The notes under the pieces: model-generated
What the model was told of the DNA's origin: nothing
Database searches by the model: none
What the model saw: the letters and a program-made list of their open reading frames with translations, nothing else
Part shown: positions 1 through 64,000 of the stretch, piece after piece
How the letters are laid out: each line of letters opens with the position of its first letter
Position numbering within the stretch: the first letter of the stretch is position 1
Assembly: GCA_034431095.1 (NCBI GenBank)
Contig: DAOUDM010000019.1
Location: forward strand, 13,653-77,652
Direction: 5' to 3'
Length of the DNA: 64,000 nt
Source of the DNA: Dehalococcoidales bacterium
GTDB lineage: Bacteria; Chloroflexota; Dehalococcoidia; Dehalococcoidales; W693
Program-made: the position numbers and the translations under genes

Positions 1-786
<786 letters not shown>

Positions 787-798
787 AAAGGAGAGTTA

Positions 799-2007
799 AT
801 GAGTAGCAGTTTTGAAAGCTCCCCCAATTATTTGATTACCTCGGAATCGGTTACCGAGGGCCACCCGGACAAGATGTGCGACCAGATATCGGATGCCATC
901 CTGGATGCCATTCTCAAGCAAGACCCCTGCGGCAGGGTAGCCTGCGAGGTAGCCACCACCACCGGACTGGTAATAGTCCTGGGGGAGATTAGCACCAAGT
1001 GCTATGTCGAAATCCCCCGCATCGTACGGGATACGGTGCGTGATATAGGCTATACCAGGCCCGAGTACGGCTTCGATTGTCAGTCGTGCGGGGTGATGGT
1101 CTCCATTACCGAGCAGTCCAGCGATATCGATATGGGAGTAAGCAAGTCGGCGGAAGCCAAAACAAGCCGGACTACCGACGACCTGGACAGGGTCGGCGCC
1201 GGCGACCAGGGGATGATGGTCGGCTTCGCCTGCAACGAGACACCGGAGCTGATGCCCCTGCCCATCTCCCTGGCGCATAAACTGTGCCGCCGGCTGGCTC
1301 AGGTAAGAAAAGATAATACTCTGCCCTACCTCCGCCCCGACGGTAAATCGCAGGTGACGGTGGAATATCGCAACGGAAAACCAAGAAGGGTGGATAGCGT
1401 GGTGATTGGCGCCCAGCACGACGATAATGTCAACCACGACCAGATTGAACAGGATATTATAAAGCGCGTAATCAAGGAAATCGTTCCCCCGGAGTTGATA
1501 GACGATAAGACTAGATACTACGTCAATGCCACCGGACGGTTTGTCATCGGCGGCCCGATATCCGATACCGGCTTCACCGGTCGCAAGATCCTGGTCGATA
1601 CCTATGGCGGCGTCGCCCGTCACGGCGGCGGCGCCTTCTCCGGTAAAGACCCGACCAAGGTCGACCGCTCGGCGACCTATATGGCGCGCTACATCGCCAA
1701 GAACCTGGTCGCCGCCGGCATAGCCGAGCGGCTGGAAATACAGATTGCCTATGTTATCGGCGTCGCCCATCCGCTGTCCGTTTCCGTGGAGACCTTCGGC
1801 ACCGGTAAGATAGATACCCAGACTATCAAAGATCTGATTAAAAAGCACTTTGACCTCAGGCCGGCGGCTATCATCAAGACGCTTGACCTCCGCCGCCCGA
1901 TATACCGGCAGACCGCCGCCTACGGGCACTTCGGCAGAACCGATATTGATTTACCCTGGGAAAAGACTGACATGGCCGATATTTTAAGAAAAGAGGTTGG
2001 GCTTTAA
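799..2007 (+). CDS. metK: S-adenosylmethionine synthetase
   Basis: The 402-aa ORF carries MetK motifs ([29 protein letters not shown]). An AGGAG SD sits upstream at 788-793. Confidence 0.95.
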
Positions 2008-2043
2008 TCACTTTTTCTGAATAGTGCTAACAGGAGATAGCTT

Positions 2044-2562
2044 ATGGATGGGTGGCTATATGGATTATTCGCTCTAGCAGGAGTAATTGTAGGCGGTTTT
2101 TTCACTTTTTTAGGACTTGTTAAGCAACTAGGACAACAAAAGGAATTAGATTCTCGTCAATGGCAACGTAAGATTAGAAGCGAACCGTTACTTAAATTAA
2201 GGGATGAGTTAGCTATAATGGCAACTATGCAAAATAGAGTTGCTAACGCCGCAGAAAAACTATATAACATAGATAGCGATGGGATGGAAAAGGCAAATAT
2301 AGAACTAGAAGAAGCTATAAATGATTGGAATACCTATTTATCAAAGGGAAATCTATTTCAAACTTTGCTTATACAATACGATACAGAACTTTTTAACAAT
2401 GTGCTTAATATTCAGAAAAGTTATATTACCTCTTATCACACCCTACGGCATAAGGTATCTAAAAGAGATGAACGGGATAAAGCTATAGGACCACTAAGTA
2501 AAGTTTGGCAAAATGTAATTTCAGCTCAAGAACTAATCAACAAACGACTAGAGGAACTTTAA
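2044..2562 (+). CDS. hypothetical protein with N-terminal transmembrane helix (AT-rich orphan)
   Basis: 172-aa ORF with an SD (CAGGAG) upstream. The N-terminus is hydrophobic (WLYGLFALAGVIVGGFFTFLGL). It is visibly AT-richer than its flanks and I recognise no family. Confidence 0.5.
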   Translation: MDGWLYGLFALAGVIVGGFFTFLGLVKQLGQQKELDSRQWQRKIRSEPLLKLRDELAIMATMQNRVANAAEKLYNIDSDGMEKANIELEEAINDWNTYLSKGNLFQTLLIQYDTELFNNVLNIQKSYITSYHTLRHKVSKRDERDKAIGPLSKVWQNVISAQELINKRLEEL

Positions 2563-2565
2563 AAA

Positions 2566-2722
2566 GCGGGGAGTTTGAGGGGCGAAGCCCCTCATTAAAA
2601 AGCTTCCCCTTCCCCTTGGCAAGGGGAAGGGGATAAAGGGGATGGGGTTGATAAGAATAAGACACACTTCTATCTTTTCCCACCCGCCGCCCTTTAAGGA
2701 ATAAGATAAGGGGGTGAGGTAG
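2566..2722. repeat. intergenic hairpin-repeat cluster C1 (modules M1+M2+M6)
   Basis: Contains hairpin TGAGGGGC-GAA-GCCCCTCA (2576-2594) and a 13-bp perfect hairpin TCCCCTTCCCCTT-GGC-AAGGGGAAGGGGA (2605-2633) with tail TAAAGGGGATGGGGTTG. It then has TTCCCACCCGCCGCCCTTTAAGGAA. Near-identical copies occur at 39860-39945 and, inverted, at 50459-50545. Confidence 0.85.
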
Positions 2723-4147
2723 ATAAATCCTATAAAGTTTGGCACCGACGGCTGGCGAGCAATCATCGCCGAGGACTTCACCTTTGACAACGTTCGCCTC
2801 TGCGCCCAGGCGGTCGCCGTATATCTTAAAGACAGCGGGCTGGCACAAAGGGGGCTGGTCATCGGCTACGATACCCGCTTTGCCTCCGAAGACTTTGCCC
2901 GGGCCGCCGCCGAGGTAATCTGCGGCAACGGGATAAAGGTATACCTGTGCCCCAGAGCCGCCCCGACGCCGATGGTCAGCTATGGCGTCCTGGCAAAGCA
3001 AGCCGGCGGGGCTATCGTTATCACCGCCAGCCATAACCCGCCGCAATGGAACGGCTTCAAGTACAAGTCGGCAAACGGCACCAGCGCCCCGACGGAGGTC
3101 ATCGCCGAGCTGGAGAAGAGCATCGCCACTATTACCACTACGGGCAAGATAAGCCGAATACCGCTGGCTGAAGCTCAAAAACAAGGGCTGATAGAATACA
3201 CTGATCTGGCGCCAAGCTATGTAGAGCAGATAAAGAGCCTCATAGACCTTGACGGATTAAGAAAAGCCGGGCTCAAGATAGTGGTTGACTCTATGTACGG
3301 TGCCGGCGCTGGCTACTTTAAGATGCTTCTGGATGGAGGTGCCACAAAGCTCCTGGAGATAAACGACGAACGCAACCCTGTCTTCCCCGGCATAAAACAG
3401 CCGGAGCCGATTGCCGTCAATCTAGCTAAGTTATCAGACAGGGTCAGGCGGGAAAAGGCTGACATCGGTATCGCCACCGACGGCGATGCCGACCGTATCG
3501 GCATTATAGATGAAAAGGGCAACTTCCTGACCCAGCTCCAGGTCTTTGCCCTGCTGGCGCTATATCTTCTGGAAGTGCGTGGTGAGCGGGGCGCCATTGT
3601 TAAGACGATAACCACCACCAGCATGCTCTACCGTCTGGGCGAGATATTCAATGTGCCTGTCTATGAAACACCGGTGGGCTTTAAGTACGTCGCCCCGATA
3701 ATGCTCGCCCGGAACGCCCTCGTTGGTGGGGAGGAGAGCGGTGGCTATGGCTTCCGCGGGCATGTGCCCGAGCGCGATGCTATACTCAGCGGACTCTATT
3801 TCCTTGATCTGATGGCCAGGACGGGCAAGACGCCATCGCAGTTGCTGGACTACCTCTACAGCAGGGTAGGTCCTCACTACTACAGCCGTCTGGATATAGA
3901 GTTTGCCGAGGAGCAGAGAGAGAAAATAATCAGCCGCGTCCGGGATAGCTCTCCGGAGACGCTTGGCGGGGTTAAGGTGGCTAACAAAGACACCATCGAC
4001 GGTTTCCGCTTTACCCTGGCCGATTCCTCCTGGCTTCTCATCCGCTTTTCCGGCACCGAGCCACTGCTCCGCATCTATAGCGAAAGCAATAGCCAGTCCC
4101 GCGCCGAAAGACTGCTCGAACTGGGCCGGGAGATAGCCGGGGTCTAG
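2723..4147 (+). CDS. phosphoglucomutase/phosphomannomutase family protein (alpha-D-phosphohexomutase)
   Basis: Has the active-site TASHNP motif and the conserved N-terminus KFGTDGWR, which is encoded at 2735-2758. The frame is open from 2723. The first canonical start is ATG 2972, which would delete about 80 conserved residues. The proposed start is ATA 2723 (or 2732), downstream of AAGGGGGTGA (2708-2717). Confidence 0.8.
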   Translation: MNPIKFGTDGWRAIIAEDFTFDNVRLCAQAVAVYLKDSGLAQRGLVIGYDTRFASEDFARAAAEVICGNGIKVYLCPRAAPTPMVSYGVLAKQAGGAIVITASHNPPQWNGFKYKSANGTSAPTEVIAELEKSIATITTTGKISRIPLAEAQKQGLIEYTDLAPSYVEQIKSLIDLDGLRKAGLKIVVDSMYGAGAGYFKMLLDGGATKLLEINDERNPVFPGIKQPEPIAVNLAKLSDRVRREKADIGIATDGDADRIGIIDEKGNFLTQLQVFALLALYLLEVRGERGAIVKTITTTSMLYRLGEIFNVPVYETPVGFKYVAPIMLARNALVGGEESGGYGFRGHVPERDAILSGLYFLDLMARTGKTPSQLLDYLYSRVGPHYYSRLDIEFAEEQREKIISRVRDSSPETLGGVKVANKDTIDGFRFTLADSSWLLIRFSGTEPLLRIYSESNSQSRAERLLELGREIAGV

Positions 4148-4203
4148 CCATAGTCGGGGGCTGGCAAAGCAGAATCTGGAACTGTCGAATTCCCTGGAGC
4201 TTC

Positions 4204-4599
4204 TTACCGCTTGGTGTATTGTGGTGCTTTGCGGGCGCGCTTGAGGCCGGGCTTCTTCCTCTCTTTAGCCCGCGAGTCGCGGGTCAGCAGCCCGTCCTGG
4301 CGCAGTAGCAGCTTGAACCTCTCGTCTTCCTGTAGCAGGGCGCGGGCGATACCGTGAGCAATGGCGCCGCATTGCCCGGCTATGCCGCCGCCGGCTACCT
4401 TGACCAGGACATCGTATTTGCCTGCGGTCTCGGTCACCACCAGCGGTTTCATTATAGTCTGGAGGTGCGCAATGCGGGTGAACCGCTCATCGTAAGGCAT
4501 GCCATTTATCATGATAGTGCCGCTGCCTGGCATCAGCCTTACCTGGGCAACCGCTTCCTTGCGTTTTCCTGTCCCGTGAGAATAGGTTTTCTTTTTCAA
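4204..4599 (-). CDS. rpsI: 30S ribosomal protein S9
   Basis: 131-aa ORF ending in the typical S9 C-terminus ...RKAPQYTKR. It lies downstream of rplM. Confidence 0.95.
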   Translation of the reverse strand: MKKKTYSHGTGKRKEAVAQVRLMPGSGTIMINGMPYDERFTRIAHLQTIMKPLVVTETAGKYDVLVKVAGGGIAGQCGAIAHGIARALLQEDERFKLLLRQDGLLTRDSRAKERKKPGLKRARKAPQYTKR

Positions 4600-4623
4600 A
4601 TTACCCTCGCAAACTGCAACTGA

Positions 4624-5046
4624 TTATTTACCAGCCCCCGTCTGAGCCAGGTGGGGATGAGAGTCCCCGGCATAGACCTTGAGCTTTTTCATCATGCTGT
4701 TCCCCAGACGGTTCTTGGGCAACATACCCTTAACGGCATGCTCGATTACCCATGATGGCTTGGTCTTGAGCATCTCCTCCAGGGTGATGCTCTTGAAGCC
4801 GCCGGGATACCCGGAGTGCCGATAGTAGAGCTTCTGCTTCGCCTTGTTGCCGCTAACACGAACCTTTTTGGCGTTGACGATAACGACATAATCGCCGGTA
4901 TCCAGGTGGCGGCTGAACATCGGCTTGTTCTTGCCCATTAGCAGGCGGGCAACCTCGGTAGCCATCCGTCCCAGGACCTTATCTGTGGCGTCGATAACAT
5001 GCCACTGGTGCTCTATCTCGGAGGCTTTAACGCTATAGGTTTTCAC
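4624..5046 (-). CDS. rplM: 50S ribosomal protein L13
   Basis: 140-aa ORF with the L13 pattern (WHVIDA..VLGR.A..VA..L.GK). Confidence 0.95.
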
Positions 5047-5906
5047 TTATCTTCTTCCTCAAATGGTTTTTTGTAATTCACCTTTGTTAGGTATAAGCCG
5101 CAGGCGGGAGCCGCCGGCCCCGCCAGCCCGATTTTTTCCGCCTCCATTATACTATAAAACTCTCCGGGCGTCATCCTGCCCAGCCCAACCCTGATGAGAG
5201 CCCCGACCGTGTTGCGCACCTGGTGGGGCAGGAAGGAGTTGGCTGTTATGCTAAAGATGTTCATCTCTCCGTCCCTCGTTACTCCGGCGTGATACACCCT
5301 CCGCCGGGTACGCTTTATCTCTACCCCCAGATTGCTGGCAAACGAGGCGAGGTCGTGCTCACCGATGAGGGTCTGGCACGCCCGGTTCATAGCTTCGATG
5401 TCCAGCTCACCGGTGACCAGATGACAAAACCCATCCCAGACCGGAGAGCGGGTCGGGCTATTCAGTATGTAGTATTCGTATTCACGGCTGACGGCGTGGC
5501 TCCTGACATTGAATGAGTCGCCAGCTTTATAAGCCTCCTTGATGGCGATATCCCTGGGTAGATAGTAATTTAAGCCGTTAACAAATGTCTCCGGTGTAAG
5601 CGTTGACCTGGTCCTGAAGCTGACCACCTGCCCCCGGGCATGAACCCCGCTATCGGTGCGGCTGGCGGCCAGCAACCTGATTCTATCGCCGGTGAGCCTT
5701 TTCAGGGCTCTCTCTATCTCGCCCTGGATGGTGGGCAGTTCTGTCTGGAGCTGGAAACCGCAGTAACGGCTGCCGTTGTACTCGACGACCAGCACCATCT
5801 TGGTGATATTGCTCACCGAAGAAACGCTTTCAGGGTCTCCAGCTGGAGACCCTATCCCCTCTCTTGAGACCTTCTCTAGTCCTGTAGTTATAGAAATAGA
5901 TGCCAT
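5043..5906 (-). CDS. truA: tRNA pseudouridine(38-40) synthase
   Basis: Carries TruA motifs ([19 protein letters not shown]). The ATG at 5906 overlaps the rplQ stop as TAATG. An alternative internal start (MVLVVEY) is possible. Confidence 0.85.
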
Positions 5907-6259
5907 TACTCTACCAGCTTAAGCTGAACCATAGCCGCCCCGTCCCCCAGCCTGGGACCCAGCTTGGTGATGCGGGTATAACCGCCGGGGCGCTCGGCAA
6001 ACCTTACTGAAAGGTCATCGAATAGCTTGCCAACCACCTTTTCATCGTAAATAAAGGCTAGTGCCTGGCGCCGGGCATTAAGCCCGCCGTGCTTGGCCAG
6101 GGTTATCATCTTCTCGGCTATACCCTGCACTTCTTTAGCCTTGGCTTCGGTCGTTTTAATCTTCTCATAATCAAGAAGGTCGGCCACCAGGTTGCGGAAC
6201 AACGCCTTGCGGTGCCCTGTAGACCGCCCCAGACCTCTGCCAGCTATCTTATGCCTCAT
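5906..6259 (-). CDS. rplQ: 50S ribosomal protein L17
   Basis: 117-aa ORF with an L17 N-terminus (MRHK..GR.LGR...HR.A..RN). Confidence 0.95.
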
Positions 6260-6290
6260 TTCAACCTCACTTTAACTGATACCGGACTGC

Positions 6291-7292
6291 TCAAACGGAA
6301 TCTCTTTCCGGCTCTATCCCTGGCTGGGATTCACTATCTTCTACTTCGGGAGAGAGGGTCAGCCCCAATGCCTTGAGGCGTTCCTCTACCTCTTGCTTGG
6401 ACTTCTGCCCGAAGTTGCGTAGCGTCATCAGTTCCTTGTCCCCGGTGCTGATGAGCTCGCCAACAGTGGTAATACCACTGCGCCTCAGGCAATTTATAGC
6501 CCGCACCGACAGGTCTAGCTGTTCCACGGGCATATTGAATAAGTCCTTGGGTATGGAGGCACGCAGAGCCTTCTTCTCCTCCTCCGCCTGGGAAACCTGG
6601 CCGTAATCAACAAACGGGGCTAGCTGTTCTGTTAGCAGGCTGGCCGCATAGCTGATGGCACTTACCGGTGAGATTGTACCGTCGGTCCACACCTCCAGAT
6701 ACAACTGTTCGTGGCTGGTATCCTGGCCAATATGAATCGGCTCGACGGTAAAGTTGACCTTGCGTACCGGAGTAAAGATGGCATCGACCGGAATCGTCCC
6801 TACCGGCAAACTGTCACTCGATTTAGCCGGTTTGTAGCCTATCCCCAGCTCAACATCAATATCTACGTAGAGCTTTGCCTCCGGTGAATCCAGTGTCACC
6901 AGGTAAAGCTCCGGGTTAACGATTTCAACTTCAGACGATGGATTAATGTCAGCGGCGTAGACTTCTCCCTCGTTTTCTTTCTCTAGCGTCAACCTGGCCG
7001 GTCTATCGGAAAGGGGTTTCAGGCGCAGTGCTTTAAGATTGAGCAGGAACTCCAGTACGTCCTCTTTGACATGGGGGATTGGTGAAAATTCGTGTTGTAC
7101 CCCCTCGATATGAACGCGGGTTACTGCCGCCCCGGGAAGGTATTGGAGCAACACCCGCCGCATGGCATTACCCAGGGTAGTGCCGAACCCCTTTTCCAGG
7201 GGCTGGGTTAAAAAGCGCCCGTACTTATCACTGGAGTCAACACATTCAATCTTGGGAACTACTAAACCAAACAAAGATGACCTCCTTACCAA
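6291..7292 (-). CDS. rpoA: DNA-directed RNA polymerase subunit alpha
   Basis: 333-aa ORF with the alpha-NTD (PLE.GFG.TLGNA.RR.LL) and a C-terminal helix-hairpin-helix domain (LSVRA.NCL...I.TVGEL). Confidence 0.95.
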   Translation of the reverse strand: MVRRSSLFGLVVPKIECVDSSDKYGRFLTQPLEKGFGTTLGNAMRRVLLQYLPGAAVTRVHIEGVQHEFSPIPHVKEDVLEFLLNLKALRLKPLSDRPARLTLEKENEGEVYAADINPSSEVEIVNPELYLVTLDSPEAKLYVDIDVELGIGYKPAKSSDSLPVGTIPVDAIFTPVRKVNFTVEPIHIGQDTSHEQLYLEVWTDGTISPVSAISYAASLLTEQLAPFVDYGQVSQAEEEKKALRASIPKDLFNMPVEQLDLSVRAINCLRRSGITTVGELISTGDKELMTLRNFGQKSKQEVEERLKALGLTLSPEVEDSESQPGIEPERDSV

Positions 7293-7297
7293 TCAGC

Positions 7298-7924
7298 CTA
7301 CCGCGAGTAGTGCTCAACAACCGCCGCCACGTCAAATTTGGCTTCGACATCGTCCGGGGTGGGCAGGGATAAAACCCGGCCAACGAGTTTCTGCTTATCC
7401 AGGCTCAGCCAGCTGGGGATAACCTTGCCGCCGACCATCTGAGCCAGTTGTTTATAATATTCTTTCTTGGTGCTTCTCTCATGCCAGCTGATGACATCAC
7501 CCTCTTTGACCAGGCAGGAGGGGATATCGGTCTTGTGCCCGTTGAGCAGGATATGCCCGTGCTGTACTATCTGGCGGGCCTGTGCCCGGGAATCGCTGAA
7601 ACCCAGACGATAGATTACGTTGTCAAGCCGCCTTTCCAGCAGGACCAGCAGGTTTTCTCCGGTAATACCCGGCTGTCTGCCAGCCTGGGCGAAGAACCGC
7701 CGGAACTGCCTTTCCAGGATGCCATAGCTATAACGTACCTTTTGCTTTTCCCGGAGCTGTATCCCGCGGTCGGAGAGACGCCGCCGCCGCCGACCCAACT
7801 GTGGCCCTGGTGGTTTGGGGCGCTTGTCCAGTATACACTTGGTGATGCACTTGTTACCCTTGAGCATCAATTTATCGCCGCTACGGCGGCATAACCGGCA
7901 GACTGCTGCTGTGTACCTAGCCAT
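7298..7924 (-). CDS. rpsD: 30S ribosomal protein S4
   Basis: The S4 N-terminus [14 protein letters not shown] starts at ATG 7924. The ORF-track extension to 7963 overlaps the rpsK end. Confidence 0.9.
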
Positions 7925-7928
7925 ATCT

Positions 7929-8321
7929 CTAGACACGCCTCCTTTTAGGCGGACGGCAACCATTATGCGGGATGGGCGTCACATCGCGGATACTAGTAAT
8001 ATAGAGCCCCGAGCTCTGCAGGGAACGGATGGCGGCTTCGCGGCCGCTACCAGGTCCCTTGATATAGACCTCTACCTGTCTCAAGCCATGCTCCATAGCT
8101 TTCTGGGCGGCATTTTTAGCCGCCAGTTGCGCCGCATAGGGCGTGCTCTTGCGTGAACCCTTAAAGCCAACCGAACCCGAGCTCGCCCAGGCGATAACAT
8201 TTCCCTCCGGGTCGGTCAGGGTCACTATGGTATTGTTGAAGGTAGCCTGTATATAGGCTCTCCCGCTAACAATGGACTTACGTTCCCGTTTCCTCGTCTT
8301 TGTCTTTTTCTTCTGTGGCAT
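7929..8321 (-). CDS. rpsK: 30S ribosomal protein S11
   Basis: 130-aa ORF with the S11 pattern (G.A.I.ATFNNTI.T.TD..GN...W.S.G). Confidence 0.95.
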
Positions 8322-8335
8322 CTATCTCTCCCTTT

Positions 8336-8725
8336 TTACTTCTTAGACATACCGCGTCTCTGGCCCCTGCCGGCAACTGTCTTACGATCACCACGTTTGG
8401 TGCGGGCATTGGTCCGCGTTCGCTGTCCCTTAACCGGCAGATTGCGGCGGTGCCGTAAGCCCCGGTAACTGCCAATATCAAGTAGGCGCTTGATATTAAG
8501 GTTAACCTCTTTTCGGAGTTCGCCCTCGACCCGGTACTCGTGGGCAATAAGCTCGCGGAGACGGTTAACCTCGTCTTCAGTCAGTTTATCGACCCTGGTA
8601 TCGGGGTTTATACCAGCCTGTGCCAGTATCTTGTGGCTCAGGGTGGAACCAATACCATAGATATACTGTAGCGATACCCAGACCTGCTTTGTCTTGGGTA
8701 TATCTACTCCGGCGATACGTGCCAT
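8336..8725 (-). CDS. rpsM: 30S ribosomal protein S13
   Basis: 129-aa ORF beginning [10 protein letters not shown]. Confidence 0.95.
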
Positions 8726-8749
8726 CTACTCCTCCTTAAAGACATAAAG

Positions 8750-8863
8750 CTAGCCCTGCCGCTGTTTGTGCTTGGGGTTGGGACAGATATTTCTCACCAC
8801 CCCATGACGCTTCACTATCTTGCATTTTTCGCACCTGGTTTTAACCGATGCCCTAACTTTCAT
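8750..8863 (-). CDS. rpmJ: 50S ribosomal protein L36
   Basis: Not in the ORF track. I translated the reverse complement by hand to [37 protein letters not shown]. It lies between infA and rpsM as expected. Confidence 0.9.
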
Positions 8864-8912
8864 TATATCCTCTTATGTATCCTCTTAAAATGCCCCTGCC
8901 TATCACGGGCTG

Positions 8913-9131
8913 TTATTTCAGCCGGTAGGTAATCCGGCCGCGGCTCAGGTCATAAGGAGACAGCTCGACCAGTACCTTATCGCCAAGTAAAACCCTGATG
9001 TAATGCACCCTTATTTTACCAGAAATACGAGCCAATACTCTATGCCCGTTAGGTAGCTCGACACGAAAGGTAGCGTTGGGTAGTGCCTCAACTACCGTTC
9101 CCTCGACCTCTATAGCTTCCTTCTTGCCCAT
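8913..9131 (-). CDS. infA: translation initiation factor IF-1
   Basis: 72-aa ORF with the S1-like fold signature (EGTV.E.LPNA.FRV.L.NGH...A.ISGK.R). Confidence 0.95.
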
Positions 9132-9143
9132 AAATCACCCTAT

Positions 9144-9893
9144 TCAGACAACGGTGAGCACCTCGGGCTCACTGTCAGTAATGGCTATAGTGTGCTCAAA
9201 GTGTGCCGAAAGACTGCCATCGTCGGTGAGCACCACCCAGTTGTCGCTGCCGACCCGGGTGCGCCAGCTGCCGGCGCTGACCATAGGCTCCAAGGCTAGG
9301 GTCATACCCTTTTTAAGCTCTGGCCCTGTCCCCGCCCAGCCGAAGTTGGGGATCTGGGGTTCCTCGTGTAGTTCACGACCGATGCCGTGGCCGGTATACT
9401 CCCGCACCACCGAGTAGCCTCTCGACTCAACATAATTTTGGATAGCGGCTGATACATCCCCTAACCTTGCCCCATCGTGGGCGGCGCTAATACCAGCCCT
9501 GAGGGCGGCTTCGGTTGTTTCCATAAGCTGTCTTGCCTGGGAGATGGTCTTGCCCACCCCGACCGTTATGGCGGCATCACCCTGGAAACCATCAAAGGTT
9601 GCCCCCAGGTCGAGGGAGACGATATCACCCTCTTTTATAACCCGCTTCCCGGGAATGCCGTGCACTATCTCATCGTTTATTGAGACACAGAGACTGGCCG
9701 GAAAACAGCGGTAGCCCTTAAAAGAGGCTTTAGCCCCCAGTTTTTCCAGCTCCCTGGCAGCAATAACATCCAGTTCCTTGGTTTTTATACCCGGTCTTAG
9801 TTGCGACCTGAGCACCTCCAGCACCCTGGCTGCAATCCTGCTTGCCTGCCTCATAGCGGCAATCTCACGTTCCGATTTAATAATTATACTCAT
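9144..9893 (-). CDS. map: type I methionine aminopeptidase
   Basis: 249-aa ORF with MetAP metal-ligand motifs (D...GY.GD...T, HG.G...HE). Confidence 0.95.
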   Translation of the reverse strand: MSIIIKSEREIAAMRQASRIAARVLEVLRSQLRPGIKTKELDVIAARELEKLGAKASFKGYRCFPASLCVSINDEIVHGIPGKRVIKEGDIVSLDLGATFDGFQGDAAITVGVGKTISQARQLMETTEAALRAGISAAHDGARLGDVSAAIQNYVESRGYSVVREYTGHGIGRELHEEPQIPNFGWAGTGPELKKGMTLALEPMVSAGSWRTRVGSDNWVVLTDDGSLSAHFEHTIAITDSEPEVLTVV

Positions 9894-10546
9894 CCAGTTA
9901 TATATTCCCTCTCCCGCAGGACGCCGGTTATCCTGCGGGCAACTTTATCAACACTCCCCTCGCCATCTACCTCCAGTAGCTTGCCACTCTTCTTGTAGTA
10001 CTCGATGAGAGGGGCCGTTTCGTCAAAGTATACCTTGAGCCGTTCCTTAACCGTTTTGATACTATCATCGGGCCGCTGGTAGAGCTCACCGCCGCACTTC
10101 TGGCATTTGCCTTTGGTATAGGCGGTTTCTTTGCCGTAGGGAGTTTGGCATTGGCGACATACTAGACGCCCGCCCAACCGCTTTATGAGCTCCTTCTCAG
10201 AGACCTTGATATGAACCACCCAATCTAAATTTTTATTCTGCCGCTTGAGAGCCTTGTCCAGCACCTCAGCCTGCTTCAGGTTTCTGGGGAAGCCATCAAA
10301 GACGACCCCGTCCCGGCAGTCTGGAGACGACATCCTCTCCAGGACCACCTGTGCCGTTATCTCGTCGGGGACCAGAACCCCTTTCTCCAGATAATCTTTA
10401 ACCTTAAGCCCCAGCTCATCCCCTCGCTCTACGGCCTGCCGGAACAGGTCGCCGGAGGCAATAGCTTTCAGTTTGAGCTCCCGGGCTACGTTTGCCGCCT
10501 GGGTGCCCTTACCTGCCCCCGGAGCCCCTAAAAAAACGATAAACAC
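9890..10546 (-). CDS. adk: adenylate kinase (zinc-lid type)
   Basis: Has the P-loop GAPGAGKGTQA and a lid with CxxC...CxxC (CRQC...CQKC). Confidence 0.95.
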   Translation of the reverse strand: MFIVFLGAPGAGKGTQAANVARELKLKAIASGDLFRQAVERGDELGLKVKDYLEKGVLVPDEITAQVVLERMSSPDCRDGVVFDGFPRNLKQAEVLDKALKRQNKNLDWVVHIKVSEKELIKRLGGRLVCRQCQTPYGKETAYTKGKCQKCGGELYQRPDDSIKTVKERLKVYFDETAPLIEYYKKSGKLLEVDGEGSVDKVARRITGVLREREYITG

Positions 10547-10574
10547 TTTTCACCCCGGTTTACAGTTGCCATCT

Positions 10575-11897
10575 TTATTTAAGAAAGCCCTCGTAGCGAC
10601 GCATCGCTAGTTGTGCTTCCATCTGCTTCATAGTATCCAGAACAACACCAACGACGATAAGCATACCGAAGCTGGACATCTGGATTGTCTGGACATCGCT
10701 TACCTCACGTACGACAAAGGGCAGTATCGCCACAGAAGCCAGGAAAAGCGCCCCGGCCGCGGTTATACGGGTAATTACGCCGTTCAGGTAGCTGGATGTC
10801 TGTTTCCCCGGTCTGATGCCGGGGATGAATCCGCCCTGCCGCTGGAGAACACCGGGCAGGTCCTGCTGCTGGAAGATAACCATGGTATAGAAGAAGGCAA
10901 AACCGACTACCAGCAGGAAATAGAAGCCCCAGTAGAATAGGCCTAAAGGGAAATCAGCATTGGGGCTGAATATATTCATAATATGATTGGCCAGGTTGGG
11001 GTCGACAGAGGTGGGATTGGCAAAGTAGCTGGCGATAATACCGGGGAACATTACAAATGCCATACCAAAGATGAGGGGTATCATGCCGGCGGTGTTGACC
11101 CGGAGAGGTATATAGGTTGAACCCGACTGCCTGTACATCCGGCCGCCGCGAAAGGTGCTCTTGGCGTATTGCACCGGGATGCGGCGGTGCGCTTCGGTAA
11201 AGATGACAATAAGCAGAGTCGTTGCCAGGGCGATGAGAATAAGGACAACCAGACCCAATGTTTGCCCCTGCTCGCCGGCTAAAAATCCCTGCCCGACCAT
11301 CTCCGGCAGACTGGCCACGATGCCGGCAAAGATGATAATGGATATGCCGTTGCCTATGCCGTACTGGGTAATCTGTTCCCCCAGCCAGACCAGAAACATA
11401 GTGCCGGCTATTATGGCTAGAACTATAGCCACTGTTGGCAGCGTCTCAGTGCTGGCGATAGCCCCGGCGCGTTGTAATAAAACCAGCTGACCGTAACCAC
11501 CCAGACCGGCCATGGGTACCGTTAGCCAGTGGGTAATCATATTAATCTTATTCCGCCCGGCCTCCCCCTCTTTAGATAAAGCTTGTAGCTTGGGAATGAC
11601 GGGCGTCATTAGATTCATAACTATGCTCGCTGTGATATAGGGGTAGACCCCCATTGCCGCCACGCTGAAATTCCTCAGAGCACCACCGGAGAACAAGTCA
11701 AGCATGGGTAACAGGGCGTTGCTCTCAAACATCGCCCGCATGGCGTCGGCGTCTACTCCGGGAAGAGGCACGTGCGCCACCAGGCGAAATACCACCAGAA
11801 TGCCGAAGGTGATGAGAATGCGTCGCCTCAGGTCGGGCAGACTGAAGGCGTCAATCATCGCCTGGAGCAGTTTTGGCCTAGACTGCTTTGGGCTCAT
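10575..11897 (-). CDS. secY: preprotein translocase subunit SecY
   Basis: Multi-TM SecY pattern. I chose ATG 11897 because GAGGAGG lies 6 nt upstream. The ORF-track TTG at 11912 sits inside that SD. Confidence 0.9.
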
Positions 11898-12342
11898 AGC
11901 CGACCTCCTCAACCTTCCCCCCGGCGGCCTCTATCTTGGCCTTTGCCGCCGCTGAAAACCTGTTTGCTTTGACGGTGAGGGGGCGGTCTATGCTCCCCTC
12001 AGCCAGAACCTTGGTTGGCTTTCGCAGTGACTTGACCACTCCGGCGGCGACCAGTGCTTCGGTTGTTACCTCGCTGCCGGCTTCGAATACGTTGAGACTG
12101 CCCAGGTTAACGATGCTGTACTCCGTCTTGAAGATATTGACGAAGCCGCGCTTACGGGGCAGGCGCTTGATTAAGGGCAGTTGCCCTCCCTCGAAGCCAG
12201 GCCTCATCTTGAAGCCGGAACGGGACTTCTGCCCCTTACAGCCCCTGCCGGAGTAGGTGCCGTGGCCACTGCCGTCGCCACGCCCCACCCGTTTCCTGTC
12301 CTTCCGGGAACCCGGGGCTGGCGCCAGTCCATCCTGTCTCAC
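11878..12342 (-). CDS. rplO: 50S ribosomal protein L15
   Basis: 154-aa ORF with a Gly/Arg-rich N-terminus (RVGRG.GSG.G.T.GRG.KGQ). Confidence 0.95.
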
Positions 12343-12524
12343 TAGTTTACTGCCTCCACTTTAACCAGATGCCTTACCTTAATAACCATGCCCCGAAGCG
12401 ATGCCGAATCTTCGTGGATGACACTCTGATTCAGCCGCCCGAGACCGAGGGCCTTCAGCGTCTTCTTTTGATCTTCGGCATAGCCAATGCCGCTTTTAAC
12501 CATAGTAATACGGAGCTTAGCCAC
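12342..12524 (-). CDS. rpmD: 50S ribosomal protein L30
   Basis: 60-aa ORF beginning [14 protein letters not shown]. Its position between rpsE and rplO supports the call. Confidence 0.9.
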
Positions 12525-13068
12525 CTGTTACCGCCTCCGCCCCCGACTCCGGCTCTTTTAATTTTCCTTTACGCTTGGCTATCTCTAGCTTCGGGTCCTT
12601 GAACTGGCTCAGGGCGAGCATCGTTGCCTTGGCGGTATTAATCCGATTGGAACTGCCCAGTGATTTGGTCAGGATGTCCTTGATACCGGCGGCTTCGACC
12701 ACAGCCCGGACACTGCCACCGGCGATAATACCGGTGCCCATCGACGCCGGCTTCAGCAGCACCTTGGTCGCCCCGAACTTGATAAGCATTTCATAGGGTA
12801 TGGTGTTGCCGCTCAATTGTACTTTAACCAAATTCTTCCTGGCAACTACCCCCGCCTTGTTAATGGCTTCGGGTACCTCGTTGGACTTGCCCATACCGAT
12901 GCCGACATGACCGTTGCCGTCGCCGGTTACCACCAGGGCGCTGAAGCTGAGCCGCCTGCCCCCCTTGACCACCTTGGAGACGCGGTTGAGATAGATCAGC
13001 TTATCGGTCAAAGCCAGCTCTGTCGGGTCTATCTTGCTCTTTGCTATATTCTTAGCCTTCTTAGACAC
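12517..13068 (-). CDS. rpsE: 30S ribosomal protein S5
   Basis: 183-aa ORF with the S5 pattern (NRV.KVVKGGR..SF.ALVV.GD..G.VG.G.GK). Confidence 0.95.
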
Positions 13069-13083
13069 CTTAGACCATCCCTC

Positions 13084-13449
13084 CTAAAACTTCAGCCCAC
13101 CCTGTCGGGCTGCTTCTGCCAGGGACTTAACCCGGCCGTGATATTTGTAGCCGCCACGGTCGAAGACTACCTGGGTTATACCCATTTCCAGGACGCGCTT
13201 GGCGACCAGAGTGCCGACCAGCCCGGCATGCGCCGATTTATTCTTACCGTTCATCTCTCCCTTTATCTCCAGGGAAACGGTTGAGGCAGAGACCAGGGTA
13301 TGCCCCCTGTCGTCATCGATAACCTGAGCGTAGATATGATTCAGGCTGCGGAAGACAGATAGACGAGGCCTTGATTCTTTACCCTTAACCTTAGCCCTTA
13401 CCCGGGCATGCCGGTTACAGCGCGCCGCTTTTGGTTTATACTTAGCCAT
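13084..13449 (-). CDS. rplR: 50S ribosomal protein L18
   Basis: 121-aa ORF with the L18 pattern (RPRL.VFRS..HIYAQ.IDD). Confidence 0.95.
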
Positions 13450-14003
13450 TAAACACTGCCCCCTATAGCCCTACCTGCCTTGCCCGCCTTGAGGCGAACC
13501 ACCTCTCCGGCATATCTAATGCCCTTACCCTTGTAGGCATCGGGGGGGCGAACCGCTCGGATTTCAGCCGCCATCTGACCGACCGTCTCTTTATCAATGC
13601 CGCTAATTTTAATCTTATTAGTTCCCTCTACCGCCAGGGTGATGCCGGGCCGGGGTGATATGTTGACCTGGTGCGAAAACCCGATGCGCAGTATCAGCCC
13701 GTCGCCCGACTTTTCCGCCCGGTAGCCGACACCTACTATCTCAAGGGTCTTTTCAAAGCCCTCGGTTACCCCCTCAACCATATTAGCCAGGAGGCTTCGC
13801 GTCAGCCCGTGCAGGGAGCGGTGCTGTCTGTTATCACTCGGCCGCGATACATTAAGGGTACTATCATCCAAGGTGATAGCCATCTCGGGGCTGAAATGGC
13901 GGCGCAACTCCCCCTTGGGGCCGGTGACGGTAACCTCACCACCCTTGATATTGACCGCCACCCCCGGCGGCACTGCTATTGGCATTCGTCCTATCCTAGA
14001 CAT
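13449..14003 (-). CDS. rplF: 50S ribosomal protein L6
   Basis: 184-aa ORF beginning [13 protein letters not shown]. Confidence 0.95.
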
Positions 14004-14024
14004 AGATTATACCCCAATGCCCGT

Positions 14025-14423
14025 CTACCAGACATAACATAGTAGTTCACCACCAATTCCCTGATGCCAGGCTTTCTGTCCGGTCATCACTCCCTTGGAG
14101 GTGGAGATGATAGAAATGCCTAGACCGCCGTAGACACGGGGAATCTCCTTACCCTGAACGTATATCCTCAGACCCGGCTTGCTAATCCGCTTCAGTCCGG
14201 AGACAAACGGCTGGTTTTTCTCATCGTATTTCAATACCATCTTAATCTGTCGCCAGGAACGGTCGCTTATAACCTCGTAATCGGTAATAAAGCCCTCCTG
14301 CTTGAGGATTTTGGCGATATACAGCTTCATTCTTGAGGAAGGTATAAGCACTGAGTCATGCCGCGCCATAATGGCGTTGCGTATTCGAGTCAACATATCT
14401 GCTATTGGGTCTGTTATGGCCAT
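14025..14423 (-). CDS. rpsH: 30S ribosomal protein S8
   Basis: 132-aa ORF with an S8 N-terminus ([13 protein letters not shown]). Confidence 0.95.
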
Positions 14424-14458
14424 CCCCTATACTCCTTGGTCTATTTAATTAATCCGGA

Positions 14459-14644
14459 TTACCAGCTGGATTTTCTTACGCCCGGAATCTGCCCGGCAAG
14501 AGCCAGCTGCCGGAAACAGATGCGGCACAGGCCAAACAGGCGTATGAAAGCGCGCGGTCGGCCGCACAGGAGACAGCGGTTGTGTTGCTGTACTCTATAC
14601 TTTGCCGAGCGCTCCGATTTTATAATCTTCGACTTCTTAGCCAC
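14459..14644 (-). CDS. rpsN: 30S ribosomal protein S14, type Z (zinc-binding)
   Basis: 61-aa ORF with CLLCGR...CRIC. Confidence 0.95.
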
Positions 14645-14651
14645 TTCTACC

Positions 14652-15194
14652 TCAATCCTTGCTGAAAGGCATACCTAATAGCTCTAGCAGGTGTCTGCCT
14701 TCCTCGTTTGTTTTGGCTGTTGTAACAATCGCTATCTCAATACCCCGCAGCTTGTCTATATCATCATAGTTTATCTCGGGGAAGACGGACTGCTCCTTAA
14801 GCCCCAGGGTATAGTTGCCATAGCCGTCGAAGGAGTCCGGCGAGACCCCCTGGAACTCCCGAATCCGGGGCAGGACGATGTTCATCAGCTTATCGAGAAA
14901 GTGGTACATCCGCTCTCCGCGGAGGGTTACCTTCAAGCCGATGGGCATCCCGGTTCTCAGTTTGAAGGCGGCGATTGACCTCCGGGCGCGGGTAATCACC
15001 GGGTGCTGTCCGGAAATGGTCACCATGTCACGCTCAGCCGTTTCCAGGGCTTTGGCGTTTTGAATCGCCTCGCCAGCACCGATATTGAGCACCGCCTTTT
15101 CCAGACGGGGCACCTGCATTATATTCTTATAGCCATAGTGCTCCATCAGGCTGGAGACGACCTCATTCTTGTATTTTTCCTTGAGCCCCGGCAT
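14652..15194 (-). CDS. rplE: 50S ribosomal protein L5
   Basis: 180-aa ORF with the L5 pattern. Confidence 0.95.
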
Positions 15195-15512
15195 TTAATC
15201 AATCACCTCTTTACAGGATTTGCAGTAGCGGACCCTCTTGCCGTCCTCGAGAAAGCGAAAACCGATCCGCACCGGGTGGTGGCACTTGTCGCACAGGAAC
15301 ATCACGTCCGATATGTGAATCGGCGACTCGTGGTCTATGATGCCAGCCTGCCTGACCTGGCCGGTTGCTCGGACATGTTTCTTGATAAAGTTGATGCCTT
15401 CAATAATCAGCTTTTCATCTTTAGGATAGGCGAAACGAACCTTACCCTTCTTGCCCCTGTCCTTACCGGCAATCACCAATACAGTATCGTTCTTTCTGAT
15501 ATTCATTGTCAT
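15195..15512 (-). CDS. rplX: 50S ribosomal protein L24 (with CxxC...CxxC C-terminal part)
   Basis: 105-aa ORF with a KOW motif (GD.V.VIAGKD.GK.G.V). The C-terminal half carries CDKC...CKSC. Confidence 0.9.
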   Translation of the reverse strand: MTMNIRKNDTVLVIAGKDRGKKGKVRFAYPKDEKLIIEGINFIKKHVRATGQVRQAGIIDHESPIHISDVMFLCDKCHHPVRIGFRFLEDGKRVRYCKSCKEVID

Positions 15513-15542
15513 TAAAGCCGCCTTAAAAAGATTAACCGGCTC

Positions 15543-15788
15543 TTACTTTTTCCCCCTCAATCGGTTGTACTTCTCCTCGCCGAGGCATTCCCTGGCGGCA
15601 TGGCACCAGTCAATGCAGGAAGGAATAGCCTCCCTGAAGACCACAACGCCGCATTGGGTGCACTTAGCCTTCAGTTCGTCACTCCATATCTCCACTTCCT
15701 CCCCGCACTCGGGACATTTTTTCAGGGTGGGGACGGGAGTTCTGATATTTCCGCTTCCCGGGCATTTATCCAGCACTTCGTTTACCAC
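15543..15788 (-). CDS. cysteine-rich zinc-ribbon protein of unknown function embedded in the spc operon
   Basis: 81-aa ORF with a GTG start 1 nt after the rplN stop (TAA-G-GTG) and an end 30 nt before rplX. It has 8 Cys: CPECG...CTQCG plus CIDWCHAAREC. I recognise no family. Confidence 0.6.
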   Translation of the reverse strand: MVNEVLDKCPGSGNIRTPVPTLKKCPECGEEVEIWSDELKAKCTQCGVVVFREAIPSCIDWCHAARECLGEEKYNRLRGKK

Positions 15789-15789
15789 C

Positions 15790-16158
15790 TTATAAGACCT
15801 CTGGCGCCAGCGAGATAATCTTGGTGTAGTTCTTCTCTCTCAGCTCGCGGGCTACCGGTCCGAAGATTCTGGTTCCCTTCGGGTTGTTCTTGTCGGTAAG
15901 TATCACGGCGGCATTTTCATCAAATTTGATGTAGGAGCCATCAGGGCGCCGGTAGGGGCGGGCACAGCGCACGATAACCGCTCGCACTACCTCCCCCTTC
16001 TTGACTGTCGCCTCCGGAATCGACTTTTTCACCGAAGCCACGATGACATCGCCAATCCGGGCATATCTTCGCCTGGTGCCACCAAGTACATTGATGCACA
16101 TAATCTGTCTGGCACCGGTATTATCTGCTACTTTAAGTCTGGTATGGGTCTGAATCAT
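15790..16158 (-). CDS. rplN: 50S ribosomal protein L14
   Basis: 122-aa ORF beginning MIQ..T.L.VADNTGA. Confidence 0.95.
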
Positions 16159-16172
16159 ACGGGTCTATCCTT

Positions 16173-16454
16173 TTAGGTTATTTCCTGAGGTTTTACCTCT
16201 GCCATTTCTTCTCTGATTATTATCTCAGCCACTCGCCATCGCTTCTGACGGGAGAGCGGCCTGGTCTCGACAATCCTTACCTTGTCACCCGGCTTACACT
16301 GGTTATCTTCGTCGTGAGCTTTGTACTTGACCACCCTCTTGAAGGTCTTCCGATAAAGTGGGTGACGCTTCAAGGTTTCCACGGCGACAACCGCGGTCTT
16401 GTCCATCTTGGTGCTGACCACGTTGCCAATCCTGGTTTTGCGTTTCGTCTCCAT
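16173..16454 (-). CDS. rpsQ: 30S ribosomal protein S17
   Basis: 93-aa ORF with the S17 pattern (G.VVS.KM.KT.VV.VE....HP.Y.K). Confidence 0.95.
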
Positions 16455-16465
16455 AACTCTAAAAC

Positions 16466-16663
16466 CTACCTTATTCCCAGCTCCCTTTCCCTTATTATCG
16501 TCTTGAGCAGGGCAATCTTTCTCTTAGCTCTCGGAAGCTCACGGTGGTTTTTCAACTGCTTGGTAGCGGTACTGAGCCGGAGGTCGAAATACTCCTTGTG
16601 CGCCGCCTCCAGTTGCTTCTTCAGCTCATCGTCTCCGAGAGCCCGGACTTCCTTAACTTTCAA
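16466..16663 (-). CDS. rpmC: 50S ribosomal protein L29
   Basis: 65-aa ORF in the expected position with the L29 helical pattern. Confidence 0.9.
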
Positions 16664-17114
16664 CCTGCGTTAGCTCCTTCTTTGCTGAATCACTGCCGGC
16701 TTCACTGCCCTCTCTGACTACGAACCTGGTGCCGATAGGCAGTTTGTGTGACGCCAGACGCATCGCTTCCTTGGCCAGGTCGTGGTCGACGCCGCCCAGC
16801 TCAAAAAGAATCCGCCCCCGCTTGACCACGGCTACCCAGTGGTCGGGAGCCCCCTTGCCGCTGCCCATTCGGGTCTCGGCAGCTTTCTTGGTCACCGGCT
16901 TGTCGGGGAAGATGCGTATCCATACCTTGCCGCCGCGGCGAACGTGGTGAACGATAGCCCGCCGTGCCGCCTCAATCTGTCGGCTGGTAATCCAGGCTGA
17001 ATCCAGTGCCTGCAGTCCGAACTCACCAAAGACAACAGTAGCCCCCACCTGGGCTTTACCCCGGCGGTGCCCTTTATGACTCTTGCGATACTTAACCCGT
17101 TTCGGTTGTAACAT
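16653..17114 (-). CDS. rplP: 50S ribosomal protein L16
   Basis: 153-aa ORF beginning [11 protein letters not shown]. Confidence 0.95.
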
Positions 17115-18327
17115 CCGTCTCCTCGGTCTCTATGTCTGCTGCCGGCTTTGCTTTTGTTGTCTTCGTTGCCTTCTTGGCCTTAGTATCCTTTTCCTTTGGC
17201 TCTTTAGTGGCTTTAGTCTTCGCCTTTGTCTCCTTAACCGCCGCCGGCTTCGCCTTCGCCTTTCGCTTGGCCGGTGGTTTTTCAGCCTTCTCTGGCTTTG
17301 CGGCAGGCTCCTCCGCTTTTGCCCCAGCCTCTTCAGCCACCGCCGGTTTCGCCTTAGTGGCTCTCTTTGCTTTTGGTTTAGCCGGCTCGGCTTCCACCTC
17401 GGCAACCGCCGGTTTCGCCTTAGTGGCTCTCTTTGCTTTTGGTTTAGCCGGCTTGGCTTCCGCTTCGGCAACTGCCGGCTCCGCCTTTTTCTTTGCCCTC
17501 GGTTTTACCGGCTTGGCCTCTGGCTCGGCTTCCTCTTTTACTTCTTTTACTTCGGCTTTTATCTTCTCTTCTGCCGTTATTGCCTCTTCAGCTACCGGTG
17601 GCGCCGGTATTTCTTTTGGCTCGACTGCCGCCGGTTCCGCCTCAGTAGCTATGACGGCTTCTGGTTCGGCTGTTATCTCCTCGGCTATTACCTCCTTAAG
17701 CTCCGGCAGAATATCTCCCCGGTATATCCACACCTTGACCCCGATGCGGCCCAGGGTGGTACATGCCTCGGTGAAGCCATAGTCGATATCAGCCCGCAGC
17801 GTGTGTAGCGGTACCCGCCCCCGGTGCATCGTCTGGCGGCGGGCTATCTCGACACCACCCAGCCTGCCGGAACAGCTTATCTTCATTCCCTGGGCCCCAG
17901 CCTGCATGGTGCGGAAAAGCGCCTGTTTCATAGCTCTGCGATAGGCAAGACGACGCTCAATCTGCTCGGCTACCATCCGGGCTACCAGAAAAGCGTCCAG
18001 CTCGGGCTGTCGAATCTCCTGTATATTAAGCTGAACCCTCTTTTTGATAAGGCTCTCAAGGTAGTTCTTGACTTCGTCAACTCGCTGTCCGCCCCGCCCG
18101 ATAACGATGCCGGGCCGGGCGGTGTAGATAGATACCGATACCTTATGTGCCTGACGCTCAATCTCGACCAGAGAGACACCGGCATCGACATATTTATCGC
18201 TGATGGCGTTCCTTATCTTTATGTCCTCGTGGAGGAACTCCGAGTAGTGCTTGTCGGCATACCACTTTGCCTGCCAGTCGCGTATGATGCCAATCCTGAA
18301 CCCAAACGGGTGAACCTTACGTCCCAT
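17092..18327 (-). CDS. rpsC: 30S ribosomal protein S3 with a roughly 190-aa Lys/Ala/Pro/Glu-rich C-terminal extension
   Basis: The N-terminal ~215 aa is canonical S3 (MGRKVHP.GFR). The frame then stays open through a low-complexity tail that runs to, and overlaps by 23 nt, the rplP start. Confidence 0.85.
17339..17470. repeat. 66-bp tandem duplication (2 copies, 63/66 identical) inside the S3 tail
   Basis: 17339-17404 and 17405-17470 align with 3 mismatches. Each copy encodes the 22-aa unit [23 protein letters not shown] degenerate third copy follows. Confidence 0.9.
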
Positions 18328-18668
18328 TAGACCTCCTGCGCCTCGGCAACGATGACTGTAATATGGCTGGAGCGCTTAAGGATACGATGCGCCCGCCCCC
18401 GGGACACGGCACGGAATCTCTTCATCGGTCTTGCCTCATCGGCGTAGATATTAACCACCTTCAAATCTGCGGGCTCCATCTGGAAATTGTTCTCGGCGTT
18501 AGCCGCCGCCGATTTCACCACCTTGGCTACCACACGGGCTAGCGGCGATGGAGTAAAGCGGAGTATTGTCAGGGCTTCTTCGACCTTCTTGCCCCGCACC
18601 ATATCCACCAGCAGACGTATCTTCCGCGGTGATACGCCGGTATCCTTGGCTACTGCTCTAACTTCCAT
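18327..18668 (-). CDS. rplV: 50S ribosomal protein L22
   Basis: 113-aa ORF with the L22 pattern (SPRK.R...D..RG). Confidence 0.95.
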
Positions 18669-18699
18669 TATAACCCTTCTTGAAACAGACCTCTAATAC

Positions 18700-18990
18700 C
18701 TATCTCTTCTTGACCTGGGCAGTCTTTTCTCCCCTGGAGGTGTGCCCCCTGAAGGTTCTGGTGGGAGCGAACTCGCCCAGCTTGTGCCCGACCATGTTCT
18801 CGGTGATGAAAATGGGCACATGCCGGCGGCCATCGTGCACGCCGATATTGAGTCCCACCATCTGGGGCAGGATGGTAGACGCTCGCGCCCAGGTCTTGAT
18901 GACCACCTTTTGCTGAGAGCGGTTGGCCGCATCAACCTTCTTCAACAGCTTGGCACTAACGGCTGGTCCCTTTTTAACTGACCTTGACAT
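18700..18990 (-). CDS. rpsS: 30S ribosomal protein S19
   Basis: 96-aa ORF beginning MSRSVKKGP. Confidence 0.95.
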
Positions 18991-18995
18991 TTTAC

Positions 18996-19826
18996 CTACT
19001 TACCTCGACGTTTGACAATCATTTTATCCGAAGCCTTTGGCTTCTTCCGGGTTTTATAACCCAGTGCCGGCTTACCCCAGGGCGTTTTGGGCCCCGGCAT
19101 GCCTATCGGCGACCGGCCTTCACCACCGCCGTGGGGGTGGTCGCGCGGGGTCATTGCCGAACCCCTTACCGTGGGCCGCCAGCCCATCCATCGCTTACGG
19201 CCGGCCTTGCCCAGCTTGATATTCTGGTGGTCGACATTGCCCACCTGCCCGATGGTAGCCGTGCAATCACTGCGAAAACGCCTCATCTCACCGGATGGCA
19301 GTCGCACCAGGGCATAATCGCCCTCCTTAGCCATTAGCTGGGCGGCAGCTCCGGCACTGCGTACCAATTGACCGCCTTTACCACTCACCATCTCGATGTT
19401 ATGAATCATGGTTCCGCCCGGCATCGATTTCAAGGGCAGGGTATTGCCCGGTTTTAGTTCGGCACCCTCACCTGATTTTATAGTATCGTCGACGCCCAGC
19501 CCCAGAGGAGCCAGGATATAGCGCTTGTCGCCATCGGCGTAGAAGATAAGAGCCAGATACGCCGAGCGGTTGGGGTCGTATTCAATGGCGGCAACCCTGC
19601 CGGGGACACCGATTTTATCCCGCCTGAAGTCGATGATGCGCAGCCGCCGCTTGGCGCCGCTACCACGGTGACGAACGGTTATTCTGCCCTTATTGTTCCG
19701 CCCGGCGTTGCTTTTACGGGGCAGGAGCAGTGACTTTTCCGGCTTCTTCTTGGTTATCTCCTCAAAGGTAGAGCCGGTCATACCCCGCCTGCCGGGGGAA
19801 GTGGGGCGATATGTCTTCAGCGCCAT
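18996..19826 (-). CDS. rplB: 50S ribosomal protein L2
   Basis: 276-aa ORF with the L2 pattern ([15 protein letters not shown]). Confidence 0.95.
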
Positions 19827-19892
19827 TGCTATTTGGTCTCCTTATTTATTGCCACTATCATTTTCATAAACCCTAAAACTATTATAATTTAT

Positions 19893-19918
19893 ACAACCTC
19901 TTCCCATTAAGCCCCATC
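19893..19918. repeat. degenerate half-copy of repeat module M3 in the rplW-rplB spacer
   Basis: ACAACCTCTTCCCATTAAGCCCCATC resembles the M3 5' flank ACAACCTCTCCCCCTTAATCCCCCTC. No purine arm follows, so no hairpin can form. Confidence 0.5.
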
Positions 19919-19930
19919 TTTATTAAGATA

Positions 19931-20215
19931 CTAAACTCCCTCGAATAGCTCTATTTTATCTCCCGGTTTAAGGGTGACTATCGCCTTTTTCCAGGATGGG
20001 TTTTGTACCTCACGTCCCCTCATTCGTTTCTTCTTTCCCGGGACTGTCATAACATTGACTGCGGTCACGTTTACCTTAAACACCGTCTCGACCGCCTGCT
20101 TTACCTGCAGTTTGTTAGCCTTGCCGGCTACTTCAAAGACGTATTTACCCTGAGCCTGGAGAGATGTATTCTTCTCCGTTATCAACGGGCGGCGCAGGAC
20201 TTCATAGAGATGCAT
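19931..20215 (-). CDS. rplW: 50S ribosomal protein L23
   Basis: 94-aa ORF with the L23 pattern in the expected operon position. Confidence 0.95.
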   Translation of the reverse strand: MHLYEVLRRPLITEKNTSLQAQGKYVFEVAGKANKLQVKQAVETVFKVNVTAVNVMTVPGKKKRMRGREVQNPSWKKAIVTLKPGDKIELFEGV

Positions 20216-20858
20216 TGCTTGCCTCCTGGGGTAATCCCTCTCCCCATAGCTGTTCTACCTGGCGTACCGCCGCCTCGGTCATCAACAGATTCTTGTGCGA
20301 GGTAATATCGACTACATTGAGCAGTCGGGCGGGGATTGTCTTGACCCGGGGCAGATTGCGGGCTGATTTCACCAGGTTCGCCTCCGGGTTGCTTGTGGCA
20401 ATCAGTGCGGAGCCTTCTATCACCAGCGCTGATAGAACCTTTGCCATCTCTTTGGTCCTGGGTTCGTCGAACTTTAAATCATCCAGCACCATCAGCTCCT
20501 TGTCGCCAGCCTTGGCTGAAAGGACGCACCTGAGAGCCAGCCGTCGCATCCCCTTGGGCATTGCCTGGCGGTAACTCCTCGGTTTGGGCCCGAAGGCGAC
20601 GCCGCCACCACGGCGCAGTGGCGACCTTATGCTGCCAGCCCGGGCACGCCCGGTGCCTTTCTGGCGGTACATCTTCTGCTTACTGCCGGCGACTTCGCTG
20701 CGGGTCTTGGTGCTGGCAGTTCCCTGGCGTGCGTTCGCCAGCTGTCTTACCAGCGCCTGGTAGACTACCGCCTCATTGGCTGGCACGGCGAAGACGCTAT
20801 CGGCAATGTCGATATGTTTCACCACTTCACCGCTCATACTATAAACTGGAACCTGCAT
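20202..20858 (-). CDS. rplD: 50S ribosomal protein L4
   Basis: 218-aa ORF with the L4 pattern ([21 protein letters not shown]). Confidence 0.95.
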
Positions 20859-20861
20859 CTG

Positions 20862-21479
20862 TTACTTCCCCGATTTACCTATAAGTAATAATCCGTTTTT
20901 AGCGCCGGGTACAGCTCCCTTGACCAGCAACAGGTTGCGCTCGGGGTCGGTCTTGAGCACCTCAAGTTTTCGTACTGTGACCCGTTCGTCCCCCATGTGT
21001 CCGGACATACGTGTTCCTTTAAACACCCGGCCGGGTGAGGAGCCGGCCCCGATAGAGCCCGGAGCCCGGTGCCGGTCGGACTGGCCGTGTGTTTTCGGCC
21101 CACCGGCAAAGCCGTAGCGCTTGACGGTTCCGGCAAAGCCCTTCCCCTTGGACACGCCGGTAACATCAACCAGGTCGCCAGCCTGAAACAGGCTGACATC
21201 GACGCTATCTCCCACCTTGATACCCTCGGTATCATCCAGCCTGAACTCTCTTAGATATTTGAAGTCTCCCAGCTCTTTGAGGTGTCCCCGCTGGGGAGAC
21301 TTGAGCTTTTTCGCCCTGCCGAAGCCAAGCTGGGCGGCGTTATAGCCCTCCTTGGCTTCTGTCTTAACCTGTATCACAACGCACGGGCCGGCCTCGACGA
21401 CGGTTACCGCCTCGGCTTTGCCGTTGTCCCTGAATATCTGGGTCATGCCCAGCTTGCGTCCTATAATCTCCTGAATCAT
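20862..21479 (-). CDS. rplC: 50S ribosomal protein L3
   Basis: 205-aa ORF with the L3 pattern (G.KLGMTQIF, GKGFAG..KR). Confidence 0.95.
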   Translation of the reverse strand: MIQEIIGRKLGMTQIFRDNGKAEAVTVVEAGPCVVIQVKTEAKEGYNAAQLGFGRAKKLKSPQRGHLKELGDFKYLREFRLDDTEGIKVGDSVDVSLFQAGDLVDVTGVSKGKGFAGTVKRYGFAGGPKTHGQSDRHRAPGSIGAGSSPGRVFKGTRMSGHMGDERVTVRKLEVLKTDPERNLLLVKGAVPGAKNGLLLIGKSGK

Positions 21480-21490
21480 ACCGGTATAAC

Positions 21491-21808
21491 CTATGTACCT
21501 ATAGTCTTTATGTCTATGCCAACCCCGGCTGGTAGGTTGAGTTTGGTCAGAGCGTCTATCGTCTTCGAGGTCGTCTCTACAATATCAATAAAGCGCTTAT
21601 GTGTCCTGATTTCAAACTGCTCCTGCGAGTCCTTGTCGATAAAAGGTGAGCGGATGACACTGAACCTCTTGATGCGGGTTGGCAGTGGCACCGGGCCGAT
21701 AGTAATAGCCCCCGTTCTCTCCAGCGCCTCGACAATCTGCTGAGCCGCCTGGTCGAGTATCTTATGGTCAAAACCCTTTAGTTTGATGCGAATCTTCTGC
21801 TTTGGCAT
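21491..21808 (-). CDS. rpsJ: 30S ribosomal protein S10
   Basis: 105-aa ORF containing [13 protein letters not shown]. Confidence 0.95.
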
Positions 21809-21834
21809 ATATAAATCACCCTAATCCTGGATAA

Positions 21835-23916
<2,082 letters not shown>

Positions 23917-23992
23917 GACCATAGCCTCTCGTTTCAACCCTGCCGTTAGCGGCTTTTTTTCTATTATTCTGGTATTTATAGTCTGTAACCTC

Positions 23993-24463
23993 TCACCATC
24001 TATAGTGGGCAAAAGCCCGGTTAGCCTCGGCCATCTTATGAGTATCCTCACGCTTCTTGACCGCCGCTCCCTGTCCCTTTGAAGCATCGATAAGCTCCGA
24101 TGCCAGTTTTTCCGCCATAGACTTACCGGTTCTGGCTCGGGCTGATTTGAGCAGCCACCGTATAGCCAGGGCTATGTTGCGGCCCGGCCTGACCTCCACC
24201 GGCACCTGATAGGTAGCGCCGCCAACGCGACGCGGCTTTACCTCAAGTAAGGGGGTGGCATTGCGCACCGCCGCCTCCAGAATACTGACCGGCTCTCTAC
24301 CCTCGCTCTTCTCTATAATCTCCAGAGACTGGTAAACAATCTGCTCGGCGGTAGTCTTCTTACCGTTAAGCATTACTTTATTAACCAGCCTGGATACGGT
24401 TAGATTATTGTACTTGGCGTCAGGTATGACCTCTCTTTTCTTGACCGCTGCCCGCCTTGGCAT
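23993..24463 (-). CDS. rpsG: 30S ribosomal protein S7
   Basis: 156-aa ORF beginning MPRR, with the C-terminus [10 protein letters not shown]. Confidence 0.95.
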
Positions 24464-24471
24464 CTCTCCCC

Positions 24472-24909
24472 CTATACTTCGTCAGTCTCAGCCGTCTTTT
24501 TAGCCCGCTTACTGCCGTATTTACTGCGGCCCTGACGGCGATTGGCGACACCGCTGGTATCCAGCGTTCCCCTTACAATATGATAGCGGACGCCAGGCAA
24601 ATCTGGCACCCGCCCACCACGAATCAGCACCACGGAGTGCTCCTGAAGCTCATGTCCTTCTCCGGGGATATAAGCTGTCACCTCCATGCTATTGGACAAC
24701 CGCACCCTGGCTATCTTGCGCAGTGCCGAATTAGGCTTCTTGGGTGTGGCCGTCTTGACCTGTATGCAGACCCCCCGCTTTTGCGGCGAGCCAGCCCCGC
24801 GTACCACCTTGTTCTTCAAGGCGTTGTAGGTAAATCTGAGCGCCGGCGTCTTGGTCTTCTTGGCGACCTTCTTGCGCCCTTTACGAACCAGTTGATTAAC
24901 AGTGGGCAA
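24472..24909 (-). CDS. rpsL: 30S ribosomal protein S12
   Basis: The conserved N-terminus [11 protein letters not shown] follows TTG 24909, with a GGGGGAG SD just upstream. The ORF-track start at 24963 adds 18 non-conserved residues. Confidence 0.9.
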
Positions 24910-25034
24910 TTTCTCCCCCTTCTCCGGACAATTTCGAAGGATGAGCCTTAGCTCATCCTTCACAAGCCAAATGAATCGACTGGAACTTTAGCCCAATCAA
25001 TAACCATAGCTGAAGTGGCTATCAACAGCCGCTA

Positions 25035-25064
25035 AGTCTAGCACAAACAAAATATAGATGTCAA
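25035..25064 (-). promoter_or_regulatory. sigma-70-like promoter for rpsL-rpsG-fusA
   Basis: On the minus strand this reads TTGACA (25064-25059), N18, TAGACT (25040-25035), with TGC immediately 5' of the -10 (extended -10). Confidence 0.55.
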
Positions 25065-25092
25065 CAGCTATGATAGCCGATGATATTGCCGC

Positions 25093-25121
25093 TTGACAAG
25101 CGCCCCATCCCGTGCTATATT
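25093..25121 (+). promoter_or_regulatory. near-consensus sigma-70-like promoter for the aromatic amino acid operon
   Basis: TTGACA (25093-25098), N17, TATATT (25116-25121). It lies about 235 nt upstream of the DAHP synthase ATG. Confidence 0.65.
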
Positions 25122-25148
25122 TCTATAAAAGAAAGCTGTGATTTAAAG

Positions 25149-25235
25149 ATGTTAGTTACTGCCAGCCCCCGTGGAATGAATTATTACGCGTATTTTACAT
25201 TTTTCTGGCGCACCAGTGCGCCCGGGAGGTTTTGA
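25149..25235 (+). CDS. candidate aromatic-amino-acid leader peptide (28 aa; or 19 aa from ATG 25176)
   Basis: Hand translation gives MLVTASPRGMNYYAYFTFFWRTSAPGRF*. Seven of nine consecutive codons (25182-25208) are Tyr/Phe/Trp. The ORF lies between the promoter and a terminator hairpin. Its SD is weak. Confidence 0.55.
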   Translation: MLVTASPRGMNYYAYFTFFWRTSAPGRF

Positions 25236-25274
25236 TTTGAAATCCTAGAGAAGAAATCATCGTAAATCCTTAAA

Positions 25275-25301
25275 ATCCTCCCGCCGGGAGGATATTTTAT
25301 T
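25275..25301 (+). terminator. attenuator terminator in the aro leader
   Basis: ATCCTCCC-GCC-GGGAGGAT forms an 8-bp stem followed by ATTTTATT. The upstream duplicate CCGGGAGG (25222-25229, at the end of the leader ORF) can pair with the 5' arm CCTCCCG (25277-25283) as an antiterminator. Confidence 0.55.
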
Positions 25302-25357
25302 AATAAGGGAAAGCCAGGGGGCAATTTATTAAAATACAGGAATAACGGGGGGAGAAG

Positions 25358-26434
25358 ATGATTATAATGGAGAGAGACGCCACATCGGAGCAAATAAAAC
25401 ATGTTGTCAGCGAGATAAAAAAACACGGATTGAGGGCTGATATTTCCAAGGGGGAATTTAGAACGATTATCGGCCTGGTCGGAGATGAAAGCAGGATATC
25501 CTTTGCTCACCTGGCCGCTCTACCAGGAGTCAAGGAAGCCAGGATGGTGGAAACTCCCTATAAATTGATTAGCCGGGAGTACAGCGAATTGTTTGAGGGC
25601 AAAGACGAGAGCCGTATCGTTGAGGTGGGCGATGTTAGAATCGGCGGTAACGAGCCGATATTCATCGCTGGACCCTGTGCTATAGAGAGTAAAGCACAGC
25701 TATTCCGAATTGCAGAAGAGGTTAAAAGAGCCGGGGCTCATATTTTGAGGGGCGGCATCTTCAAGCCGAGGAGCTCGGTGCACTCCTTCCAGGGGCTGGG
25801 TGCCCAGGGTAATGAAGAAGCCAGGGAGGCACTGACCTGGCTGCGTGACGCCGGGCAGAGGTTCGGTATGCCGGTAGTGACCGAGGTGAGAGGGGAGTCA
25901 CAGGTTGACCTGATAGCCGAGTATGTCGACATTCTGCAGATTGGTGCTAGGAATATGTACCACCAGGATATGCTCAGCCGGGTAGCCAGGAAGGGCAAGC
26001 CGGTCCTTTTCAAGAGGCATTTTGGCGCCAGCGTAGAGGAGTTTCTCTCCTTTTCCGAGTATATTGCCGCCGAGGGCAACAAGGATATCATCCTTTGCGA
26101 GCGGGGAATAGTCCCCATCGGCAAGGGTAAGAGCTATACCAGATACACCCTTGACCTGGCGGCAGTCCCGGTCGTCCAGAAAGAGACCTATCTGCCGATA
26201 ATAGTCGACCCCAGCCACGCCGCCGGCCGCCGCGACCTCATCTTCAGCATGAGCTGTGCCGCTATCGCTATCGGTGCCAGCGGCCTGGTGATTGAGGTAC
26301 ACTATAATCCAGCCGAGGCGCTGGTTGACGCACAGCAGATGGTAACCCCCGAGGAACTGGGTAGGATTATCGCCACATGCAAGGGAATCAGCAAGATGGT
26401 GGCATCTGATAAGAAAAGGGTTAAAGCGGTATAG
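25358..26434 (+). CDS. aroF: 3-deoxy-7-phosphoheptulonate (DAHP) synthase, type I-beta with N-terminal regulatory domain
   Basis: 358-aa ORF with a KDO8PS-like core (IAGPCAIES, ILRGG.FKPR.S..SFQG). A ~90-aa N-terminal extra domain is present. A GGGGGGAG SD sits upstream. Confidence 0.9.
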   Translation: MIIMERDATSEQIKHVVSEIKKHGLRADISKGEFRTIIGLVGDESRISFAHLAALPGVKEARMVETPYKLISREYSELFEGKDESRIVEVGDVRIGGNEPIFIAGPCAIESKAQLFRIAEEVKRAGAHILRGGIFKPRSSVHSFQGLGAQGNEEAREALTWLRDAGQRFGMPVVTEVRGESQVDLIAEYVDILQIGARNMYHQDMLSRVARKGKPVLFKRHFGASVEEFLSFSEYIAAEGNKDIILCERGIVPIGKGKSYTRYTLDLAAVPVVQKETYLPIIVDPSHAAGRRDLIFSMSCAAIAIGASGLVIEVHYNPAEALVDAQQMVTPEELGRIIATCKGISKMVASDKKRVKAV

Positions 26435-27508
26435 ATGAGGACAGTAAAGGTAAACCTTGAAAATAGAAGCTATCAGGTTGTCGTCGGCGCCGGCATACTC
26501 GGGCAGGCAGGCAGTTGGCTGAAGGAGGTCGGTGCTGTTGATAGGCTGGTGATTATCACCAATCCTGTCGTGCAGGGGCTATACGGCGACGGGCTAAGGG
26601 AGAGCCTGTCGGCTGATGGTTTTAGGGTAGATGTCTTGACGGTCGCCGATGGGGAGGAGCAGAAGTCGCTTGATGTCGCCGGCAGGCTCTATAACGAGCT
26701 TACTGCTGTCTACGCCGAGCGGGCGACGCCCGTACTGGCTCTGGGTGGTGGTGTTATCGGCGACCTGGCTGGTTTTGTCGCCGCCACCTACCTGCGGGGA
26801 GTGCCGCTGGTGCAGATACCGACCACCCTGCTGGCGCAGGTCGACAGCAGTATCGGCGGCAAGGTGGCGGTAAACCACGGACAACTGAAGAACAAAATCG
26901 GCGCTTTCTACCAGCCACGGCTGGTGTTATCCGATACGGCGATACTGAGGACACTGCCGGTCGGGGAATTCGCCAACGGCATGGCTGAAGTCATCAAGAG
27001 CGCTGTTATCCGGGATGGAGGCTTCTTTGCCTTCATAGAAACAAACATTGATAAAATAAGAGAACTGGACGATACTACGATGGAAGAAGTCGTTTTCCGC
27101 TCGGCTGAGATTAAAGCCAGGGTGGTGGAGCAGGACGAAACCGACCTGGGCTTGAGAAACATCTTAAACTTTGGCCATACGGTAGGCCACGCCATTGAGA
27201 CCGTCTCCGATTTCGGGGTGGAGCATGGCCAGGCGGTTGCCATGGGCATGGTGGCGGCAGCTAGCATCGCCCGGAGGATGGACATTCTTGAAGACGGCGA
27301 GCTGGCAAGGCTGAGAAGTGTCATTGAGGGTGCCGGTCTGCCCGTGGATATGCCGCGGCTGGATACCGGAAAGGTTATTCAGGCGATGAAACACGACAAG
27401 AAGATAGTCGGCGGCAAAGTAAGATTTGTTTTGCCCCGGGCGATAGGCGATGTCTTTGTCACCGATGAGGTAAGCCTGTCGCTGGTCGAGGAGGTTCTGG
27501 GGGGCTAG
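26435..27508 (+). CDS. aroB: 3-dehydroquinate synthase
   Basis: 357-aa ORF with AroB motifs (LGGGVIGDLAGFVAATY.RG, GGKV.VN, LNFGHT.GHA.E). Confidence 0.95.
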   Translation: MRTVKVNLENRSYQVVVGAGILGQAGSWLKEVGAVDRLVIITNPVVQGLYGDGLRESLSADGFRVDVLTVADGEEQKSLDVAGRLYNELTAVYAERATPVLALGGGVIGDLAGFVAATYLRGVPLVQIPTTLLAQVDSSIGGKVAVNHGQLKNKIGAFYQPRLVLSDTAILRTLPVGEFANGMAEVIKSAVIRDGGFFAFIETNIDKIRELDDTTMEEVVFRSAEIKARVVEQDETDLGLRNILNFGHTVGHAIETVSDFGVEHGQAVAMGMVAAASIARRMDILEDGELARLRSVIEGAGLPVDMPRLDTGKVIQAMKHDKKIVGGKVRFVLPRAIGDVFVTDEVSLSLVEEVLGG

Positions 27509-27509
27509 C

Positions 27510-28166
27510 ATGAAGAAGCCGGTAATCTGTGGCGTCGTTGTCAACAGGGAAATGGCAGCGATAAGAGAGGTTGAGCCGTTGGTGGATATGTTCGAGGTTC
27601 GCATAGACCTTATCGGTAGCGGCTGGCAGGGTGTTGCCGGTCAGCTTGAAAAGCCCTGGATAGCCTGCAACCGTATAGTCCGGGAAGGGGGCAACTGGCA
27701 GGGTAGCGAAGCTAGGAGGAAAGAGGAACTGCTCAGGGCATGTGAGCTGGGTGCCAGCATGGTTGATATTGAGCTTAGCACCACCAACCTGGAGAGAGTG
27801 GTGCCGATTATAAAGAAGAAGGCGAAGTGCCTCATCTCTTTTCACGAGCTGGAGAAGACTCCCCCTCTGGGCAGCCTGAAAAAGATTGTAAAGATGCAGT
27901 TAGCCGCCGGTGCCGATATCTGCAAGGTGGTCACCACCGCCCAGAAGTTCGAGGATAACCTGACTTTGCTTGAGCTCGTTGGAGAGTTCCCCGAAACGAA
28001 TATAATTGCCTTTGCCATGGGGGCTCTGGGATTACCCAGCCGTGTTCTTATCCCGTTGGTCGGCGGTGGCATCGCCTATGCCGCCATTAGAGAGGGTGGT
28101 GAGTCGGCACCGGGACAGGTAACGGTAGCCGAATTGCATAAGCTGTATCGGATGATAAGCCGATGA
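27510..28166 (+). CDS. aroD: type I 3-dehydroquinate dehydratase
   Basis: 218-aa ORF with the type I DHQase pattern (E.R.D, S.H....TP, K.V..A). Operon context supports the call. Confidence 0.85.
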   Translation: MKKPVICGVVVNREMAAIREVEPLVDMFEVRIDLIGSGWQGVAGQLEKPWIACNRIVREGGNWQGSEARRKEELLRACELGASMVDIELSTTNLERVVPIIKKKAKCLISFHELEKTPPLGSLKKIVKMQLAAGADICKVVTTAQKFEDNLTLLELVGEFPETNIIAFAMGALGLPSRVLIPLVGGGIAYAAIREGGESAPGQVTVAELHKLYRMISR

Positions 28167-29029
28167 TATCAGCCAGGACCAGGGTCTGTGGGCTAATAGG
28201 CGACCCGGTCGAGCACAGCGTGTCGCCGGCGATGCACAATGCCGCCTTCAGCCACCTGAGGCTGGATTATATATATCTCCCCTTCAGAGTGGGGGGAAAG
28301 CATCTGACAGGGGCTATTGACGGTGCCAGAGCTCTTGGTATCAGGGGACTTAATGTAACCATTCCCCACAAGGTTGCCGTCATTCCTCTTCTGGATGAGC
28401 TTGACCCGCTGGCGGAGAAGATAGGCGCCGTCAACACCATAGTCAATGATAATGGCATTTTGAAGGGCTATAACACCGATGCCGGCGGTTTTTTGAAAGC
28501 ATTGTTACACAGGGGAGTTGAGCCTCAGAATAGAAGGGTGGTGCTGCTGGGTGCTGGTGGCGCTTCACGGGCTATTTCCTTCGCCCTTGCCGAGAACGGG
28601 GCTGAGCTTGTTATACTGAACCGGCAACAGGAGATAGACTGGGCGGTCGAGCTGGCTGGCAGTATCTCACGGCTTTCCGGTAAGGAAGTAAAGGCTTTTG
28701 AGCTTAACGAGCAGAACCTTAGAGCGGCGCTGGAGCCAGCCGATTTGCTGGTTAATGCTACCAGCGTCGGTATGAGCCCCAATACTGGCCAGACACCGGT
28801 TGCCAGAAAGCTGCTAAAGCCAGGTCTGGTTGTTTTCGATGTCGTCTATAATCCAATTAAGACCAGGTTACTAACTGAAGCCGAGGAGGCTGGCGCCAGG
28901 ACGATAGACGGCATCAATATGCTGGTATGGCAGGGGGCTTTAGCCTTTGAGATGTGGACCGGGCTTAAACCCCCGGTGGAAATAATGAAAGCGGCAGCAG
29001 TTAAGGCGTTAAAAGAGCATGAAGACTAA
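28163..29029 (+). CDS. aroE: shikimate dehydrogenase
   Basis: 288-aa ORF with SPAMHNAAF, NVT.PHK and GAGGA motifs. Confidence 0.95.
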   Translation: MISARTRVCGLIGDPVEHSVSPAMHNAAFSHLRLDYIYLPFRVGGKHLTGAIDGARALGIRGLNVTIPHKVAVIPLLDELDPLAEKIGAVNTIVNDNGILKGYNTDAGGFLKALLHRGVEPQNRRVVLLGAGGASRAISFALAENGAELVILNRQQEIDWAVELAGSISRLSGKEVKAFELNEQNLRAALEPADLLVNATSVGMSPNTGQTPVARKLLKPGLVVFDVVYNPIKTRLLTEAEEAGARTIDGINMLVWQGALAFEMWTGLKPPVEIMKAAAVKALKEHED

Positions 29030-29534
29030 TATCGCCCTGATAGGCTTTATGGGGGCGGGTAAGACTGCCGTCGGCAGGTTGCTGGCTAAAAAGCTGGGCA
29101 AAAAACTGGTAGAGCTGGACAACCTGATTGAGCTTAAGGCAGGGAAACCTATCCCCGATATCTTTCACGAGGACGGCGAGGCAGCCTTTCGCCAGCTTGA
29201 GATTGAGGTTACCAGGGAGGTAGCCAGTAGCAGAAACCAGGTTATCGCCTGTGGCGGTGGTGTAGTCCTTAACCAGATAAACATTGGCCGACTTAAAGAA
29301 GAAGGGATAGTAGTCTACCTTGCTGCTTCCCCGGAGGTGATACTGCAGAGGGTATCGGACGATAGCTCGGTAAGGCCTTTGCTTGAGAATAACAATAAAG
29401 CCCTGACTATACGGGAGCTTTTGAGATTCAGACAGCCTCTGTACGAGCGGGCGGCAGATATTAGGATAGACACCTCAGAGATGGATGTTGAGACAGTCGC
29501 AGAACAAATAATAGCCAGGCTTGAAGAATTATGA
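29019..29534 (+). CDS. aroK: shikimate kinase
   Basis: 171-aa ORF with the P-loop GFMGAGKT and FR..E motif. Confidence 0.9.
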   Translation: MKTNIALIGFMGAGKTAVGRLLAKKLGKKLVELDNLIELKAGKPIPDIFHEDGEAAFRQLEIEVTREVASSRNQVIACGGGVVLNQINIGRLKEEGIVVYLAASPEVILQRVSDDSSVRPLLENNNKALTIRELLRFRQPLYERAADIRIDTSEMDVETVAEQIIARLEEL

Positions 29535-30787
29535 AGGCAGTAATCGATAAGAGCGAGATAAGGGGCAAAACATCTGCCCCTCCCTCCAAGAGCTATACTA
29601 TCCGCGGGCTGATGTGTGCCGCTTTAGCTAGAGGCGACAGCCGCATAATAAATCCCTTGAGCTCGGATGATACCGAAGCCGCCGGTGAAGTGCTGGGACA
29701 GGTCGGGGTTGATATAAATAAAGCGGATAACTCGTGGCAGGTCCGGGGCGGCAATTTACACCAGCCGGAGAGAGACCTTTTCTGCCGTGATTCGGCGGCT
29801 ACCCTGAGGTTTATGACCGCTATCTCGTCGCTTATTCCCGGCAGGTGCCGCCTGACCCCGGGGCCGTCCCTCTCCAGGAGACCGATAAAGCCACTGCTCG
29901 AGGCGTTGGCGCAACTGGGAGTGGACTGTTACGACGATGGCGGCTCGGCGGTGGTTTACGGCGGCAAATTGAAGGGCGGCGCGGTGGAAATGCGAGGCGA
30001 TATCAGCTCGCAGTTTGTCTCCGCCCTGTTGCTAATATCACCACTGGCTGAGGTGGGGGCAACCATTCGTTTGACCACGCCGCCAGAATCGAAACCCTAC
30101 CTGAGGATGACGCTGGATTGCCTTAAAAGATTTGGTATAGAGGTAAAAGCCACGGAAGATTTAAGGCAGTTTGATATATCCAGGCAAGAATATAAGCCTG
30201 TTAGCTATGAGATTGAGGGAGACTGGTCGTCAGCTTCATATTTTTTAGCCCTGGGGGCTGTCTCGGGGCAGGTTGAAGTCATCAGCCTGAACGCGGAGAG
30301 TTTGCAGGGCGACAGGATAATGCTAAACTTACTGCAAGAGATGGGGGCCCAAGTTTCGGTGAGCAATAATTCGGTTACAGTCCGGCAGTCAAAGCTAAAG
30401 GCCCTCACTGCTGACCTGTCCGACTGCATAGACCTGTTGCCCACTCTTGCAGTTCTGGCGGCGGTCGCCGACGGACGGAGCAGTTTCACCGGCATCAGCC
30501 GGGCGCGGCTCAAGGAATCAAACCGGGTTATGGCTCTGAGGGGTGGGCTGGAAAGGATGGGCATACCGGTTACCGAGGAGGAGGATAGAATGACGATAAA
30601 AGGGATGAAACCATCTGGCTCGACTATAGACAGCTTTGGTGACCACCGCATAGCCATGGCTTTCAGCGTTTTGGGCTCGGTAGCTGGTAATACGATAATT
30701 GAAGGCGCCGAATGCGTTGCCAAGACATACCCCGAGTTCTGGCAGGTATTCGAAAGCCTGGGGGGTAAGGTGAAGCTGGATGTCTAA
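29531..30787 (+). CDS. aroA: 3-phosphoshikimate 1-carboxyvinyltransferase (EPSP synthase)
   Basis: 418-aa ORF with PPSKS, LKESNR and DHRIAMAF motifs. Confidence 0.95.
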
Positions 30788-31871
30788 CAGTCTGGGTAAG
30801 CTGTTTACCATAACCAGTTTCGGCGAGAGCCATGGCAACCTGGTCGGGGTGATTATAGACGGTTGCCCGGCGGGGCTGGCTATTAACGAGGAAGACATCC
30901 AGCGAGAGATGGAAAGGAGAAAGCCGGGAGCCAGCCCGCTGACTACGACAAGGAAGGAAGATGACCGGGTGGAGGTTCTCTCCGGCATCTTCAATGGTCA
31001 CACCACCGGCGCTCCCATCTGTCTGGCAGTATGGAATAAGGATATTGACTCCAGCGAATACGAAAAGGCAAGGTTTTTACCCCGGCCGGGACAGGCTGAC
31101 TACACCGCCTATACGAAATACGGAGGCTTTAACGACTACCGGGGCGGTGGTAGGTTCTCCGGCAGAATCACCGCCGGTTTCGTTATGGCCGGTGCCGTTG
31201 CCCTTAAACTGCTGGCTATCATCGGGACTGAGGTCTTAGCCCATACCGTTGAGATAGGCGGTATAGTCGCCCAACCCAGAGAATCCGATGAAATAAGGGG
31301 AAGCGCTGATAAAAACGCAGTTCACTGTGCCGACCCCGGAGCGGCAAAGAAAATGATAGCGGCTATCGAAGAAGCCAGACGACAGAGAGACAGCCTGGGT
31401 GGGGTTATAGAGGGCATCGCCCTCGGACTTCCGGTCGGGCTGGGCGAGCCGGTCTTCGATGCAATTGACGCCGAGCTGGCGAAAGCGCTCTTTGCCATCC
31501 CTGCGGTCAAGGGGGTAGAGTTCGGCGCCGGTTTTCAAGCCGCCAGAAAGAAAGGCTCGGAGAACAACGACCCGTTTACTGTAAAAGACGGCAAGATAAT
31601 AACCACCAGCAACAACGCCGGCGGTATACTCGGCGGCATAAGCAGCGGCATGCCACTGGTGGTCAGGGTAGCTGTAAAGCCGACGGCATCCATAGCCAGA
31701 GAACAGCTGACGGTGGATATCAGTAAAATGACCGAGGCTCGTTTAGCAGTCAAAGGAAGGCATGACGCCTGTATCGTGCCCAGAGCCGTGGTCGTGGTAG
31801 AATCAATGATGGCGGTAACCCTGTGCGACCTCGCTATGAGGGCCGGGCTGATACCGAGGGTAATAAGATGA
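30780..31871 (+). CDS. aroC: chorismate synthase
   Basis: 363-aa ORF with FGESHG, RPGQADY and GGRFSGR motifs. Confidence 0.95.
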
Positions 31872-32959
31872 AACTTGAAGAGCTGAGAAAGAAGATAGAC
31901 GATGTCGATACCAGTATCGTAAACCTCATCGCCGAGCGGATAGGGCTTGCCGAGCAGATAGGCAGGGTAAAAAGGGAGCAGGGGCAGCAGATAGAGGACG
32001 TTCAGAGGGAAGAGAGGATTCTGGGGCACATCAGAGGACTGGCTAAAGATAAAGGTATAAAACAGGCGGATATAGAGAATATCTACCACCAGATATTCAC
32101 CGCCGCCAAGAGTATCCAGGGGGGCATCGTTGCCTTTCAGGGGGAGCTGGGGGCCTACAGTGAGGAGGCGGCGGTCAACTTCTTCGGCGCCGGGGTTCAG
32201 GTCAAACCCTACGAGAGGCTGGAGGACGTCTTCCGGGCGGTAGAGCAGGACGAAGTGCAGTTCGGCATCGCCCCCATCGAGAACTCGCTTGAGGGCAGTA
32301 TCAGCAAGACCTATGATCTGCTTCTGGACTCGGACATCAAGGTCTGCGGGGAGATAGAGCTCAAGGTCTCCCACTGCCTGATAGTCAACCCCGGGGTAAC
32401 TCTGGATGCCATAAAGAAAATCTACTCCCACCCGCAGGCACTGGGGCAGTGCCAGGCTTTCATCAAGCACCTGGACTGCGAGCTGATACCGACCTACGAC
32501 ACCGCCGGCAGTGTCAAGATGATAAAGGAGAAGGGGATGTCCGACGGCGCCGCTATCGCCGGCATTAGAGCCGCCGATATATACCAGATGAAGATTATCG
32601 CCCGCGGCATCGAGGATAACCCGAACAACTTCACCAGATTCTTCATTCTGGCTAAAGAGGACGCTCCGCCCACCGGCAACGATAAGACATCTGTGGTCTT
32701 TTCGGTAAAGCACAAACCGGGGGCTTTGTTCGGCTTCCTCGAGGAGCTGGCGGCTAAGAAAGTCAACCTGACCAAGATAGAGTCCCGGCCGACCCGACAG
32801 AAGCCCTGGGACTATAATTTCTACCTTGACTTCGAGGGCCACCGTGAGGAGAAAGCACCCAGAGAAGCCCTGAAAAACCTGGAGGACTATGCCACCTTTA
32901 TCAAGGTGCTCGGCTCTTATCCCAAGGCGAATAAAAGCAACCAAGGAGCCGGCAGATGA
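31868..32959 (+). CDS. pheA: bifunctional chorismate mutase / prephenate dehydratase (P-protein) with ACT domain
   Basis: The start ATG 31868 overlaps the aroC stop as ATGA. The protein has an AroQ chorismate mutase N-terminus (LRKKID.VD..IV.L), a prephenate dehydratase core and a C-terminal ACT domain (TS..F...H.PGAL...L). Confidence 0.9.
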
Positions 32960-33825
32960 AGGTAGCCATAATCGGCGGCTCGGGTAAGATGGGGCGGTGG
33001 TTTGCCAAGTTTCTACTGGATGAGGGCAAGGAGGTAGTGTTAATTGGTAGGAGCAAGGCAAAGCTGGAAGAAGCCAAGCGCCAGCTCGGTGTTCCGGTAA
33101 CCACGGATATAGAGGCGACCAGAGGCGCCGATGTCGTCCTGATATCGGTGCCCGTAGACCATTTTGAGGAGGTCGTGGAGCAGGTTAGCCCTTGTACACA
33201 TTCCAATCAGATTATCTTGGACATTACCTCGGTGAAGGCATTGCCGGTAGCGGCTATGCACCGCCATATAAAAAAGGGTCAGGTGCTGGGAACACACCCG
33301 GTATTCGGCCCCGGCGCCAGGAGCTTCGCTAACCACAACTTCGTCCTGACGCCGACGAATCAGGCAGAGTCCGCCCTGGCGGAGAAAGTAAAGAGCTATC
33401 TGGAAACCAGAAGAGCCAAGGTCCATCTGATGACGCCGCAGGAACACGACGATATGATGGCTGTAATCCTGGGGCTGGCTCACTATATCGCCATCGTCTC
33501 CGCCGATAGCCTGACAAACTTCGAACGGCTGAAGGAGATGGAAGCCATCGGCGGTATTACCTACAAGGTATTGCTGACGCTGGTGGAGAGCGTTATCTCG
33601 GAGGACGCCGATTTTTACGCCTCACTGCAGATGAGTCTGCCCAACCTACCGCAGATTCAGAGGGGCTTCCAGAAAAGCTGCCAGGAATGGGCTGACCTGG
33701 TGGAGAAGAAGGACAGGCGGGAGTTTGCCACAAGAATAGAAGCTATAAGAAATAGGCTTGAAGCGAATAATCCCGACTTCGGCAAATCCTACGACAACAT
33801 GTACAAGATTGCCCAGGGGCTTTAG
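32956..33825 (+). CDS. tyrA: prephenate dehydrogenase
   Basis: 289-aa ORF with an N-terminal Rossmann motif IIGGSGKMG and HP.FGP. Its start overlaps the pheA stop. Confidence 0.85.
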   Translation: MKVAIIGGSGKMGRWFAKFLLDEGKEVVLIGRSKAKLEEAKRQLGVPVTTDIEATRGADVVLISVPVDHFEEVVEQVSPCTHSNQIILDITSVKALPVAAMHRHIKKGQVLGTHPVFGPGARSFANHNFVLTPTNQAESALAEKVKSYLETRRAKVHLMTPQEHDDMMAVILGLAHYIAIVSADSLTNFERLKEMEAIGGITYKVLLTLVESVISEDADFYASLQMSLPNLPQIQRGFQKSCQEWADLVEKKDRREFATRIEAIRNRLEANNPDFGKSYDNMYKIAQGL

Positions 33826-33884
33826 CGAGTCGCTGGGACTGCAGAGCCTCTTTTATACGCTATCGCCTGCTAGAACAGAATCCG

Positions 33885-34307
33885 CTATTTGCTCTCTACC
33901 AGCTCGAGCTTAAATGTCAGGTCTTTCCCGGCCATGGGGTGGTTGGCATCTATCGTTATCGCCTTTTCGGCAACTTCGGTAATGGTAACGATAGACATCT
34001 GGCCATTTGCCTTCTGCATCTGCAATCGCTGTCCAACCTCTGGGTTCAAGCCCTTGGGCAGCTGGCTTTTTTCGATTGGTACTAACAGGTCACTGCGGTG
34101 CGGTCCATAGGCTTCTTCCAACGGAATGGTGACCGTCTTCGATTGCCCGACCTCCATGCCTTTGACTGCCGCTTCAAAACCAGGGATTACCTTGCCCTCA
34201 CCCAGGGTAAACTCCAGCGGCTCGCGCTCTGAAGAGGTATCGAATACGGTACCGTCCTCAAGCGTACCCGTGTAGTGAACTTTTACCGTGCTCCCGTCTT
34301 CTACCAT
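33885..34307 (-). CDS. FKBP-type peptidyl-prolyl cis-trans isomerase (SlyD-like)
   Basis: 140-aa ORF with V.VHYTG.L.DG..FD.S and GF..A..GM..G motifs plus an insert-in-flap region. Confidence 0.85.
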   Translation of the reverse strand: MVEDGSTVKVHYTGTLEDGTVFDTSSEREPLEFTLGEGKVIPGFEAAVKGMEVGQSKTVTIPLEEAYGPHRSDLLVPIEKSQLPKGLNPEVGQRLQMQKANGQMSIVTITEVAEKAITIDANHPMAGKDLTFKLELVESK

Positions 34308-34433
34308 AACTAAGCCTACCTTTCTATTTTATAGGTCACCAGCTAAATCGTTTCCCCGGGTTGGGGGTGTAATTAAACTGCTGGATTATATCACAACGGC
34401 AAAGAATCAGCCAGGATTGCTATAGGAGATATA

Positions 34434-34468
34434 AACAGGGAGCTTGTTAAGAGGCTCCCTGTTTTATT
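34434..34468. terminator. bidirectional-looking intrinsic terminator downstream of the lipoprotein gene
   Basis: AACAGGGAGC-N10-GCTCCCTGTT forms a 10-bp stem. It is followed by TTTTATT on the plus strand and by TTTAT on the minus strand. Confidence 0.6.
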
Positions 34469-34508
34469 ATCAAAGATTGAGCTAGTGTACCGGATGTCCT
34501 TCACCAGT

Positions 34509-35261
34509 CTACATCCCCGGTATTTCCATTATCTCCACCCCTTCTGGGAGCTCAAACATACTGTCCGGGATATCGACGAACTCTATATTTTTATACTCTA
34601 TTATAACCGTACCTTCGGCAGTCGTCATCTCTACCCGGATAGGGAACCCGTTTTCTTTCCATATCCACATTTTAGTCGTTGTTACCTCGGCGGTATATTC
34701 GACTACCAGGCAGACCTTACCGTCGAGTGTCTCTGGGTCTAAAATCGTCGGATTGTAGTCCGTAATAGACTGGACTTCATCCATAACGCTTTCCACCGGC
34801 TCGTATGTCATTCCCGTAGCCATGTTCTGGTCTGGATAGTAAATATATATTGTCTGAGCATCCATATCCAGCAGCGAAATTATGGTTTGACCTTCGGCGG
34901 TCACTTCCATCCGCATCTTGTTATTTTTAATCCACATCTTCGTAGTCATTGTTGGCATCCCGGGAGAGGTCATCATCACATCGTATTTCACCGAGGTTAT
35001 GCCGGCTGAACGGCCTAAAATCTCACCCAGTGTTTCACCGGGCGTAGTCGTCGTAGTCGGTGTTGTGGTCGTAGGAGTAGTAGTCGTCGGTGCGGTCGTC
35101 GTTGGCGTTGTTGTAGTCGGTGTCGTGGTCGTTGGCGTTGTTGTAGTCGTCGGTGTGGTGGTCGTTGGCGTCGTCGTTGTCGTGGCACAGTTACAGGAAG
35201 CAATCAATAACACTGCGGTTACCAATGCCGCAATCAACAGCAATGACAGCGATTTCCTCAT
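34509..35261 (-). CDS. putative lipoprotein with Thr/Pro-rich linker and LolA-like/DUF4367-like beta domain
   Basis: The start ATG 35261 has a GGAGGGAGG SD. The signal peptide ends in LLIASC (lipobox-like). About 50 aa of (P)TTTT repeats follow. The C-terminal domain (MWIKNNKMRMEV, MWIWKENGFPIRVEM) is assigned to a family only tentatively. Confidence 0.7.
   Translation of the reverse strand: MRKSLSLLLIAALVTAVLLIASCNCATTTTTPTTTTPTTTTTPTTTTPTTTTPTTTAPTTTTPTTTTPTTTTTPGETLGEILGRSAGITSVKYDVMMTSPGMPTMTTKMWIKNNKMRMEVTAEGQTIISLLDMDAQTIYIYYPDQNMATGMTYEPVESVMDEVQSITDYNPTILDPETLDGKVCLVVEYTAEVTTTKMWIWKENGFPIRVEMTTAEGTVIIEYKNIEFVDIPDSMFELPEGVEIMEIPGM
35030..35185. repeat. short tandem codon repeats encoding the Thr/Pro linker
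   Basis: GGTGTYGTNGTCGTNGG-type units are reiterated about 10 times on the plus strand. This is the complement of the (ACN)4CCN codons. Confidence 0.8.
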
Positions 35262-35332
35262 ATTTAACCTCCCTCCTTGGGCTATACCTGCTGAGTCTAG
35301 TCTCGTCATACTCGATTGTCAATACCTTTTAT

Positions 35333-35355
35333 TGGTGGTGGGGGCTGGATTCGAA
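35333..35355 (-). pseudogene. tRNA 3'-end remnant (T-loop to CCA), similar to the tRNA-fMet 3' end
   Basis: The minus strand reads TTCGAATCCAGCCCCCACCACCA, against TTCGAATCCAACCCCCGCTACCA for tRNA-fMet (20/23 identical). No 5' half is present. Confidence 0.6.
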
Positions 35356-35476
35356 GGGGACGAAATCTCGGAAAACGTAATCACAGAAAATAAGCCCCTA
35401 GGCTTCAAGGGGTAGCTGCTAAGCGTTTTGATGAAATGCTTAAATCACATACTGAGTGATTTTTTTATTAGCAAAA

Positions 35477-35504
35477 AGTAAAAAGCCCCCCATTTGGGGG
35501 GGGC
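35477..35504 (-). terminator. intrinsic terminator of the tRNA transcription unit
   Basis: The minus strand reads GCCCCCC-CCAAAT-GGGGGGC followed by TTTTTACTTTTT. Confidence 0.75.
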
Positions 35505-35510
35505 TGATGA

Positions 35511-35600
35511 TTTCGTTGAGGGGGGTCGAACCCCTGCGAGTTTCCTCAACAGTTTGGCAAGCTACTGCGTATTCCAGTTCCGCCACAGCAGGACGTAGTC
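35511..35600 (-). pseudogene. class-II tRNA-like element (Leu/Ser-type D arm, variable arm and T arm) that does not fold into a canonical cloverleaf
   Basis: The minus strand has GTGGCGGAACTGGAATACGC (D arm as in tRNA-Leu), GAG-GAAA-CTC (variable arm) and AGGGG-TTCGACC-CCCCT (T arm). However, the acceptor strands pair at only 4/7 positions and the anticodon stem CAGT/ACTG encloses a 10-nt loop. Confidence 0.4.
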
Positions 35601-35608
35601 CCAAAAAT

Positions 35609-35683
<75 letters not shown>

Positions 35684-35771
35684 CTGATACTGTATAGTCC
35701 AGTATAGATTTTAGCGGGGGGTGGTGTCAAGGAGCTTTACGGGCTACCGGAACAGTAAAAGAGGCGGCGGC

Positions 35772-37103
35772 TTACTCTTTATCCTTCTCCTGCCACCAGC
35801 CTTTCAGCCGCTCCGAGACCTGCTTTTCGTACCCCTGGTCGCCGGGGGTGTAAAAACGCTTACCCTGCAATGAATCGGGCAGGTTCTGCTGCCTGACGAA
35901 GTGCCCCGGGTAGTCGTGGGCGTACTTGTAGCCCTTGCCGTAGCCGATATCCTTCATCAGAGAGGTCACTGGGTTGCGCAGGTGCAATGGGACCGATTCG
36001 CTGGAGCCTTGCTTAATCTCCTCCTGGACTTTGGTGTAGGCTTGATATAAGGAATTGCTCTTGGGTGCCGTCGCCAGGTAGACGGCTGCCTCAGCCAGAG
36101 CCAGCTTACCTTCCGGCATGCCGATAAAGTGCACCGCCTGCTGTGCCGCCATCGCCACCACCAGCGCCTGCGGGTCAGCCATGCCGACATCCTCGGAGGC
36201 GAAACGCACCAGACGGCGGGCGACGTAGAGCGGGTCTTCGCCGGCTTCCAGCATACGCCCCAGCCAGTAGAGGGATGCGTCCGGGTCGGAGCCGCGCATT
36301 GACTTGTGCAGTGCCGAGATGGTGCCGAAGTGTTGTTCGCCACCTTTGTCGTAGGCTAAAGCCCTCTGCTGAATTGTGTCTTCGATGGTAGCCAGCGAGA
36401 TATGCCGTTTGCCATTGGCGTCCACCGGCGTAGTCAGGGCGGACATTTCCAGTGTGTTGAGGGCCGACCTGGCGTCGTTATTGGACATAGCAATAAGGTG
36501 TTCCAGGGCATCGTCAGCCATCTCTACCTTCAAAGCGCCGAGACCGCGCAAGCCGTCCTTCATAGCGCGAAAGGCGATTATTCTTATTTCGTCACTGGTC
36601 AGCGGCTTGAGGGTGAACACCTGACAGCGGGATAACAGGGGCGAGATGACCTCAAAGGAGGGGTTCTCGGTGGTCGCCCCGATAAGGGTTATGGTGCCGT
36701 CCTCGACAAAGGGCAGGATGGCGTCCTGCTGTGACTTGTTGAAGCGGTGAATCTCGTCAATAAAGAGGATGGTTCGCTGGCGGTTCAGCTTGCGCCGCTC
36801 CTTGGCTTCCTCGATTATCCGCCGCAGGTCGGCGACGCCGGCGCTGACAGCGGACACCGGGCTGAAGTGGGAATCGGTGGTGCTGGCGATGATGTAAGCC
36901 AGGGTGGTCTTGCCACTGCCCGGCGGTCCCCACAGGACGATTGACGGCAGTTTATCGGATTCAATAGCTCTCCTGAGGACACGCCCCTTGCCGACTATAT
37001 GTTCCTGCCCGACGAACTCGTCGAAGCTGGTGGGTCTCATCCGCGCCGCCAGTGGTGCTTCTTTCAATCTATCTTTTTCAAACTGCTGCTCGAACATGTC
37101 CAT
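35772..37103 (-). CDS. rarA: replication-associated recombination protein A (AAA+ ATPase)
   Basis: 443-aa ORF with Walker [12 protein letters not shown], Walker [12 protein letters not shown], and a MgsA C-terminal domain. Confidence 0.9.
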
Positions 37104-37147
37104 AGGCTATCACCGCAACTGCTGTTTTATAATGTTCACTACCTCTA

Positions 37148-38473
37148 TCACTTATACCTCTTTACCTCAAAGCGGTAGAGCTCTACCGGCTCGTTGGGTA
37201 GAATGCCTGCCTTCTGGCGGCAGATGGCAATCTGCTGGTCGACGCTATCTACCCCGTCTAAATCAGGTAGCAGCAGCCCCTTTCTGTAGCCGCACTCTAC
37301 AATAACCCCATACTTCTTTGGGTTCAGTCTGCCTTTGTCTTTTACGGGCCTGGGCTTGGTCAGCACATCCACGCTGTACTCCAGGTTTTTAAGCTCCTTG
37401 GCGGTAACCGGGGGGAAGCGGGGGTCTCTGGTAGCCGAGCTGATGGCGTTGACGATGACTTCCCGGGCGACGGTTTCCTGGGTTGGCCCGAAGGTGCCGA
37501 TACAGCCCCTCAGCCGGCCTAGCTTGTGTAGTGAGACAAAGGTTCCAGCCTGCTTTTTCAGCTCGGGAGCGAGCTTGTCCGGCGGCGGGATGGTACTACC
37601 TTCTTTGATATAGGTCTCCACCGCTTCCTTTGCCAGCCTGACCAGGGGCGACATCTCAGCTGCTTTTATGGTTACTCCGGCGTAGCCGACCACAGCGCTG
37701 TAGTCGCCGGTGGTATCGCCGCTGGTCCGGTACTTCACCAGCTCCGTCTTACCTGCCCCCAACTCCTTAGCCGCCGTGATGAGGCTGACCGCCGGGGCAT
37801 AGCCGCACATTGATATATTAAGCTCTTCTATCCGCCTTAACAGCTCGTCTTCGTCCAGGTTCAGTATAGCCTCGATTGCTTGGTAGTCCTTTCTCTGGGC
37901 GGATTCCTGCGGCTCGTAATGGGTCATATCGCTGGAGGCTATGATGACGACCTCTCGATCCAAGTCTTTGGCCGCCATGGCTATTTCCCTGCCGATCTCT
38001 TTATAGATGGCGCTTGAAGCGTAGGAGAGCACGATGGGTACCAGCCTGAAGTTGCTGTTAAAATACTGTAGAAATGGTAACTGGACTTCAATAGAATGCT
38101 CAAACCGGTGAGCGTTATAGTCCTCCTCCAGGTGTTTTGATGAAGCCAGAATCCGCTTGCCCAGCTCCGAGTCTATCCTCAACTCCCCCAAGGGCGTCCG
38201 CCATATCCCTTCGGTCATAATGCTGAAGGGCTTGCCCAGCCCGGTGTGGTTGGGCCCCATTATAATAAAGGTATCCTTGAACTTGACCCTGGAGATGGCA
38301 GCCCCGGCGACCGAGCCGGAGTATATGTATCCGGCATGGGGCGACACTAGCCCGATTATCTCTTCTTTTATTGCCTTTTCGTCGACCATGCCGGCTATCA
38401 TTTCTCTAAGCTGTGTCGGTGAACCGGGGTAAAACTGTCCTGCCACAACCGCTTCTCTAATCATAAAGACCAC
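37148..38473 (-). CDS. fused AmmeMemoRadiSam system protein B (Memo-like) and protein A (AMMECR1)
   Basis: The N-terminal ~270 aa is Memo-like ([16 protein letters not shown]). The C-terminal ~165 aa is AMMECR1 ([16 protein letters not shown]). It lies directly downstream of the radical SAM partner. Confidence 0.8.
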
Positions 38474-38476
38474 CCC

Positions 38477-39487
38477 CTAAGCTGTCCTGAAATTGAGCTC
38501 GGCACCACAGAATCTGCACTTCGAGCTTGCCAAGCCTGTTACCTCTGCCTGGTAGCCGCACCGCTTAACGGCGGTCTTGCCGCATGAGTAGCAGACGGTG
38601 CTCTCACTGCCGTGCCCCGGGACGTTGCCGGCATAGATGAATTTAAGCCCGGCTTTCTTACCGATGTCGGCGGCATGCTCTAGGGTGGATACCGGGGTCG
38701 GTGGTAAATCGGCGAGGTAGTGGTGAGGATAGAACCTGGTTACATGCCAGGGCGTCAACTCGCCCAGCTCGTCGTGTATCCATCTGGCGATGCCCTCGAG
38801 CTGTTGGTCGTCATCGTTCATGGTAGGTATGATATTGGTAACAACCTCAATGTGCATCCGCCACTTGTCTTTAGCCCTCTTGGCGACATCGAGGATACCG
38901 CGCCAGTGGCTTATCTTCGCCAGTTTACGGTAGAAGGCATCGCTGAAGCCCTTGATATCAACCCGCCAGGCGTCCAGATAAGGACCTATGGTATCCAGCG
39001 CCTCGGGGGTTATGTAGCCGTTGGTAACATAGACGGTGTACAGGTTATTCTCCTTGGCCAGCTTGGCGGAGTCCAGTGTATACTCAAACCAGACGGTAGG
39101 TTCGTTATAGGTCCAGGCTATGCCCTGGCAGTGGTACTCCTTTGCCAGCCTGACCGCCTCTTCGGGTTGAAGCTGGCGCCCTGTCTGCGGCAGGTCGACG
39201 CACGATATCTCCCAGTTCTGGCAGTCCTGGCAGTGGAAGTTGCAGCCCCAGCCGCCGATGGAGAAAGCCAGGCTACCGGGGAAGAAGTGAAACAGGGGCT
39301 TCTTTTCGATGGGGTCAACGGCTACTGATGACGCCTGAGCATAGTTCATACTGTAGAGGGCGCCGTCTTCGTTGCGGTACATTCTGCAGACGCCGCTCTT
39401 ATCCAGCCCTATCCGGCAGCGCCACTGGCAGATGTTACATTGCACCCTGGAGCCAGGGAGTTTTTCATATAGCATCGCCTGGTGCAT
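38477..39487 (-). CDS. amrS: AmmeMemoRadiSam system radical SAM enzyme
   Basis: Has an N-terminal Cys cluster (CNICQWRC) and the radical SAM motif CNFHCQDCQN. The start ATG 39487 has an AAGGGG SD 6 nt upstream. The ORF track starts at TTG 39493. Confidence 0.85.
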   Translation of the reverse strand: MHQAMLYEKLPGSRVQCNICQWRCRIGLDKSGVCRMYRNEDGALYSMNYAQASSVAVDPIEKKPLFHFFPGSLAFSIGGWGCNFHCQDCQNWEISCVDLPQTGRQLQPEEAVRLAKEYHCQGIAWTYNEPTVWFEYTLDSAKLAKENNLYTVYVTNGYITPEALDTIGPYLDAWRVDIKGFSDAFYRKLAKISHWRGILDVAKRAKDKWRMHIEVVTNIIPTMNDDDQQLEGIARWIHDELGELTPWHVTRFYPHHYLADLPPTPVSTLEHAADIGKKAGLKFIYAGNVPGHGSESTVCYSCGKTAVKRCGYQAEVTGLASSKCRFCGAELNFRTA

Positions 39488-39547
39488 AGTCAACCCCTTG
39501 AGCTAATTATATCACTCGGTTGCCGTCAATTATAGGCTTCCTTGAAG

Positions 39548-39955
39548 GTTGGCGGGTGGCTATAGATAAATAAAAGAGAGATTATTTTTCTTAGCAACCT
39601 CTCCCTGCTTAATCCCCCTCTCCTATCAATGAGAGGGGGAAATATCTATAATGGAGGGACTGCGTCCCTCCAAGCCTCCCGCTTTTATAAATGCAAAGCC
39701 TTTCTTAAGCTCTCCAATTTATCGTTCTTCCCTCTCCCTTTAATGAAGGGAGAGGGATAGAGGGTGAGGGATTTATAATAGTTCGCCCCTCTCAAACTCC
39801 CCATTTAAGTCCGTGCCATCTTAAACAACCATCCTAAGCATCCCTGTTTTTCGTTTAAGGGGGGAGTTTGAGAGGGGCCAGCCCCCTCAAATAGAACTTC
39901 CCCTTCCCCTTATTAAGGGGAAGGGGATAAAGGGGATAGGGTTGGTGAAGAAATA
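39548..39955. repeat. intergenic hairpin-repeat cluster C2 (M6-M3-M4-M5 followed by M1-M2)
   Basis: Hairpins lie at 39613-39640, 39653-39671 (GGAGGGAC-TGC-GTCCCTCC) and 39730-39756. A long-range inverted pair lies at 39781-39802 / 39861-39885. M2 with its tail spans 39897-39944. The left part is collinear with C8 and the right part with C1. Confidence 0.9.
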
Positions 39956-39971
39956 AGGCGGGGTTACATTA

Positions 39972-40901
39972 TCAAGCAAGATAGATGATAGCTATACCGC
40001 CGGCTATCATAGCGGTGGCGATGAGCCTTATTGCCAGCACCCCCCTGCCAGTTTGCCCCTTCAGGAGAAAATCGGGCAGGAGGCGGTTAAGGATAAGAGC
40101 CAGGATAAAGACGAATAGGGGGCGGCACCCGCTTATGGTGGCAACCAGAGATACCGGTCCCGACTCCATCGCCCGGAAAATGAGCACGATTCCTGCCATC
40201 GCCAGCGTTTCGTTGACCGTTATTAAAGCCATGGTCGAGTTCCGCCTTGGCATGTTGATTAGCTCCCTGAGAACACCGGAGCGCAATGTAAAAACCAGAT
40301 AAATCCCCGCTAAACAGAGGGAGCCAATCCAGTACATATTCCAGAAGGAGATATAGGACAGGGCATACTTGCTGGCAACGTCCGCTACCGCCATCAGCAA
40401 TCCAGAGCCAAGGAGAAGGAAGAATGTCTTGCCCGGCCAGGTGGTTGAGCCACCCGAACCCCGTTTAATCGAGATGATTACCGCCCCGGTGACCACGACA
40501 ACGATAGCCAGCCACTGCATATAACCCAGCACCTCTCCCAGCAGAGGCGCTGCCATAATGGCGACGAAGACGGGATAGGTGTGGAGCAAGGGAATAGCCC
40601 ATGATACCTCTTCTGTCTTCAGGATATAGATAAAAATCGCTACTGCCACAGCCCGCAGTACCCCGGAAGCTACTGCCACCAGCAACGGCTGGATGCCAAT
40701 ATCCTCGGGCAGTGGGAAAAGGAAGAAGGTAACCAGACCATAGACCAGGATAACGATGCTCACCGGTAGCAGGTAAGCCCGTAAACCGGGCATTCGCCGG
40801 GAGATAAGGTGGCTATCGAGGATGCTCACCAGCGCCAGGGCAACGGTGCCCAGTATAGCTGTGCTGACCCAATCAATTGTCATTAATATACTCTTTACCA
40901 A
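39972..40901 (-). CDS. DMT superfamily (EamA-like) transporter
   Basis: 309-aa ORF with about 10 predicted TM helices and a two-EamA-repeat architecture. Confidence 0.75.
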   Translation of the reverse strand: MVKSILMTIDWVSTAILGTVALALVSILDSHLISRRMPGLRAYLLPVSIVILVYGLVTFFLFPLPEDIGIQPLLVAVASGVLRAVAVAIFIYILKTEEVSWAIPLLHTYPVFVAIMAAPLLGEVLGYMQWLAIVVVVTGAVIISIKRGSGGSTTWPGKTFFLLLGSGLLMAVADVASKYALSYISFWNMYWIGSLCLAGIYLVFTLRSGVLRELINMPRRNSTMALITVNETLAMAGIVLIFRAMESGPVSLVATISGCRPLFVFILALILNRLLPDFLLKGQTGRGVLAIRLIATAMIAGGIAIIYLA

Positions 40902-40984
40902 GTATAAGCAGAACCCAGTTTACACCAAAACGGGCATAGAACTAAACCTTGACTACCCGATTATTAGTAGCTAGACTTGGTGGC

Positions 40985-41572
40985 ATGAAGGTTATCGGTC
41001 TTACCGGCGGTATCGGTAGCGGCAAGAGCACGGTAGCCGGGTTTCTGGTCGGGTTGGGGGTGGTTGTCATTGACGCCGACAAGGTCGGGCACGAGGTTCT
41101 CGAAGGTGATGGCGAAGCCCAACGGCAGGTTGTGGCTGTTTTCGGTCAGCATATCGTTACCCCCGACGGCAAGGTTGACCGTAAGAAGCTGAGCAGTATA
41201 GTTTTTGGCAGCCCTGAGGCACTGTCCCGGCTGAACCGCATTATGCACCCGAGGATTAGTGAGGCGGTAAAAGTACAGCTTGAGCAGTATCGGCAGCAGG
41301 GGGTGGATATAGTCGTCATTGAAGCCCCACTGCTTATTGAGGCCGGCTGGGCGGCAAAGGTTGACGAGGTCTGGGTTACCACTGCTCCCCGGGTGGCAAT
41401 ACTCAAGCGGCTTGAGCAATTGGGGCTGTCTCGTACCGAAGCTATGGCGCGCATTCGTTCCCAGTTGCCAGACAGGGAGCGGGTGAAGCAGGCCAATGTG
41501 GTCATCAACACTGACTGTAGCCTTGATGAGCTTAAAGAAAGAGTGGAGGAGCTGTGGGAGGGATTGTGCTAG
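40985..41572 (+). CDS. coaE: dephospho-CoA kinase
   Basis: MKVIGLTGGIGSGKST starts at ATG 40985. The ORF-track start at 40949 adds 12 non-conserved residues. Confidence 0.9.
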   Translation: MKVIGLTGGIGSGKSTVAGFLVGLGVVVIDADKVGHEVLEGDGEAQRQVVAVFGQHIVTPDGKVDRKKLSSIVFGSPEALSRLNRIMHPRISEAVKVQLEQYRQQGVDIVVIEAPLLIEAGWAAKVDEVWVTTAPRVAILKRLEQLGLSRTEAMARIRSQLPDRERVKQANVVINTDCSLDELKERVEELWEGLC

Positions 41573-41647
41573 GGCAGAAAGTCAAGATATTTAAATGTGT
41601 TAAGCAATGTTAGATGTTCCTGTGCATTCCTGTAAGAGTATAAACGT

Positions 41648-41677
41648 TTGACACCTATAAACGGTTGCTGATAGAAT
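41648..41677 (+). promoter_or_regulatory. sigma-70-like promoter for rplU-rpmA-rpmE
   Basis: TTGACA (41648-41653), N18, TAGAAT (41672-41677), with TGA immediately upstream (extended -10). Confidence 0.6.
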
Positions 41678-41705
41678 ATAGTGTTTTGATTGATGGAGGC
41701 CTGTT

Positions 41706-42086
41706 ATTTACGCTGTTGTTGAAACCGGTGGCAAGCAGTATAAAGTAGCCCCCGGTCAGACCATAGATGTCGAGCGCCTGGGGGTAGCCGAGGGCGATAC
41801 CGTCGAGCTGGACAGGGTATTGCTTATTGCCGACGGCGATAGTGTAACGGTAGGCAAGCCCACCATTCCCGGGGCTAAGGTAGTGGCTACTGTAAAGGGA
41901 GAGGGCAAGGGCGATAAGGTTATCGTCTTCAAGTACAAGCCCAAGGTACGTTACCGTAAGAAGACAGGTCATCGTCAGTTCTACACCAGGCTGTCCATTG
42001 ATAAGATAAGCCAGCCGGGGGATCAAGGAGAGAAGCCCAAGAAACCCCGGCGGAGTAAGAAAGAGGTAACCGAAGGTGGCGCATAA
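41706..42086 (+). CDS. rplU: 50S ribosomal protein L21 (apparent ATT start codon)
   Basis: The conserved N-terminus (I/M)[13 protein letters not shown] is encoded from ATT 41706. An in-frame TGA lies at 41691, and no ATG/GTG/TTG occurs before ATG 41820. A GGAGG SD at 41695-41699 sits 6 nt upstream of the ATT. Confidence 0.8.
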
Positions 42087-42330
42087 GAAGGGTGGCGGCT
42101 CGACACGATATGGCCGCGATAGCAATGCCAAGCGGCTCGGGGTAAAGAGATACGCCGGGCAGAGGGTAAATGCCGGAACCATCCTGGTGCGGCAGCGGGG
42201 GACATATATCCACGCGGGTAACAATGTCGGTGTCGGCAGGGACCATACCCTCTTCGCCCTTATTGACGGCGTCGTCAAGTTCGAGCCAGCGACCAAGAAC
42301 AGGAGGAAGGTCAGCATCTGTGCTGGCTAA
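42076..42330 (+). CDS. rpmA: 50S ribosomal protein L27
   Basis: 84-aa ORF beginning MAHKKGGGS. Confidence 0.95.
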
Positions 42331-42335
42331 AGGCT

Positions 42336-42542
42336 GTGAAGGATAAGATTCATCCCAAATACTATAACGATGCCAGTGTAGTCTGTTCCTGTGGTAACAC
42401 CATTACCATTGGTTCGACCAAAAAAATGATGAAGGTCGAGCTGTGCAGTGCCTGTCATCCGTTCTTTACCGGCGAGCGCCGGATGGTGGATACCGCCGGG
42501 CGCGTGGAGCGGTTCAGGCGACGCTACAAGATAAAGGACTGA
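42336..42542 (+). CDS. rpmE: 50S ribosomal protein L31 (zinc-binding type)
   Basis: 68-aa ORF with a GTG start, IHPKY, and CSCG...CSACHPF. Confidence 0.9.
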   Translation: MKDKIHPKYYNDASVVCSCGNTITIGSTKKMMKVELCSACHPFFTGERRMVDTAGRVERFRRRYKIKD

Positions 42543-42568
42543 GAGGTTATACGGTTGGCCGAAAGCGG

Positions 42569-42598
42569 GGAGCGGGCTTGACTGACCGCTCCTTTTTT
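42569..42598 (+). terminator. intrinsic terminator after rpmE
   Basis: GGAGCGG-N10-CCGCTCC followed by TTTTTT. Confidence 0.75.
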
Positions 42599-42614
42599 GT
42601 TAGGAGCTTTTATT

Positions 42615-43517
42615 ATGGCGGGTAAACTCCATTATGGTGGACAGGCGGTTATGGAGGGGGTGATGATGCGCGGGCAGAAGACCGTAGCCACTGCGGTACG
42701 CCGCCCCAACGGCGAGCTGATTATTCAGAATAAACCTCTATCCTCCATCTATACCGGCCGGATGCGAAAAGCCCCGTTTATACGGGGTGTTATCGTCCTG
42801 CTGGAATCGATGGTGCTCGGCATCGGCAGCCTGATATACTCGGCTAATGTGGCGCTGGAAGAAGAGGAAGAGAAGATATCGGGCGGCTCGGTCTGGTTGA
42901 TGCTGCTGTTTTCACTGGTACTTGCCGTCGGTCTGTTCTTCCTGGCTCCCCTTTTCCTTACCAAGCTACTAGACCCCTATATCGGTTCGTCGCTGGTCTT
43001 TCACCTGATAGAGGGCGGGATACGGCTGGCTATCTTCCTGGGCTACCTGTGGCTGATGTCTTTGCTGCCCGATATAAAACGGGTCTTTGCCTATCACGGC
43101 GCCGAGCACAAGACGATTAACGCCTACGAAGACGGGGCGCCGCTGGAAGTAAAAGCAATCGGTAAATACAGCACCGCCCACGCCCGTTGTGGCACCGCTT
43201 TCCTGCTGGCGGTGCTGATTATAGCCATCCTCGTTTTTGCCCTCGTTGGCCGCCAGGAGGTATGGCTGATGGTGCTGTCACGGGTTCTCCTGCTGCCGGT
43301 TATAGCTTCTCTGGGCTACGAGGTAACCCAGTTCGGTGCCAGGCATTTGAAAAATGGCTTCGTCCGGGCGATGATGGCTCCGGGGCTATGGTTGCAGAAA
43401 CTGACTACGCGTGAGCCGGATGACAGACAGGTAGAGGTCGCTATCGCCGCCCTGGAATCGGTGCTAGCCAGCGACCGGGAAGCGGCTCAAGCGGTGTCTT
43501 CCCCGGACAACCTCTGA
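42615..43517 (+). CDS. DUF1385 (YqhQ-like) membrane protein
   Basis: Has the [15 protein letters not shown]-terminus and HGAEHK motif. ATG 42615 has an AGGAG SD 8 nt upstream. Confidence 0.8.
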
Positions 43518-43807
43518 AAGAAGCAGCTTCTTTCGCCGGTGTGGCAGGTCGGGCCCAGTGGTTTTGCCTTGACCAGGATGGCATCGCCATCGCAGTCCCG
43601 CCATAGCTCTCTTACCATCAGGCGGTTGCCCGAGGTAGCCCCCTTGTGCCACAGCTCCTGACGGCTGCGGCTGTAAAACCAGACCTCGCCGCTGGACAGA
43701 GTGCGCTCTATGGACTCCCGGTTCATATAGCCCAGCATCAGCACCTCGCCGGTATCGGCGTCCTGGACTATAGCCGGTATGAGCCCCTTTTCGTTAAACT
43801 TTAGATT
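43487..43807 (-). CDS. hisI: phosphoribosyl-AMP cyclohydrolase (start codon unresolved)
   Basis: HisI motifs are present ([31 protein letters not shown]). The frame is open only from 43807. The first canonical start, GTG 43744, would remove the conserved GLIPAIVQD strand. In-frame ATG-GGG-TTA-TTG-TAA lies immediately upstream (43822-43808). Confidence 0.75.
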
Positions 43808-43810
43808 TTA

Positions 43811-44055
43811 CAATAACCCCATCCCTCTATTTATTTTGTTAATCTCTCCCCCTTAATCCCCCTCTCTTTAATAAAGAGAGGGGGAAGAGGATTAGAGGGG
43901 CTTCGCTCCTCTAAAACACCCTGTAATACTTTAAGATTTTGTATCTCTTAGACACCCTGTAATATATTTATAGGTTTCACCTCTTTTAAACACTCCTTTT
44001 ATCCCCCCTTCCTTTGGCAAAGGAAGGGGGTCAGGGGGATGGATTTTCCCAGCTT
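43811..44055. repeat. intergenic hairpin-repeat cluster C3 between hisA and hisI
   Basis: Contains an M2-tail complement (AACCCCATCCC), an M3 hairpin (TCCCCCTCTCT-TTAATAA-AGAGAGGGGGA), a degenerate M1 (GAGGGGCTTCGCTCCTC) and an M2 variant. That variant reads CCCCCTTCCTTT-GGC-AAAGGAAGGGGG with tail TCAGGGGGATGG. Confidence 0.85.
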
Positions 44056-44063
44056 TCTCTCTC

Positions 44064-44777
44064 CTAGCTAACGGTGTCCAGTGCCTGTTTTAGATTGATG
44101 TCTCCGGTATAGAGCGCCTTGCCCAGTATGGCGCCGGCGGCGCCGAGCTTCTTCAATACCTTGAGGTGAATCAGGGACGAGATGCCGCCGGAGGCGATAA
44201 CGGGAAACTTGGTTGAGTCAATCAGCTCAAAGATAGCGCAGAAGTTGGGCTCGGTCAGGGTGCCGTCACGGCCGATATCGGTATAGATGAAACGCTTCGC
44301 CCCGAGCTTTACCATAGAGTGGACGAACTCCACCACCCCCAGCTCTGTATCCTGCTGCCAGCCGTGGGTTGCCAGACAGCCCTCTCTGGCATCGATGCTG
44401 ATTAAGACGGACTTGTTGAAGCGGCGGCAGGCTTCTTTAACCATCTCTGGGTCTTCTACCGCCGACGTGCCCAGAATGACACGGTCAACCCCTGCTTTGA
44501 ATAGCTTCTCAATCGTCTTTATATCACGGATGCCGCCGCCTACCTGGATGGGAATTAGCAGTGAGTCGGCTATCTCCGTGATGATGTTCAGGTTCTGGAG
44601 ATTGCCGCTGGCGGCGCCATCGAGGTCGACGATATGCAGTCTCATCGCCCCCAGCGACTGCCACTTCATAGCCGTGCCCACCGGGTCGTTGGAGAACACC
44701 GTCTCCATACCGTAGTCGCCCTGATACAGGCGGACGCACCTGCCATCTCTCAGGTCTATAGCCGGAATAACTTCCAT
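44064..44777 (-). CDS. hisA: 1-(5-phosphoribosyl)-5-[(5-phosphoribosylamino)methylideneamino]imidazole-4-carboxamide isomerase
   Basis: 237-aa ORF with MEVIPAIDL.DG.CVRL.QGD and the (beta/alpha)8 HisA pattern. Confidence 0.9.
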   Translation of the reverse strand: MEVIPAIDLRDGRCVRLYQGDYGMETVFSNDPVGTAMKWQSLGAMRLHIVDLDGAASGNLQNLNIITEIADSLLIPIQVGGGIRDIKTIEKLFKAGVDRVILGTSAVEDPEMVKEACRRFNKSVLISIDAREGCLATHGWQQDTELGVVEFVHSMVKLGAKRFIYTDIGRDGTLTEPNFCAIFELIDSTKFPVIASGGISSLIHLKVLKKLGAAGAILGKALYTGDINLKQALDTVS

Positions 44778-44869
44778 TTTAGTCTACTGCTTCCTGTTTT
44801 GCTTAGGGGTAATCATTATAACACCTCTGCTGATGACTAACAATAATAAAAACTAGGTGTATACCTTTG

Positions 44870-45253
44870 TCAGTCGCTGGAGCGGACAGTAAGCACGGTG
44901 CTGACCTGCTTGACTACGGTAACTTCCTCGCCGACGTCTATCCTGCTTCCCGTCGACTTCGCCCGCCACAGCTCGCCACCGATTTTGATCAGGCCATCCG
45001 GGTCTAGAGGGTGGACCACCTTGCCTTTCATACCAATCATAGCCTCCGGGCCAACCATCGGCTTTACTCTCAGGGCATGACTGCCCGCCCGGTAGACGAT
45101 AACCGCTACGACCGCCCATCCTATCATCAGGACTATGAGGACGGCTAGAGGGAGCCGGATACCCAGCTCGGGTAAGCCGACCAGCACCACCACCGCCAGG
45201 GCTGTTTCCTCCAGCAGGGTGCTCAATATAGCCAGTATAAGTCTACCGCTCAT
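44870..45253 (-). CDS. NfeD-family membrane protein (OB-fold C-terminus)
   Basis: Two or three TM helices are followed by G..G.V......G.I...GE.W.A. The start is ATG 45253, or 45313 in the longer ORF. Confidence 0.7.
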   Translation of the reverse strand: MSGRLILAILSTLLEETALAVVVLVGLPELGIRLPLAVLIVLMIGWAVVAVIVYRAGSHALRVKPMVGPEAMIGMKGKVVHPLDPDGLIKIGGELWRAKSTGSRIDVGEEVTVVKQVSTVLTVRSSD

Positions 45254-45299
45254 CCTATCGCCCGGATTATCTCTCCCCAGATTATAGCACGAAGCTCTG

Positions 45300-45329
45300 T
45301 TGCCGATGGTCAAATGCGGGTGCTATAAT
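45300..45329 (+). promoter_or_regulatory. candidate promoter for gatC
   Basis: TTGCCG (45300-45305), N18, TATAAT (45324-45329), with TGC immediately upstream (extended -10). Confidence 0.5.
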
Positions 45330-45359
45330 AGCGATGCGGAAAATAGATATGGAGCAACG

Positions 45360-45647
45360 ATGAAACTAAGCCGCGAGGAAATACTGCATATCGCCCGCCT
45401 GGCACGGCTGGGCATGACCGATGATGAAGTGGACAGGATGAGCGAGCAGTTATCCCACATACTAGAGAACTTCGAGGTGTTACAGCAGGTAGATACCGCT
45501 GGTGTTCCGCCTACGGCACAACCCAATACGTTGCAAAATGTATTAAAGGCAGACGAAGCAAGACCTTCACTACCGCAGGGCGAGGTGCTGGCTAACGCCC
45601 CCTGCAGGGAAGGGGACTTCTTTAGAGTGAGGGCTGTACTGGAATAG
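45360..45647 (+). CDS. gatC: Asp-tRNA(Asn)/Glu-tRNA(Gln) amidotransferase subunit C
   Basis: MKLSREEILHIARLARL starts at ATG 45360, with a GGAG SD 5 nt upstream. Confidence 0.9.
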   Translation: MKLSREEILHIARLARLGMTDDEVDRMSEQLSHILENFEVLQQVDTAGVPPTAQPNTLQNVLKADEARPSLPQGEVLANAPCREGDFFRVRAVLE

Positions 45648-45657
45648 AGGAGATTGG

Positions 45658-46362
45658 GTGGTGGTTAAGCCAAAGTGGTTGGCTGGTCTGGCGCTTCTGC
45701 TTCTGGCTATAAAGTCGGCCTGCAGTTCGGCTGATAGTGAGATATTGATGACCGAGAACGGCGTTACCATAATACTGCCCGAGCCGAAATATGACGGCGA
45801 TGCCCCTGTAGAAGAGGCTCTGCTTAAAAGAAGGTCAGTCAGGGAATACAGCGGCCAGGCTTTGACCCTTCAGGAATTAACCCAGCTCCTCTGGGCAGCC
45901 CAGGGAATCACCGACAAAAGAGGCCTCAGGACAGCGCCCTCAGCGGGGGCTACCTATCCTCTTGAGGTATATGCCGTTGTGGGTGATGTGAAGGGTGTTG
46001 CCGAGGGAATCTACCGCTATAAGCCGCAAGAGCATCAGCTGCTGAGGGTGGTTTCGGGTGAGTGGAGAGAGGCTCTGGCGCGAGCGGTTTTAGACCAGCA
46101 GTGGGTGACCCAGGGGGCGGTAAATATCGTGATTACCGCTATCTACGAAAGGACAACGGGGCATTACGGTAAAAGGGGAGTCCGCTACGTCGATATGGAA
46201 GCGGGACACGCCGCCCAGGATGTCTATCTCCAGGCGGTTGCTCTGAACCTAGGTACAGTGGCCATCGGAGCCTTTCATGACAACCAGGTGGCCGAGATAC
46301 TGGAGCTACCCGATAACGAGATACCCCTTTACATAATGCCAGTAGGCAGGATAACAGATTGA
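45658..46362 (+). CDS. SagB/ThcOx-type nitroreductase-family protein with N-terminal signal/anchor sequence
   Basis: 234-aa ORF with a GTG start and a hydrophobic N-terminus ([16 protein letters not shown]). The SagB-type pattern is present ([39 protein letters not shown]). Confidence 0.75.
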
Positions 46363-46372
46363 GGAGTGCAAG

Positions 46373-47833
46373 TTGATAGAAGATAGACGGTTGACTATAC
46401 ACGAAGCGTATCAGCTTCTAAAGACGAAACAGGTGTCGTCGGTTGAGCTGACAAAGGCATCGCTGGAGAGAATAAGAACGCTGGAACCCGATGTCAAAGC
46501 CATCGTCACCGTTACCGAGGGGCTTGCCCTCAAGCAGGCTCGTAGCGCTGATGACAGGCTCGCTTCTGGCAACGGCAGCCCTCTCAACGGCATTCCGGTA
46601 TTGATAAAGGACGTTATTTGCACCCGGGGGGTGAAGACCACCTGCTCGTCAAGGATGCTGGAGAACTTCATACCCCCCTACGACGCTGCGGTAATGGAGA
46701 GGCTGAATGACTGCGGCGCCGTGGTTGTCGGTAAGACCAATATGGACGAGTTCGCTATGGGCTCGTCCACCGAGAACTCGGCCTTCTTTACCACCCGCAA
46801 TCCATGGGATTTAGAGCGTGTCCCCGGTGGCTCCAGCGGCGGCTCGGCGGCGGCGGTAGCCGCCGGTGAAGCTATCTATGCCTTGGGCTCCGATACCGGC
46901 GGCAGTATCCGCCAGCCGGCCAGCTTCTGCAGTGTCACCGGTCTGAAACCCACCTACGGGCGGGTCAGCCGCTACGGGCTAGTCGCCTTCGCCAGCTCTC
47001 TCGACCAGATTGGGCCGCTTACCCGGGACGTTACCGATGCCGCCCTGGTGCTGAACGCCATCGCCGGCTATGATACGAGAGACTCCACCTCGGTGGATAT
47101 GCCAGTCCCAGATTATACCAAGTGTCTCACCGGTGATATAAAGGGACTGCGTCTCGGTGTCCCCAGGGAATACTTTGTCGAGGGGATACAGCCGGGGGTA
47201 GCCGATGCCGTTAATAACGCCATCGCCAAACTTGAAGGGCTAGGGGCGAACGTAGACCGGGAGGTATCCCTGCCCCACACCCCCTATGCCCTGGCGGTGT
47301 ATTACATCATCGCCCCGTCCGAAGCCTCGGCTAACCTGGCTCGCTACGACGGCGTCAAATACGGCTATTCCTACCAGGATGCCGATAGTATGTGGGAGGC
47401 GATGGAAAAGACGAGGCAGTACGGCTTCGGCGCCGAGGTCAAGAGACGCATAATGCTGGGCACCTACGCCCTGTCCGCCGGCTACTACGACGCCTGGTAT
47501 CTCAAGGCGCAGAAGGTGCGCACCTTGATTCGGCGGGAGTTCGACGCCGCCTTTGAGAAATACGACGCCCTGATAACCCCCACCTCGCCCACCGTCCCCT
47601 TCAAGATTGGGGAGAAGACTGACGACCCATTGCAGATGTACCTTTCTGATGTCTGCACCCTGCCGGTGAACATCGCCGGGCTGCCGGCAATCTCCATCCC
47701 GGCGGGATTTGCCGACGGACTGCCGGTGGGCTTGCAGATTATCGCCAAGCCCTTCGCCGAGGAGACCATCCTCAAAATCGCCCACGCCTTTCAGCAGGCG
47801 ACAGACTGGCATAAACGGAGGGCTGGGATTTAG
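46373..47833 (+). CDS. gatA: Asp-tRNA(Asn)/Glu-tRNA(Gln) amidotransferase subunit A
   Basis: 486-aa ORF with the amidase signature ([24 protein letters not shown]). Confidence 0.95.
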
Positions 47834-47848
47834 GGTAAGGAGGTTGTT

Positions 47849-48277
47849 ATGGGATTATCAAATAAAGAGTCTGAGGCCAAACCATCTCAAGTTACTGATG
47901 TGTATTGGATTCATGCTGATAGAAGGAAAGGTAGCTATCCAATGCCTACCTCAAGAAATGGAAAATGGCTTATATTTGTAAAGGATAGAGACATAGATGA
48001 AGTATGGGATAAAATTAGAAAGGCTACAGAGGATGGTAAGTTAGGTAGTGGTGCGAAGGTAGCAACGGCTAAGCCTAGTCTACTAGGAGAATCGGGCACG
48101 AAGGTTATTTGTGTTTATACTTATGATTGGACAGACGAAAAAGATGTAAAGAGAGTTCGTGAAGAGCTTAAAAAACTTGGCATAACCAATAAGATACCTT
48201 ATAAATCGGATGAAGATACGCTAAGTGGGAAGTATATAGCAACTGGACACACAAGAATTAGTAAGTACTATGAATGA
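47849..48277 (+). CDS. AT-rich hypothetical protein (tentatively DUF1917/Bles03-like fold)
   Basis: 142-aa ORF with a GGAGG SD upstream. The pattern GKWLIF....IDEVW.KI..A...G.LG..AKV.T......VICVYT.DW.D..DV.RV...L resembles that family from memory only. Confidence 0.55.
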   Translation: MGLSNKESEAKPSQVTDVYWIHADRRKGSYPMPTSRNGKWLIFVKDRDIDEVWDKIRKATEDGKLGSGAKVATAKPSLLGESGTKVICVYTYDWTDEKDVKRVREELKKLGITNKIPYKSDEDTLSGKYIATGHTRISKYYE

Positions 48278-48289
48278 TTGTCTGCTCAT

Positions 48290-48507
48290 TTAGGGAGTCT
48301 AAGAGAGGCGAAGCCTCTCTTAGACTCCCTTCCCCCTCCCTTATCAAGGGAGGGGGATACAGGGGGAGGGTTGTATTGAAAATCAAAGGGGAGTGGATGG
48401 GGAAGGCTCTTATAATAGAACTCTTTCTTTCCCACCCAAGCCCGCCCTCGTCAGCTTCTTTAAAATATCGGGGGGGTAGCCCCACCGCCCCTTAAGGAAG
48501 GATAGGG
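48290..48507. repeat. intergenic hairpin-repeat cluster C4
   Basis: Contains a 17-bp perfect hairpin GGGAGTCTAAGAGAGGC-GAA-GCCTCTCTTAGACTCCC (48293-48329) and an M2 variant TCCCCCTCCCTT-ATCA-AAGGGAGGGGGA with tail TACAGGGGGAGGGTTG. M6 complements (TTTCCCACCC, CCCCACCGCCCCTTAAGGAAGG) follow, and the cluster ends in GGATAGGGTTG. Confidence 0.85.
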
Positions 48508-48735
48508 TTGGATGATATAAAAGTAAGGTGCTATTCCGGCTATACCTATGCCGAAAGACCCGTTTCTTTTACCTGGCAGAGGGTAGATTACGAGGTCGAA
48601 AGCATAGAGAAAGAGTGGCGGGGAGAGGGGGTAAAATGTTTCCTGGTCAGGACAGGGGATAACAAACGCCTCCAACTCTGCTATAATGAAGCCCAAGATA
48701 ACTGGTCTATAACAGAGCCAGCTAAGGAGCAGTGA
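48508..48735 (+). CDS. small hypothetical protein upstream of the Lrp-family regulator
   Basis: 75-aa ORF whose TTG start is the last 3 nt of the repeat tail GGATAGGGTTG. Its stop lies 1 nt before the next gene. The composition looks coding-like. Confidence 0.5.
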   Translation: MDDIKVRCYSGYTYAERPVSFTWQRVDYEVESIEKEWRGEGVKCFLVRTGDNKRLQLCYNEAQDNWSITEPAKEQ

Positions 48736-48736
48736 G

Positions 48737-49219
48737 ATGCTAAAGGAAATACTTAAGATACTGGAAGATAATGCCTGCACCACCACCAAACAGCTCGCCA
48801 CCATGACCGGCAGCTCTGAAGGCGAGGTCAAAAGCCTCATCAAGAAGGCGGAAGAAGAGAAGGTTATCCTGAAGTACAAGACGCTGGTCAACTGGGACAA
48901 GGTGGGCGACGAGCACGTCTGGGCGTTGATAGAGGTCAAGATTACCCCCCAGCGGGATGTCGGCTTCGACTCCATCGCCGAGCGTATCTACCGCTTCCCC
49001 CAGGCGCGCACCGTCTATCTGGTATCGGGGACCTATGACCTGGCAGTATTGATTATGGGTAAGTCCATGCACGAGATAGCCGACTTCGTCACCCAGAAAG
49101 TCGCCCCCATCGAGGGGGTGCGGGGGACGACCACTCACTTCCTGCTCAAGCGCTACAAAGAGGATGGCGAGATACTGGAGGGCGGGGAGGGCAACAAGAG
49201 GCAACCGGTGGTGCTCTAA
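48737..49219 (+). CDS. Lrp/AsnC family transcriptional regulator
   Basis: 160-aa ORF with an N-terminal HTH (ILKILEDNA..T.KQLA..TG.S...V) and a C-terminal RAM/ACT-like domain. Confidence 0.85.
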   Translation: MLKEILKILEDNACTTTKQLATMTGSSEGEVKSLIKKAEEEKVILKYKTLVNWDKVGDEHVWALIEVKITPQRDVGFDSIAERIYRFPQARTVYLVSGTYDLAVLIMGKSMHEIADFVTQKVAPIEGVRGTTTHFLLKRYKEDGEILEGGEGNKRQPVVL

Positions 49220-49243
49220 TACTCTTGCCGTTGAGAGATTGTT

Positions 49244-50437
49244 ATGACGATGGATAAACTGGCCAAGCTGGATAAACACGCCAGCCCGATATCGTACCGG
49301 GTGAGGCAGGTATCGCCCTCCGGCATACGCAAGTTCTTCGACCTGCTGGCTTCTATGGAGGGTGTAATCTCGCTCGGCGTCGGCGAGCCGGACTACACCA
49401 CCCCGTGGCACATAAGAGAGGCGGCTATCTACTCCGTAGAGAAGGGCTTTACCATGTATACCTCCAACCTGGGTATGCCGGAACTGCGGCAGGGGCTGGC
49501 TAGTTATCTCAATGACAGCTATGGATTGGATTACGACCCGGAAAGCGAACTGCTGGTTACCGTCGGTGTCAGCGAAGCACTGGACCTGGCTATGAGGGCC
49601 GTAATCGACCCCGGCGACGAGGTCATCATGCCCGACCCGTGCTATGTATCGTATAACGCCTGTGCCATCCTCGCCGGCGGCACACCGGTTATGGTGCCCA
49701 CCAGCGAGGAAAACGGTTTTGAAATTGATGCCGCCGGTATCGAAGCCAGGATTACGGATAAGACCAAGGCTATCTTGCTGGGCTATCCGGCAAACCCCAC
49801 CGGCGCCGTTATGCCCAGAGACAAGCTGGTACAGATAGCCGTGGTAGCCCGTAAGAACAACCTGATTGTAATCTCGGATGAAATCTACGCCCGCCTGGTC
49901 TACGGCGTGGAGCATACCTGCTTGGCGGCTCTGCCCGGCATGAGAGATAAGACGATACTGCTGGGCGGTTTCTCCAAGTCCTACGCCATGACCGGCTGGC
50001 GCATCGGCTATGCGGCGGCTAGCCGGGATATAATCGCCGCCATGACCAAGATTCACCAGTACACCATAATGAGCGCCCCGACGATGGGGCAGGTAGCCGC
50101 CATTGAGGCGCTGGAATCGGGTGATGACAGCGTCGCCGAAATGGTCGAGGACTACAACCGACGGCGGCTGGTTATGGTCAAGGGGCTGCGCGACATCGGC
50201 TTATCCTGCTTCGAGCCGAAGGGAGCCTTCTACGCCTTCCCTTCGATAAAGAGCACCGGTATGGCCTCGGAGGATTTTGCCGAGAAGCTGCTGGTGGAGG
50301 AGAAGGTAGCCGTCGTCCCCGGTAGTGCCTTCGGCAGTTGCGGCGAGGGGTATGTCCGCTGCTGCTATGCCACCTCGCTGGACGATATTGAGGAAGCGCT
50401 GGAGAGAATAAGGCGTTTCGTCAATAAGTATAAGTAA
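49244..50437 (+). CDS. class I/II PLP-dependent aminotransferase (aspartate/aromatic aminotransferase-like)
   Basis: 397-aa ORF with NPTG and the SFSKSYAMTGWRIGY (PLP lysine) motif. Confidence 0.9.
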   Translation: MTMDKLAKLDKHASPISYRVRQVSPSGIRKFFDLLASMEGVISLGVGEPDYTTPWHIREAAIYSVEKGFTMYTSNLGMPELRQGLASYLNDSYGLDYDPESELLVTVGVSEALDLAMRAVIDPGDEVIMPDPCYVSYNACAILAGGTPVMVPTSEENGFEIDAAGIEARITDKTKAILLGYPANPTGAVMPRDKLVQIAVVARKNNLIVISDEIYARLVYGVEHTCLAALPGMRDKTILLGGFSKSYAMTGWRIGYAAASRDIIAAMTKIHQYTIMSAPTMGQVAAIEALESGDDSVAEMVEDYNRRRLVMVKGLRDIGLSCFEPKGAFYAFPSIKSTGMASEDFAEKLLVEEKVAVVPGSAFGSCGEGYVRCCYATSLDDIEEALERIRRFVNKYK

Positions 50438-50454
50438 GGCTTAGTGTTTTAGTC

Positions 50455-50548
50455 TTAACAACCCTATCCCCTGTATCCCCTTCCCCTTACAAGGGGAAGG
50501 GGAATATTTTTATAAGAGGGGCTTCGCCCCTCTCGGACTCTCGATTTA
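50455..50548. repeat. intergenic hairpin-repeat cluster C5 (M2+M1 in inverted orientation)
   Basis: CAACCCTATCCCCTGTATCCCCTTCCCCTT-ACA-AGGGGAAGGGGAA is followed by GAGGGGC-TTC-GCCCCTC. This is the reverse-orientation counterpart of C1. Confidence 0.9.
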
Positions 50549-50571
50549 CTTATTGAGGCTTGTAAAAGGGA

Positions 50572-50600
50572 TTGACAAAACAGTAAATAAATGTTACACT
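50572..50600 (+). promoter_or_regulatory. sigma-70-like promoter of the AT-rich ORF
   Basis: TTGACA (50572-50577), N17, TACACT (50595-50600), with TGT immediately upstream. Confidence 0.55.
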
Positions 50601-50636
50601 AATAACAATCTTACTAATAATACTATGGAGGTAAAT

Positions 50637-51119
50637 ATGTCACCGGTTATACGCATTGATGACGAGGTAATGAAGGCTCTAAAGGAGAGAGCAGTAAAAT
50701 TAGGGTTAGTTTTTAGTACTCCAAATGAGGTACTAAGGGCCTTATTTGAGTTGGATAAGCGAAATAATATATGTAGTGATAAGTTCGTAGATATACAAAT
50801 AAAAAATATATATACTCCACAACGGTGGGCTCTCATCCCTATACCTAGAAGGAAAAGGCGGTTTTTCCCTGGTTTTAAGCTACCATTCTTATTAGAAACA
50901 GACTTAGGTGATATTAGAACGCATGTTACATCTGCTCTAAGAGGAACACGTATAGGTGACCCAGATGGTGGGGCATATATACAGACTAAACTTCGCAGGT
51001 GGTTTGACGAACATGAATCGCAACTGGTAGATGGAGTCACTCTTCGCTTCGAAGCTCTAGAACAGGGGAAACGATATAAGCTTTCCATAGTAGGCGGCGA
51101 GTCAAAGAAGGGTGTTTAA
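50637..51119 (+). CDS. AT-rich hypothetical protein (possible RHH-like N-terminus plus beta-barrel DNA-binding-like domain)
   Basis: ATG 50637 has a GGAGG SD 5 nt upstream. The protein begins MSPVIRIDDEVMKALKERAVKLG. The remainder (FFPGFKLPFLLETDLGDI, LRRWF, GVTLRFE) only loosely resembles B3/AbrB-type barrels. Confidence 0.5.
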   Translation: MSPVIRIDDEVMKALKERAVKLGLVFSTPNEVLRALFELDKRNNICSDKFVDIQIKNIYTPQRWALIPIPRRKRRFFPGFKLPFLLETDLGDIRTHVTSALRGTRIGDPDGGAYIQTKLRRWFDEHESQLVDGVTLRFEALEQGKRYKLSIVGGESKKGV

Positions 51120-51205
51120 GGGGGGGTCAACCCCCTCTTTCTATGTTTCCCCTTTTACGATATTATAACTGGTATCGTTTTCGGGGGTCAGGGGGATGGA
51201 TTCAA
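51120..51205. repeat. intergenic repeat cluster C6
   Basis: A GGGGG-TCAA-CCCCC hairpin sits directly after the stop codon. An ACGATA-N10-TATCGT hairpin follows, then the M2-variant tail CGGGGGTCAGGGGGATGGATT, as in C3. Confidence 0.7.
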
Positions 51206-51210
51206 AGAGG

Positions 51211-52188
51211 CTATATAAGCCTCATATTCTTCTTGACTTCTGCCATTGTCTCCCGGGCGATGACCCGTGCCCTCTCGGCGCCGTCAGCCAGCACCTCGGC
51301 TATGTATTTGGGATTTGCCGCCAGCTCGGCTCTTTTTTCTCTTATCGGCTTGAGGGCGGTATTAATTACCTCGGCCAGCAGCATCTTGCATTCGACACAG
51401 CCGATTTCGGCTTTTCGGCACTTCTCGGCGACGTCGCCTGCCCTGGTGGAGTTGAAGTATCCCATCAGCTTATGGACGTTGCACTTATCCGGGTGGCCCG
51501 GGTCGGAGCGGTAGCGTCGGGCGGGGTCGGTATAGGCTGTCTTTATCTTTTCTATCGTCTCCTTTGGAGATAGGGCTATCTCGATGTCGTTGCCGGCCTG
51601 TTTGCTCATCTTGTCCTTGCCGTCCAGCCCGATGACCAGCGGGTATCTGGTCAATTTAGCTTGGGGCTCAGGGAAGGTATCGCCGAAGAGGCTGTTGAAG
51701 CGGCGGGCAATCTCCCGGGTAAGCTCCAGGTGGGGCAACTGGTCCTCGCCGACGGGCACCACCGTGGCTTTATAGAGCACTATATCCGACGCCATCAGCA
51801 CCGGATAGCCGACCAGCCCGTAGTTCACGTTTTCCGGCTGAAGCTTCACCTTCTCCTTGAAGGTGGGCACCCGCATCAGCCAGCTCAGCGGGGTTATCAT
51901 GCTGAGCAGGGTATGTAGCTCCATCACCTCGGGGACGTGGGACTGGACAAAGAGAATGCACTTTCTGGGGTCGAGCCCGACTGCCAGCCAGTCGAGTATC
52001 ATCTCGTGGATGTTGCTCTGGAGCTGGCTGGTGTCTGTCATAGAGGTCAGGGCGTGAATGTCAACGGTGCAGTAGATGCAGTCGTATTCGTCCTGAAGCC
52101 TCGCCCAGTTCTGTAAAGCCCCCAGATAGTTGCCTATATGCTGACGGCCCGTGGGGCGGGCTCCGGAAAAGATGCGCCCTTTTTTCAT
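51211..52188 (-). CDS. trpS: tryptophan--tRNA ligase
   Basis: 325-aa ORF with a HIGH-type motif (GRQHIGNY) and a KMSKS-type motif (KMSKQ). Confidence 0.95.
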   Translation of the reverse strand: MKKGRIFSGARPTGRQHIGNYLGALQNWARLQDEYDCIYCTVDIHALTSMTDTSQLQSNIHEMILDWLAVGLDPRKCILFVQSHVPEVMELHTLLSMITPLSWLMRVPTFKEKVKLQPENVNYGLVGYPVLMASDIVLYKATVVPVGEDQLPHLELTREIARRFNSLFGDTFPEPQAKLTRYPLVIGLDGKDKMSKQAGNDIEIALSPKETIEKIKTAYTDPARRYRSDPGHPDKCNVHKLMGYFNSTRAGDVAEKCRKAEIGCVECKMLLAEVINTALKPIREKRAELAANPKYIAEVLADGAERARVIARETMAEVKKNMRLI

Positions 52189-52252
52189 AGTTATTCAGGT
52201 ATGAAGTTTAGCATAAACGGCGAGGCGATAACAAATTGATGCCGCTTAAGGC

Positions 52253-53104
52253 TCAGGATAGTGTTTCCAACCTGGCGACCACTTTATCTATGGTCTGCTC
52301 GTCGGTGGAAGCCCCCGAGGTTACACCGATGCAGCGCTGACCTTCCAGCCAGGAAGATTGAATCTCATCGGCGGTTTCCACCAGATATGTTTTGGTCAGC
52401 GTGGAGCACAGCTCGACCAGGTGGCGGCTGTTGGCGCTGGTGTGCCCGCCGACAACAATAACCAGGTCTGATTCTTTAGCCAGATTGAGAGCGGCGGCTT
52501 GGCGTTGCCTGATATCGTGGCAGATGGTATCGATAATACGTAGCTCGGTGTCCTTAAAGGACGGAGATTCGACCAGCCCCCTGACGAACTCGGCGAAGCA
52601 GGCTGGTATCTGGGTTGTCTGAGAGAGGACACCCAGACGGCGAGGCAATTTATTAAGTCGGGTTATTTCCCCGGCATCCAGCGTCGCTATTCCCTTGCCA
52701 TTAGCCCAACCGAGTATACCCCTGACCTCGGGGTGGTCGACATCACCGTAGACAATGGTGTAGAACCCACACTCGGTTAGCCTTTGGGCGGCGACCTGGG
52801 CTCGCTTGACGAAAGGGCAGGTGGTATCGACCACTTCTATATTACGCGACCTGATTTCCTCTATAACCTGCGGGCTTACCCCGTGGGAGCTGGTTACCAC
52901 CACATCGCCCTGTATATCGGGCACGGTTTTGACCACCTTCACCCCGATATCAGCCAGACGGCGCAACACCTGCTGGTTATGCACAACCGCTCCCAGAGTC
53001 TCTACCCCGCCGCGCTCGGTAGCGACCCGCTCTAGGATATCGATGGCTCGCCTGACACCCAGGCAGAAGCCTATGCCGGCCGCCTTTTTAATCTCTAGTG
53101 CCAT
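52253..53104 (-). CDS. ispH: 4-hydroxy-3-methylbut-2-enyl diphosphate reductase
   Basis: 283-aa ORF with GFCLGV, TTCPFV and HTSANS motifs. Confidence 0.9.
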   Translation of the reverse strand: MALEIKKAAGIGFCLGVRRAIDILERVATERGGVETLGAVVHNQQVLRRLADIGVKVVKTVPDIQGDVVVTSSHGVSPQVIEEIRSRNIEVVDTTCPFVKRAQVAAQRLTECGFYTIVYGDVDHPEVRGILGWANGKGIATLDAGEITRLNKLPRRLGVLSQTTQIPACFAEFVRGLVESPSFKDTELRIIDTICHDIRQRQAAALNLAKESDLVIVVGGHTSANSRHLVELCSTLTKTYLVETADEIQSSWLEGQRCIGVTSGASTDEQTIDKVVARLETLS

Positions 53105-53742
53105 TCCGTCTCCTTGCTGGCGTAGTAGCCTCCGCGGTATTTCGGTGGTACTAGCTCGGCGATACGCACCATAATAACATCAGTAAGTCGGGAAAGCCCG
53201 TCTTTAGTCAATTTACCACTAATCGGCGGCAGGGTAAAGGTTTTGCCGATGGTGACTGTTATCTCGGGGCGGTGCCATAACCAGGATAAGCCCTTTATCC
53301 TTTCCGTGCCGCTGATGCCTATCGGGATTAGCGGGGCGCCACTGCGCAAAGCTACCAGTGCCGCTCCCGGGAAGGCGAGCCCGAGCCGCCCGCTTTTACT
53401 CCTCATTCCCTCGGGGAAGATGACCAGGGCTTGCCCATCAGCCAGCACCTGCATTGCCCTGTGCAATGCCCTTCTATCCGGCTGTCCTTTGTTAACCGGG
53501 AAGGCGCCAAGACCGCCCGTAATGTAGCCGGTTATCCTGGAGCGGAATAGCTCTTCTTTAGCCATAAACGCCGCTCTCCGACCGAGAATAGAGTCGACAA
53601 GCGGCGGGTCAATTAAGCTAAGGTGGTTGGCGACGACTATGAGCGGCCCCTGTCTCGGGATGTTGTCCCTGCCCCTCACCCGACGGCGAGTGAACATCAG
53701 GAGCAGTATGGCTACTATCACCCGGCTGATGCGGTAAAGCAA
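53095..53742 (-). CDS. plsC: 1-acyl-sn-glycerol-3-phosphate acyltransferase
   Basis: 215-aa ORF with NHLSLIDP (HX4D) and FPEG motifs. It has a TTG start. Confidence 0.85.
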   Translation of the reverse strand: MLYRISRVIVAILLLMFTRRRVRGRDNIPRQGPLIVVANHLSLIDPPLVDSILGRRAAFMAKEELFRSRITGYITGGLGAFPVNKGQPDRRALHRAMQVLADGQALVIFPEGMRSKSGRLGLAFPGAALVALRSGAPLIPIGISGTERIKGLSWLWHRPEITVTIGKTFTLPPISGKLTKDGLSRLTDVIMVRIAELVPPKYRGGYYASKETEWH

Positions 53743-53879
53743 ATTACTACTAATCCTGCCAGATTGAGCTTGGCCTGGTAATTATAGCCTGTGGCTGGAT
53801 ACCAGACAAACCGCCCCGTTCCGGTGAGGATTTAGCTGTCGGCTGACAAGCGATATTTATCTACGGTTTCGCTCTCTTT

Positions 53880-53945
53880 TGGTTGAGGACTACCTCACCC
53901 CCTGTGTCCCCCTCTCCTAACAAGGGAAGGGGTAGGGGATAGGTT
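53880..53945. repeat. intergenic repeat cluster C7 (degenerate M2/M3)
   Basis: CACCCCCTGTGTCCCCCTCTCC-TAACA-AGGGAAGGGGTAGGGGATAGGTTG. The hairpin is imperfect and carries a G-tract tail. Confidence 0.7.
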
Positions 53946-53970
53946 GTTTACAACCAAGTTAGAACGTTAT

Positions 53971-54396
53971 CTATCTATTCGTCTTGTTAAGGCTCTTAAG
54001 TATGGAAAGTATAGTGAGGACGGCGAACTGTATCTCGATGGGCTCTTTTGCCAGTACCCGGGCGACATGGGGGCTCAGATTAGCATGGTCATAGCCTGGA
54101 TTTGCCTCGGCTATAGTATCGGGCTGTGGTGGAAGATAGCCAGCCAGGATGAATAACTCGTTCTCGTTAAAACTTAGGGGCTGGGCAATCTTTCTCAGGA
54201 TAGACGCTGAGGGGAAACGCTCATTCTTTTCTATGCGACCCAGATATGACGGGGATATCCCGGATATCTGGGCGAGCTCTTGTAGCGTCAGCGGTATCAA
54301 CACTCTATGCTGTCTGATAATCCTACCCAAGCCATCACTTTTATTGACGGATATCTCTGTTGTGGTTCCCTTTCTAACTATTACTGTGTTAGCCAA
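53971..54396 (-). CDS. XRE-family helix-turn-helix transcriptional regulator
   Basis: 141-aa ORF with the HTH LTLQELAQISGISPSYLGRIEKNERFPS. Confidence 0.8.
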   Translation of the reverse strand: MANTVIVRKGTTTEISVNKSDGLGRIIRQHRVLIPLTLQELAQISGISPSYLGRIEKNERFPSASILRKIAQPLSFNENELFILAGYLPPQPDTIAEANPGYDHANLSPHVARVLAKEPIEIQFAVLTILSILKSLNKTNR

Positions 54397-55073
54397 TGCT
54401 CAAACTCTTCACTGTTTTGTTGCGTTCCTCCATTGGCTTCGTCTTCTGTGATACCTGTTAGCTCCTGCTCGACTTCTATCTCAAAGCCCGGTTTTGCTTT
54501 GCCAGCTACTTCTTCCGGTTTCTGTTGATTCTGTTGCCCGCCTGCGGCTGACATAGCCTCGCCTTCGGCTACACCTTTCCGGGCGGCATTGCTGTTATCG
54601 CCGCTTCCAATACCGCTTTCCACCCCGGCCTTGACTCCGGTCAATGCCTGTTCAGCTTCCTTACCGGCTGTCTCCTGCAGTGTCTGGGTGAGCCGCTCGG
54701 CTTTTTTACTGAACTCGGCGACCGCATCGGCGACCGCCTCGGTCGAGGACTTCTCGATTCTCATCATAATGGCTTCGCCCAGCCTGCTGGCGATTTCTAC
54801 AGTCCTGGATTTCGCCTCCTCCCTGATTTTCAGGACAATCTGCCTGGTTTTTTGCTCGTATTCACGGAGAGCCTTCTCCAGTTCCTGCTCTGCCTCTCGC
54901 TTGGCTGCCTCGCAGGCTTTGATGATGACCTGTTCCGTCTCCCGGGCTACTATCTCGATTATATCGGCCGATTCGGCCTCGGACTTATTATCCTCGGTGG
55001 CTTTCACTTCCGTCTCCTGCCTGAATAAACCTCTCCTTTTATTCTTGTTTATTTTGGACTGGATTACAATCAC
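54381..55073 (-). CDS. Glu/Ala-rich coiled-coil hypothetical protein
   Basis: 230-aa ORF with a long heptad-like acidic helical region. It overlaps the XRE gene start by 16 nt. I recognise no family. Confidence 0.5.
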   Translation of the reverse strand: MIVIQSKINKNKRRGLFRQETEVKATEDNKSEAESADIIEIVARETEQVIIKACEAAKREAEQELEKALREYEQKTRQIVLKIREEAKSRTVEIASRLGEAIMMRIEKSSTEAVADAVAEFSKKAERLTQTLQETAGKEAEQALTGVKAGVESGIGSGDNSNAARKGVAEGEAMSAAGGQQNQQKPEEVAGKAKPGFEIEVEQELTGITEDEANGGTQQNSEEFEHWLTQ

Positions 55074-55205
55074 CCGATAGTAACTTATTGCTGGTAATAT
55101 AGTACCGGGTCTGGCACGGGGGAGAGGCTTTGCAGGAAAGACCTTGAAGGACTGTTCGGGAAGGGTGGCGATACAGCTCAGGTCATGATGATTATGATGG
55201 TCGAG

Positions 55206-56828
55206 CTACAGTTCAAGTGTTTGCCCCACAACGGGAAGGGTGACGCTTATACTGGTGCTACTTAGGGATGGGAGGTAGAGTTCGGGGTGTTCACTGTGGA
55301 TGGGGATGAGAATCTCCGGGTTTATCTCTTTTGCCAGCCGGATAAGGTCGCTACTGCAGGCGTGCCCCGAGGCGTGCAGTCCCCTTTCGGCATCAGGTAT
55401 CTGCCATCCACGGTCCGTCTCCAGGGGTAGCCCGAAGCCCTTGAAGCCGAAGTGTTTCAGCCACTGGTGCAGGCGGCGGAAGTCGATCTCCTGTTCCTCA
55501 TCGTGGGGCTCGCTGGAGCTGTAGACATAGAGGCTGTCCGGTCGGGGGCGGATGCTGGGCAGTTCGTTCAGGTCGAAAAAGCTGAAGCAGAGTATAAAAC
55601 GGTCCGGTGCCGATGCTACGTCGTCAGCGAGGACAATCTTGCTCTGGTATTCCTGGTATATATTACGTTGCCAGTAGTCGGGAGATTTGCTGGCGGTGGT
55701 TTTCTGGTAGATAACGATGCAGTCTTCCCGGGCGATATCGGGAATCTGCGGCTCCAGCAAGCGCACCGTCTTCAGCAGATAAGCATCCTTGGGCAGTATC
55801 GCCAGCTTCCGGCCTGTGTCCCTGGCTATTTGAAGGAAGGTGAGCAGGCGGTCGATATCTCTGGGCGAGAAATCGGCGATGACCAGGCCATCACAGCCGG
55901 CGATGGCTTTGAGGCCATTTTCGTATACCTCCTGCTCGCTGACATTCTTCTGGCTGAAACTGGACTCGTCGTGCAGATTGGTGCCTTCGAGTATAAGAGC
56001 TCTGGGCTTCAGTCTGGCGGCGTCTGCGATAAACCTTTCGGTCAGATGGGAGCGCTTGCCGTGGAGACGCAGGTCGCCGCTGTAGATAATCCAGCCGGAC
56101 TCACTCTCGATACCCCAGGCGCAGGCGCCGGGTATGGAATGGTCGACGGGGAAACAACGCAGTTTAAGGTTACAATCACTGTAAACAGACAGAGGAGCGC
56201 AGGCGAACTCTCCCTGTCTGGCTGTCCTCTCCCAGAAGCCGTCCTCCCAGAAGCGGGTCGCCTTCGGGCTGAGGTCTTGCGGGTCGATGTCAGCCGGGCA
56301 GAACTGCCGCTGTATCCTCTTCCTGCTGTCGCTGAGGCAAGCCATCTGCCGCCAGCCGGAAGGGCAGTCGTAGGAGACCGGATTAAAATAGCACACCTGC
56401 TGGTCGAAGCCCGCTCTACCGGAGTCCTGGTTTGCCTTGGCGATGAATGCGGTAACGGCGGTAGCCAGCACCGGGATACCCTCACTAAGGAAGGGGATAT
56501 AGCCGGAGTGGTCTAGATGAGCATGGGATAGCAGGACTGCGTCAACTCCATCGAGTTCCCGGTAGAGCGGGCTGGTGTGAAAGCGCTGCCATAGCCCTGG
56601 TATCGTCAGCTCCTCCCGGTAAAGCCCTTCCAGTGGCGGTAACAGCCCCATTGCCAGGGGGTCGAGCAGGCCGGCGCCGCCGCGCGGTCTCAGGTATTCC
56701 TCGTAGAACAGCTTGTTTCCCTTGAAGGGAAAGCCGAAGTCCAGAAACAGCCGCCGCCTCCCGTCCTCCATAAGGACCTTGTTGCCACCGATTTCATTAA
56801 TGCCGCCGTAGAACGTCAGCTTTGCCAT
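55206..56828 (-). CDS. MBL-fold / beta-CASP (RNase J-like) metallo-hydrolase
   Basis: The start MAKLTFYGG at ATG 56828 has a GAGGTGAGG SD. Motifs SHAHLDHSG, VDHS, SGD and HASGHA are present. The ORF-track extension to 57218 overlaps the upstream gene and is rejected. Confidence 0.8.
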   Translation of the reverse strand: MAKLTFYGGINEIGGNKVLMEDGRRRLFLDFGFPFKGNKLFYEEYLRPRGGAGLLDPLAMGLLPPLEGLYREELTIPGLWQRFHTSPLYRELDGVDAVLLSHAHLDHSGYIPFLSEGIPVLATAVTAFIAKANQDSGRAGFDQQVCYFNPVSYDCPSGWRQMACLSDSRKRIQRQFCPADIDPQDLSPKATRFWEDGFWERTARQGEFACAPLSVYSDCNLKLRCFPVDHSIPGACAWGIESESGWIIYSGDLRLHGKRSHLTERFIADAARLKPRALILEGTNLHDESSFSQKNVSEQEVYENGLKAIAGCDGLVIADFSPRDIDRLLTFLQIARDTGRKLAILPKDAYLLKTVRLLEPQIPDIAREDCIVIYQKTTASKSPDYWQRNIYQEYQSKIVLADDVASAPDRFILCFSFFDLNELPSIRPRPDSLYVYSSSEPHDEEQEIDFRRLHQWLKHFGFKGFGLPLETDRGWQIPDAERGLHASGHACSSDLIRLAKEINPEILIPIHSEHPELYLPSLSSTSISVTLPVVGQTLEL

Positions 56829-57274
56829 CGCCTCACCTCTCTGGCTGTCTTTTGCTGCTTCAATGTTTTTATAGACAGGATATGTATCGAAACGCCGACG
56901 GCTATTAGAACGAGTATGATTCTGACCGTTAAAGACTGAACCGCGAATACAACCGAAACCCCGATGGTTAACCAAAGCAATGCCACAGTCACTATCTTTA
57001 TCTTTAACGGCATCCCCCGTTTCTGCCTGTAGTTGTCTATATAAGCACCGAACCACCTGTTGCTCAACAGCCAGTGGTAGAACCTTTGAGAGCCTCTGGC
57101 GTAGCAGGTGGCCGCCAGTAAGAGGAATGGGGTGGCGGGCAATATGGGGATAAATATGCCGACAATGCCCAGGCCGAGAAAAATAGTGCCGGCTATAATA
57201 AACAGCGGCCTGAGCCATTTTCCGGCAAGCGTCTTTTTATGTGTCATTGAATAATCGGTATGTTCGACTCTCAT
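56816..57274 (-). CDS. DUF454 (YbaN-like) inner membrane protein
   Basis: Has G.P..P..PF.LLAA.C..R.S.RF..WL pattern and several TM helices. An alternative start is ATG 57247. Confidence 0.7.
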   Translation of the reverse strand: MRVEHTDYSMTHKKTLAGKWLRPLFIIAGTIFLGLGIVGIFIPILPATPFLLLAATCYARGSQRFYHWLLSNRWFGAYIDNYRQKRGMPLKIKIVTVALLWLTIGVSVVFAVQSLTVRIILVLIAVGVSIHILSIKTLKQQKTAREVRRWQS

Positions 57275-57307
57275 TTCTACGATAGCTAGTTCGGTTTACT
57301 GAACGCC

Positions 57308-58174
57308 CTATGTTTTTGGCTCAAGCTCAAGGCTGAAGTCCAGCGCCTTCGCCGAGTGGGTTATAGCGCCAACGGAGATGGTATCGACCCCGGCCAGAGC
57401 CACCGTGCGGACGTTATCCAGTGTTATGCCTCCCGAGGCTTCGGTCTTTACCTTCGCCGGCATTAACTCCATCACCCGTTTTATCTGGTCAGGGGGTATA
57501 TTGTCCAGCATAACTATATCGGCGCCGGCATTAGCGGCTTCTATCGCCTCGGCAGTGGTATCGACCTCTATTTCAATTTTTAAGCCCTCGGGGGCATTCT
57601 TTCTGGCCCTGGTTATTATGTCTGCCAGGCTCATACCCAGCGCCCGTAGTGCCGCTATATGATTGTCCTTGATAAGAATCCCGTCGCCGAGGTGGAGGCG
57701 GTGGTTCTGCCCGCCGCCGATGCGTACCGCATATTTGTCGAGCAGTCTCATACCCGGTGCCGTCTTGCGGGTATCGGTTATGATGGTGGCAAATCCCTTT
57801 ACCCGGGCGACGTATCTGGCTGTCTCGGAGGCGACGCCGCTCAGGCGGCTCAGGAAGTTGAGGGCGACCCGCTCCGCCCTGAGAATACCTGCCACGTTAC
57901 CGGCGATGGTGGCTACCCTGTCCCCCGCTTTTAGCCCTTCTCCATCCGGGATAAGTAGCTCTACCGCCAGCGATGGCTCAGCCCTGACAAACACCAGCCT
58001 GGCGATGTCACCGCCAGCCAGTATGCCTTCTTCTTTAGCCACTATGGCTGCCCTGCCGGCGAGGTCGGCTGGTATCAGTATCTGGCTGGTTATATCACCA
58101 CCGCCGGTATCCTCGGCCAGCGCCAGGTCTATGATTCTATCAACCTGCTCTTCGGATAGTTGAAGTTTATCCAT
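57308..58174 (-). CDS. nadC: nicotinate-nucleotide diphosphorylase (carboxylating)
   Basis: 288-aa ORF with the QPRTase pattern (AL.ED.G.GD.T, RKT.PG.R, IMLDN). Confidence 0.9.
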   Translation of the reverse strand: MDKLQLSEEQVDRIIDLALAEDTGGGDITSQILIPADLAGRAAIVAKEEGILAGGDIARLVFVRAEPSLAVELLIPDGEGLKAGDRVATIAGNVAGILRAERVALNFLSRLSGVASETARYVARVKGFATIITDTRKTAPGMRLLDKYAVRIGGGQNHRLHLGDGILIKDNHIAALRALGMSLADIITRARKNAPEGLKIEIEVDTTAEAIEAANAGADIVMLDNIPPDQIKRVMELMPAKVKTEASGGITLDNVRTVALAGVDTISVGAITHSAKALDFSLELEPKT

Positions 58175-58194
58175 CTACCTCACCCCTGTAACAT

Positions 58195-58512
58195 TCTCTT
58201 GGAGGGTGGTGGGTGGGTATAGATACTAAAAGAAAAATTACTATTCATAACAACCTCTCCCCCTTAATCCCCCTCTCCTTGTAAGGAGAGGGGGAGGGTT
58301 AATATGGAGGGACTGCGTCCCTCCAAACCTCCCTCTATTATGTTTTATATGGGTTATATTCCCCTAAACCTCACTCTATTGTGTTTATATGGGCTGTATC
58401 CCCCAAACTTCCCTTTCGAGCTTTGCCCCTCTTAAACATTCCTTTTATTCCATTTATTCCCTCTCCCTTTATTACAAGGGAGAGGGATAGAGGGAGAGGG
58501 ATTTATATAATT
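58195..58512. repeat. intergenic hairpin-repeat cluster C8 (M6-M3-M4-spacer-M5) between nadB and nadC
   Basis: Holds GGGTGGTGGGTGGGTATAGA, an 11-bp hairpin at 58268-58295, GGAGGGAC-TGC-GTCCCTCC at 58306-58324, and an 11-bp hairpin at 58459-58486 with tail ATAGAGGGAGAGGGATTTATA. It is collinear with the left part of C2. Confidence 0.9.
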
Positions 58513-58515
58513 ATG

Positions 58516-60060
58516 CTAATCATTATTTATCACGATGTGCTTGCGCCACTCGGGTGAAGTCTCGGGGAAATCGGAGCGGAAGTGAGCGCCACGGCTCTCC
58601 TGTCTCAGGATAGCCGCCTCGGTCAGCAGGCGTCCGGTCAAGACCAGGTTTGCCATCTCGTACGAAGGACGGTCTTTCGGCTGGGGCAGGGACTCCTGCC
58701 AGCCAGCCAGTGTCTCGGCGGCTTCGACCAGCCCTTCTTCGTTCCGGATGATGCCTGCTTTATCCCAGAGGAGCCGTTGCAGGGTGGGAAGGCTGGGTGA
58801 AATCTTCCTCTTGGGTGGCTGTCTCCGCTCGAGCGAGAGGTGGATGTCTGCATCCTGACCGGGGACGGTCGCTGTCGGTTTGTCCGGCCTGCCGGTCTTT
58901 TCTATAATCCTCTTACCGAAAATCAGCACCTCCAGCAGTGAGTTCGAAGCCAGTCGGTTTGCCCCGTGGGCTCCGGTGCAGGCAACTTCGCCGGCGGCGA
59001 ACAGCCCGGTTATGCTGGTTTCGCCCCAGGTGTTGACCCTGACGCCGCCTATGGTGTAGTGGGCGGCTGGTGCCACCGGTATCGGTTGCTTGGTTATATC
59101 CAGGCCGTGGTCGAGGCAGAAGCAGTATATCTGGGGGAATCTGGTGGCGGTAATGTGGGGTGGTAGATGGGTGACGTCGAGCAGGACATTGTCCGCCCCG
59201 GTCTTTTCCATTTCGTGTAAAATACTGCGGGCGACGATGTCTCGCGGCGCCAGCTCGGCCTGCGGTGTATAGTCGGGCATAAAGCGGTAGCCTTCTATGT
59301 TGCGCAGTATTCCCCCCTCGCCCCTTACCGACTCCGAGATGAGGAAAGGGATTACCCCGGGAAGACACAGTGCGGTGGGGTGGAACTGGAAAAACTCCAT
59401 GTCTACTATCTCGGCGCCAGCCCGGAAAGCCAGGGCTATGCCGTCGCCGGTGGCTATCGGGGGGTTGGTGCTGAACTTAAATAGCTGTCCGGCGCCGCCG
59501 GTAGCCAGCATCAAGAAGTGGCCGCCGAACTCTTCGGTGGAGTTGTTCTCGCAGTCGAGGACTCTTACCCCGTTGACCCTGCCCTTCTCCACGATGATAT
59601 CGGTCGCCAGGTGGTGCTCCATGACCCGTATTTCAGTTGAGAGCACCCTTTTACTCAGCGTTAGCTCGATATGTTCACCGGTGGTATCGCCTCCGGCGTG
59701 GAGGATACGGGGCAGGCTGTGTGCCGCCTCCAGGGTGAGGTCAATCTCTCCGTCTAGTGTATCGAAGGGCACGCCCAGGTTGACTAGGTCAGCGATGCGG
59801 TCGGGGGCTTCGTTGACCAGGATACTCACCGCCTCTTCGTTGCACAGACCATCGCCGGCGGTTATGGTATCCTTGAAGTGTAGCTCCGGCGAGTCGCTTT
59901 TGCCTATAGCGGCGGCGATGCCCCCCTGGGCTAACCTGGTATTGCAGTCGTCGATACTGCCCTTGGTTATCAGGAGCACGCTTCCCTGCTCCTGTGCCAG
60001 CAGGGCACAATACAGCCCGGCAATACCACTGCCGACTATGATGTAATCATAGCGATAAAT
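58516..60060 (-). CDS. nadB: L-aspartate oxidase (apparent ATT start codon)
   Basis: The FAD-binding N-terminus YDYIIVGSGIAGL is encoded upstream of the first canonical start, GTG 59979. The frame is open from 60117. ATT 60060 has GGGAGG 7 nt upstream. Confidence 0.8.
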   Translation of the reverse strand: MYRYDYIIVGSGIAGLYCALLAQEQGSVLLITKGSIDDCNTRLAQGGIAAAIGKSDSPELHFKDTITAGDGLCNEEAVSILVNEAPDRIADLVNLGVPFDTLDGEIDLTLEAAHSLPRILHAGGDTTGEHIELTLSKRVLSTEIRVMEHHLATDIIVEKGRVNGVRVLDCENNSTEEFGGHFLMLATGGAGQLFKFSTNPPIATGDGIALAFRAGAEIVDMEFFQFHPTALCLPGVIPFLISESVRGEGGILRNIEGYRFMPDYTPQAELAPRDIVARSILHEMEKTGADNVLLDVTHLPPHITATRFPQIYCFCLDHGLDITKQPIPVAPAAHYTIGGVRVNTWGETSITGLFAAGEVACTGAHGANRLASNSLLEVLIFGKRIIEKTGRPDKPTATVPGQDADIHLSLERRQPPKRKISPSLPTLQRLLWDKAGIIRNEEGLVEAAETLAGWQESLPQPKDRPSYEMANLVLTGRLLTEAAILRQESRGAHFRSDFPETSPEWRKHIVINND

Positions 60061-60117
60061 TGGGCTACCTCCCAGACCATATAGTTGACTTTGGTTAGGG
60101 GTATGGCGAACGGGTCT

Positions 60118-60477
60118 CTACCTGGTTTCTTCCTGTTTGCCGGCGATGCCGTTTCTGGCGACCCTTATTGTTGCCCCCGATTCCACCTTCAGGACGACAC
60201 TGTCCTCCTGGACGCTTTCAATGCGACCGTAGATACCGCCTACGGTGATTACCCTGTCGCCCTGGCTCAGCCCTTCGGCAAGCTCCTGGTGCTCCTTTTG
60301 TCTTTTACGCTGTGGTCGGATGATAAGAAAATAGAAGATACCAAAAAGCAATGCCATGAAGACTACCAGATAGATGGTGCTGGTGGTGTCTCCACCTTCC
60401 GTCGTGGTACAACCGCCCATAAGTGCCAGACCTAGCGCCAGCAATAGTACCAGGGCTAGAGATGCTACCTTTGCCAT
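60118..60477 (-). CDS. yajC: preprotein translocase subunit YajC with N-terminal signal/lipobox-like extension
   Basis: The YajC core is present (FYFLIIRPQRKRQKEHQ, GD.V.T.GGI.G). It is preceded by a signal-like LALMGGC segment. Confidence 0.8.
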   Translation of the reverse strand: MAKVASLALVLLLALGLALMGGCTTTEGGDTTSTIYLVVFMALLFGIFYFLIIRPQRKRQKEHQELAEGLSQGDRVITVGGIYGRIESVQEDSVVLKVESGATIRVARNGIAGKQEETR

Positions 60478-60501
60478 TTTTCCTCCTTAGACTAGTCAGT
60501 G

Positions 60502-61749
60502 CTATCTATGTATTCTTCCCTGGAGCGACCAGGGGCTTGTTTTTTCAATCTTCACTTTCACTAATTTCCCCAGCAGTTCGTCGTTTTCGCTGAAGAACAC
60601 CAGTTTACCACTTTGGCTTCTGCCGTGCCACCTGCCCTTCCTCCTACCCTCTACCAGGACTTCAACTGTTTTGCCCAGAAGCTGACTGTTTATCTCGGTG
60701 GCTATCTTCTCCTGTAGTTGCTCGATAGTATCCAGCCTCTCCTTTTTAACCGATGGCGGGACGTTATCTTCAAGATTTCGGGCGGCGATGGTGTCCGGCC
60801 GGGGTGAATAGGCGGCGACGTGTACGTTATCAAACCTCAGCTCGCGGAGCAGGTCGACCGTTGCCCGGAACTGCTCTTCGCTCTCCAAGGGGAAGCCGAC
60901 GATAACATCGGTGCTCAGGGAGATTGCTGGCACCTGGCTCCGTATTCGGCTGACCAGGTGACGGTATTGCCTGGAGGTATAGCCCCGCCCCATCGTCTTC
61001 AGAACCTCATCGTCTCCCGCCTGGACGGGCAGGTTTATCTGCTGGCATACCTTGTCCAGCTTGGCTATTGCCTCGATAAGCCGGTCGCTCATATCCTTGG
61101 GGTGGTTGGTCAGGAAGCGGATGCGGGCGATGCCGTCTATGCCATTCAGCTCGTAGAGCAGGTGGGCGAGGTCGGGCTTATCGGGCAGGTCGTGGCCGTA
61201 AGAGTCCACGTTCTGCCCCAGCAGGATAACCTCCTTCACCCCGCGCTGTGCCAGCTCTTTTACCTCGTCGACTATTTTAGAGACCGCTCGGCTCTTCTCC
61301 CGCCCGCGGCGGTTGGGGACGACGCAATAGGAACAGAAGTTATCACAGCCCTGGATGATGGGGACGTAGGCGCTCGGCGACGGTTGCTGTGGCAACATCG
61401 GGAACGGCTCGTTTTTTGCCAGCCAATCCGGGTATTCACCGGGCTTGAAGAAGTGGTCGACGTGGGGGAATCGCCGCTTGAGCCTGGCGGTGTCAGAGTT
61501 GACGAGGCAGCCGGTGACGGCCAGCATCGGCGGTCGGGGCGACCTCTTTAGTGTCTTCAGGGCGTTGATTTTGTTTACAATACGGTCTTCAGCATGCTGG
61601 CGCACGACACAGCTATTGAGCACGATGAGGTCGGCTTCCCCGGCGATAGCCGTCGGCTGGTAGCCGAGGTGCTGGAACAGGCTCTCCAGCCGCTCCGACT
61701 CCGCCTTGTTCATCTGACAGCCGATAGTCCAGATATGATATAGGGGCAT
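60502..61749 (-). CDS. miaB: MiaB-family radical SAM methylthiotransferase
   Basis: 415-aa ORF with an N-terminal UPF0004 domain (IWTIGCQMN), radical SAM motif CDNFCSYCVVP, and a C-terminal TRAM domain. Confidence 0.85.
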   Translation of the reverse strand: MPLYHIWTIGCQMNKAESERLESLFQHLGYQPTAIAGEADLIVLNSCVVRQHAEDRIVNKINALKTLKRSPRPPMLAVTGCLVNSDTARLKRRFPHVDHFFKPGEYPDWLAKNEPFPMLPQQPSPSAYVPIIQGCDNFCSYCVVPNRRGREKSRAVSKIVDEVKELAQRGVKEVILLGQNVDSYGHDLPDKPDLAHLLYELNGIDGIARIRFLTNHPKDMSDRLIEAIAKLDKVCQQINLPVQAGDDEVLKTMGRGYTSRQYRHLVSRIRSQVPAISLSTDVIVGFPLESEEQFRATVDLLRELRFDNVHVAAYSPRPDTIAARNLEDNVPPSVKKERLDTIEQLQEKIATEINSQLLGKTVEVLVEGRRKGRWHGRSQSGKLVFFSENDELLGKLVKVKIEKTSPWSLQGRIHR

Positions 61750-61771
61750 AAAAACTAACCTATATTTTTAG

Positions 61772-61963
61772 CTATAAGAACCAAAGTTGGAATTGTTGAT
61801 AAGTCTCTTTATCGTGAAAATCCATGTCTTTGTCATCTTCCCAGACTAATTCAGTAAAGTTGTCATAATCTTCACCGTATCCTTTGCACATGACGAATAT
61901 TCGCCTAAAAGGATTGAGTTTTAAAATAACTCTTGCTAAAAACGGATTAATTGTTGTTGACAT
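61772..61963 (-). CDS. small AT-rich hypothetical ORF downstream of the DpnI-like gene
   Basis: A 63-aa ORF from ATG 61963, which lies 4 nt after the upstream stop, or 74 aa from TTG 61996. No SD is evident and I recognise no family. Confidence 0.35.
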   Translation of the reverse strand: MSTTINPFLARVILKLNPFRRIFVMCKGYGEDYDNFTELVWEDDKDMDFHDKETYQQFQLWFL

Positions 61964-61967
61964 GCTT

Positions 61968-62738
61968 TTATGCAAGGCGGTAAAGTCCTCGTTCAATAAA
62001 CTCCAGATAGCCTTTATCTCTTAAAATCTGTAACTGTTGGCGGATTTTATCTTTAATGTGCTTGTTATCTGGATGTTTTTTGCTTAATACGTTTTCGAAA
62101 GCGTAGACTTCATCAAGGGAAAATTCTTCATTCCCAAGTTCTTCAACACATTTCATGACGTCCAAAAGCCAGCCTTTTGCGTATATCTCCTTTTCTTCTC
62201 TTAAGAAAAGAGTCTTTTGCCATGTTGCAAGAACTTTATCCTTAGGCTCAACTTGGCTGTTTTTAATAAAGAATATTTTCCCTGTTTGAGGAATGCTTTT
62301 CAGTATAATATTACATCCGACCCAACCAGCACGTCGTGCAGTTTGTGCTAACGCTTTTCTTTTTTCTATTATCTCAGGAATAAAGAAGTGTTTGGGTATA
62401 ACGAAAAGATTTAAAACCATAAGATTTTTTAAGTCGTAATTTAACAGAAAGAAGTTTGGATTATTGCTATCCAGCAATCTTTCAATCATGGTACTGTATG
62501 CGCCATTGACTATTTTATTTCCAAATTTATCCCTCTTGCTTTTTAATTCATAAACCTCCTTACAGTTAGAACAGAAAAAATCGGAGACAGGTTTATTGTT
62601 CGCATATTTATTGATGTCAATATTCCCGCAGTTAGGACAATAAACATGATTGCCAACCCAACTCTCAGTTAGAACTCTAATTCTTTGAGATGGATTTTTA
62701 TAATCCTGGGCTAAATCTATTTGAAAGGATAGATTCAT
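61968..62738 (-). CDS. DpnI-like (Dam-replacing family) methyl-directed type IIM restriction endonuclease
   Basis: 256-aa AT-rich ORF. It closely parallels remembered DpnI features: SQRIRVLTE.W....YCPNCG, PV.DF.C..C.E.YELKS, NNPNFF.L.Y, ARRAGW.GCNI, and a C-terminal winged helix with HIK.KIRQQLQILRDK. Confidence 0.85.
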   Translation of the reverse strand: MNLSFQIDLAQDYKNPSQRIRVLTESWVGNHVYCPNCGNIDINKYANNKPVSDFFCSNCKEVYELKSKRDKFGNKIVNGAYSTMIERLLDSNNPNFFLLNYDLKNLMVLNLFVIPKHFFIPEIIEKRKALAQTARRAGWVGCNIILKSIPQTGKIFFIKNSQVEPKDKVLATWQKTLFLREEKEIYAKGWLLDVMKCVEELGNEEFSLDEVYAFENVLSKKHPDNKHIKDKIRQQLQILRDKGYLEFIERGLYRLA

Positions 62739-62802
62739 ATTTCCAGATAGAGCTTTAAGTGTGGTACTTCATAGTAAGGAGTTTTCATTTTTTATCTTTC
62801 TC

Positions 62803-62894
62803 TGGCGGAGGGGGAGGGATTCGAACCCTCGACCCCGGTTTCCCGGGGTAAGCGCTTAGCAGGCGCCCGCACTAGGCCACTATGCGACCCCTCC
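62803..62894 (-). tRNA. tRNA-Ser (anticodon GCT), CCA encoded
   Basis: The reverse complement is GGAGGGGTCGCATAGTGGCCTAGTGCGGGCGCCTGCTAAGCGCTTACCCCGGGAAACCGGGGTCGAGGGTTCGAATCCCTCCCCCTCCGCCA. It forms a class II cloverleaf with a long variable arm and anticodon loop CTGCTAA. Confidence 0.92.
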
Positions 62895-62974
62895 TCGCCT
62901 TGTAGTATCTCAGAGCCCTGGTTGACACCTTTAATATATCATATCAACCTTGATAGCTCAAAGATATTTTAAGT

Positions 62975-63185
62975 CTTTAACAACCTTTCCCCTTAGCCCT
63001 CTTCCTTAAGGGTGGTGGGTGGGAATAGACAGTAAGAGAGGGATTTATATTTGCTACCAACCTCACCCCCTTAATCCCCCTCTCCTTATAAGGAGAGGGG
63101 GAGATATAAGAAAGAGGGGGCATAAGCCCCCTCTAAACACCCCCTTCCAGGTGCTGGTTAGGGGAGAGAGATAAAAAGAAATAGG
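62975..63185. repeat. intergenic hairpin-repeat cluster C9
   Basis: Contains M6 (GGGTGGTGGGTGGGAATAGA), an M5 tail fragment (AGAGGGATTTATA) and an M3 11-bp hairpin at 63075-63102. An M1-type hairpin AGAGGGGGC-ATAA-GCCCCCTCT lies at 63113-63134. Confidence 0.85.
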
Positions 63186-63249
63186 GGCTACACTCTTCAT
63201 GGGCTCCCTATTTGAGGGCTACTCAACGCTATGCTATGATGAGATACAC

Positions 63250-63723
63250 ATGGAAATCAACGTTCTGTTCGATGAAGGCTTCGAGGACTGCCTTGGCGCC
63301 GAATGGCTTCAGGGGATAGCCGGGGCGGTGCTGGTTGCTCAGGGTATCGGGGACGATGTCGAGATGGGGCTGGTGATTGCCAGCCAGCAAAGGGTGCAGG
63401 AGCTGAATAAGACCTACCGGGGCAAAGATAAGCCCACCGATGTTCTCGCCTTTGCCCTGCTACCCGAAACCGATACAGAGCCGGATTTATCGTTCACCGC
63501 ACCGCCTGATGGGGTAAAGCACCTGGGAGAGGTGATTATCAGCTACCCGCAGGCTGTCCGACAGGCGGAGGAGCACCAGCATTCGCTAAAGAGGGAGGTG
63601 GCTATCCTCGCCATCCATGGGGTGCTTCACCTGCTGGGCTATGACCATATCGGATCTGATGAAGCAGCTTTGATGTCAGCTAAAGAGGCAGAAATACTGA
63701 AGGTGGTTGAGGCAGAGCTGTAA
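63250..63723 (+). CDS. ybeY: rRNA maturation endoribonuclease YbeY
   Basis: Has the zinc motif HGVLHLLGYDH. The start is ATG 63250. The ORF-track start at 63199 adds 17 non-conserved residues. Confidence 0.9.
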   Translation: MEINVLFDEGFEDCLGAEWLQGIAGAVLVAQGIGDDVEMGLVIASQQRVQELNKTYRGKDKPTDVLAFALLPETDTEPDLSFTAPPDGVKHLGEVIISYPQAVRQAEEHQHSLKREVAILAIHGVLHLLGYDHIGSDEAALMSAKEAEILKVVEAEL

Positions 63724-64000
63724 TGAAGGTGCTGGGGATTGCCGGCAGTCCGCGGCGGGGTGGCAATACCGACCGGCTGCTGGCTGAGGTTATGAAGGGT
63801 GCCGCCAGCAGGGGGGCTGAGGCCGAGACCATCGTCCTCAATGACCTGAATATTGCTCCCTGCCAGCACTGCAATACCTGCTATGAGGCAGGCAAATGTA
63901 AGTACGATGACGATATGCAGATGGTCTACCGGAAGCTGGCCAATGCCGACCGGATTGTGCTGGCTTCGCCGATACACTTTATGGGGGTGACCGCCCAGGC
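63723..64000 (+). CDS. flavodoxin-like / NADPH-dependent FMN reductase family protein (iron-sulfur flavoprotein-like), 3' end outside window
   Basis: Hand translation gives MKVLGIAGSPRRGGNTDRLL...CQHCNTCYEAGKCKYDD...SPIHFMGVTAQ. The ATG overlaps the ybeY stop as TAATG. It is absent from the ORF track because no stop falls inside the window. Confidence 0.75.
   Translation, partial: MKVLGIAGSPRRGGNTDRLLAEVMKGAASRGAEAETIVLNDLNIAPCQHCNTCYEAGKCKYDDDMQMVYRKLANADRIVLASPIHFMGVTAQ

Follow-up and report, generated by a model that had tools for sequence, protein, structure and literature searches.

Short bacterial repeats that combine a hairpin with a mirror-symmetric purine tract are known as BoxC, PIT or TM motifs; they have been described, in classes I and II, in Escherichia coli, Synechocystis, Microcystis and other bacteria (Hoyne 2000; Holder 2015; PMC4666352). 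The E. coli representatives (TM-ECO) form a triplex in vitro as determined by CD and NMR, are always intergenic without strand bias, display neither promoter nor terminator activity, and occupy loci that are unusually rearranged (PMC4666352). Their sequence could in principle also form a G-quadruplex (G4), however, NMR favored the triplex (Holder et al., PMC4666352), and RNA reportedly does not form triplexes of the purine motif (PMC4666352).

Here, we analyzed a stretch of 64,000 nucleotides of a Dehalococcoidales genome (GCA_034431095.1, contig DAOUDM010000019.1; referred to as the window), in which a sequence-only reading had described nine intergenic clusters of hairpin repeats built from six modules, M1 to M6. 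All nine clusters were recovered (2566-2722, 39548-39955, 43811-44055, 48290-48507, 50455-50548, 51120-51205, 53880-53945, 58195-58512 and 62975-63185), and the module sequences were present as quoted. Perfect hairpins with a stem of 10 bp or more and a loop of 2-8 nt numbered 14 in the window, 11 with an all-C/T 5' arm and none with an all-A/G 5' arm; the corresponding means in 30 dinucleotide shuffles of the window were 0.47, 0 and 0.03. All 11 hairpins with an all-C/T 5' arm were located within the clusters, which a within-window comparison showed to be interlinked by direct and inverted repeat families. Nothing comparable occurred between 4 and 34 kb, again as had been claimed: the sole three-tract match (triad, see below) in that stretch was a chance-level one of 7 nt at 9613, and the intergenic region 24960-25360 harbored only an ordinary hairpin. 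The proposal of a recurrent, strictly intergenic repeat family assembled from few modules is supported.

A third tract, absent from that reading, adjoins the purine arm of every pyrimidine-first hairpin at a distance of 1-5 nt. In the resulting Y-loop-R1-R2 motif, R1 is the Watson-Crick partner of Y, and R2 mirrors R1, a G being matched by G and an A by either A or T, so that each motif is a potential intrastrand triplex. The Y-R1-R2 layout corresponds exactly to the sequence rule of antiparallel intrastrand DNA triple helices of the purine motif, and the Dehalococcoidales repeats are predicted to fold in this manner. An ITxF-style scan with minimum stem lengths of 6, 8 and 10 nt identified 29, 13 and 10 triads, respectively, compared to means of 0.86, 0.06 and 0.00 in 50 dinucleotide shuffles; ten window triads have stems of 13-14 nt, and none such occurred in shuffles. 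R2 was better described as a mirror than as a direct repeat in all six asymmetric cases of the window, and among the matches listed from a hairpin-only scan of the genome collection, 130 of 146 hairpins were accompanied by a rule-obeying third tract. In a blind test on 214 pyrimidine/purine hairpins chosen without regard to their flanks, mirror beat direct symmetry by 154 to 6, and the third tract scored 0.90 against its own arm versus 0.74 against the arms of other types. Because the copies are related by descent, this covariation rests on a limited number (27-31) of independent arm types, many of them single-copy; among the 27 asymmetric arm types, mirror symmetry won in 22 and direct symmetry in none. 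The rule was seen in both polarities, e.g., GGAGAGGGGG with GGGGGTGAGG and GGGGAGAGGG with GGGTGAGGGG, and conservation of the third tract equals that of the stems and is not shared by the loops. Opposite A, the third tract carries T about half of the time, which agrees with a purine motif formed by the G-rich strand but would disrupt an RNA-capable triplex of the pyrimidine motif formed by the C-rich strand. As a separate observation, R1 and R2 of the M2 and M5 types taken together also match the canonical G-quadruplex pattern.

The six modules reduce to two three-tract motifs and a minor G/T-rich module, M6. M2, M3 and M5 are forms of Y-loop-R1-R2 (motif 2), in the basic unit with 1-3 nt between R1 and R2, and M1 and M4 form a second motif, R2'-R1'-loop-Y' (motif 1), a purine-first, G-C-clamped hairpin usually carrying a d(GNA) triloop. 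The generalization that the 5' arm is C/T and the 3' arm A/G applies to the pyrimidine-first hairpins, whose stems measure 10-13 bp instead of the stated 10-17 bp, but not to M1 and M4, in which the purine arm comes first, the G-C clamp lies at the center, and the stems span 8-9 bp or, in one case (48292-48330), 18 bp. As a pyrimidine-5'/purine-3' arm order reads identically on either strand, this polarity is a real property of the hairpins and not a matter of orientation. The clusters are indeed mosaic, but the order of modules is not free: an M1-type and an M2/M3-type motif on the same G-rich strand constitute a fixed bipartite unit of ~105 nt, and the clusters 39548-39780 and 58195-58510 are collinear (M6-M3-M4-spacer-M5). 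In related contigs, the purine-first hairpin was positioned 7-13 nt upstream of 121 of 182 triads in fixed orientation, and downstream of only 4. C(GNA)G loops of the companion hairpin were found in 55 cases on the G-rich strand versus 16 on the other; extraordinary stability has been described for the DNA mini-hairpin GCGNAGC (PMC13037366). The overall symmetry of the unit is mirror rather than inverted, without terminal inverted repeats, and the consensus shows a U-tract after neither hairpin. Folded as single-stranded DNA, the unit gives two hairpins with R2 left free (z = -4.5 to -10.3).

The first cluster begins with a class I M1 motif at 2568-2594 (plus strand; GGGGAG-TTT-GAGGGGC-GAA-GCCCCTC, R2'-R1'-loop-Y', stem 6, no mismatch), which includes a GCGAAGC mini-hairpin core, followed by a class II M2 triad at 2604-2649 (plus; TTCCCCTTCCCCTT-GGC-AAGGGGAAGGGGAT-A-AAGGGGATGGGGTT, 14-nt stems, 1 mismatch). 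At 2671-2722 (plus), an M6-like C-rich module (TATCTTTTCCCACCCGCCGCCCTTTAAGG) precedes a solo R2-like tract (TAAGGGGGTGAGGTAG, 2709-2722) in the ribosome-binding-site position of the PGM/PMM gene starting at 2723. In the second cluster, an M6 module (GGTTGGCGGGTGGCTATAGATAA, 39548-39572, plus) adjoins the start of a radical-SAM gene (38477-39493, minus). It is followed by a partly decayed class II triad of M3 type (39596-39640, minus; hairpin TCCCCCTCTC-N8-GAGAGGGGGA, and third tract CCTCTCCCTG in plus-strand reading), a class I M4 motif (39652-39683, minus; GGAGGGAC-GCA-GTCCCTCC on the G-rich strand with a mirror tract, stem 7), a class II M5 triad (39728-39772, plus; TTCCCTCTCCCTT-TAATG-AAGGGAGAGGGAT-A-GAGGGTGAGGGAT), and a purine-first half-motif of 3' arm and tail (GCCCCTCTCAAACTCCCC, 39782-39803, no strand assigned, repeat family D8). 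A complete bipartite unit at 39860-39943 (plus, repeat family D11) consists of M1 (39860-39888, class I), a 10-nt spacer and an M2 triad (39899-39943) and is 82% identical to 2586-2650. The third cluster comprises an M3-like class II triad (43841-43886, minus, 14-nt stems), a purine-first hairpin (AGAGGAGC-GAA-GCCCCTCT, minus) with a tandem array of 36 nt x 2.2 that begins inside its 3' half (43895-43985, minus), and a further class II triad (44003-44045, plus; CCCCCCTTCCTTT-GGC-AAAGGAAGGGGGT-C-AGGGGGATGGATT).

A bipartite unit without spacer at 48292-48372 (plus; folding z = -8.7) joins the 18-bp purine-first hairpin, with a GAA loop, to a class II triad (48330-48372); degenerate M6-like C-rich tracts (CCCACCCAAGCCCGCCC; CCCCACCGCCCCTTAAGG...GGATAGGGTTGG) at 48421-48507 were recognized by eye only, with no strand assigned. 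The 89-nt unit at 50460-50548 (minus, repeat family I1, 81% identity to 2577-2665) contains a purine-first hairpin (50515-50533, GAA loop on the minus strand) and an M2 triad (50460-50503), and is missing from the orthologous 30-nt intergenic region of a relative, L125. A decayed copy at 51118-51205 (plus) retains a hairpin (AAGGGGGGG-TCAA-CCCCCTCTT) and a triad ending in GGGGGTCAGGGGGATGGATT, with an insert of ~28 nt within its first loop, and a four-tract variant at 53893-53950 (plus; CCTCACCCCC-TGTG-TCCCCCTCTCCT-AAC-AAGGGAAGGGG-TA-GGGGATAGGTTG) has third tracts on either side of an imperfect stem. Some 25 nt upstream of the nadC start lies an M6 module (GGAGGGTGGTGGGTGGGTATAGATA, 58200-58226, plus) that is conserved at the nadC site in the relatives L125, L126 and L127. 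Next to it are a bipartite unit (58252-58334, minus) of an M3 triad (58252-58296, 14-nt stems) and M4 (58305-58334, GCA loop on the minus strand), a tandem array of 41 nt x 2.4 beginning in the 3' half of M4 and followed by a half-motif at 58422-58447 (together 58318-58447, no strand assigned, repeat family D8), and a class II M5 triad (58457-58502, plus; TTCCCTCTCCCTT-TATTAC-AAGGGAGAGGGAT-A-GAGGGAGAGGGAT). In the last cluster, pyrimidine tracts (AACAACCTTTCCCCTTAGCCCTCTTCCTT) abut M6 (AAGGGTGGTGGGTGGGAATAGACA), which is followed by an M5-like tail (AGAGGGATTTATA), at 62979-63048 (plus), and a bipartite unit at 63059-63144 (minus) is formed by an M3 triad (63059-63103) and a purine-first hairpin (AGAGGGGGC-N4-GCCCCCTCT) with its tail (63113-63144).

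The sequence-only reading had allowed that the modules might be confined to this window; instead, the family is widespread in Dehalococcoidales MAGs. The hairpin-only pattern returned at least 120 matches in 185,579 species genomes, and among the matches listed almost all came from Dehalococcoidales MAGs; the family is restricted to one clade of uncultured bacteria within the Dehalococcoidales (Chloroflexota). In related contigs, 171 of 182 copies (94%) were intergenic, while 86% of the sequence is coding. Copies between tandem, divergent and convergent genes (90, 35 and 15) matched the respective shares of intergenic length (63, 25 and 12%), and no gene-end preference was seen among the 182 copies. 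Orientation relative to transcription showed a weak strand bias (57:33 sense), and among 168 copies at related loci the R2 end faced a gene start in 109 and a gene end in 59, which hints at some interaction with expression. At nadB-nadC and the neighboring intergenic regions, gene order is kept and the modules differ in relatives at 79-92% NadB identity. Other signs of turnover were the clean indel of one unit (78 nt), an insertion of one unit into another, and a gene end triplicated together with a hairpin; no clear target-site duplication was seen at the indel junctions. In the window, two tandem arrays begin inside purine-first hairpins.

We consider it reasonably probable (roughly 60%) that the clusters consist of copies, some of them fragmentary or nested, of a single non-coding, structure-prone intergenic DNA repeat family of the triplex type. 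Copies might also be spread by a trans-acting ssDNA transposase (RAYT, IS200/IS605 TnpA-like or an unknown enzyme) that recognizes the hairpins and places copies of the ~105-nt unit at new intergenic positions, a reading that concerns copy spread and is therefore compatible with a triplex-type structure. The presence or absence of whole units at orthologous sites and the nesting of one unit in another could be explained by active transposition and equally by passive instability, and the high copy number (at least 120 matches listed), the restriction to one clade, the BIME-like mosaic clusters and the stable GNA-loop hairpins on one strand, as expected of ssDNA substrates, point in the same direction. 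However, no IS200/IS605 TnpA-like CDS was detected in the window and 1.17 Mb of repeat-rich loci (contig fragments). In agreement with the earlier statement that the window lacks a transposase, tblastn with IS608 TnpA, a query checked against PDB 2a6m and of low sensitivity for divergent RAYTs, found none there, nor was any present among 30 scanned window proteins covering nearly all genes of 35-64 kb. As the unit in addition has mirror symmetry without terminal inverted repeats, its indel junctions lack clear target-site duplications, its copies, unlike REPs, do not accumulate at gene 3' ends, and the mirror rule of the third tract is left unexplained, we regard transposition as possible but unlikely. 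A role of the hairpins in transcripts as terminators, 3'-end stabilizers or processing sites, as proposed for some REPs, appears distinctly improbable. Strong hairpins are obtained in both orientations, a loose scan revealed T-rich tails at 50476, 51118 and 63134, and the modest sense bias would agree with such a function, but divergent gene pairs flank a quarter of the copies, in line with their share of intergenic length, copies are not enriched in the 3' regions of convergent or tandem genes, the unit consensus lacks U-tracts, and no Rfam family matched the repeats. It is in DNA that the GNA triloop is especially stable, the frequent T opposite A excludes an RNA triplex of the pyrimidine motif, those of the purine motif are not formed by RNA according to the earlier report, and the E. 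coli counterparts do not act as terminators or promoters (PMC4666352).

R1 and R2 also resemble Shine-Dalgarno sequences (AAGGAG..., AAGGGGGTGA) and the pyrimidine arm an anti-Shine-Dalgarno sequence (...CTCCTT), by which the repeats might donate, sequester or titrate ribosome-binding sites. The T in GGGGGTGAGG renders R2 nearly complementary to the usual 3' tail of 16S rRNA, and Shine-Dalgarno-like selection could thus explain part of the pattern. R2-like tracts do occupy the ribosome-binding-site positions of nadC (58175-58190) and PGM/PMM, R2 is situated 5-15 nt before a start codon in 14 of 168 copies at related loci, and R2 ends preferentially face gene starts. Most copies, however, are more than 20 nt away from any start, and 35% point toward a gene end, in many cases at a distance of 4-14 nt, so that close spacing reflects tight intergenic packing and not Shine-Dalgarno spacing; given that M2-type third tracts (AGGGGATAGGGTT) match poorly and that a mirror rule across many arm types is not predicted, such mimicry is hardly a likely explanation. 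We give even less credence to a regulatory or replication-pausing G4 in DNA or RNA, formed by the four G-runs of R1 and R2 (and by M6). The M2, M5 and 48346-48370 tracts fit four repeats of G3+ N1-7, M6 (GGGTGGTGGGTGGG) is G4-like, and TM-ECO could in principle adopt this fold, yet a G4 needs neither mirror symmetry, which prevailed by 22 to 0, nor a complementary pyrimidine arm, which here is perfectly complementary. Moreover, M3 (GGAGAGGGGG...GGGGGTGAGG), the commonest type, does not have four G3 runs, and the NMR data on TM-ECO favored the triplex (PMC4666352).

The elements probably represent structure-prone, unstable DNA rather than a regulator. With regard to the mechanism of instability and the mode of copy spread, we infer that the G-rich strand becomes transiently single-stranded during replication, transcription or repair, upon which each motif would fold into a hairpin and the adjacent purine tract would occupy its major groove. 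The triplex folds may hinder polymerases and favor both slippage and illegitimate recombination, by which units would come and go, integrate into each other and undergo tandem duplication. They would persist only between genes as largely selfish or neutral structure-prone DNA, the R2 tract occasionally being co-opted as a ribosome-binding site, and would not act as general terminators, promoters or RNA elements.

The proposed analogy to REP/BIME elements extends to the mosaic clustering only, as REPs prefer gene 3' ends and the Dehalococcoidales copies do not, and no RAYT-like gene was found in the window and the 1.17 Mb of repeat-rich loci. The suggestion that the repeats belong to no described family holds for this particular Dehalococcoidales family, which is not mentioned in PMC4666352 and was not found in literature searches, but not for the kind of element, which is the same as that of BoxC, PIT and TM-ECO in E. 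coli. As each repeat obeys the triplex sequence rule of a kind described in E. coli and cyanobacteria, the conclusion that the Dehalococcoidales repeats are a new example of an already described kind of element, and not a new kind, is well supported.

Of 14 perfect hairpins in the window (at least 10 bp, loops of 2-8 nt), 11 had an all-pyrimidine 5′ arm and none an all-purine one, while 30 dinucleotide-preserving shuffles gave means of 0.47 (all hairpins), 0 (pyrimidine 5′ arm) and 0.03 (purine 5′ arm). As the order with the pyrimidine arm first is identical on either strand, this polarity is a true property of the hairpins and not an effect of orientation. All 11 fell within the nine clusters that a sequence-only reading of this DNA had assembled from six modules (M1-M6), and these clusters, all nine of which were read, were present as described together with the module sequences quoted for them. 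A second hairpin type (modules M1 and M4) has the reverse polarity, with the purine arm first, a central G-C clamp and 8-9 bp, once 18 bp. Neither type occurred in the ribosomal and aro region at 4-34 kb, where the repeats had been reported missing apart from one relic. Repeat families found by a search of the window join the clusters, e.g., 2577-2665 with 50444-50532 (complementary at 81% over 89 nt) and 58248-58311 with 63055-63118 (86% identical).

The description of these elements as hairpins only proved incomplete, as after each pyrimidine-first hairpin there is a further purine-rich tract, R2, at a distance of 1-5 nt from the purine arm (R1) that pairs with its pyrimidine arm (Y). This third tract is the mirror image of R1 and not a direct repeat, the mirror relation exceeding the direct one in 6/6 window copies with asymmetric arms. 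Its departures from the exact mirror are mostly A to T, as in the R1/R2 pairs GGGGAAGGGG + GGGGATGGGG, GGGAGAGGG + GGGTGAGGG and GGAGAGGGGG + GGGGGTGAGG; opposite the AA at the end of R1 there is typically TT, resulting in the conserved '...GGTT' ending. The order Y-loop-R1-loop-R2, with G against G and A or T against A, is the definition of an antiparallel purine-motif intrastrand DNA triplex of class II (Hoyne et al.; Holder et al., PMC4666352). [quoted passage not shown]

The ITxF rule asks for three consecutive tracts on one strand, with stems of 6-15 nt, loops of 1-6 nt, the triplets C-G-G, T-A-A and T-A-T and, where the stem has 7 nt or more, not more than a single mismatched triplet (PMC4666352). 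The rule was re-implemented with loops of 1-8 nt allowed, and 29, 13 and 10 such three-tract motifs (triads) were found in the window at stems of at least 6, 8 and 10 nt, compared to means of 0.86, 0.06 and 0.00 in 50 dinucleotide shuffles. The ten strong triads have stems of 13-14 nt, no more than one mismatched triplet, and loops of 2-6 and 1-3 nt. The window triads follow the class II/I purine-type sequence definition of ITxF, and they are over-represented as expected of intrastrand triplex motifs, with 10 at stems of at least 10 nt and 0 in the 50 shuffles; scrambled genomes were reported to contain no stems longer than 11 nt (PMC4666352). Secondary-structure folding of the window units as single-stranded DNA predicted two hairpins with R2 unpaired (z = -4.5 to -10.3).

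The occurrence of the repeats in other genomes was determined with a hairpin-only pattern, TCCCCYTYYCCTT-N2-6-AAGGRRARGGGGA, in one genome per species from 185,579 species. At least 120 contigs matched, and about 105 of the 120 matches listed were labelled Dehalococcoid-something or Chloroflexota, so that the repeats are far from confined to the window; its EF-G and NadB assign the window to uncultured Dehalococcoidia/Dehalococcoidales (Chloroflexota), their best matches being 91-92% identical. Spread outside Chloroflexota was considered and rejected: 14 of the 120 matches listed were labelled otherwise, and five loci of 'delta proteobacterium MFD04408.bin.1.96' (L016, L028, L058, L061 and L086), which carry the bipartite unit described below, are suspect. 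At 73-79% nucleotide identity, L016 is in synteny with the window around 48 kb, and therefore no spread across phyla is claimed. Four IMG/VR 'viral' contigs (L001-L004) also bear this unit and are mutually syntenic. Such viral or other-phylum labels on unit-bearing contigs are probably wrong rather than evidence of transfer. A metagenome scan with NadC for strain-level variants of the nadB-nadC site gave best relatives of at most 71% identity and served as an unbiased density control, its contigs being picked via NadC and not via the repeat. Only six triads were present in 374 kb of NadC-chosen contigs, three in the nadB-derived L125-L127 and three in the metagenome loci L133 and L134 (60-63% NadC identity). 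That the triads were few, and all in closer relatives, indicates a repeat family that is specific to a clade and abundant within it. Homology to an E. coli repeat was likewise not supported, as blastn of an M5 copy against 5,426 E. coli genomes produced only a weak match (E about 1) to a phnD-phnE hairpin plus (GGGAGA)n. In E. coli O121 this spacer (L209) reads CCCCTCTCCCTT-GA-GGGAGAGGG at 401-503, then about 16 tandem GGGAGA units, i.e., a pyrimidine/purine hairpin with an attached expanded purine tract.

Among the matches listed, 130 of the 146 hairpins from the hairpin-only pattern had a third tract obeying the triplex rule. When 214 pyrimidine/purine hairpins were taken with their flanks disregarded, 81% had a third tract of at least 90% triplet compatibility, and the mirror relation was favored over the direct one by 154 to 6. 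The same flank scored 0.90 with its own arm and 0.74 with arms of other types. Grouped by arm core, 27 asymmetric arm types, with both polarities present, divided into 22 mirror, 0 direct and 5 ties, and across 169 aligned copies the third tract was conserved like the stems whereas the loops were not. No common mutational process known to us gives rise to mirror repeats, and the symmetry of these sequences therefore argues for structural selection or structure-dependent copying, that is, selection on, or copying through, a folded form. About half of the third-tract bases facing A are T, which would be a mismatch in a pyrimidine-motif triplex (C-rich strand) but is allowed in the purine motif (G-rich DNA strand); only pyrimidine-motif triplexes are said to form in RNA (PMC4666352).

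Of the 182 strong triads, 121 have a purine-first hairpin upstream of them on the same strand, at a distance of 7-13 nt (mode 10 nt), and only 4 have one downstream. The bipartite unit formed in this way is about 105 nt long, carries both triads on the G-rich strand and has the consensus aagGGGAGTttaAGAGGGGC-gaA-GCCCCTCTt.aaa...ct-TCCCCCTCtCCTT-.t.-AAGGaGAGGGGGAT-aa-AGGGGgTGaGGTt-.atAAA, its ends, AAGGGGAG... and ...GGTGAGGTT, being in mirror or direct and not in inverted relation. The loop of the purine-first hairpin was C(GNA)G in 55 cases on the G-rich strand and in 16 on the other; GCGNAGC is a DNA mini-hairpin that has been called extraordinarily stable (PMC13037366). Units of this GNA type lie at 2568-2649, 39860-39943, 48292-48372, 50460-50548 and 58252-58334, and a sixth unit with a non-GNA loop at 63059-63144. 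Clusters 39548-39780 and 58195-58510 are collinear, both being composites in the order M6-M3-M4-spacer-M5. Two tandem arrays in the window, 58318-58414 (41 nt x 2.4) and 43908-43985 (36 nt x 2.2), each begin in the 3′ half of a purine-first hairpin and so account for the 'half modules' among those originally listed. Less frequent is the G/T-rich M6, CCTTAAAGGG-YGG-YGGGTGGG-AATAGATA, of which the entire sequence examined contained seven copies, all intergenic; it is conserved upstream of nadC in three relatives.

To describe the genomic context, genes were called with a self-trained codon-usage caller, which reproduced the public calls of the contigs L125 and L128. Although 86% of the sequence is coding, 171 of 182 triads were intergenic. 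Tandem, divergent and convergent regions held 90, 35 and 15 copies at shares of intergenic length of 63, 25 and 12%, the divergent regions thus containing 25% of the copies (35/140), equal to their share. In tandem regions the G-rich strand was sense 57 times and antisense 33 times, a weak bias. The R2 end faced gene starts in 109 cases and gene ends in 59. Copies adjoined gene ends as tightly as starts, and the distance from R2 to the start codon displayed no peak beyond packing; a general function as ribosome-binding site was therefore rejected. A role as terminators was also rejected: a loose scan found a T-rich tail on only 3 hairpins, the regional excess was marginal (27 compared to 18.6 ± 3.9), and the unit consensus has no U/T tract after either hairpin. 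Rfam searches, with the gathering threshold across the window and with E ≤ 1 across 39.4-64 kb, returned no family besides tRNAs, of which two were found. Taken together, context, strand, tail and Rfam data give a distribution unlike that of terminators, REPs or promoter elements.

Occasional co-option does occur on a minor scale, as R2-like tracts are the ribosome-binding sites of nadC and of a PGM/PMM gene. In the latter (window 2720-2975), the reading frame opens at 2723, right after a TAG stop, and the Pfam PGM_PMM_I match begins at its residue 4; ATG, GTG and TTG are all missing from this frame up to 2972. Its codon at 2723, ATA, follows GGGGGTGAGGTAG in a ribosome-binding context identical to that of the nadC ATG, so that either AUA is the start codon or ATA is a base error for ATG. 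A possible small ORF, MNSNFSFSIYTHPPPSKRMLQG followed by a stop (58175-58250, minus strand), begins right after R2 and runs through M6 upstream of nadC, its stop overlapping the nadC ribosome-binding site. Similar '(I/F)(Y/F)(S/T)HPPP' peptides can be read in L126 (3053-3211), L127 (11546-11619) and L082 and upstream of the PGM gene (window 2650-2722). This candidate was dropped, as in the closest relative, L125 (3448-3540), the frame is broken despite conserved nucleotides, which makes coding by it doubtful.

The gene order miaB-yajC-nadB-nadC-...-lytB-trpS is kept in four relatives with NadB identities of 79-92%. The repeat-free spacers miaB-yajC and yajC-nadB are nearly identical, and every repeat-bearing orthologous site compared, by informal comparison, differs in its modules. 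The nadB-nadC spacer is 341 nt long in the window, compared to 74-159 nt in the relatives, and each carries a different set of modules, only M6 and an R2-like tract being shared. The unit at 50460-50548 is missing in L125, where the spacer is 30 nt. In addition, the syntenic pair L071 and L122 differs by a clean 78-nt unit indel, L026 compared to L025 has an M2-type unit inside an M3-type triad, and in L002 a 16-nt hairpin is inserted between R1 and R2. At about 6900-7240 of L099, some 80 nt that span a gene's last codons and its purine-first hairpin occur three times in tandem, and once or not at all in the syntenic L085.

Several other features of the window lie outside the repeat family. 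A gene for a DpnI-like methyl-directed restriction endonuclease (Pfam DpnI and DpnI_C; 61968-62738, minus strand) is located between tRNA-Ser (62803-62894) and miaB; as this tRNA is directly upstream of miaB in L125, L127 and L128, the gene is an insertion beside a tRNA gene. The 3′ end of tRNA-Met (35609-35683, minus strand) recurs about 276 nt beyond the tRNA as a 25-nt copy with 88% identity (35331-35355 compared to 35607-35631), which looks like an attachment-site remnant of integration or excision. The product of rpsC (17092-18327, minus strand) is an S3 protein of 411 aa in which Pfam domains cover only residues 37-201; its C-terminal extension of about 200 aa is encoded by 60-66-nt tandem repeats (window 17229-17529). 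Eight overlapping repeats spaced by 9/15 nt at 35041-35196, within 34509-35309 (minus strand), encode an Asp/Tyr/Asn-rich low-complexity stretch in the N-terminal region of a LolA-like/DUF4412 protein. A sub-threshold Rfam match to the Plastid-psbl-rps4 3′ UTR (62806-62859, plus strand; 38.6 bits compared to a gathering threshold of 68), antisense to tRNA-Ser, is almost certainly due to chance or an antisense-tRNA artefact.

The best-supported reading of these sequence comparisons is that the clusters represent potential-intrastrand-triplex repeats of the BoxC/PIT/TM kind. The G-rich strand would fold once it becomes single-stranded and would act at the DNA level, and the folded strand may disturb replication or repair, giving rise to local indels and duplications. 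Such instability was proposed by Holder et al. for the E. coli motif TM-ECO, based on triplex formation in vitro and raised locus variability (PMC4666352). A live alternative, itself compatible with a triplex-type structure, is that a mobilising enzyme carries copies to new sites. No convincing target-site duplications were present at the indel junctions of the compared syntenic sites; the difference between the window and L125 in nadB-nadC is bordered by GATTA on both sides and fits a 5-nt duplication as well as a microhomology deletion. The unit lacks the terminal inverted repeats of MITEs, and no target-site duplication like theirs is evident. In line with the sequence-only reading, no transposase was found in the window, neither among the 30 proteins scanned, which are ordinary housekeeping proteins plus the DpnI-like enzyme, nor by tblastn. 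The IS608 TnpA query used, which was checked against PDB and is distant from RAYTs, gave no match, and hence no IS200/IS605-type transposase, in the window and 1.17 Mb of contig fragments (209 loci).

A further, rather unlikely reading is that the units form a class of self-propagating single-strand DNA elements, one strand carrying two purine-motif triplexes and a d(GNA) mini-hairpin, which would spread without a known transposase and whose triple helix would be maintained by three-way covariation among dozens of arm variants. If true, this would be the first comparative-genomic evidence of selection on intrastrand DNA triplexes in living cells, and would provide a natural sequence series to test such folds at replication forks. 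With respect to the preferred reading, potential-intrastrand-triplex repeats, the earlier view that these sequences match no described kind of repeat does not hold, as hairpins with a mirror tract have been catalogued across thousands of genomes (PMC4666352). That paper mentions neither the Dehalococcoidales family nor its host clade, and literature searches found no description of the family. What the family adds to an already known kind is its three-way covariation.

The formation and relevance of DNA triple helices in living bacteria are still unsettled. The E. coli motif is near-invariant and therefore does not allow a covariation test, whereas the Dehalococcoidales arm variants, in which three tracts change together, provide comparative evidence for structural selection or structure-dependent copying. 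They also offer ready sequences for biophysical tests and a good natural test set for the question of triplexes in vivo. In addition, the repeats account for long, poorly alignable intergenic regions in Dehalococcoidales MAGs and mark sites where indels and tandem duplications concentrate. They are a likely cause of assembly breaks in these MAGs, several of the matches listed being at contig ends, and they can mislead annotation, as in the four 'viral' contigs and several other-phylum bins with the bipartite unit.

Small modular non-coding intergenic repeats that can supply expression signals are known as pneumococcal BOX and neisserial Correia elements. The Dehalococcoidales repeats are similarly modular and intergenic, with an R2 tract used at times as ribosome-binding site. 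However, BOX and Correia elements are bounded by terminal inverted repeats or by defined boxA/boxC ends, and Correia elements also have target-site duplications, while the Dehalococcoidales unit has no inverted termini and no evident duplication. REP/BIME elements share with the present family that they are short, intergenic, palindromic and of high copy number, form mosaic clusters of variable order and orientation, and differ between related genomes. Of the likeness to them suggested earlier, the mosaic clustering stands. The preference for regions downstream of genes and the depletion from divergent regions that mark REPs were not observed, as 35/140 copies lie in divergent regions. REPs gather after the 3′ ends of genes whereas the Dehalococcoidales copies follow intergenic length, REPs are imperfect palindromes of mixed sequence and not of pyrimidine/purine arms, and their definitions contain no third-tract rule. 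REPs also have RAYT transposases, and no RAYT-like gene was found here by tblastn with IS608 TnpA in the window and 1.17 Mb. With H-DNA mirror repeats, which are associated with polymerase stalling and instability (PMC4666352), the family shares the mirror symmetry of purine tracts and the Hoogsteen/reverse-Hoogsteen pairing rules. For H-DNA a mirror repeat in duplex and supercoiling suffice; the Dehalococcoidales repeats add an inverted copy as Watson-Crick partner on the same strand, so that folding needs just one strand to be single-stranded.

The closest likeness in tract order is to E. coli BoxC/PIT/TM-ECO, in which a C-rich arm, a loop, a G-rich arm, a short loop (often TTA/TAA) and a mirror G-rich tract also follow each other on one strand (PMC4666352). 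T is tolerated in the third tract of both, and M5 has the identical 9-mers CCCTCTCCC, GGGAGAGGG and GGGTGAGGG, but parsed as TM-ECO it gives loops of 9 and 5 nt. The strict TM-ECO pattern, from the consensus CCCTCNCCC-N3-6-GGGNGAGGG-N3-GGGNGAGGG (PMC4666352), had 0 matches in the window and was present in three Dehalococcoidia-related or metagenome loci (L087, L105 and L134). TM-ECO is always intergenic, without strand bias and without promoter or terminator activity (PMC4666352). Both repeats are intergenic (171/182 here) without strong strand bias or association with gene function, the Dehalococcoidales copies being located without strand or position bias apart from the weak one of 57:33 sense to antisense, and both are at times paired and occur at loci that differ between close relatives. 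In contrast, stems are 13-14 nt long in the Dehalococcoidales repeats and 9 nt in TM-ECO, many arm variants stand against a near-invariant consensus, and mosaic clusters of 200-400 nt are formed, unlike in TM-ECO. The Dehalococcoidales triad is usually tied to a class I GNA hairpin on the same strand, whereas the E. coli pairs are on opposite strands. As the host belongs to a different phylum from E. coli, a shared ancestor with BoxC is unlikely, and it appears more plausible that the two converged on one structural rule. With its longer stems, many arm variants and bipartite class I and II unit, the Dehalococcoidales family would be separate from BoxC and probably convergent with it.

Follow-up and report, generated by a model that had tools for sequence, protein, structure and literature searches.

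The 64,000-nucleotide stretch of DNA analyzed here (the window), probably from an uncultured member of the Dehalococcoidia, carries an uncommonly dense and diverse set of homopyrimidine/homopurine hairpin modules, 12 in number (11 perfect hairpins and one chimera), each with a G-rich tail. Judged by their sequence, these modules are probably dispersed intergenic repeats of the BoxC/PIT/triplex-motif kind, with the layout of a class II intrastrand purine-motif triplex, an architecture already described for the BoxC/PIT/"TMECO" element of E. coli. A 3-nt linker follows the purine arm, which the tail then mirrors over 12–13 positions (G facing G, A or T facing A). A hairpin/G-quadruplex (G4) switch had been the original prediction, with triplex formation as a side remark; the remark turned out to be central, as the mirror order of the tail fits a purine-motif triplex. 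The G4 motif appears to be a by-product found in some copies only, because it is present only when the arm happens to hold two G3+ tracts.

Hairpin modules of the window

The flagged module at 2605–2649 (plus strand) is a class II triplex motif built, 5' to 3', of a pyrimidine arm (Y, TCCCCTTCCCCTT), a GGC loop, a purine arm (R, AAGGGGAAGGGGA), a TAA linker and a third-strand tail (RH, AGGGGATGGGGTT), with 13/13 positions triad-compatible. Its hairpin at 2605–2633 (TCCCCTTCCCCTT-ggc-AAGGGGAAGGGGA) has 13/13 perfect pairs and a predicted DNA folding energy of −15 kcal/mol (z = −3.8). The textbook G4 motif reported at 2623–2647 (GGGGAAGGGGATAAAGGGGATGGGG; four G4 tracts, loops of 2, 5 and 2 nt) conforms to the canonical (G3+ N1–7)x4 pattern, and the 3' arm of the perfect 13-bp hairpin is indeed formed by the first two of these tracts. 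Because the motif takes in this arm, the two folds would compete and are mutually exclusive, as had been proposed. The G4 energy model of ViennaRNA gave −31.3 kcal/mol for the G4 and −25.0 kcal/mol for the hairpin; this was the only copy in which the G4 was better, the nine other folded modules having either a better hairpin or no three-tetrad G4. The same-strand partner of this module is a class I motif at 2568–2593 (plus strand; RH GGGGAG, TTT, R GAGGGG(C), loop GAA, Y (G)CCCCTC) with 6 perfect triads, and the predicted fold of 2565–2650 contains both hairpins.

The G4 motifs listed as recurrences at 39748–39770, 39917–39941 and 58478–58500 were all found. That at 39748–39770 is a three-tetrad motif in the class II module 39729–39772 (plus strand; 12/12 triads; arm AAGGGAGAGGGA, linker TAG, RH AGGGTGAGGGAT), for which the RNA model gave −23.3 kcal/mol for the hairpin vs −9.6 kcal/mol for the G4, and whose 9-nt blocks almost equal those of E. 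coli BoxC. The second lies in class II module 39899–39943 (plus strand; 12/13 triads; arm AAGGGGAAGGGGA, linker TAA, RH AGGGGATAGGGTT), which has a same-strand class I partner at 39861–39888 (plus strand; RH GGGGAG, R GAGGGG), and the third in class II module 58458–58502 (plus strand; 12/12 triads; arm AAGGGAGAGGGA, linker TAG, RH AGGGAGAGGGAT). Two further recurrences were real with shifted boundaries. The motif given as 48347–48370 starts one base later, at 48348, within class II module 48331–48372 (plus strand; 12/12 triads; arm AAGGGAGGGGGA, linker TAC, RH AGGGGGAGGGTT); the arm of this copy is asymmetric and therefore reveals mirror, not direct, tail order. The one given as 50459–50504 is a C-strand motif occupying 50462–50486 of that span, in class II module 50460–50503 (minus strand; 12/13 triads; arm AAGGGGAAGGGGA, linker TAC, RH AGGGGATAGGGTT). 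A 17-bp palindrome is located at 48293–48329, just before module 48331–48372, and a GC hairpin at 50513–50535 comes after module 50460–50503.

Six modules without a canonical G4 motif had been overlooked. Those at 43841–43885 (class II, minus strand; 13/13 triads; arm AAAGAGAGGGGGA, RH AGGGGGAGAGATT) and 44004–44045 (class II, plus strand; 12/12 triads; arm AAAGGAAGGGGG, RH GGGGGATGGATT) have complete tails, as do two class II modules on the minus strand with 13/13 triads and a TTA linker, 58252–58295 (arm AAGGAGAGGGGGA, RH AGGGGGAGAGGTT), in which the ViennaRNA model found no G4, and 63059–63102 (arm AAGGAGAGGGGGA, RH AGGGGGTGAGGTT). These last two have same-strand class I partners at 58306–58334 (minus strand; 7 triads; RH AGGGAGG, R GGAGGGA) and 63113–63144 (minus strand; 8 triads; RH GGGGGTGT, R AGAGGGGG), respectively. 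The class II module at 39599–39640 (minus strand) has a 10-bp hairpin with an 8-nt loop and a degenerate tail (7/8 triads; arm GAGAGGGGGA, linker TTAAGC, RH AGGGAGAG), and its same-strand class I neighbor lies at 39653–39680 (minus strand; RH GGGAGG, R GGAGGG, Y CCCTCC). In the chimeric module at 53893–53943, assigned to neither strand, the C-rich tail and Y arm of one subfamily are fused at the loop to the R arm and G-rich tail of another.

The modules are in clear excess over chance. In 100 dinucleotide shuffles, perfect homopurine hairpins of 9 bp or more averaged 0.02, whereas the window has 11; motifs of hairpin plus tail in which 8 or more triads are perfect were absent from 100 shuffles and number 9 in the window. 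Canonical G4 motifs in the whole window (9 vs 5.2 ± 2.1 in shuffles) were not clearly over chance; 6/9 fall inside the hairpin modules, and 6/12 modules contain one. The 12 copies correspond to ~190 per Mb (6 on the plus strand, 5 on the minus strand and 1 chimeric), and the window has eight intergenic clusters in which at least three module types are mixed.

The modules were compared with the ITxF definition (Holder 2015), which asks for Y, R and RH 5' to 3' on one strand, a stem of 6–15 nt with at most one mismatch, and loops of 1–6 nt. This domain order was found in all 11 perfect window hairpins, with a tail on a single side and strand, beyond the 3' end of the purine arm, and in 146/187 hairpins elsewhere among the matches listed. 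Ten window copies have stems of 12–13 perfect pairs and one has a stem of 10 pairs, within the ITxF range, and the first loop is 2–6 nt in 10 copies, the sole outlier being the 8-nt loop. Tails provide the antiparallel third-strand triads of that definition (G.G-C, A.A-T, T.A-T), the triad rule holding in full (12/12 or 13/13) in 8 copies, at 12/13 positions in 2 and at 7/8 in 1.

Tail order in copies from other genomes

For comparison, hairpins were collected from at least 120 genome loci by a stem-only pattern, so tails played no part in their selection; the closest relatives found share 72–77% DNA identity and at most 80% protein identity. The pattern takes in only 13-nt arms beginning TCCCC, and the subfamily proportions in this sample are not a census. 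The subfamily of module 63059–63102 is the commonest in other genomes, with at least 63 copies of arm AAGGAGAGGGGGA among the matches listed.

Among the matches listed, the tail was compatible at no fewer than length-1 positions in 146/187 hairpins with full flanks, and the linker was 3 nt in 130/146 of these tailed copies. The tail base facing an arm G was G in 1087 cases, A in 43, T in 3 and C in 1, and that facing an arm A was T in 364, A in 305, G in 12 and C in 10 (same matches). The recurring incompatible position, a tail A facing an arm G, occurs in GGGGATAGGG tails. In the listed matches the flank with the tail scored 0.90 and the opposite flank 0.54.

Arm and tail covary as mirror images. 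Among the matches listed, copies with asymmetric arms followed mirror order in 114 cases vs direct order in 15; by asymmetric arm type (n = 47), mirror order was better in 40 and direct order in 3 (p = 3e-9). Permuting tails over 55 arm types of the same matches gave a score of 0.717 ± 0.011 vs 0.822 observed, with 0/2000 permutations as high. The arm types share descent, so independent compensatory events are fewer than arm types; recombination at the loop can also shift R and RH jointly (the L016 genome vs the window), which lowers their number in the same way. Tails are conserved along with the stems, and the unconserved tails that the original prediction had named as grounds for giving it up were thus not seen.

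Two other uses of the tail were rejected. Watson-Crick pairing with the pyrimidine arm needs direct order, which was inferior to mirror order. As the selected form, a pyrimidine-motif triplex on the C strand is compatible at just 305/691 positions among the matches listed; it misfits because a T in the G-strand tail becomes an A in the C-strand third strand. A purine motif formed by the G strand, in contrast, accommodates the frequent T facing A.

A canonical G4 motif was present in 54/146 tailed copies (37%) among the matches listed and, with 6/12 in the window, is not a family-wide property. The G-runs of the commonest subfamily (arm GGAGAGGGGG, tail GGGGGTGAGG) measure 2, 1, 5, 5, 1 and 2, and since these fall short of four G3+ tracts a three-tetrad G4 is impossible. 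From the sequences compared, the conserved property appears to be the mirror order of the tail together with its A/T positions; a triplex would need both and a G4 neither.

Genomic setting and alternative readings

Where a class I motif lay within 40 nt of a class II motif, the two shared a strand in 33 cases and were on opposite strands in 2 (among the matches listed). In a 54-copy consensus drawn from these matches, conservation was confined to the two motifs, which together make a composite core of ~88 nt bounded on both sides by a third strand; target-site duplication and terminal inverted repeats were absent from the core ends, and the surroundings held no conserved promoter. An independent small-RNA gene was rejected, with nothing conserved beyond the two motifs and 12 copies per 64 kb being implausible. 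At the Rfam gathering threshold the window gave two tRNAs only and the modules matched no family. The C-rich box CCCACCCNCCNCCC was near only 9/146 copies among the matches listed, so it was rejected as part of the element and taken as a separate module.

Orthologous sites in related genomes hold differing subfamilies, and remnants and chimeras were also seen. The element at 50460–50503 occupies the orthologous site in L122, L123 and L125, while in L016 it lies near that site, beyond an additional small ORF-like insert. Between genomes, element identity was 88–93% vs 69–77% for flanking genes (among the matches listed).

A hairpin/G4 switch, by which purine arm and tail would form an intramolecular G4 in K+, compete with the hairpin and by toggling regulate something, is unlikely to account for these modules. 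The overlap of motif and arm that it predicts does hold in half of the window copies, and the 2605 copy, with four G4 tracts, has the better energy as a G4; CD of the E. coli element is also reported to differ between K+ and Li+/Mg2+ (PMC5100583). However, the G4 is not general to the family, since 63% of the tailed copies among the matches listed, the commonest subfamily included, are without four G3+ tracts, and only 16/146 of these copies have four G4 tracts. The conserved mirror order and A/T positions are unneeded for a G4, and the hairpin was better by 13–17 kcal/mol in three-tetrad copies with both folds scored. One of two archaeal analogues undergoes a K+/annealing-dependent change from triplex toward G4, but this required heating and the other oligonucleotide stayed unswitched (PMC8044849), whilst NMR on the E. 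coli sequence excluded G4 (PMC4666352). G4Hunter scores of arm plus tail were high both with the motif (2.05) and without it (1.68; both among the matches listed), but as the score reflects G-richness alone it is unable to separate the triplex from the G4 model. Copies with four G4 tracts could favor the G4 in K+.

That the hairpins act in RNA, as intrinsic terminators or mRNA-stabilizing 3' stem-loops with a tail that is incidental or Shine-Dalgarno-like, we consider improbable. The modules are intergenic and frequently right behind stop codons, and linker plus tail TAAGGGGGTGA looks by eye like an extended Shine-Dalgarno sequence. A terminator-like flag (a T-rich tract after the hairpin, co-directional with the upstream gene) was, however, raised in just 2/8 modules of the 39–59 kb region, and the modules do not conform to the GC-rich stem and T-run of a rho-independent terminator, which agrees with the earlier view that the element is more than a plain terminator. 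The G strand has no fixed direction relative to the genes beside it (41 co-directional, 30 antisense, 27 divergent and, least used, 11 convergent among the matches listed, by crude longest-ORF gene calls with known errors), in line with reports on the E. coli element. E. coli PIT elements are described as having neither promoter nor terminator activity (Hoyne and Maher 2002, as cited in PMC4666352), the 54-copy consensus of the listed matches has no conserved promoter near the core, and the mirror covariation of the tail would be left unexplained. Palindromic units recognized by a protein or transposase (REP/BIME or MITE-like), with the tail as recognition site and the mirror relation structurally meaningless, strike us as no less improbable. 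Such units would suit the intergenic mosaic clusters, the exchange of subfamilies at orthologous sites with remnants and chimeras, and the higher identity of elements than of flanking genes among the listed matches. A protein site, however, need not covary as the mirror image of the arm over 40 arm types (among the matches listed), mirror repeats offer no rotational symmetry to a dimeric protein, the core ends in the 54-copy consensus of those matches are without target-site duplication or terminal inverted repeat, and the window copies show no strand bias. Mobility is compatible with a triplex fold, so this reading in part complements the triplex reading instead of competing with it.

Under the intrastrand triplex reading, a strand that becomes single-stranded during replication, transcription, repair or cruciform extrusion would form the 12–13 bp Y:R hairpin, the short loop joining the arms. 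After the 3-nt linker, the G-rich RH would fold back in the major groove antiparallel to R, giving G.G-C, A.A-T and T.A-T triads; in this lineage the class II motif is usually joined on the same strand to the smaller class I motif (RH-R-Y). So stable a single-strand fold could stall polymerases and, by analogy with the E. coli element, may be linked to local rearrangement, and the elements are probably maintained as mosaic repeats of a BIME-like kind. Triplex formation itself is established in vitro, for a near-identical E. coli sequence only; folding of the window modules in vivo, and any function, we infer.

To our knowledge, experiments on E. coli BoxC never established selection on the DNA triple helix itself. 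More tentatively, the arm/tail mirror covariation and the ~88-nt same-strand class I/II 'double triplex' core might be evidence of such selection in living cells. If so, this would imply that Dehalococcoidia and other anaerobic lineages possess machinery, of the host or of mobile elements, able to read or exploit triplexes folded from single-stranded DNA. We know of no function established for BoxC/PIT elements in about 30 years, and a lineage with roughly 50-fold greater density and many covarying subfamilies offers a natural mutagenesis series for the role of the third strand, which could also steer the search for machinery that spreads or uses these elements. G4 predictors (regular expression, G4Hunter) will flag such repeats in many bacterial and archaeal genomes despite their triplex design, and claims of genome-wide conserved bacterial G4s therefore require a triplex-repeat control.

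Comparison with known repeats

BoxC elements are the PIT elements (Hoyne/Maher 2000, 2002) and the TMECO triplex motif (Holder et al., 2015, PMC4666352). The E. coli copy (TCCCTCGCCCC-TTT-GGGGAGAGGG-TTA-GGGTGAGGGG) was present in 5426/5426 complete genomes searched; a genome of roughly 5 Mb has it at 19 places (median). Its NMR spectrum (18 imino signals), Tm (70–82 °C) and CD indicated a triplex and excluded a G4, and the duplex prevailed once the complementary strand was present (PMC4666352). DMS footprinting in vivo gave no protection (PMC4666352); even this model element is therefore not proven to fold in living cells.

The window modules resemble E. coli BoxC in the 5'-Y-loop-R-3 nt-RH-3' order on one strand, in the triad code, including the 'TGA opposite AGA' pattern, and in being intergenic, in either orientation, multi-copy and overlapped by a G4 motif. 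They differ in their longer stems (12–13 triads vs 9–10), in having many arm subfamilies side by side in one genome, in usual fusion to a same-strand class I motif, in the roughly 50-fold density and in host (Chloroflexota vs Proteobacteria). The strict TMECO/BoxC consensus (CCCTCNCCC-N3-6-GGGNGAGGG-N3-GGGNGAGGG) was not matched by the window copies. Nearest to the E. coli blocks are the M5 copies at 39729 and 58458 (GGGAGAGGG / GGG(T/A)GAGGG), which contain CCCTCTCCC, GGGAGAGGG and GGG(T/A)GAGGG; the gaps between their 9-mers (9–10 nt and 5 nt) are longer because the stems are extended by TT/AA and A. In the other subfamilies the blocks differ from those of TMECO.

Recurrent intergenic G4 motifs partly complementary to an adjacent C-tract have been reported in Methanomicrobiaceae, with a hairpin or antiparallel triplex as the default in vitro and G4 as a possible alternative (PMC8044849). 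These have archaeal hosts, shorter stems (C3TC3) and the C-tract 3' of the G-rich part, which is the class I order, whereas class II is dominant in the window and class I is its minor partner. Kaplan et al. (2016; PMC5100583) proposed a G4-hairpin-duplex switch for E. coli HPG1/HPG2, in which a C-rich tract ends ~3 nt upstream of a conserved G4 motif, the same build as the window modules, and PMC8044849 connects this HPG element with the triplex repeat that Holder et al. described. The account of Kaplan et al. has no third-strand reading, whereas in our comparative data the G4 is not the conserved property.

In H-DNA and in synthetic polypurine reverse-Hoogsteen hairpins, a purine mirror repeat and a pyrimidine strand form an antiparallel triplex. 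The R-linker-RH part of the window modules is such a purine mirror repeat and could pair through reverse-Hoogsteen bonds; unlike in H-DNA, its pyrimidine partner lies in cis on the same strand, and neither a duplex mirror repeat nor a supercoil-driven strand swap is required. The modules also share with REP/BIME elements their short GC-rich palindromic units, clustered as intergenic mosaics whose copy content differs among relatives. They differ from REPs in lacking a conserved GTAG-type head (54-copy consensus, among the matches listed) and in carrying the mirror-image third strand, which REPs do not have.

Hairpin modules and G4 motifs in the window

The original prediction described a G4 motif at 2623-2647 overlapping a hairpin arm, and read the overlap as a hairpin/G4 switch. 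The sequence there is GGGGAAGGGGATAAAGGGGATGGGG, as described, and a perfect 13-bp hairpin at 2605-2633 (TCCCCTTCCCCTT-ggc-AAGGGGAAGGGGA; DNA folding energy -15 kcal/mol, z = -3.8) includes its first two G tracts in the 3' arm. The arrangement was also found again at 39917-39941, 39748-39770 and 58478-58500, on the C-rich strand at 50462-50486, and at 48348-48370, where the true start lies one base later than the 48347 first noted for a motif ending at 48370. The window contains nine canonical G4 motifs against 5.2 ± 2.1 in 100 dinucleotide shuffles, an excess over chance that is not clear, and six of the nine fall inside hairpin modules. Four tracts of at least three G occur in just 6 of the 12 window modules, and are absent from the copies starting at 39599, 43841, 44004, 53893, 58252 and 63059.

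The hairpins themselves were far above chance expectation. A scan of the window gave 11 perfect homopyrimidine/homopurine hairpins with stems of 9 bp or longer, compared to a mean of 0.02 in 100 dinucleotide shuffles. Additional to these is a chimeric module at 53893-53943, whose C-rich tail and pyrimidine arm are of the GGAGAGGGGG subfamily and whose purine arm and G-rich tail are of the GGGAAGGGG subfamily, joined at the loop; it looks like the recombination product of two oppositely oriented elements. A G-rich tail flanks each window copy on exactly one side, separated from the hairpin by a 3-nt linker (TAA, TTA, TAC, TAG or TCA). As the pyrimidine-loop-purine hairpin is identical on either strand, orientation is given by the tail alone; the G-rich strand is plus in six copies and minus in five, with one chimeric, which argues against replication-strand bias in the window.

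Beyond mere G-richness, the tail read outward from the hairpin is the purine arm in reverse. Arm AAGGAGAGGGGGA is thus followed by tail AGGGGG(A/T)GAGGTT, arm AAGGGAGGGGGA by AGGGGGAGGGTT and arm AAAGGAAGGGGG by GGGGGATGGATT. When scored with G opposite G and either A or T opposite A, the window tails were compatible at 12/12 or 13/13 positions in eight copies, at 12/13 in two and at 7/8 in one, while the flank on the tail-less side scored 1–5 under the same rule.

Tail conservation and the order of the putative third strand

To look beyond the window, we used a pattern fixing just the two stem arms and scanned a single genome from each species; at least 120 stretches matched. Among the matches listed, 80 of 120 stretches were labelled Dehalococcoidia or Chloroflexota, the remainder coming from Ignavibacteria, Calditrichota, Bacteroidota and other groups, and 117 of 136 matches were perfect palindromes. 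The sample was enlarged by 80 metagenome loci around relatives of one window gene, giving 187 hairpins with full flanks in all. The switch idea would have been undermined had the G-tract tails not been conserved along with the stems; instead, 146 of the 187 (78%) keep a tail compatible at all or all but one position, and 130 of these 146 have a 3-nt linker. Opposite an arm G the tailed copies carry G 1087, A 43, T 3 and C 1 times, and opposite an arm A they carry T 364, A 305, G 12 and C 10 times. A canonical G4 motif is present in 54 of the 146 tailed copies (37%), and four tracts of four G in just 16. Judged from these sequences, the conserved property of the tail is not specific to G4.

Mirror and direct order of the tail can be separated just for arms with an asymmetric G/A pattern, and there the longer compatible run was in mirror order in 114 copies and in direct order in 15. 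By arm type the count was 40 mirror, 3 direct and 4 ties (n = 47 types, p = 3e-9), although arm types share descent and loop recombination can carry arm and tail jointly, so that the independent events number fewer than 47. Under the same caveat, permuting tails among 55 arm types lowered mean compatibility from the observed 0.822 to 0.717 ± 0.011, and 0 of 2000 permutations reached 0.822. An apparent case of joint transfer by loop recombination is locus L016 from another genome, in which purine arm and tail are both of GGGAAGGGG type and the pyrimidine arm is still the window's GGGAGGGGG type. Of the new arguments for a role of the third strand, this covariation of arm and tail is the principal one.

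An antiparallel third strand on the duplex purine strand, with G.G-C, A.A-T and T.A-T triads, predicts exactly the observed tail pattern. For a G4, any arrangement of four G tracts will do and the loops are unconstrained, so that neither the mirror order nor the A and T positions would follow from it. G4 potential is by these counts confined to some subfamilies; the hairpin/G4 switch reading picks up a property that is real but secondary. With the ViennaRNA G4 term and RNA parameters, the 2605 copy favored a four-tetrad G4 (-31.3 vs. -25.0 kcal/mol for the hairpin), and nine other modules either favored the hairpin (-21 to -28 vs. -8 to -10 kcal/mol) or had no three-tetrad G4. G4Hunter, proposed earlier as a check and run on arm plus tail, did give high scores (2.05 with a canonical motif), but 1.68 was reached without one and the score cannot discriminate G4 from triplex. 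Were the tail to form Watson-Crick pairs with the pyrimidine arm instead, direct order would be required, and this loses to mirror order. A pyrimidine motif on the C-rich strand would fit at just 305 of 691 positions; the frequent T opposite A points to a purine motif on the G-rich strand. The best-supported reading is that the modules form a BoxC/PIT-type intrastrand triplex repeat family, very abundant in this uncultured Dehalococcoidia-like genome.

Partner motif, genomic setting and turnover

The GC hairpin neighboring a module, for example that at 2579-2595 (GAGGGGC-GAA-GCCCCTC), bears a short mirror-image G-rich 5' flank (GGGGAG-TTT-GAGGGG) and is therefore a class I motif, in which the third strand precedes the purine and pyrimidine arms; in class II motifs, such as the modules, it follows them. 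The window contains five of these pairs. In the full set of loci, class I and class II motifs lying no more than 40 nt apart shared a strand in 33 cases and were on opposite strands in 2. In a 54-copy alignment of the commonest subfamily, the conserved core spanned ~88 nt, from the third strand of class I to shortly after that of class II; beyond it, neither conserved sequence nor a terminal inverted repeat or target-site duplication was seen.

Window modules are exclusively intergenic, in eight clusters intermingled with other modules, and just 2 of 8 in the 39-59 kb region are terminator-like. Relative to flanking genes (crude ORF calls), 41 were co-directional, 30 antisense, 27 divergent and 11 convergent. 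Relatives with 72-80% identity often bear an element at the same intergenic site. Downstream of an aminotransferase gene it is present in L122, L123 and L125, and in L016 it lies near this site, beyond an extra small ORF-like insert. At the same site (window 50438-50540), L134 retains the C-rich tail AACCCTATCCCCTTTA alone (about 1105-1125), with unrelated sequence directly after, and L121 the outermost flank alone (about 1825-1845), suggesting that the hairpin part was deleted. At the position of window copy 58252, L021 carries another subfamily. Elements show 88-93% identity between genomes, against 69-77% for the genes, which points to strong constraint, turnover by replacement, or both.

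A further module, CCCACCCNCCNCCC (other strand GGGTGGTGGGTGGG), occurs at 2679-2692 and 48431-48447, in reverse complement at 58204-58217 and 63010-63023, and more weakly at ~39551-39566. Often preceded by TCTAT, it sits 30-75 nt past the third strand in some of the triplex motifs, shortly before gene starts, and was near just 9 of 146 tailed copies, L025 and L073 included. Linker plus third strand TAAGGGGGTGAGGT (many copies, e.g., 63059-63074) is close to the extended Shine-Dalgarno sequence TAAGGAGGTGA, and its complement resembles the 16S rRNA 3' end; the isolated tail-like sequence at 2708-2722 appears to be the ribosome-binding site of the downstream gene. In the phosphoglucomutase-like gene, the stretch from the in-frame stop TAG (2720-2722) to the conserved N-terminus (..KFGTDGWR, from 2735) lacks ATG, GTG and TTG, and a canonical start in frame first appears at 2972. 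Here "GGGGGTGAGGTAG ATA" within 2708-2745 parallels "GGGGTGAGGTAG ATG" at a minus-strand gene start (58174), suggesting that the start codon is AUA, or else that a point mutation or sequencing error is present.

Tandem in-frame repeats lie within ORFs at 35041-35196 (15/9-nt periodic, GTCGT-rich) and 17229-17529 (60-66-nt units). GC and AT skew flip sign at about 24000-25400, the junction of an extended minus-strand block (ribosomal-protein-like operon, 4.2-24 kb) with plus-strand genes (from 25.3 kb), which may reflect either gene-strand bias alone or a replication origin. The MAG "uncultured delta proteobacterium MFD04408.bin.1.96" (L016, L031, L073, L079, L112), rich in the same hairpin-tail repeats as the window, is syntenic with the window over several genes at ~74% DNA identity, and its taxonomic label is probably wrong.

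Comparison with known triplex repeats

The E. coli "BoxC" repeats are the PIT elements of Hoyne and Maher and the TMECO of Holder et al. (2015), class II purine-motif intrastrand triplexes with the consensus 5'-CCCTCNCCC-N3-6-GGGNGAGGG-N3-GGGNGAGGG-3' (PMC4666352). The type A sequence, reconstructed from a published control oligo (PMC4666352), gave 100% identity matches in E. coli; 5426 of 5426 complete genomes were positive, at a median of 19 places per genome. Holder et al. explicitly considered a G4, which their NMR spectra ruled out (18 imino signals; Tm 70-82 °C), and reported that the element turns duplex when its complement is added, that DMS protection is absent in vivo, and that local rearrangement is increased in the vicinity of the elements. 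Earlier studies cited in that paper saw neither promoter nor terminator activity and no link to gene orientation (PMC4666352). The hairpin/G4 switch idea is itself already published for this motif, Kaplan et al. (2016) having proposed a G4-hairpin-duplex switch from CD in K+ vs. Li+/Mg2+ (PMC5100583). In Methanomicrobiaceae, repeats whose domains run in the reverse order adopt a hairpin or triplex fold; of two oligos, one shifted towards G4, and only after annealing in K+ (PMC8044849).

E. coli BoxC has the same architecture as the window modules, both having a second loop of 3 nt and the "TGA opposite AGA" pattern, as seen in the copy between flgF and flgG (TCCCTCGCCCC-TTT-GGGGAGAGGG-TTA-GGGTGAGGGG), and the 9-mers of copies 39729 and 58458 are almost those of BoxC. 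Some copies in other phyla are two-sided, with a tail on either side forming an extended hairpin, like Holder's "palindromic TM." In contrast to the E. coli element, the window has 12 class II motifs in 64 kb (about 50 times the E. coli density), longer stems of 12-13 triads, at least six coexisting arm types, and a second hairpin with its own third strand.

Follow-up and report, generated by a model that had tools for sequence, protein, structure and literature searches.

The window analyzed here, a stretch of 64,000 nucleotides from contig DAOUDM010000019.1 of a Dehalococcoidales bacterium (GCA_034431095.1), carries near its beginning a gene of the phosphoglucomutase/phosphomannomutase (PGM/PMM) family. 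The predicted protein exceeded the Pfam gathering scores of PGM_PMM_I to IV (PF02878, PF02879, PF02880 and PF00408), with domain I extending over residues 4-138 of the ATA-initiated form. The phosphoserine, metal, sugar and phosphate loops were all present, with the signatures TASHNP (residues 101-106, nucleotides 3023-3040), DGDADR (residue 253), GEESGG (336) and SGTEP (443), and the frame was intact over 474 codons, without frameshift or internal stop. The four domains and four signature loops are common to the mutase and the alpha-D-phosphohexomutase superfamily (PGM/PMM/GlmM). In contrast to the named enzymes of this superfamily, the mutase stayed below every NCBIfam equivalog cutoff, including that of its top match, the archaeal-type GlmM model (Arch_GlmM, TIGR03990; 312.5 bits versus a cutoff of 439). 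Judged from these matches, the protein would be assignable only to the PGM/PMM family, and we leave its specificity for glucose, mannose or glucosamine phosphate unassigned.

In the mutase frame, the start region reads TAA (2702) GAT AAG GGG GTG (2714) AGG TAG (2720) ATA (2723) AAT CCT ATA (2732) AAG TTT GGC ACC GAC GGC TGG CGA, which translates, from TAA 2702 on, as stop-DKGVR-stop-INPIKFGTDGWR. The mutase frame opens with ATA 2723, directly after the in-frame TAG, and the earliest ATG, GTG or TTG in it is ATG 2972, 83 codons downstream of the ATA. The original prediction had described this situation, an N-terminus without canonical start, with GTG 2714 running into TAG and the next ATG at 2972, and the sequence bears it out. 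It had also pointed to a Shine-Dalgarno (SD) sequence ahead of the ATA that matches the anti-SD complement at nine of ten positions. We find the same match, with its end 5 nt before the ATA. For the duplex of this SD (AAGGGGGTGA) with the 16S rRNA 3' end GAUCACCUCCUUU, an energy of -16.1 kcal/mol was predicted, making it the third strongest start-proximal SD of the window in an energy-based scan; the 16S 3' end was assumed to be canonical, the 16S gene being absent from the window, and genes of the window with canonical starts have SDs that fit this assumption. A hairpin in which the C-rich segment 2681-2695 would sequester the SD was unsupported (fold of 2672-2745, z = 0.03 versus shuffled sequences). 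At gathering thresholds, Rfam models identified two tRNAs only, with no riboswitch or leader near the mutase gene.

Table 1. Coordinates of the mutase gene, its start region and related features of the window (position 1 is the first nucleotide of the window).
Feature	Position	Strand	Remarks
Composite intergenic repeat	2577..2653	+	hairpin A (2577-2593), hairpin B (2605-2633), SD-like tail GGGGATGGGGTTGATA (2638-2653)
Motif TATCTTTTCCCACCCGCCGCCCT	2671..2693	+	between repeat and SD; putative promoter or leader element
Extended SD AAGGGGGTGA	2708..2717	+	9/10 match to AAGGAGGTGA; mismatch still a G-U pair
GTG-AGG-TAG mini-ORF	2714..2722	+	3' part of SD plus spacer; probably untranslated
Spacer GGTAG	2718..2722	+	5 nt; holds in-frame stop TAG (2720-2722)
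ATA (AUA), putative initiation codon of mutase gene	2723..2725	+	in column of orthologue ATG/GTG/TTG
PGM/PMM-family gene	2723..4147	+	474 aa; four Pfam PGM_PMM domains
Initiator tRNA-fMet (anticodon CAT)	35609..35683	-	canonical features
rplU (ribosomal protein L21)	41692..42086	+	SD GATGGAGG (41692-41699); ATT start (41706-41708)
Paralogous cassette end AGGGGTGAGGTAG, then ATG, at nadC start	58172..58187	-	nadC 57308-58174
nadB (L-aspartate oxidase)	58516..60073	-	SD GGGAGGT (60073-60067); ATT start (60060-60058)

The start region was compared across 80 species-level Dehalococcoidia loci. In 17 other species-level Dehalococcoidales genomes, there was no ATG, GTG or TTG between the upstream stop codon and KFGTDGWR, and the start column was occupied by ATA (15 genomes) or ATT (2 genomes). 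The sole canonical codon of five or six further orthologues was a GTG buried in the SD, and for these the ATA assignment is partly circular. Altogether, the start column held 22 ATA, 3 ATT and 1 ATC, and 53 orthologues had ATG, GTG or TTG. The preference for ATA in this column (22/26) was not shared by the adjacent isoleucine codon, which was mostly ATT (16/26; Fisher p = 2e-4). The codon type went together with the strength of the SD. The median SD duplex was -16.1 kcal/mol at ATA, ATT or ATC starts versus about -6 to -8 kcal/mol at canonical starts (Mann-Whitney p = 2.7e-10, computed without correction for phylogeny), a clear anticorrelation of start-codon strength with SD strength. The codon at the site of TAG 2720 varied across the orthologues (TAG, TAA, TTA, CAG, CAA or AAA), and the arrangement of an SD, a stop and ATA or ATT recurred at the orthologous position in many genomes. 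Public annotation cuts the mutase calls of relatives to 451 aa.

Among the four options that the original prediction had listed and left undecided, initiation at the ATA is the one favored by the orthologue column, by the strength of the SD and by purifying selection on the N-terminal codons (see below), and we consider it very probable that translation of the mutase initiates at AUA 2723. The full-length protein lacks a canonical start codon, the ATA stands in the column of the canonical codons and is conserved across species, and the extended SD precedes it with a 10-nt match and a functional spacing of 5 nt, the anti-SD being assumed canonical.

We propose that a 10-bp extended helix between the SD (AAGGGGGUGA, 2708-2717) and the anti-SD would position the 30S subunit and put the AUA, 5 nt downstream, into the P site. 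The ordinary initiator fMet-tRNA (anticodon CAU) would presumably read this AUA with a mismatch at the third position, and the resulting N-terminus would be fMet-Asn-Pro-Ile-Lys-Phe-Gly-Thr-Asp-Gly-Trp-Arg. In this arrangement, the weak codon would be offset by the very strong SD, and vice versa. The combination would probably give a low output, which may be sensitive to IF3. The possibility that an unusual initiator tRNA relaxes the use of start codons was ruled out, as the tRNA-fMet of the window is canonical, with three G-C pairs in the anticodon stem, the C1xU72 mismatch and A11:U24. A motif search for infC gave no match in the window or in any relative locus examined.

The original prediction had also raised reinitiation after a two-codon uORF. 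A ribosome would start at GTG 2714, translate GTG-AGG, terminate at TAG 2720 and then itself restart at AUA 2723. GTG-AGG-TAG immediately adjoins the ATA, and a GTG or ATG followed by one codon and a stop is found beside the ATA in many orthologues, including L003, L005, L006, L020, L021, L023, L033, L041 and L052. However, the GTG lies within the SD core (GGGGGTGA) and hence lacks a separate SD at a usable distance, and the mini-ORF is missing in L031 (where GTG is replaced by GTA), L014, L015 and L010, all four of which retain the ATA. The SD of L017 and L022 has moved by 1 nt, so that its GTG and the mini-ORF are in a different frame from the ATA, which is preceded by an in-frame TGA. The ATT starts of rplU and nadB (see below) are used without any mini-ORF, and the recurrence of the mini-ORF is accounted for by an SD module that derives from a repeat. 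The combination of an own ribosome-binding site and conservation with the downstream start, which would characterize a regulatory uORF, was not found. Reinitiation is unnecessary as an explanation, and we regard it as very unlikely. With initiation at AUA 2723, GTG-AGG-TAG would be nothing but the 3' part of the SD and the spacer.

An even less likely start is the second ATA (2732), the isoleucine codon just before Lys-Phe-Gly, from which the protein would begin as the 'MKFGTDGWR' of some public records. ATA is a permitted start in table 11, and two NCBI-sourced records (P0032 and P0056) begin at this very codon. Such a start would lie 14 nt from the SD, however, and among the orthologues the codon is free among ATT, ATC and ATA, as an ordinary isoleucine codon would be. 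The calls in the records are themselves doubtful, since in the loci L166 and L167 a separate SD precedes a GTG or TTG 5 codons upstream. For L17 and S9 (in L166), these records also choose ATA, though ATG or TTG fits the N-termini of these families. Calls of this kind look like the product of a longest-ORF rule over all table-11 starts. NCBI-sourced CDSs that begin with ATA or ATT, including one of L21 at ATT, were not counted as evidence.

Inactivation or N-terminal truncation of the gene, with either no protein or a 391-aa product from ATG 2972 alone, would agree with the absence of a canonical start, and it is the 391-aa product that public annotation gives for this very sequence (P0009). 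Against this, a comparison with the orthologue L161 indicates that purifying selection acts on the 79 codons ahead of ATG 2972 just as it does on the remaining gene. Codons 5-83 gave 0.052/0.559, a dN/dS of ~0.09, the same as for the remaining codons, and over the N-terminal and remaining parts the values were ~0.09-0.13. With the frame undisrupted and selection not relaxed, the gene does not look like a pseudogene. The same arrangement occurs in 17 other genomes, and ATG 2972 is not preceded by an SD. The original prediction had held that a start at ATG 2972 would delete the catalytic N-terminal segment. About 60% of domain I, including the conserved FGTDGWR, would indeed be lost, but TASHNP would be kept. 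We consider inactivation or truncation less likely again than a start at ATA 2732.

Least likely of all is that TAG or ATA contains a sequencing or assembly error, or that TAG is recoded or read through and GTG 2714 is the start. One base change, turning TAG into a sense codon or ATA into ATG, would restore a start, but the SD-stop-ATA design is present in independently assembled genomes, the stop differs by genome (TAG, TAA or in-frame TGA), TAG is an ordinary stop that terminates 20 of the 58 confident genes in the window, and GTG 2714 has no usable SD. Both sequencing error and gene inactivation, options of the original prediction, are rejected in view of the same design in at least 17 other species-level genomes and the low dN/dS.

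Having set aside these alternatives, we return to initiation at AUA 2723 and to the origin of its SD. The SD module of the mutase is the tail of a family of intergenic repeats, one composite copy of which lies upstream of the gene (Table 1), and this is the reason why sequences of the AAGGGGGTGA type recur elsewhere. With up to 3 mismatches, GGGGGTGAGGTAGATA was found in 7 copies in the window versus 0.68 expected. The motif between the repeat and the SD is present in four copies versus 0.03 expected, each of them upstream of a gene or tRNA and in the same orientation, and TTGATA-17 nt-TATCTT weakly resembles a sigma-70 promoter. A cassette with the same layout as that of the mutase (repeat, spacer, TATCT..CCCACCC motif, SD module) precedes nadC, and the ATG of nadC (58174) sits exactly at the position equivalent to ATA 2723.

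Close relatives of the mutase locus show three different start designs. In L161, which has 90% amino acid identity, the composite repeat abuts the mutase gene and a TTG start comes from the repeat tail, and L162 and L002 start with ATG. The AUA start is labile rather than strictly required, since these relatives have swapped the design. The suggestion in the original prediction that repeats may have remodelled the translation start agrees with the identity of the SD module with the repeat tail and with the three designs, but the combination of SD and ATA is widespread rather than an accident confined to this genome.

Among the intergenic repeats that bring expression signals with them are the REP/BIME elements of enterobacteria and the Correia elements of Neisseria. 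The repeats described here are similar to them in that short hairpin units are scattered between genes and some copies abut genes and supply expression signals. What sets them apart is their 3' tail: it mimics an extended SD with TTG or TAG-ATA after it, and in several genomes the mutase gene takes both its SD and its start codon directly from this tail.

Two other genes of the window, rplU and nadB, which the original prediction had overlooked in this respect, are likewise predicted to start at a near-cognate codon, here ATT, and in both cases the ATT is conserved in relatives. The in-frame sequence of rplU is TGA TGG AGG CCT GTT ATT TAC, with the next canonical codon 38 codons downstream, and positions 1-101 of the TIGR00061 profile align to residues 2-102 of the ATT-initiated protein. 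Of 77 metagenomic relatives, 58 had ATT and none had ATA or ATC, and distant relatives have ATG or GTG. In nadB, the GxGxxG FAD motif is located upstream of the first canonical codon, and the alignment to TIGR00551 begins at residue 5. The same SD, followed by 6 nt and ATT, is present in L168, L169 and L170 (79-92% identity), and about 13 clusters of close NadB homologues are called truncated. In an ORF at 54381-55205 on the minus strand, the first canonical start likewise comes late, but this ORF is of low complexity without a clear N-terminus and was not counted. A literature search on AUA or AUU starts in Dehalococcoidia, in Chloroflexi or in rplU yielded no specific report.

The infC gene of Escherichia coli, which starts at AUU, is autoregulated. 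The AUU starts of infC and pcnB in E. coli are subject to IF3-dependent discrimination, and AUA initiation in this organism amounts to 1-2% of AUG (10.1101/063800); at such a rate, the output of the mutase could be very low. Like the starts of infC and pcnB, that of the mutase would be an AUN codon at which the normal initiator tRNA pairs with a mismatch in the third position, and its output would be lower than that of AUG. Unlike them, it is AUA rather than AUU, and the genes concerned are metabolic and ribosomal rather than genes of initiation factors.

In Staphylococcus aureus, AUA is the start codon of infC, ccpN and citZ, and AUU that of cvfC1. Extended SDs precede all four, and the near-cognate starts yield ~10% of AUG output, which was read as attenuated, possibly tunable initiation (PMC13009471). 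As in the S. aureus set, AUA and AUU are conserved here among related species and paired with an extended start-proximal SD. The setting is different: the organism belongs to the Chloroflexota (Dehalococcoidia), the genes are a phosphohexomutase, rplU and nadB, and their starts are predicted from sequence comparison. About 5% of the genes in the window are affected, versus 4 genes in the whole S. aureus genome, and the SD module is at the same time the tail of an intergenic repeat. The mechanism would resemble that of E. coli infC and of S. aureus ccpN and citZ, with the twist that it is possibly lineage-wide.

A broader reading, which we put forward tentatively and at somewhat less than even confidence, is that Dehalococcoidales initiate systematically at AUA or AUU at one to several percent of their genes, including a deeply conserved AUU on L21, and that such starts are in part created by repeats. 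If this is true, the rate would be ten times or more that in E. coli or S. aureus. The 3' tail of the repeat would then be a portable ribosome-binding cassette, made up of an extended SD with TTG or TAG-ATA behind it and possibly also of the promoter-like TATCT..CCCACCC element, and its spread would rewire translation starts. Start-codon fidelity would be tuned in a lineage-specific manner, and erroneous N-terminal truncations would be widespread in the annotations of these metagenome-assembled genomes.

Gene callers that accept only ATG, GTG and TTG mis-annotate such genes, turning the mutase into a 391-aa fragment without most of domain I and depriving nadB homologues of their FAD-binding motif. 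This mis-annotation distorts the metabolic reconstruction of an environmentally important, mostly uncultured lineage. A further question prompted by the findings is whether Dehalococcoidia differ in the tuning of start-codon stringency (IF3, 30S P site). With three conserved AUA- or AUU-start genes in 64 kb, one of them ribosomal, the locus would offer a natural system for studying the co-evolution of SD and start codon.

The reading frame of the phosphohexomutase gene (2723-4147, plus strand) runs TAA(2702) GAT AAG GGG GTG(2714) AGG TAG(2720) ATA(2723) AAT CCT ATA(2732) and continues AAG TTT GGC ACC GAC GGC TGG CGA, which translates as ...*INPIKFGTDGWR. The earliest in-frame ATG, GTG or TTG is ATG 2972, 83 codons on, and the original prediction, which had described a gene without canonical start, was exact in this respect. 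The extended Shine-Dalgarno (SD) sequence AAGGGGGTGA at 2708-2717 differs from the consensus by a single G for A, with a G-U pair retained, and 5 nt separate its end (2717) from ATA 2723. Orthologue comparison, SD energies, selection on the N-terminus and the nadC cassette all favored ATA initiation, one of several options originally proposed, and we consider it very probable that ATA 2723 is the start codon of the mutase gene, leaving a small chance to all other readings together. We infer that initiator fMet-tRNA would decode the AUA; the level of expression from it and any dependence on IF3 are likewise only inferred. A predicted SD-sequestering hairpin near the start was without statistical support, and the Rfam search found no family there.

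The four PGM/PMM Pfam domains are all present in the 474-residue product, domain I at residues 4-138 of the ATA-initiated protein, as are the mutase signature loops (see table). As no NCBIfam equivalog cutoff was reached (Arch_GlmM 312 bits vs 439), we name it only as a PGM/PMM-family enzyme. A start at ATG 2972 would cost about 60% of domain I but retain the phosphoserine loop, so that the earlier description of the lost part as the catalytic N-terminal segment was imprecise. Compared with the closest relative, L161, dN/dS was 0.052/0.559 over the 79 codons from the Lys codon to ATG 2972, and 0.054/0.419 over the following 300 codons. The 79 codons upstream of the first canonical start are therefore under purifying selection equal to that on the rest of the gene.

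In a scan that took one genome for each GTDB species, 80 mutase loci were recovered (63-80% amino acid identity), nearly all from metagenome-assembled genomes of Dehalococcoidales or Dehalococcoidia, and the sequence preceding the invariant KFGTDGWR codons was aligned. In 17 other genomes (L003, L004, L005, L006, L014, L015, L017, L020, L021, L022, L023, L025, L031, L033, L038, L041 and L052), the stretch from the upstream in-frame stop to the Lys codon lacks any ATG, GTG or TTG. Each of the 17 has an ATA 4-7 codons ahead of Lys or, in L003 and L038, an ATT, and in most of them GGGGGTGAGGTAG or a close variant precedes it. The GTG embedded in the SD is the sole canonical codon in five or six additional genomes, and ATG, GTG or TTG occupies the same column in all other orthologues. 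The start column is ATA in 22/26 cases, and the Ile codon directly before Lys is ATT in 16/26 (Fisher p = 2e-4); judged from the alignment, this ATA preference is the behavior to be expected of a start codon, unlike that of an ordinary Ile codon. In a neighbor-joining tree of the mutase protein, the near clade mixes ATA/ATT starts with ATG, TTG and GTG, and the far clade has ATG/GTG throughout.

Reinitiation at ATA 2723 after translation of the mini-ORF GTG-AGG-TAG, which had also been proposed, is improbable in this genome and not needed. The mini-ORF consists of the 3' portion of the SD and the spacer, GTG 2714 has no SD at working distance, and the ATA is kept without the mini-ORF in L031 (with GTA), L014, L015 and L010; the rplU and nadB ATT starts in the window do without one as well. 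The codon before the ATA in orthologues is TAG, TAA, TTA, CAG, CAA or AAA. A one-nucleotide shift of the SD in L017 and L022 takes the GTG out of frame, and the ATA there follows an in-frame TGA. Read-through or recoding of the TAG from GTG 2714 is not supported, because TAG is a common terminator (20/58 confident genes in the window) and orthologues have TAA or TGA instead. A nonsense or sequencing error and an inactivated gene are ruled out by the N-terminal dN/dS and the 17 further genomes of like design.

The nadC gene (57308-58174, minus strand) offers an internal control for ATA 2723, since its upstream region is a paralogous copy of that of the mutase. Both contain the hairpin repeat, the SD-like tail, an AT-rich spacer and the motif TATCTNTNCCCACCCNCCNCCCT, followed by A(A/C)(G/A)GGGGTGAGGTAG. 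In the nadC cassette, an ATG directly downstream of GGTAG opens the ORF, and ATA 2723 occupies exactly the matching position. SD/anti-SD duplex energies, computed with the 16S 3' end taken as canonical, had a median of -16.1 kcal/mol for 26 ATA/ATT/ATC starts, against about -6 to -8 kcal/mol in the 53 with canonical codons (p = 2.7e-10 by Mann-Whitney test, kinship of sequences ignored), a comparison that is partly circular in the start assignment of the five or six GTG-in-SD genomes.

An energy-based scan for SD-supported starts, together with an ORF-by-ORF table, identified two further window genes without usable canonical start, rplU and nadB, so that 3/58 confident genes start with ATA or ATT. 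The rplU frame reads TGA TGG AGG CCT GTT ATT(41706) TAC GCT, with the next canonical codon 38 codons on, and positions 1-101 of the L21 profile TIGR00061 align to residues 2-102 of the product. A metagenome scan found 80 relatives, 77 with readable start; the Met column is ATT in 58/77 and ATA or ATC in 0/77, despite variable Ile codons nearby, and ATG or GTG in twelve, chiefly more distant, relatives. At about 20-50 nt, rplU is preceded by a near-consensus promoter (TTGACA-17 nt-TAGAAT). From its ATT, nadB continues TAT CGC TAT GAT TAC ATC ATA GTC GGC AGT GGT, and the first canonical codon comes only after its GxGxxG FAD motif. The nadB genes of L168, L169 and L170 (79-92% identity) have the same SD, 6 nt and ATT.

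Apparent ATA starts without canonical alternative were also found in relatives, in a PGI-like gene, hisI and hisA; several directly follow the GGGGGTGAGGTAG module, GGGG(G)TGAGG(C/T)AG. The 21-kb loci sampled from the more distant complete genomes L166 and L167 contained no additional convincing case, and the frequency of ATA/ATT starts is therefore modest and differs between lineages. An unusual initiator tRNA as cause of relaxed start selection was rejected, the features of the window's tRNA (35609-35683, minus strand) being canonical: a CAT anticodon, an anticodon stem with three G-C pairs, mismatched C1xU72, and A11:U24. The infC gene is absent from the window and every fetched locus. In a low-complexity Glu/Lys/Ala-rich ORF (54381-55205, minus strand), the first canonical start lies 44 codons past the upstream stop.

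Coordinates of features in the window, in related loci (L-numbers) and in the mutase protein
Feature	Position	Strand	Remark
Composite repeat	2577-2653, 39598-39640, 39880-39944, 43837-43900, 48338-48377, 50444-50532, 53887-53950, 58248-58311, 58476-58507, 63055-63118		window copies
23-nt motif TATCTNTNCCCACCCNCCNCCCT	2671-2693 (+), 39546-39568 (-), 58203-58225 (-), 63009-63031 (-)		
Low-GC ORF, 172 aa	2044-2562	+	between metK and mutase gene
rplU (L21)	41692-42086	+	ATT start 41706, GGAGG 6 nt upstream
nadB (L-aspartate oxidase)	58516-60073	-	SD GGGAGGT, 6 nt, ATT 60060
PGI-like gene (downstream of mutase)	L006:4471, L009:2325, L062:4422		apparent ATA start
hisI	L084:3870	-	apparent ATA start
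hisA	L107:3326	-	apparent ATA start
TASHNP loop	residue 101		mutase signature loop
DGDADR loop	residue 253		mutase signature loop
GEESGG loop	residue 336		mutase signature loop
SGTEP loop	residue 443		mutase signature loop

The window contains about ten copies of a composite repeat, all intergenic, made up of hairpin A (GAGGGGCnnnGCCCCTC), hairpin B (TCCCC[C/T]TCTCC..GGAGAGGGGGA) and a G-rich tail that resembles an extended SD followed by TTG or TAG. Only some tails precede a gene start, and others point to where convergent genes end. A G-quadruplex motif also fits the tail region (GGGGAAGGGGATAAAGGGGATGGGG). In many orthologues, the mutase SD is the tail of a complete repeat unit, as in L003 (GGAGAGGGGGA-TACA-GGGGGTGAGGTAG-ATT). 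L161 (90% identity) shares the window's upstream low-GC ORF and its repeat, whose tail in L161 adjoins the mutase gene and gives GGGGATAGGG-TTG-AAA-AAT-AAT-CCT. In L162 and L163 (88%), the spacer measures 130 nt and the start is an ATG with a weak SD; L002 (80%) also starts with ATG. In L022, a 140-nt direct duplication (1130-1270 and 2887-3027) of repeat unit, SD, ATA and the first eight mutase codons lies on either side of about 1.75 kb; this points to an insertion that left a long target duplication, or to a mobile cassette at the locus. The original prediction that repeats may have remodelled the start holds insofar as the region has, from these comparisons, evidently been reshaped by them repeatedly, but the SD plus ATA design is widespread and no accident private to this genome.

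The motif TATCTNTNCCCACCCNCCNCCCT occurs four times in the window (0.03 expected). Each copy follows a repeat unit and precedes, by about 30-115 nt, a co-oriented gene (the mutase gene, a radical-SAM gene, nadC and tRNA-Ser); L023 and L116 contain copies too. Because a tRNA is among its targets, a promoter or leader function is more likely than a role as translational signal. The low-GC ORF (32-37% GC vs about 55-60% in its surroundings) encodes an N-terminal membrane helix and matched no family. L161 has it; L166 and L167 do not, the mutase gene there directly following metK. The ORF is probably a small acquired cassette.

Public start calls in the lineage are unreliable in both directions. 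The mutase of the window is called as a 391-aa product from ATG 2972 (protein record P0009), those of L003 and L004 as 451-aa fragments, and about 13 close nadB homologue clusters 19-77 residues short, with the FAD motif missing. Some NCBI-sourced records start L21 from ATT and the mutase from an ATA directly before Lys. In L166 and L167 (CP070729.1, CP070676.1), mutase, S9, truA and L17 are called from ATA or ATT, with an ATG, GTG or TTG fitting the family N-termini nearby, which looks like a longest-ORF rule with all table-11 starts. We discounted NCBI-sourced ATA/ATT calls as evidence, because ATA is also picked where ATG or TTG fits better.

In E. coli, an AUU start is confirmed for infC and pcnB only, and output from AUA, AUU and AUC is 1-2% of that from AUG (10.1101/063800). 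Conserved AUA starts were established in S. aureus for infC, ccpN and citZ, and an AUU start for cvfC1, by initiation-site ribosome profiling and reporters; the SD is extended in each, and output is about 10% of that from AUG (PMC13009471). The mutase start has the same anatomy. Our literature search found no paper on AUA/AUU starts in Dehalococcoidia or in rplU. The mechanism of near-cognate initiation has precedent; the phylum and the genes are new. Three conserved AUA/AUU-start genes within 64 kb, L21 included, together with a repeat carrying a ribosome-binding site, point to a lineage-level feature, and such start usage is worth a systematic survey.
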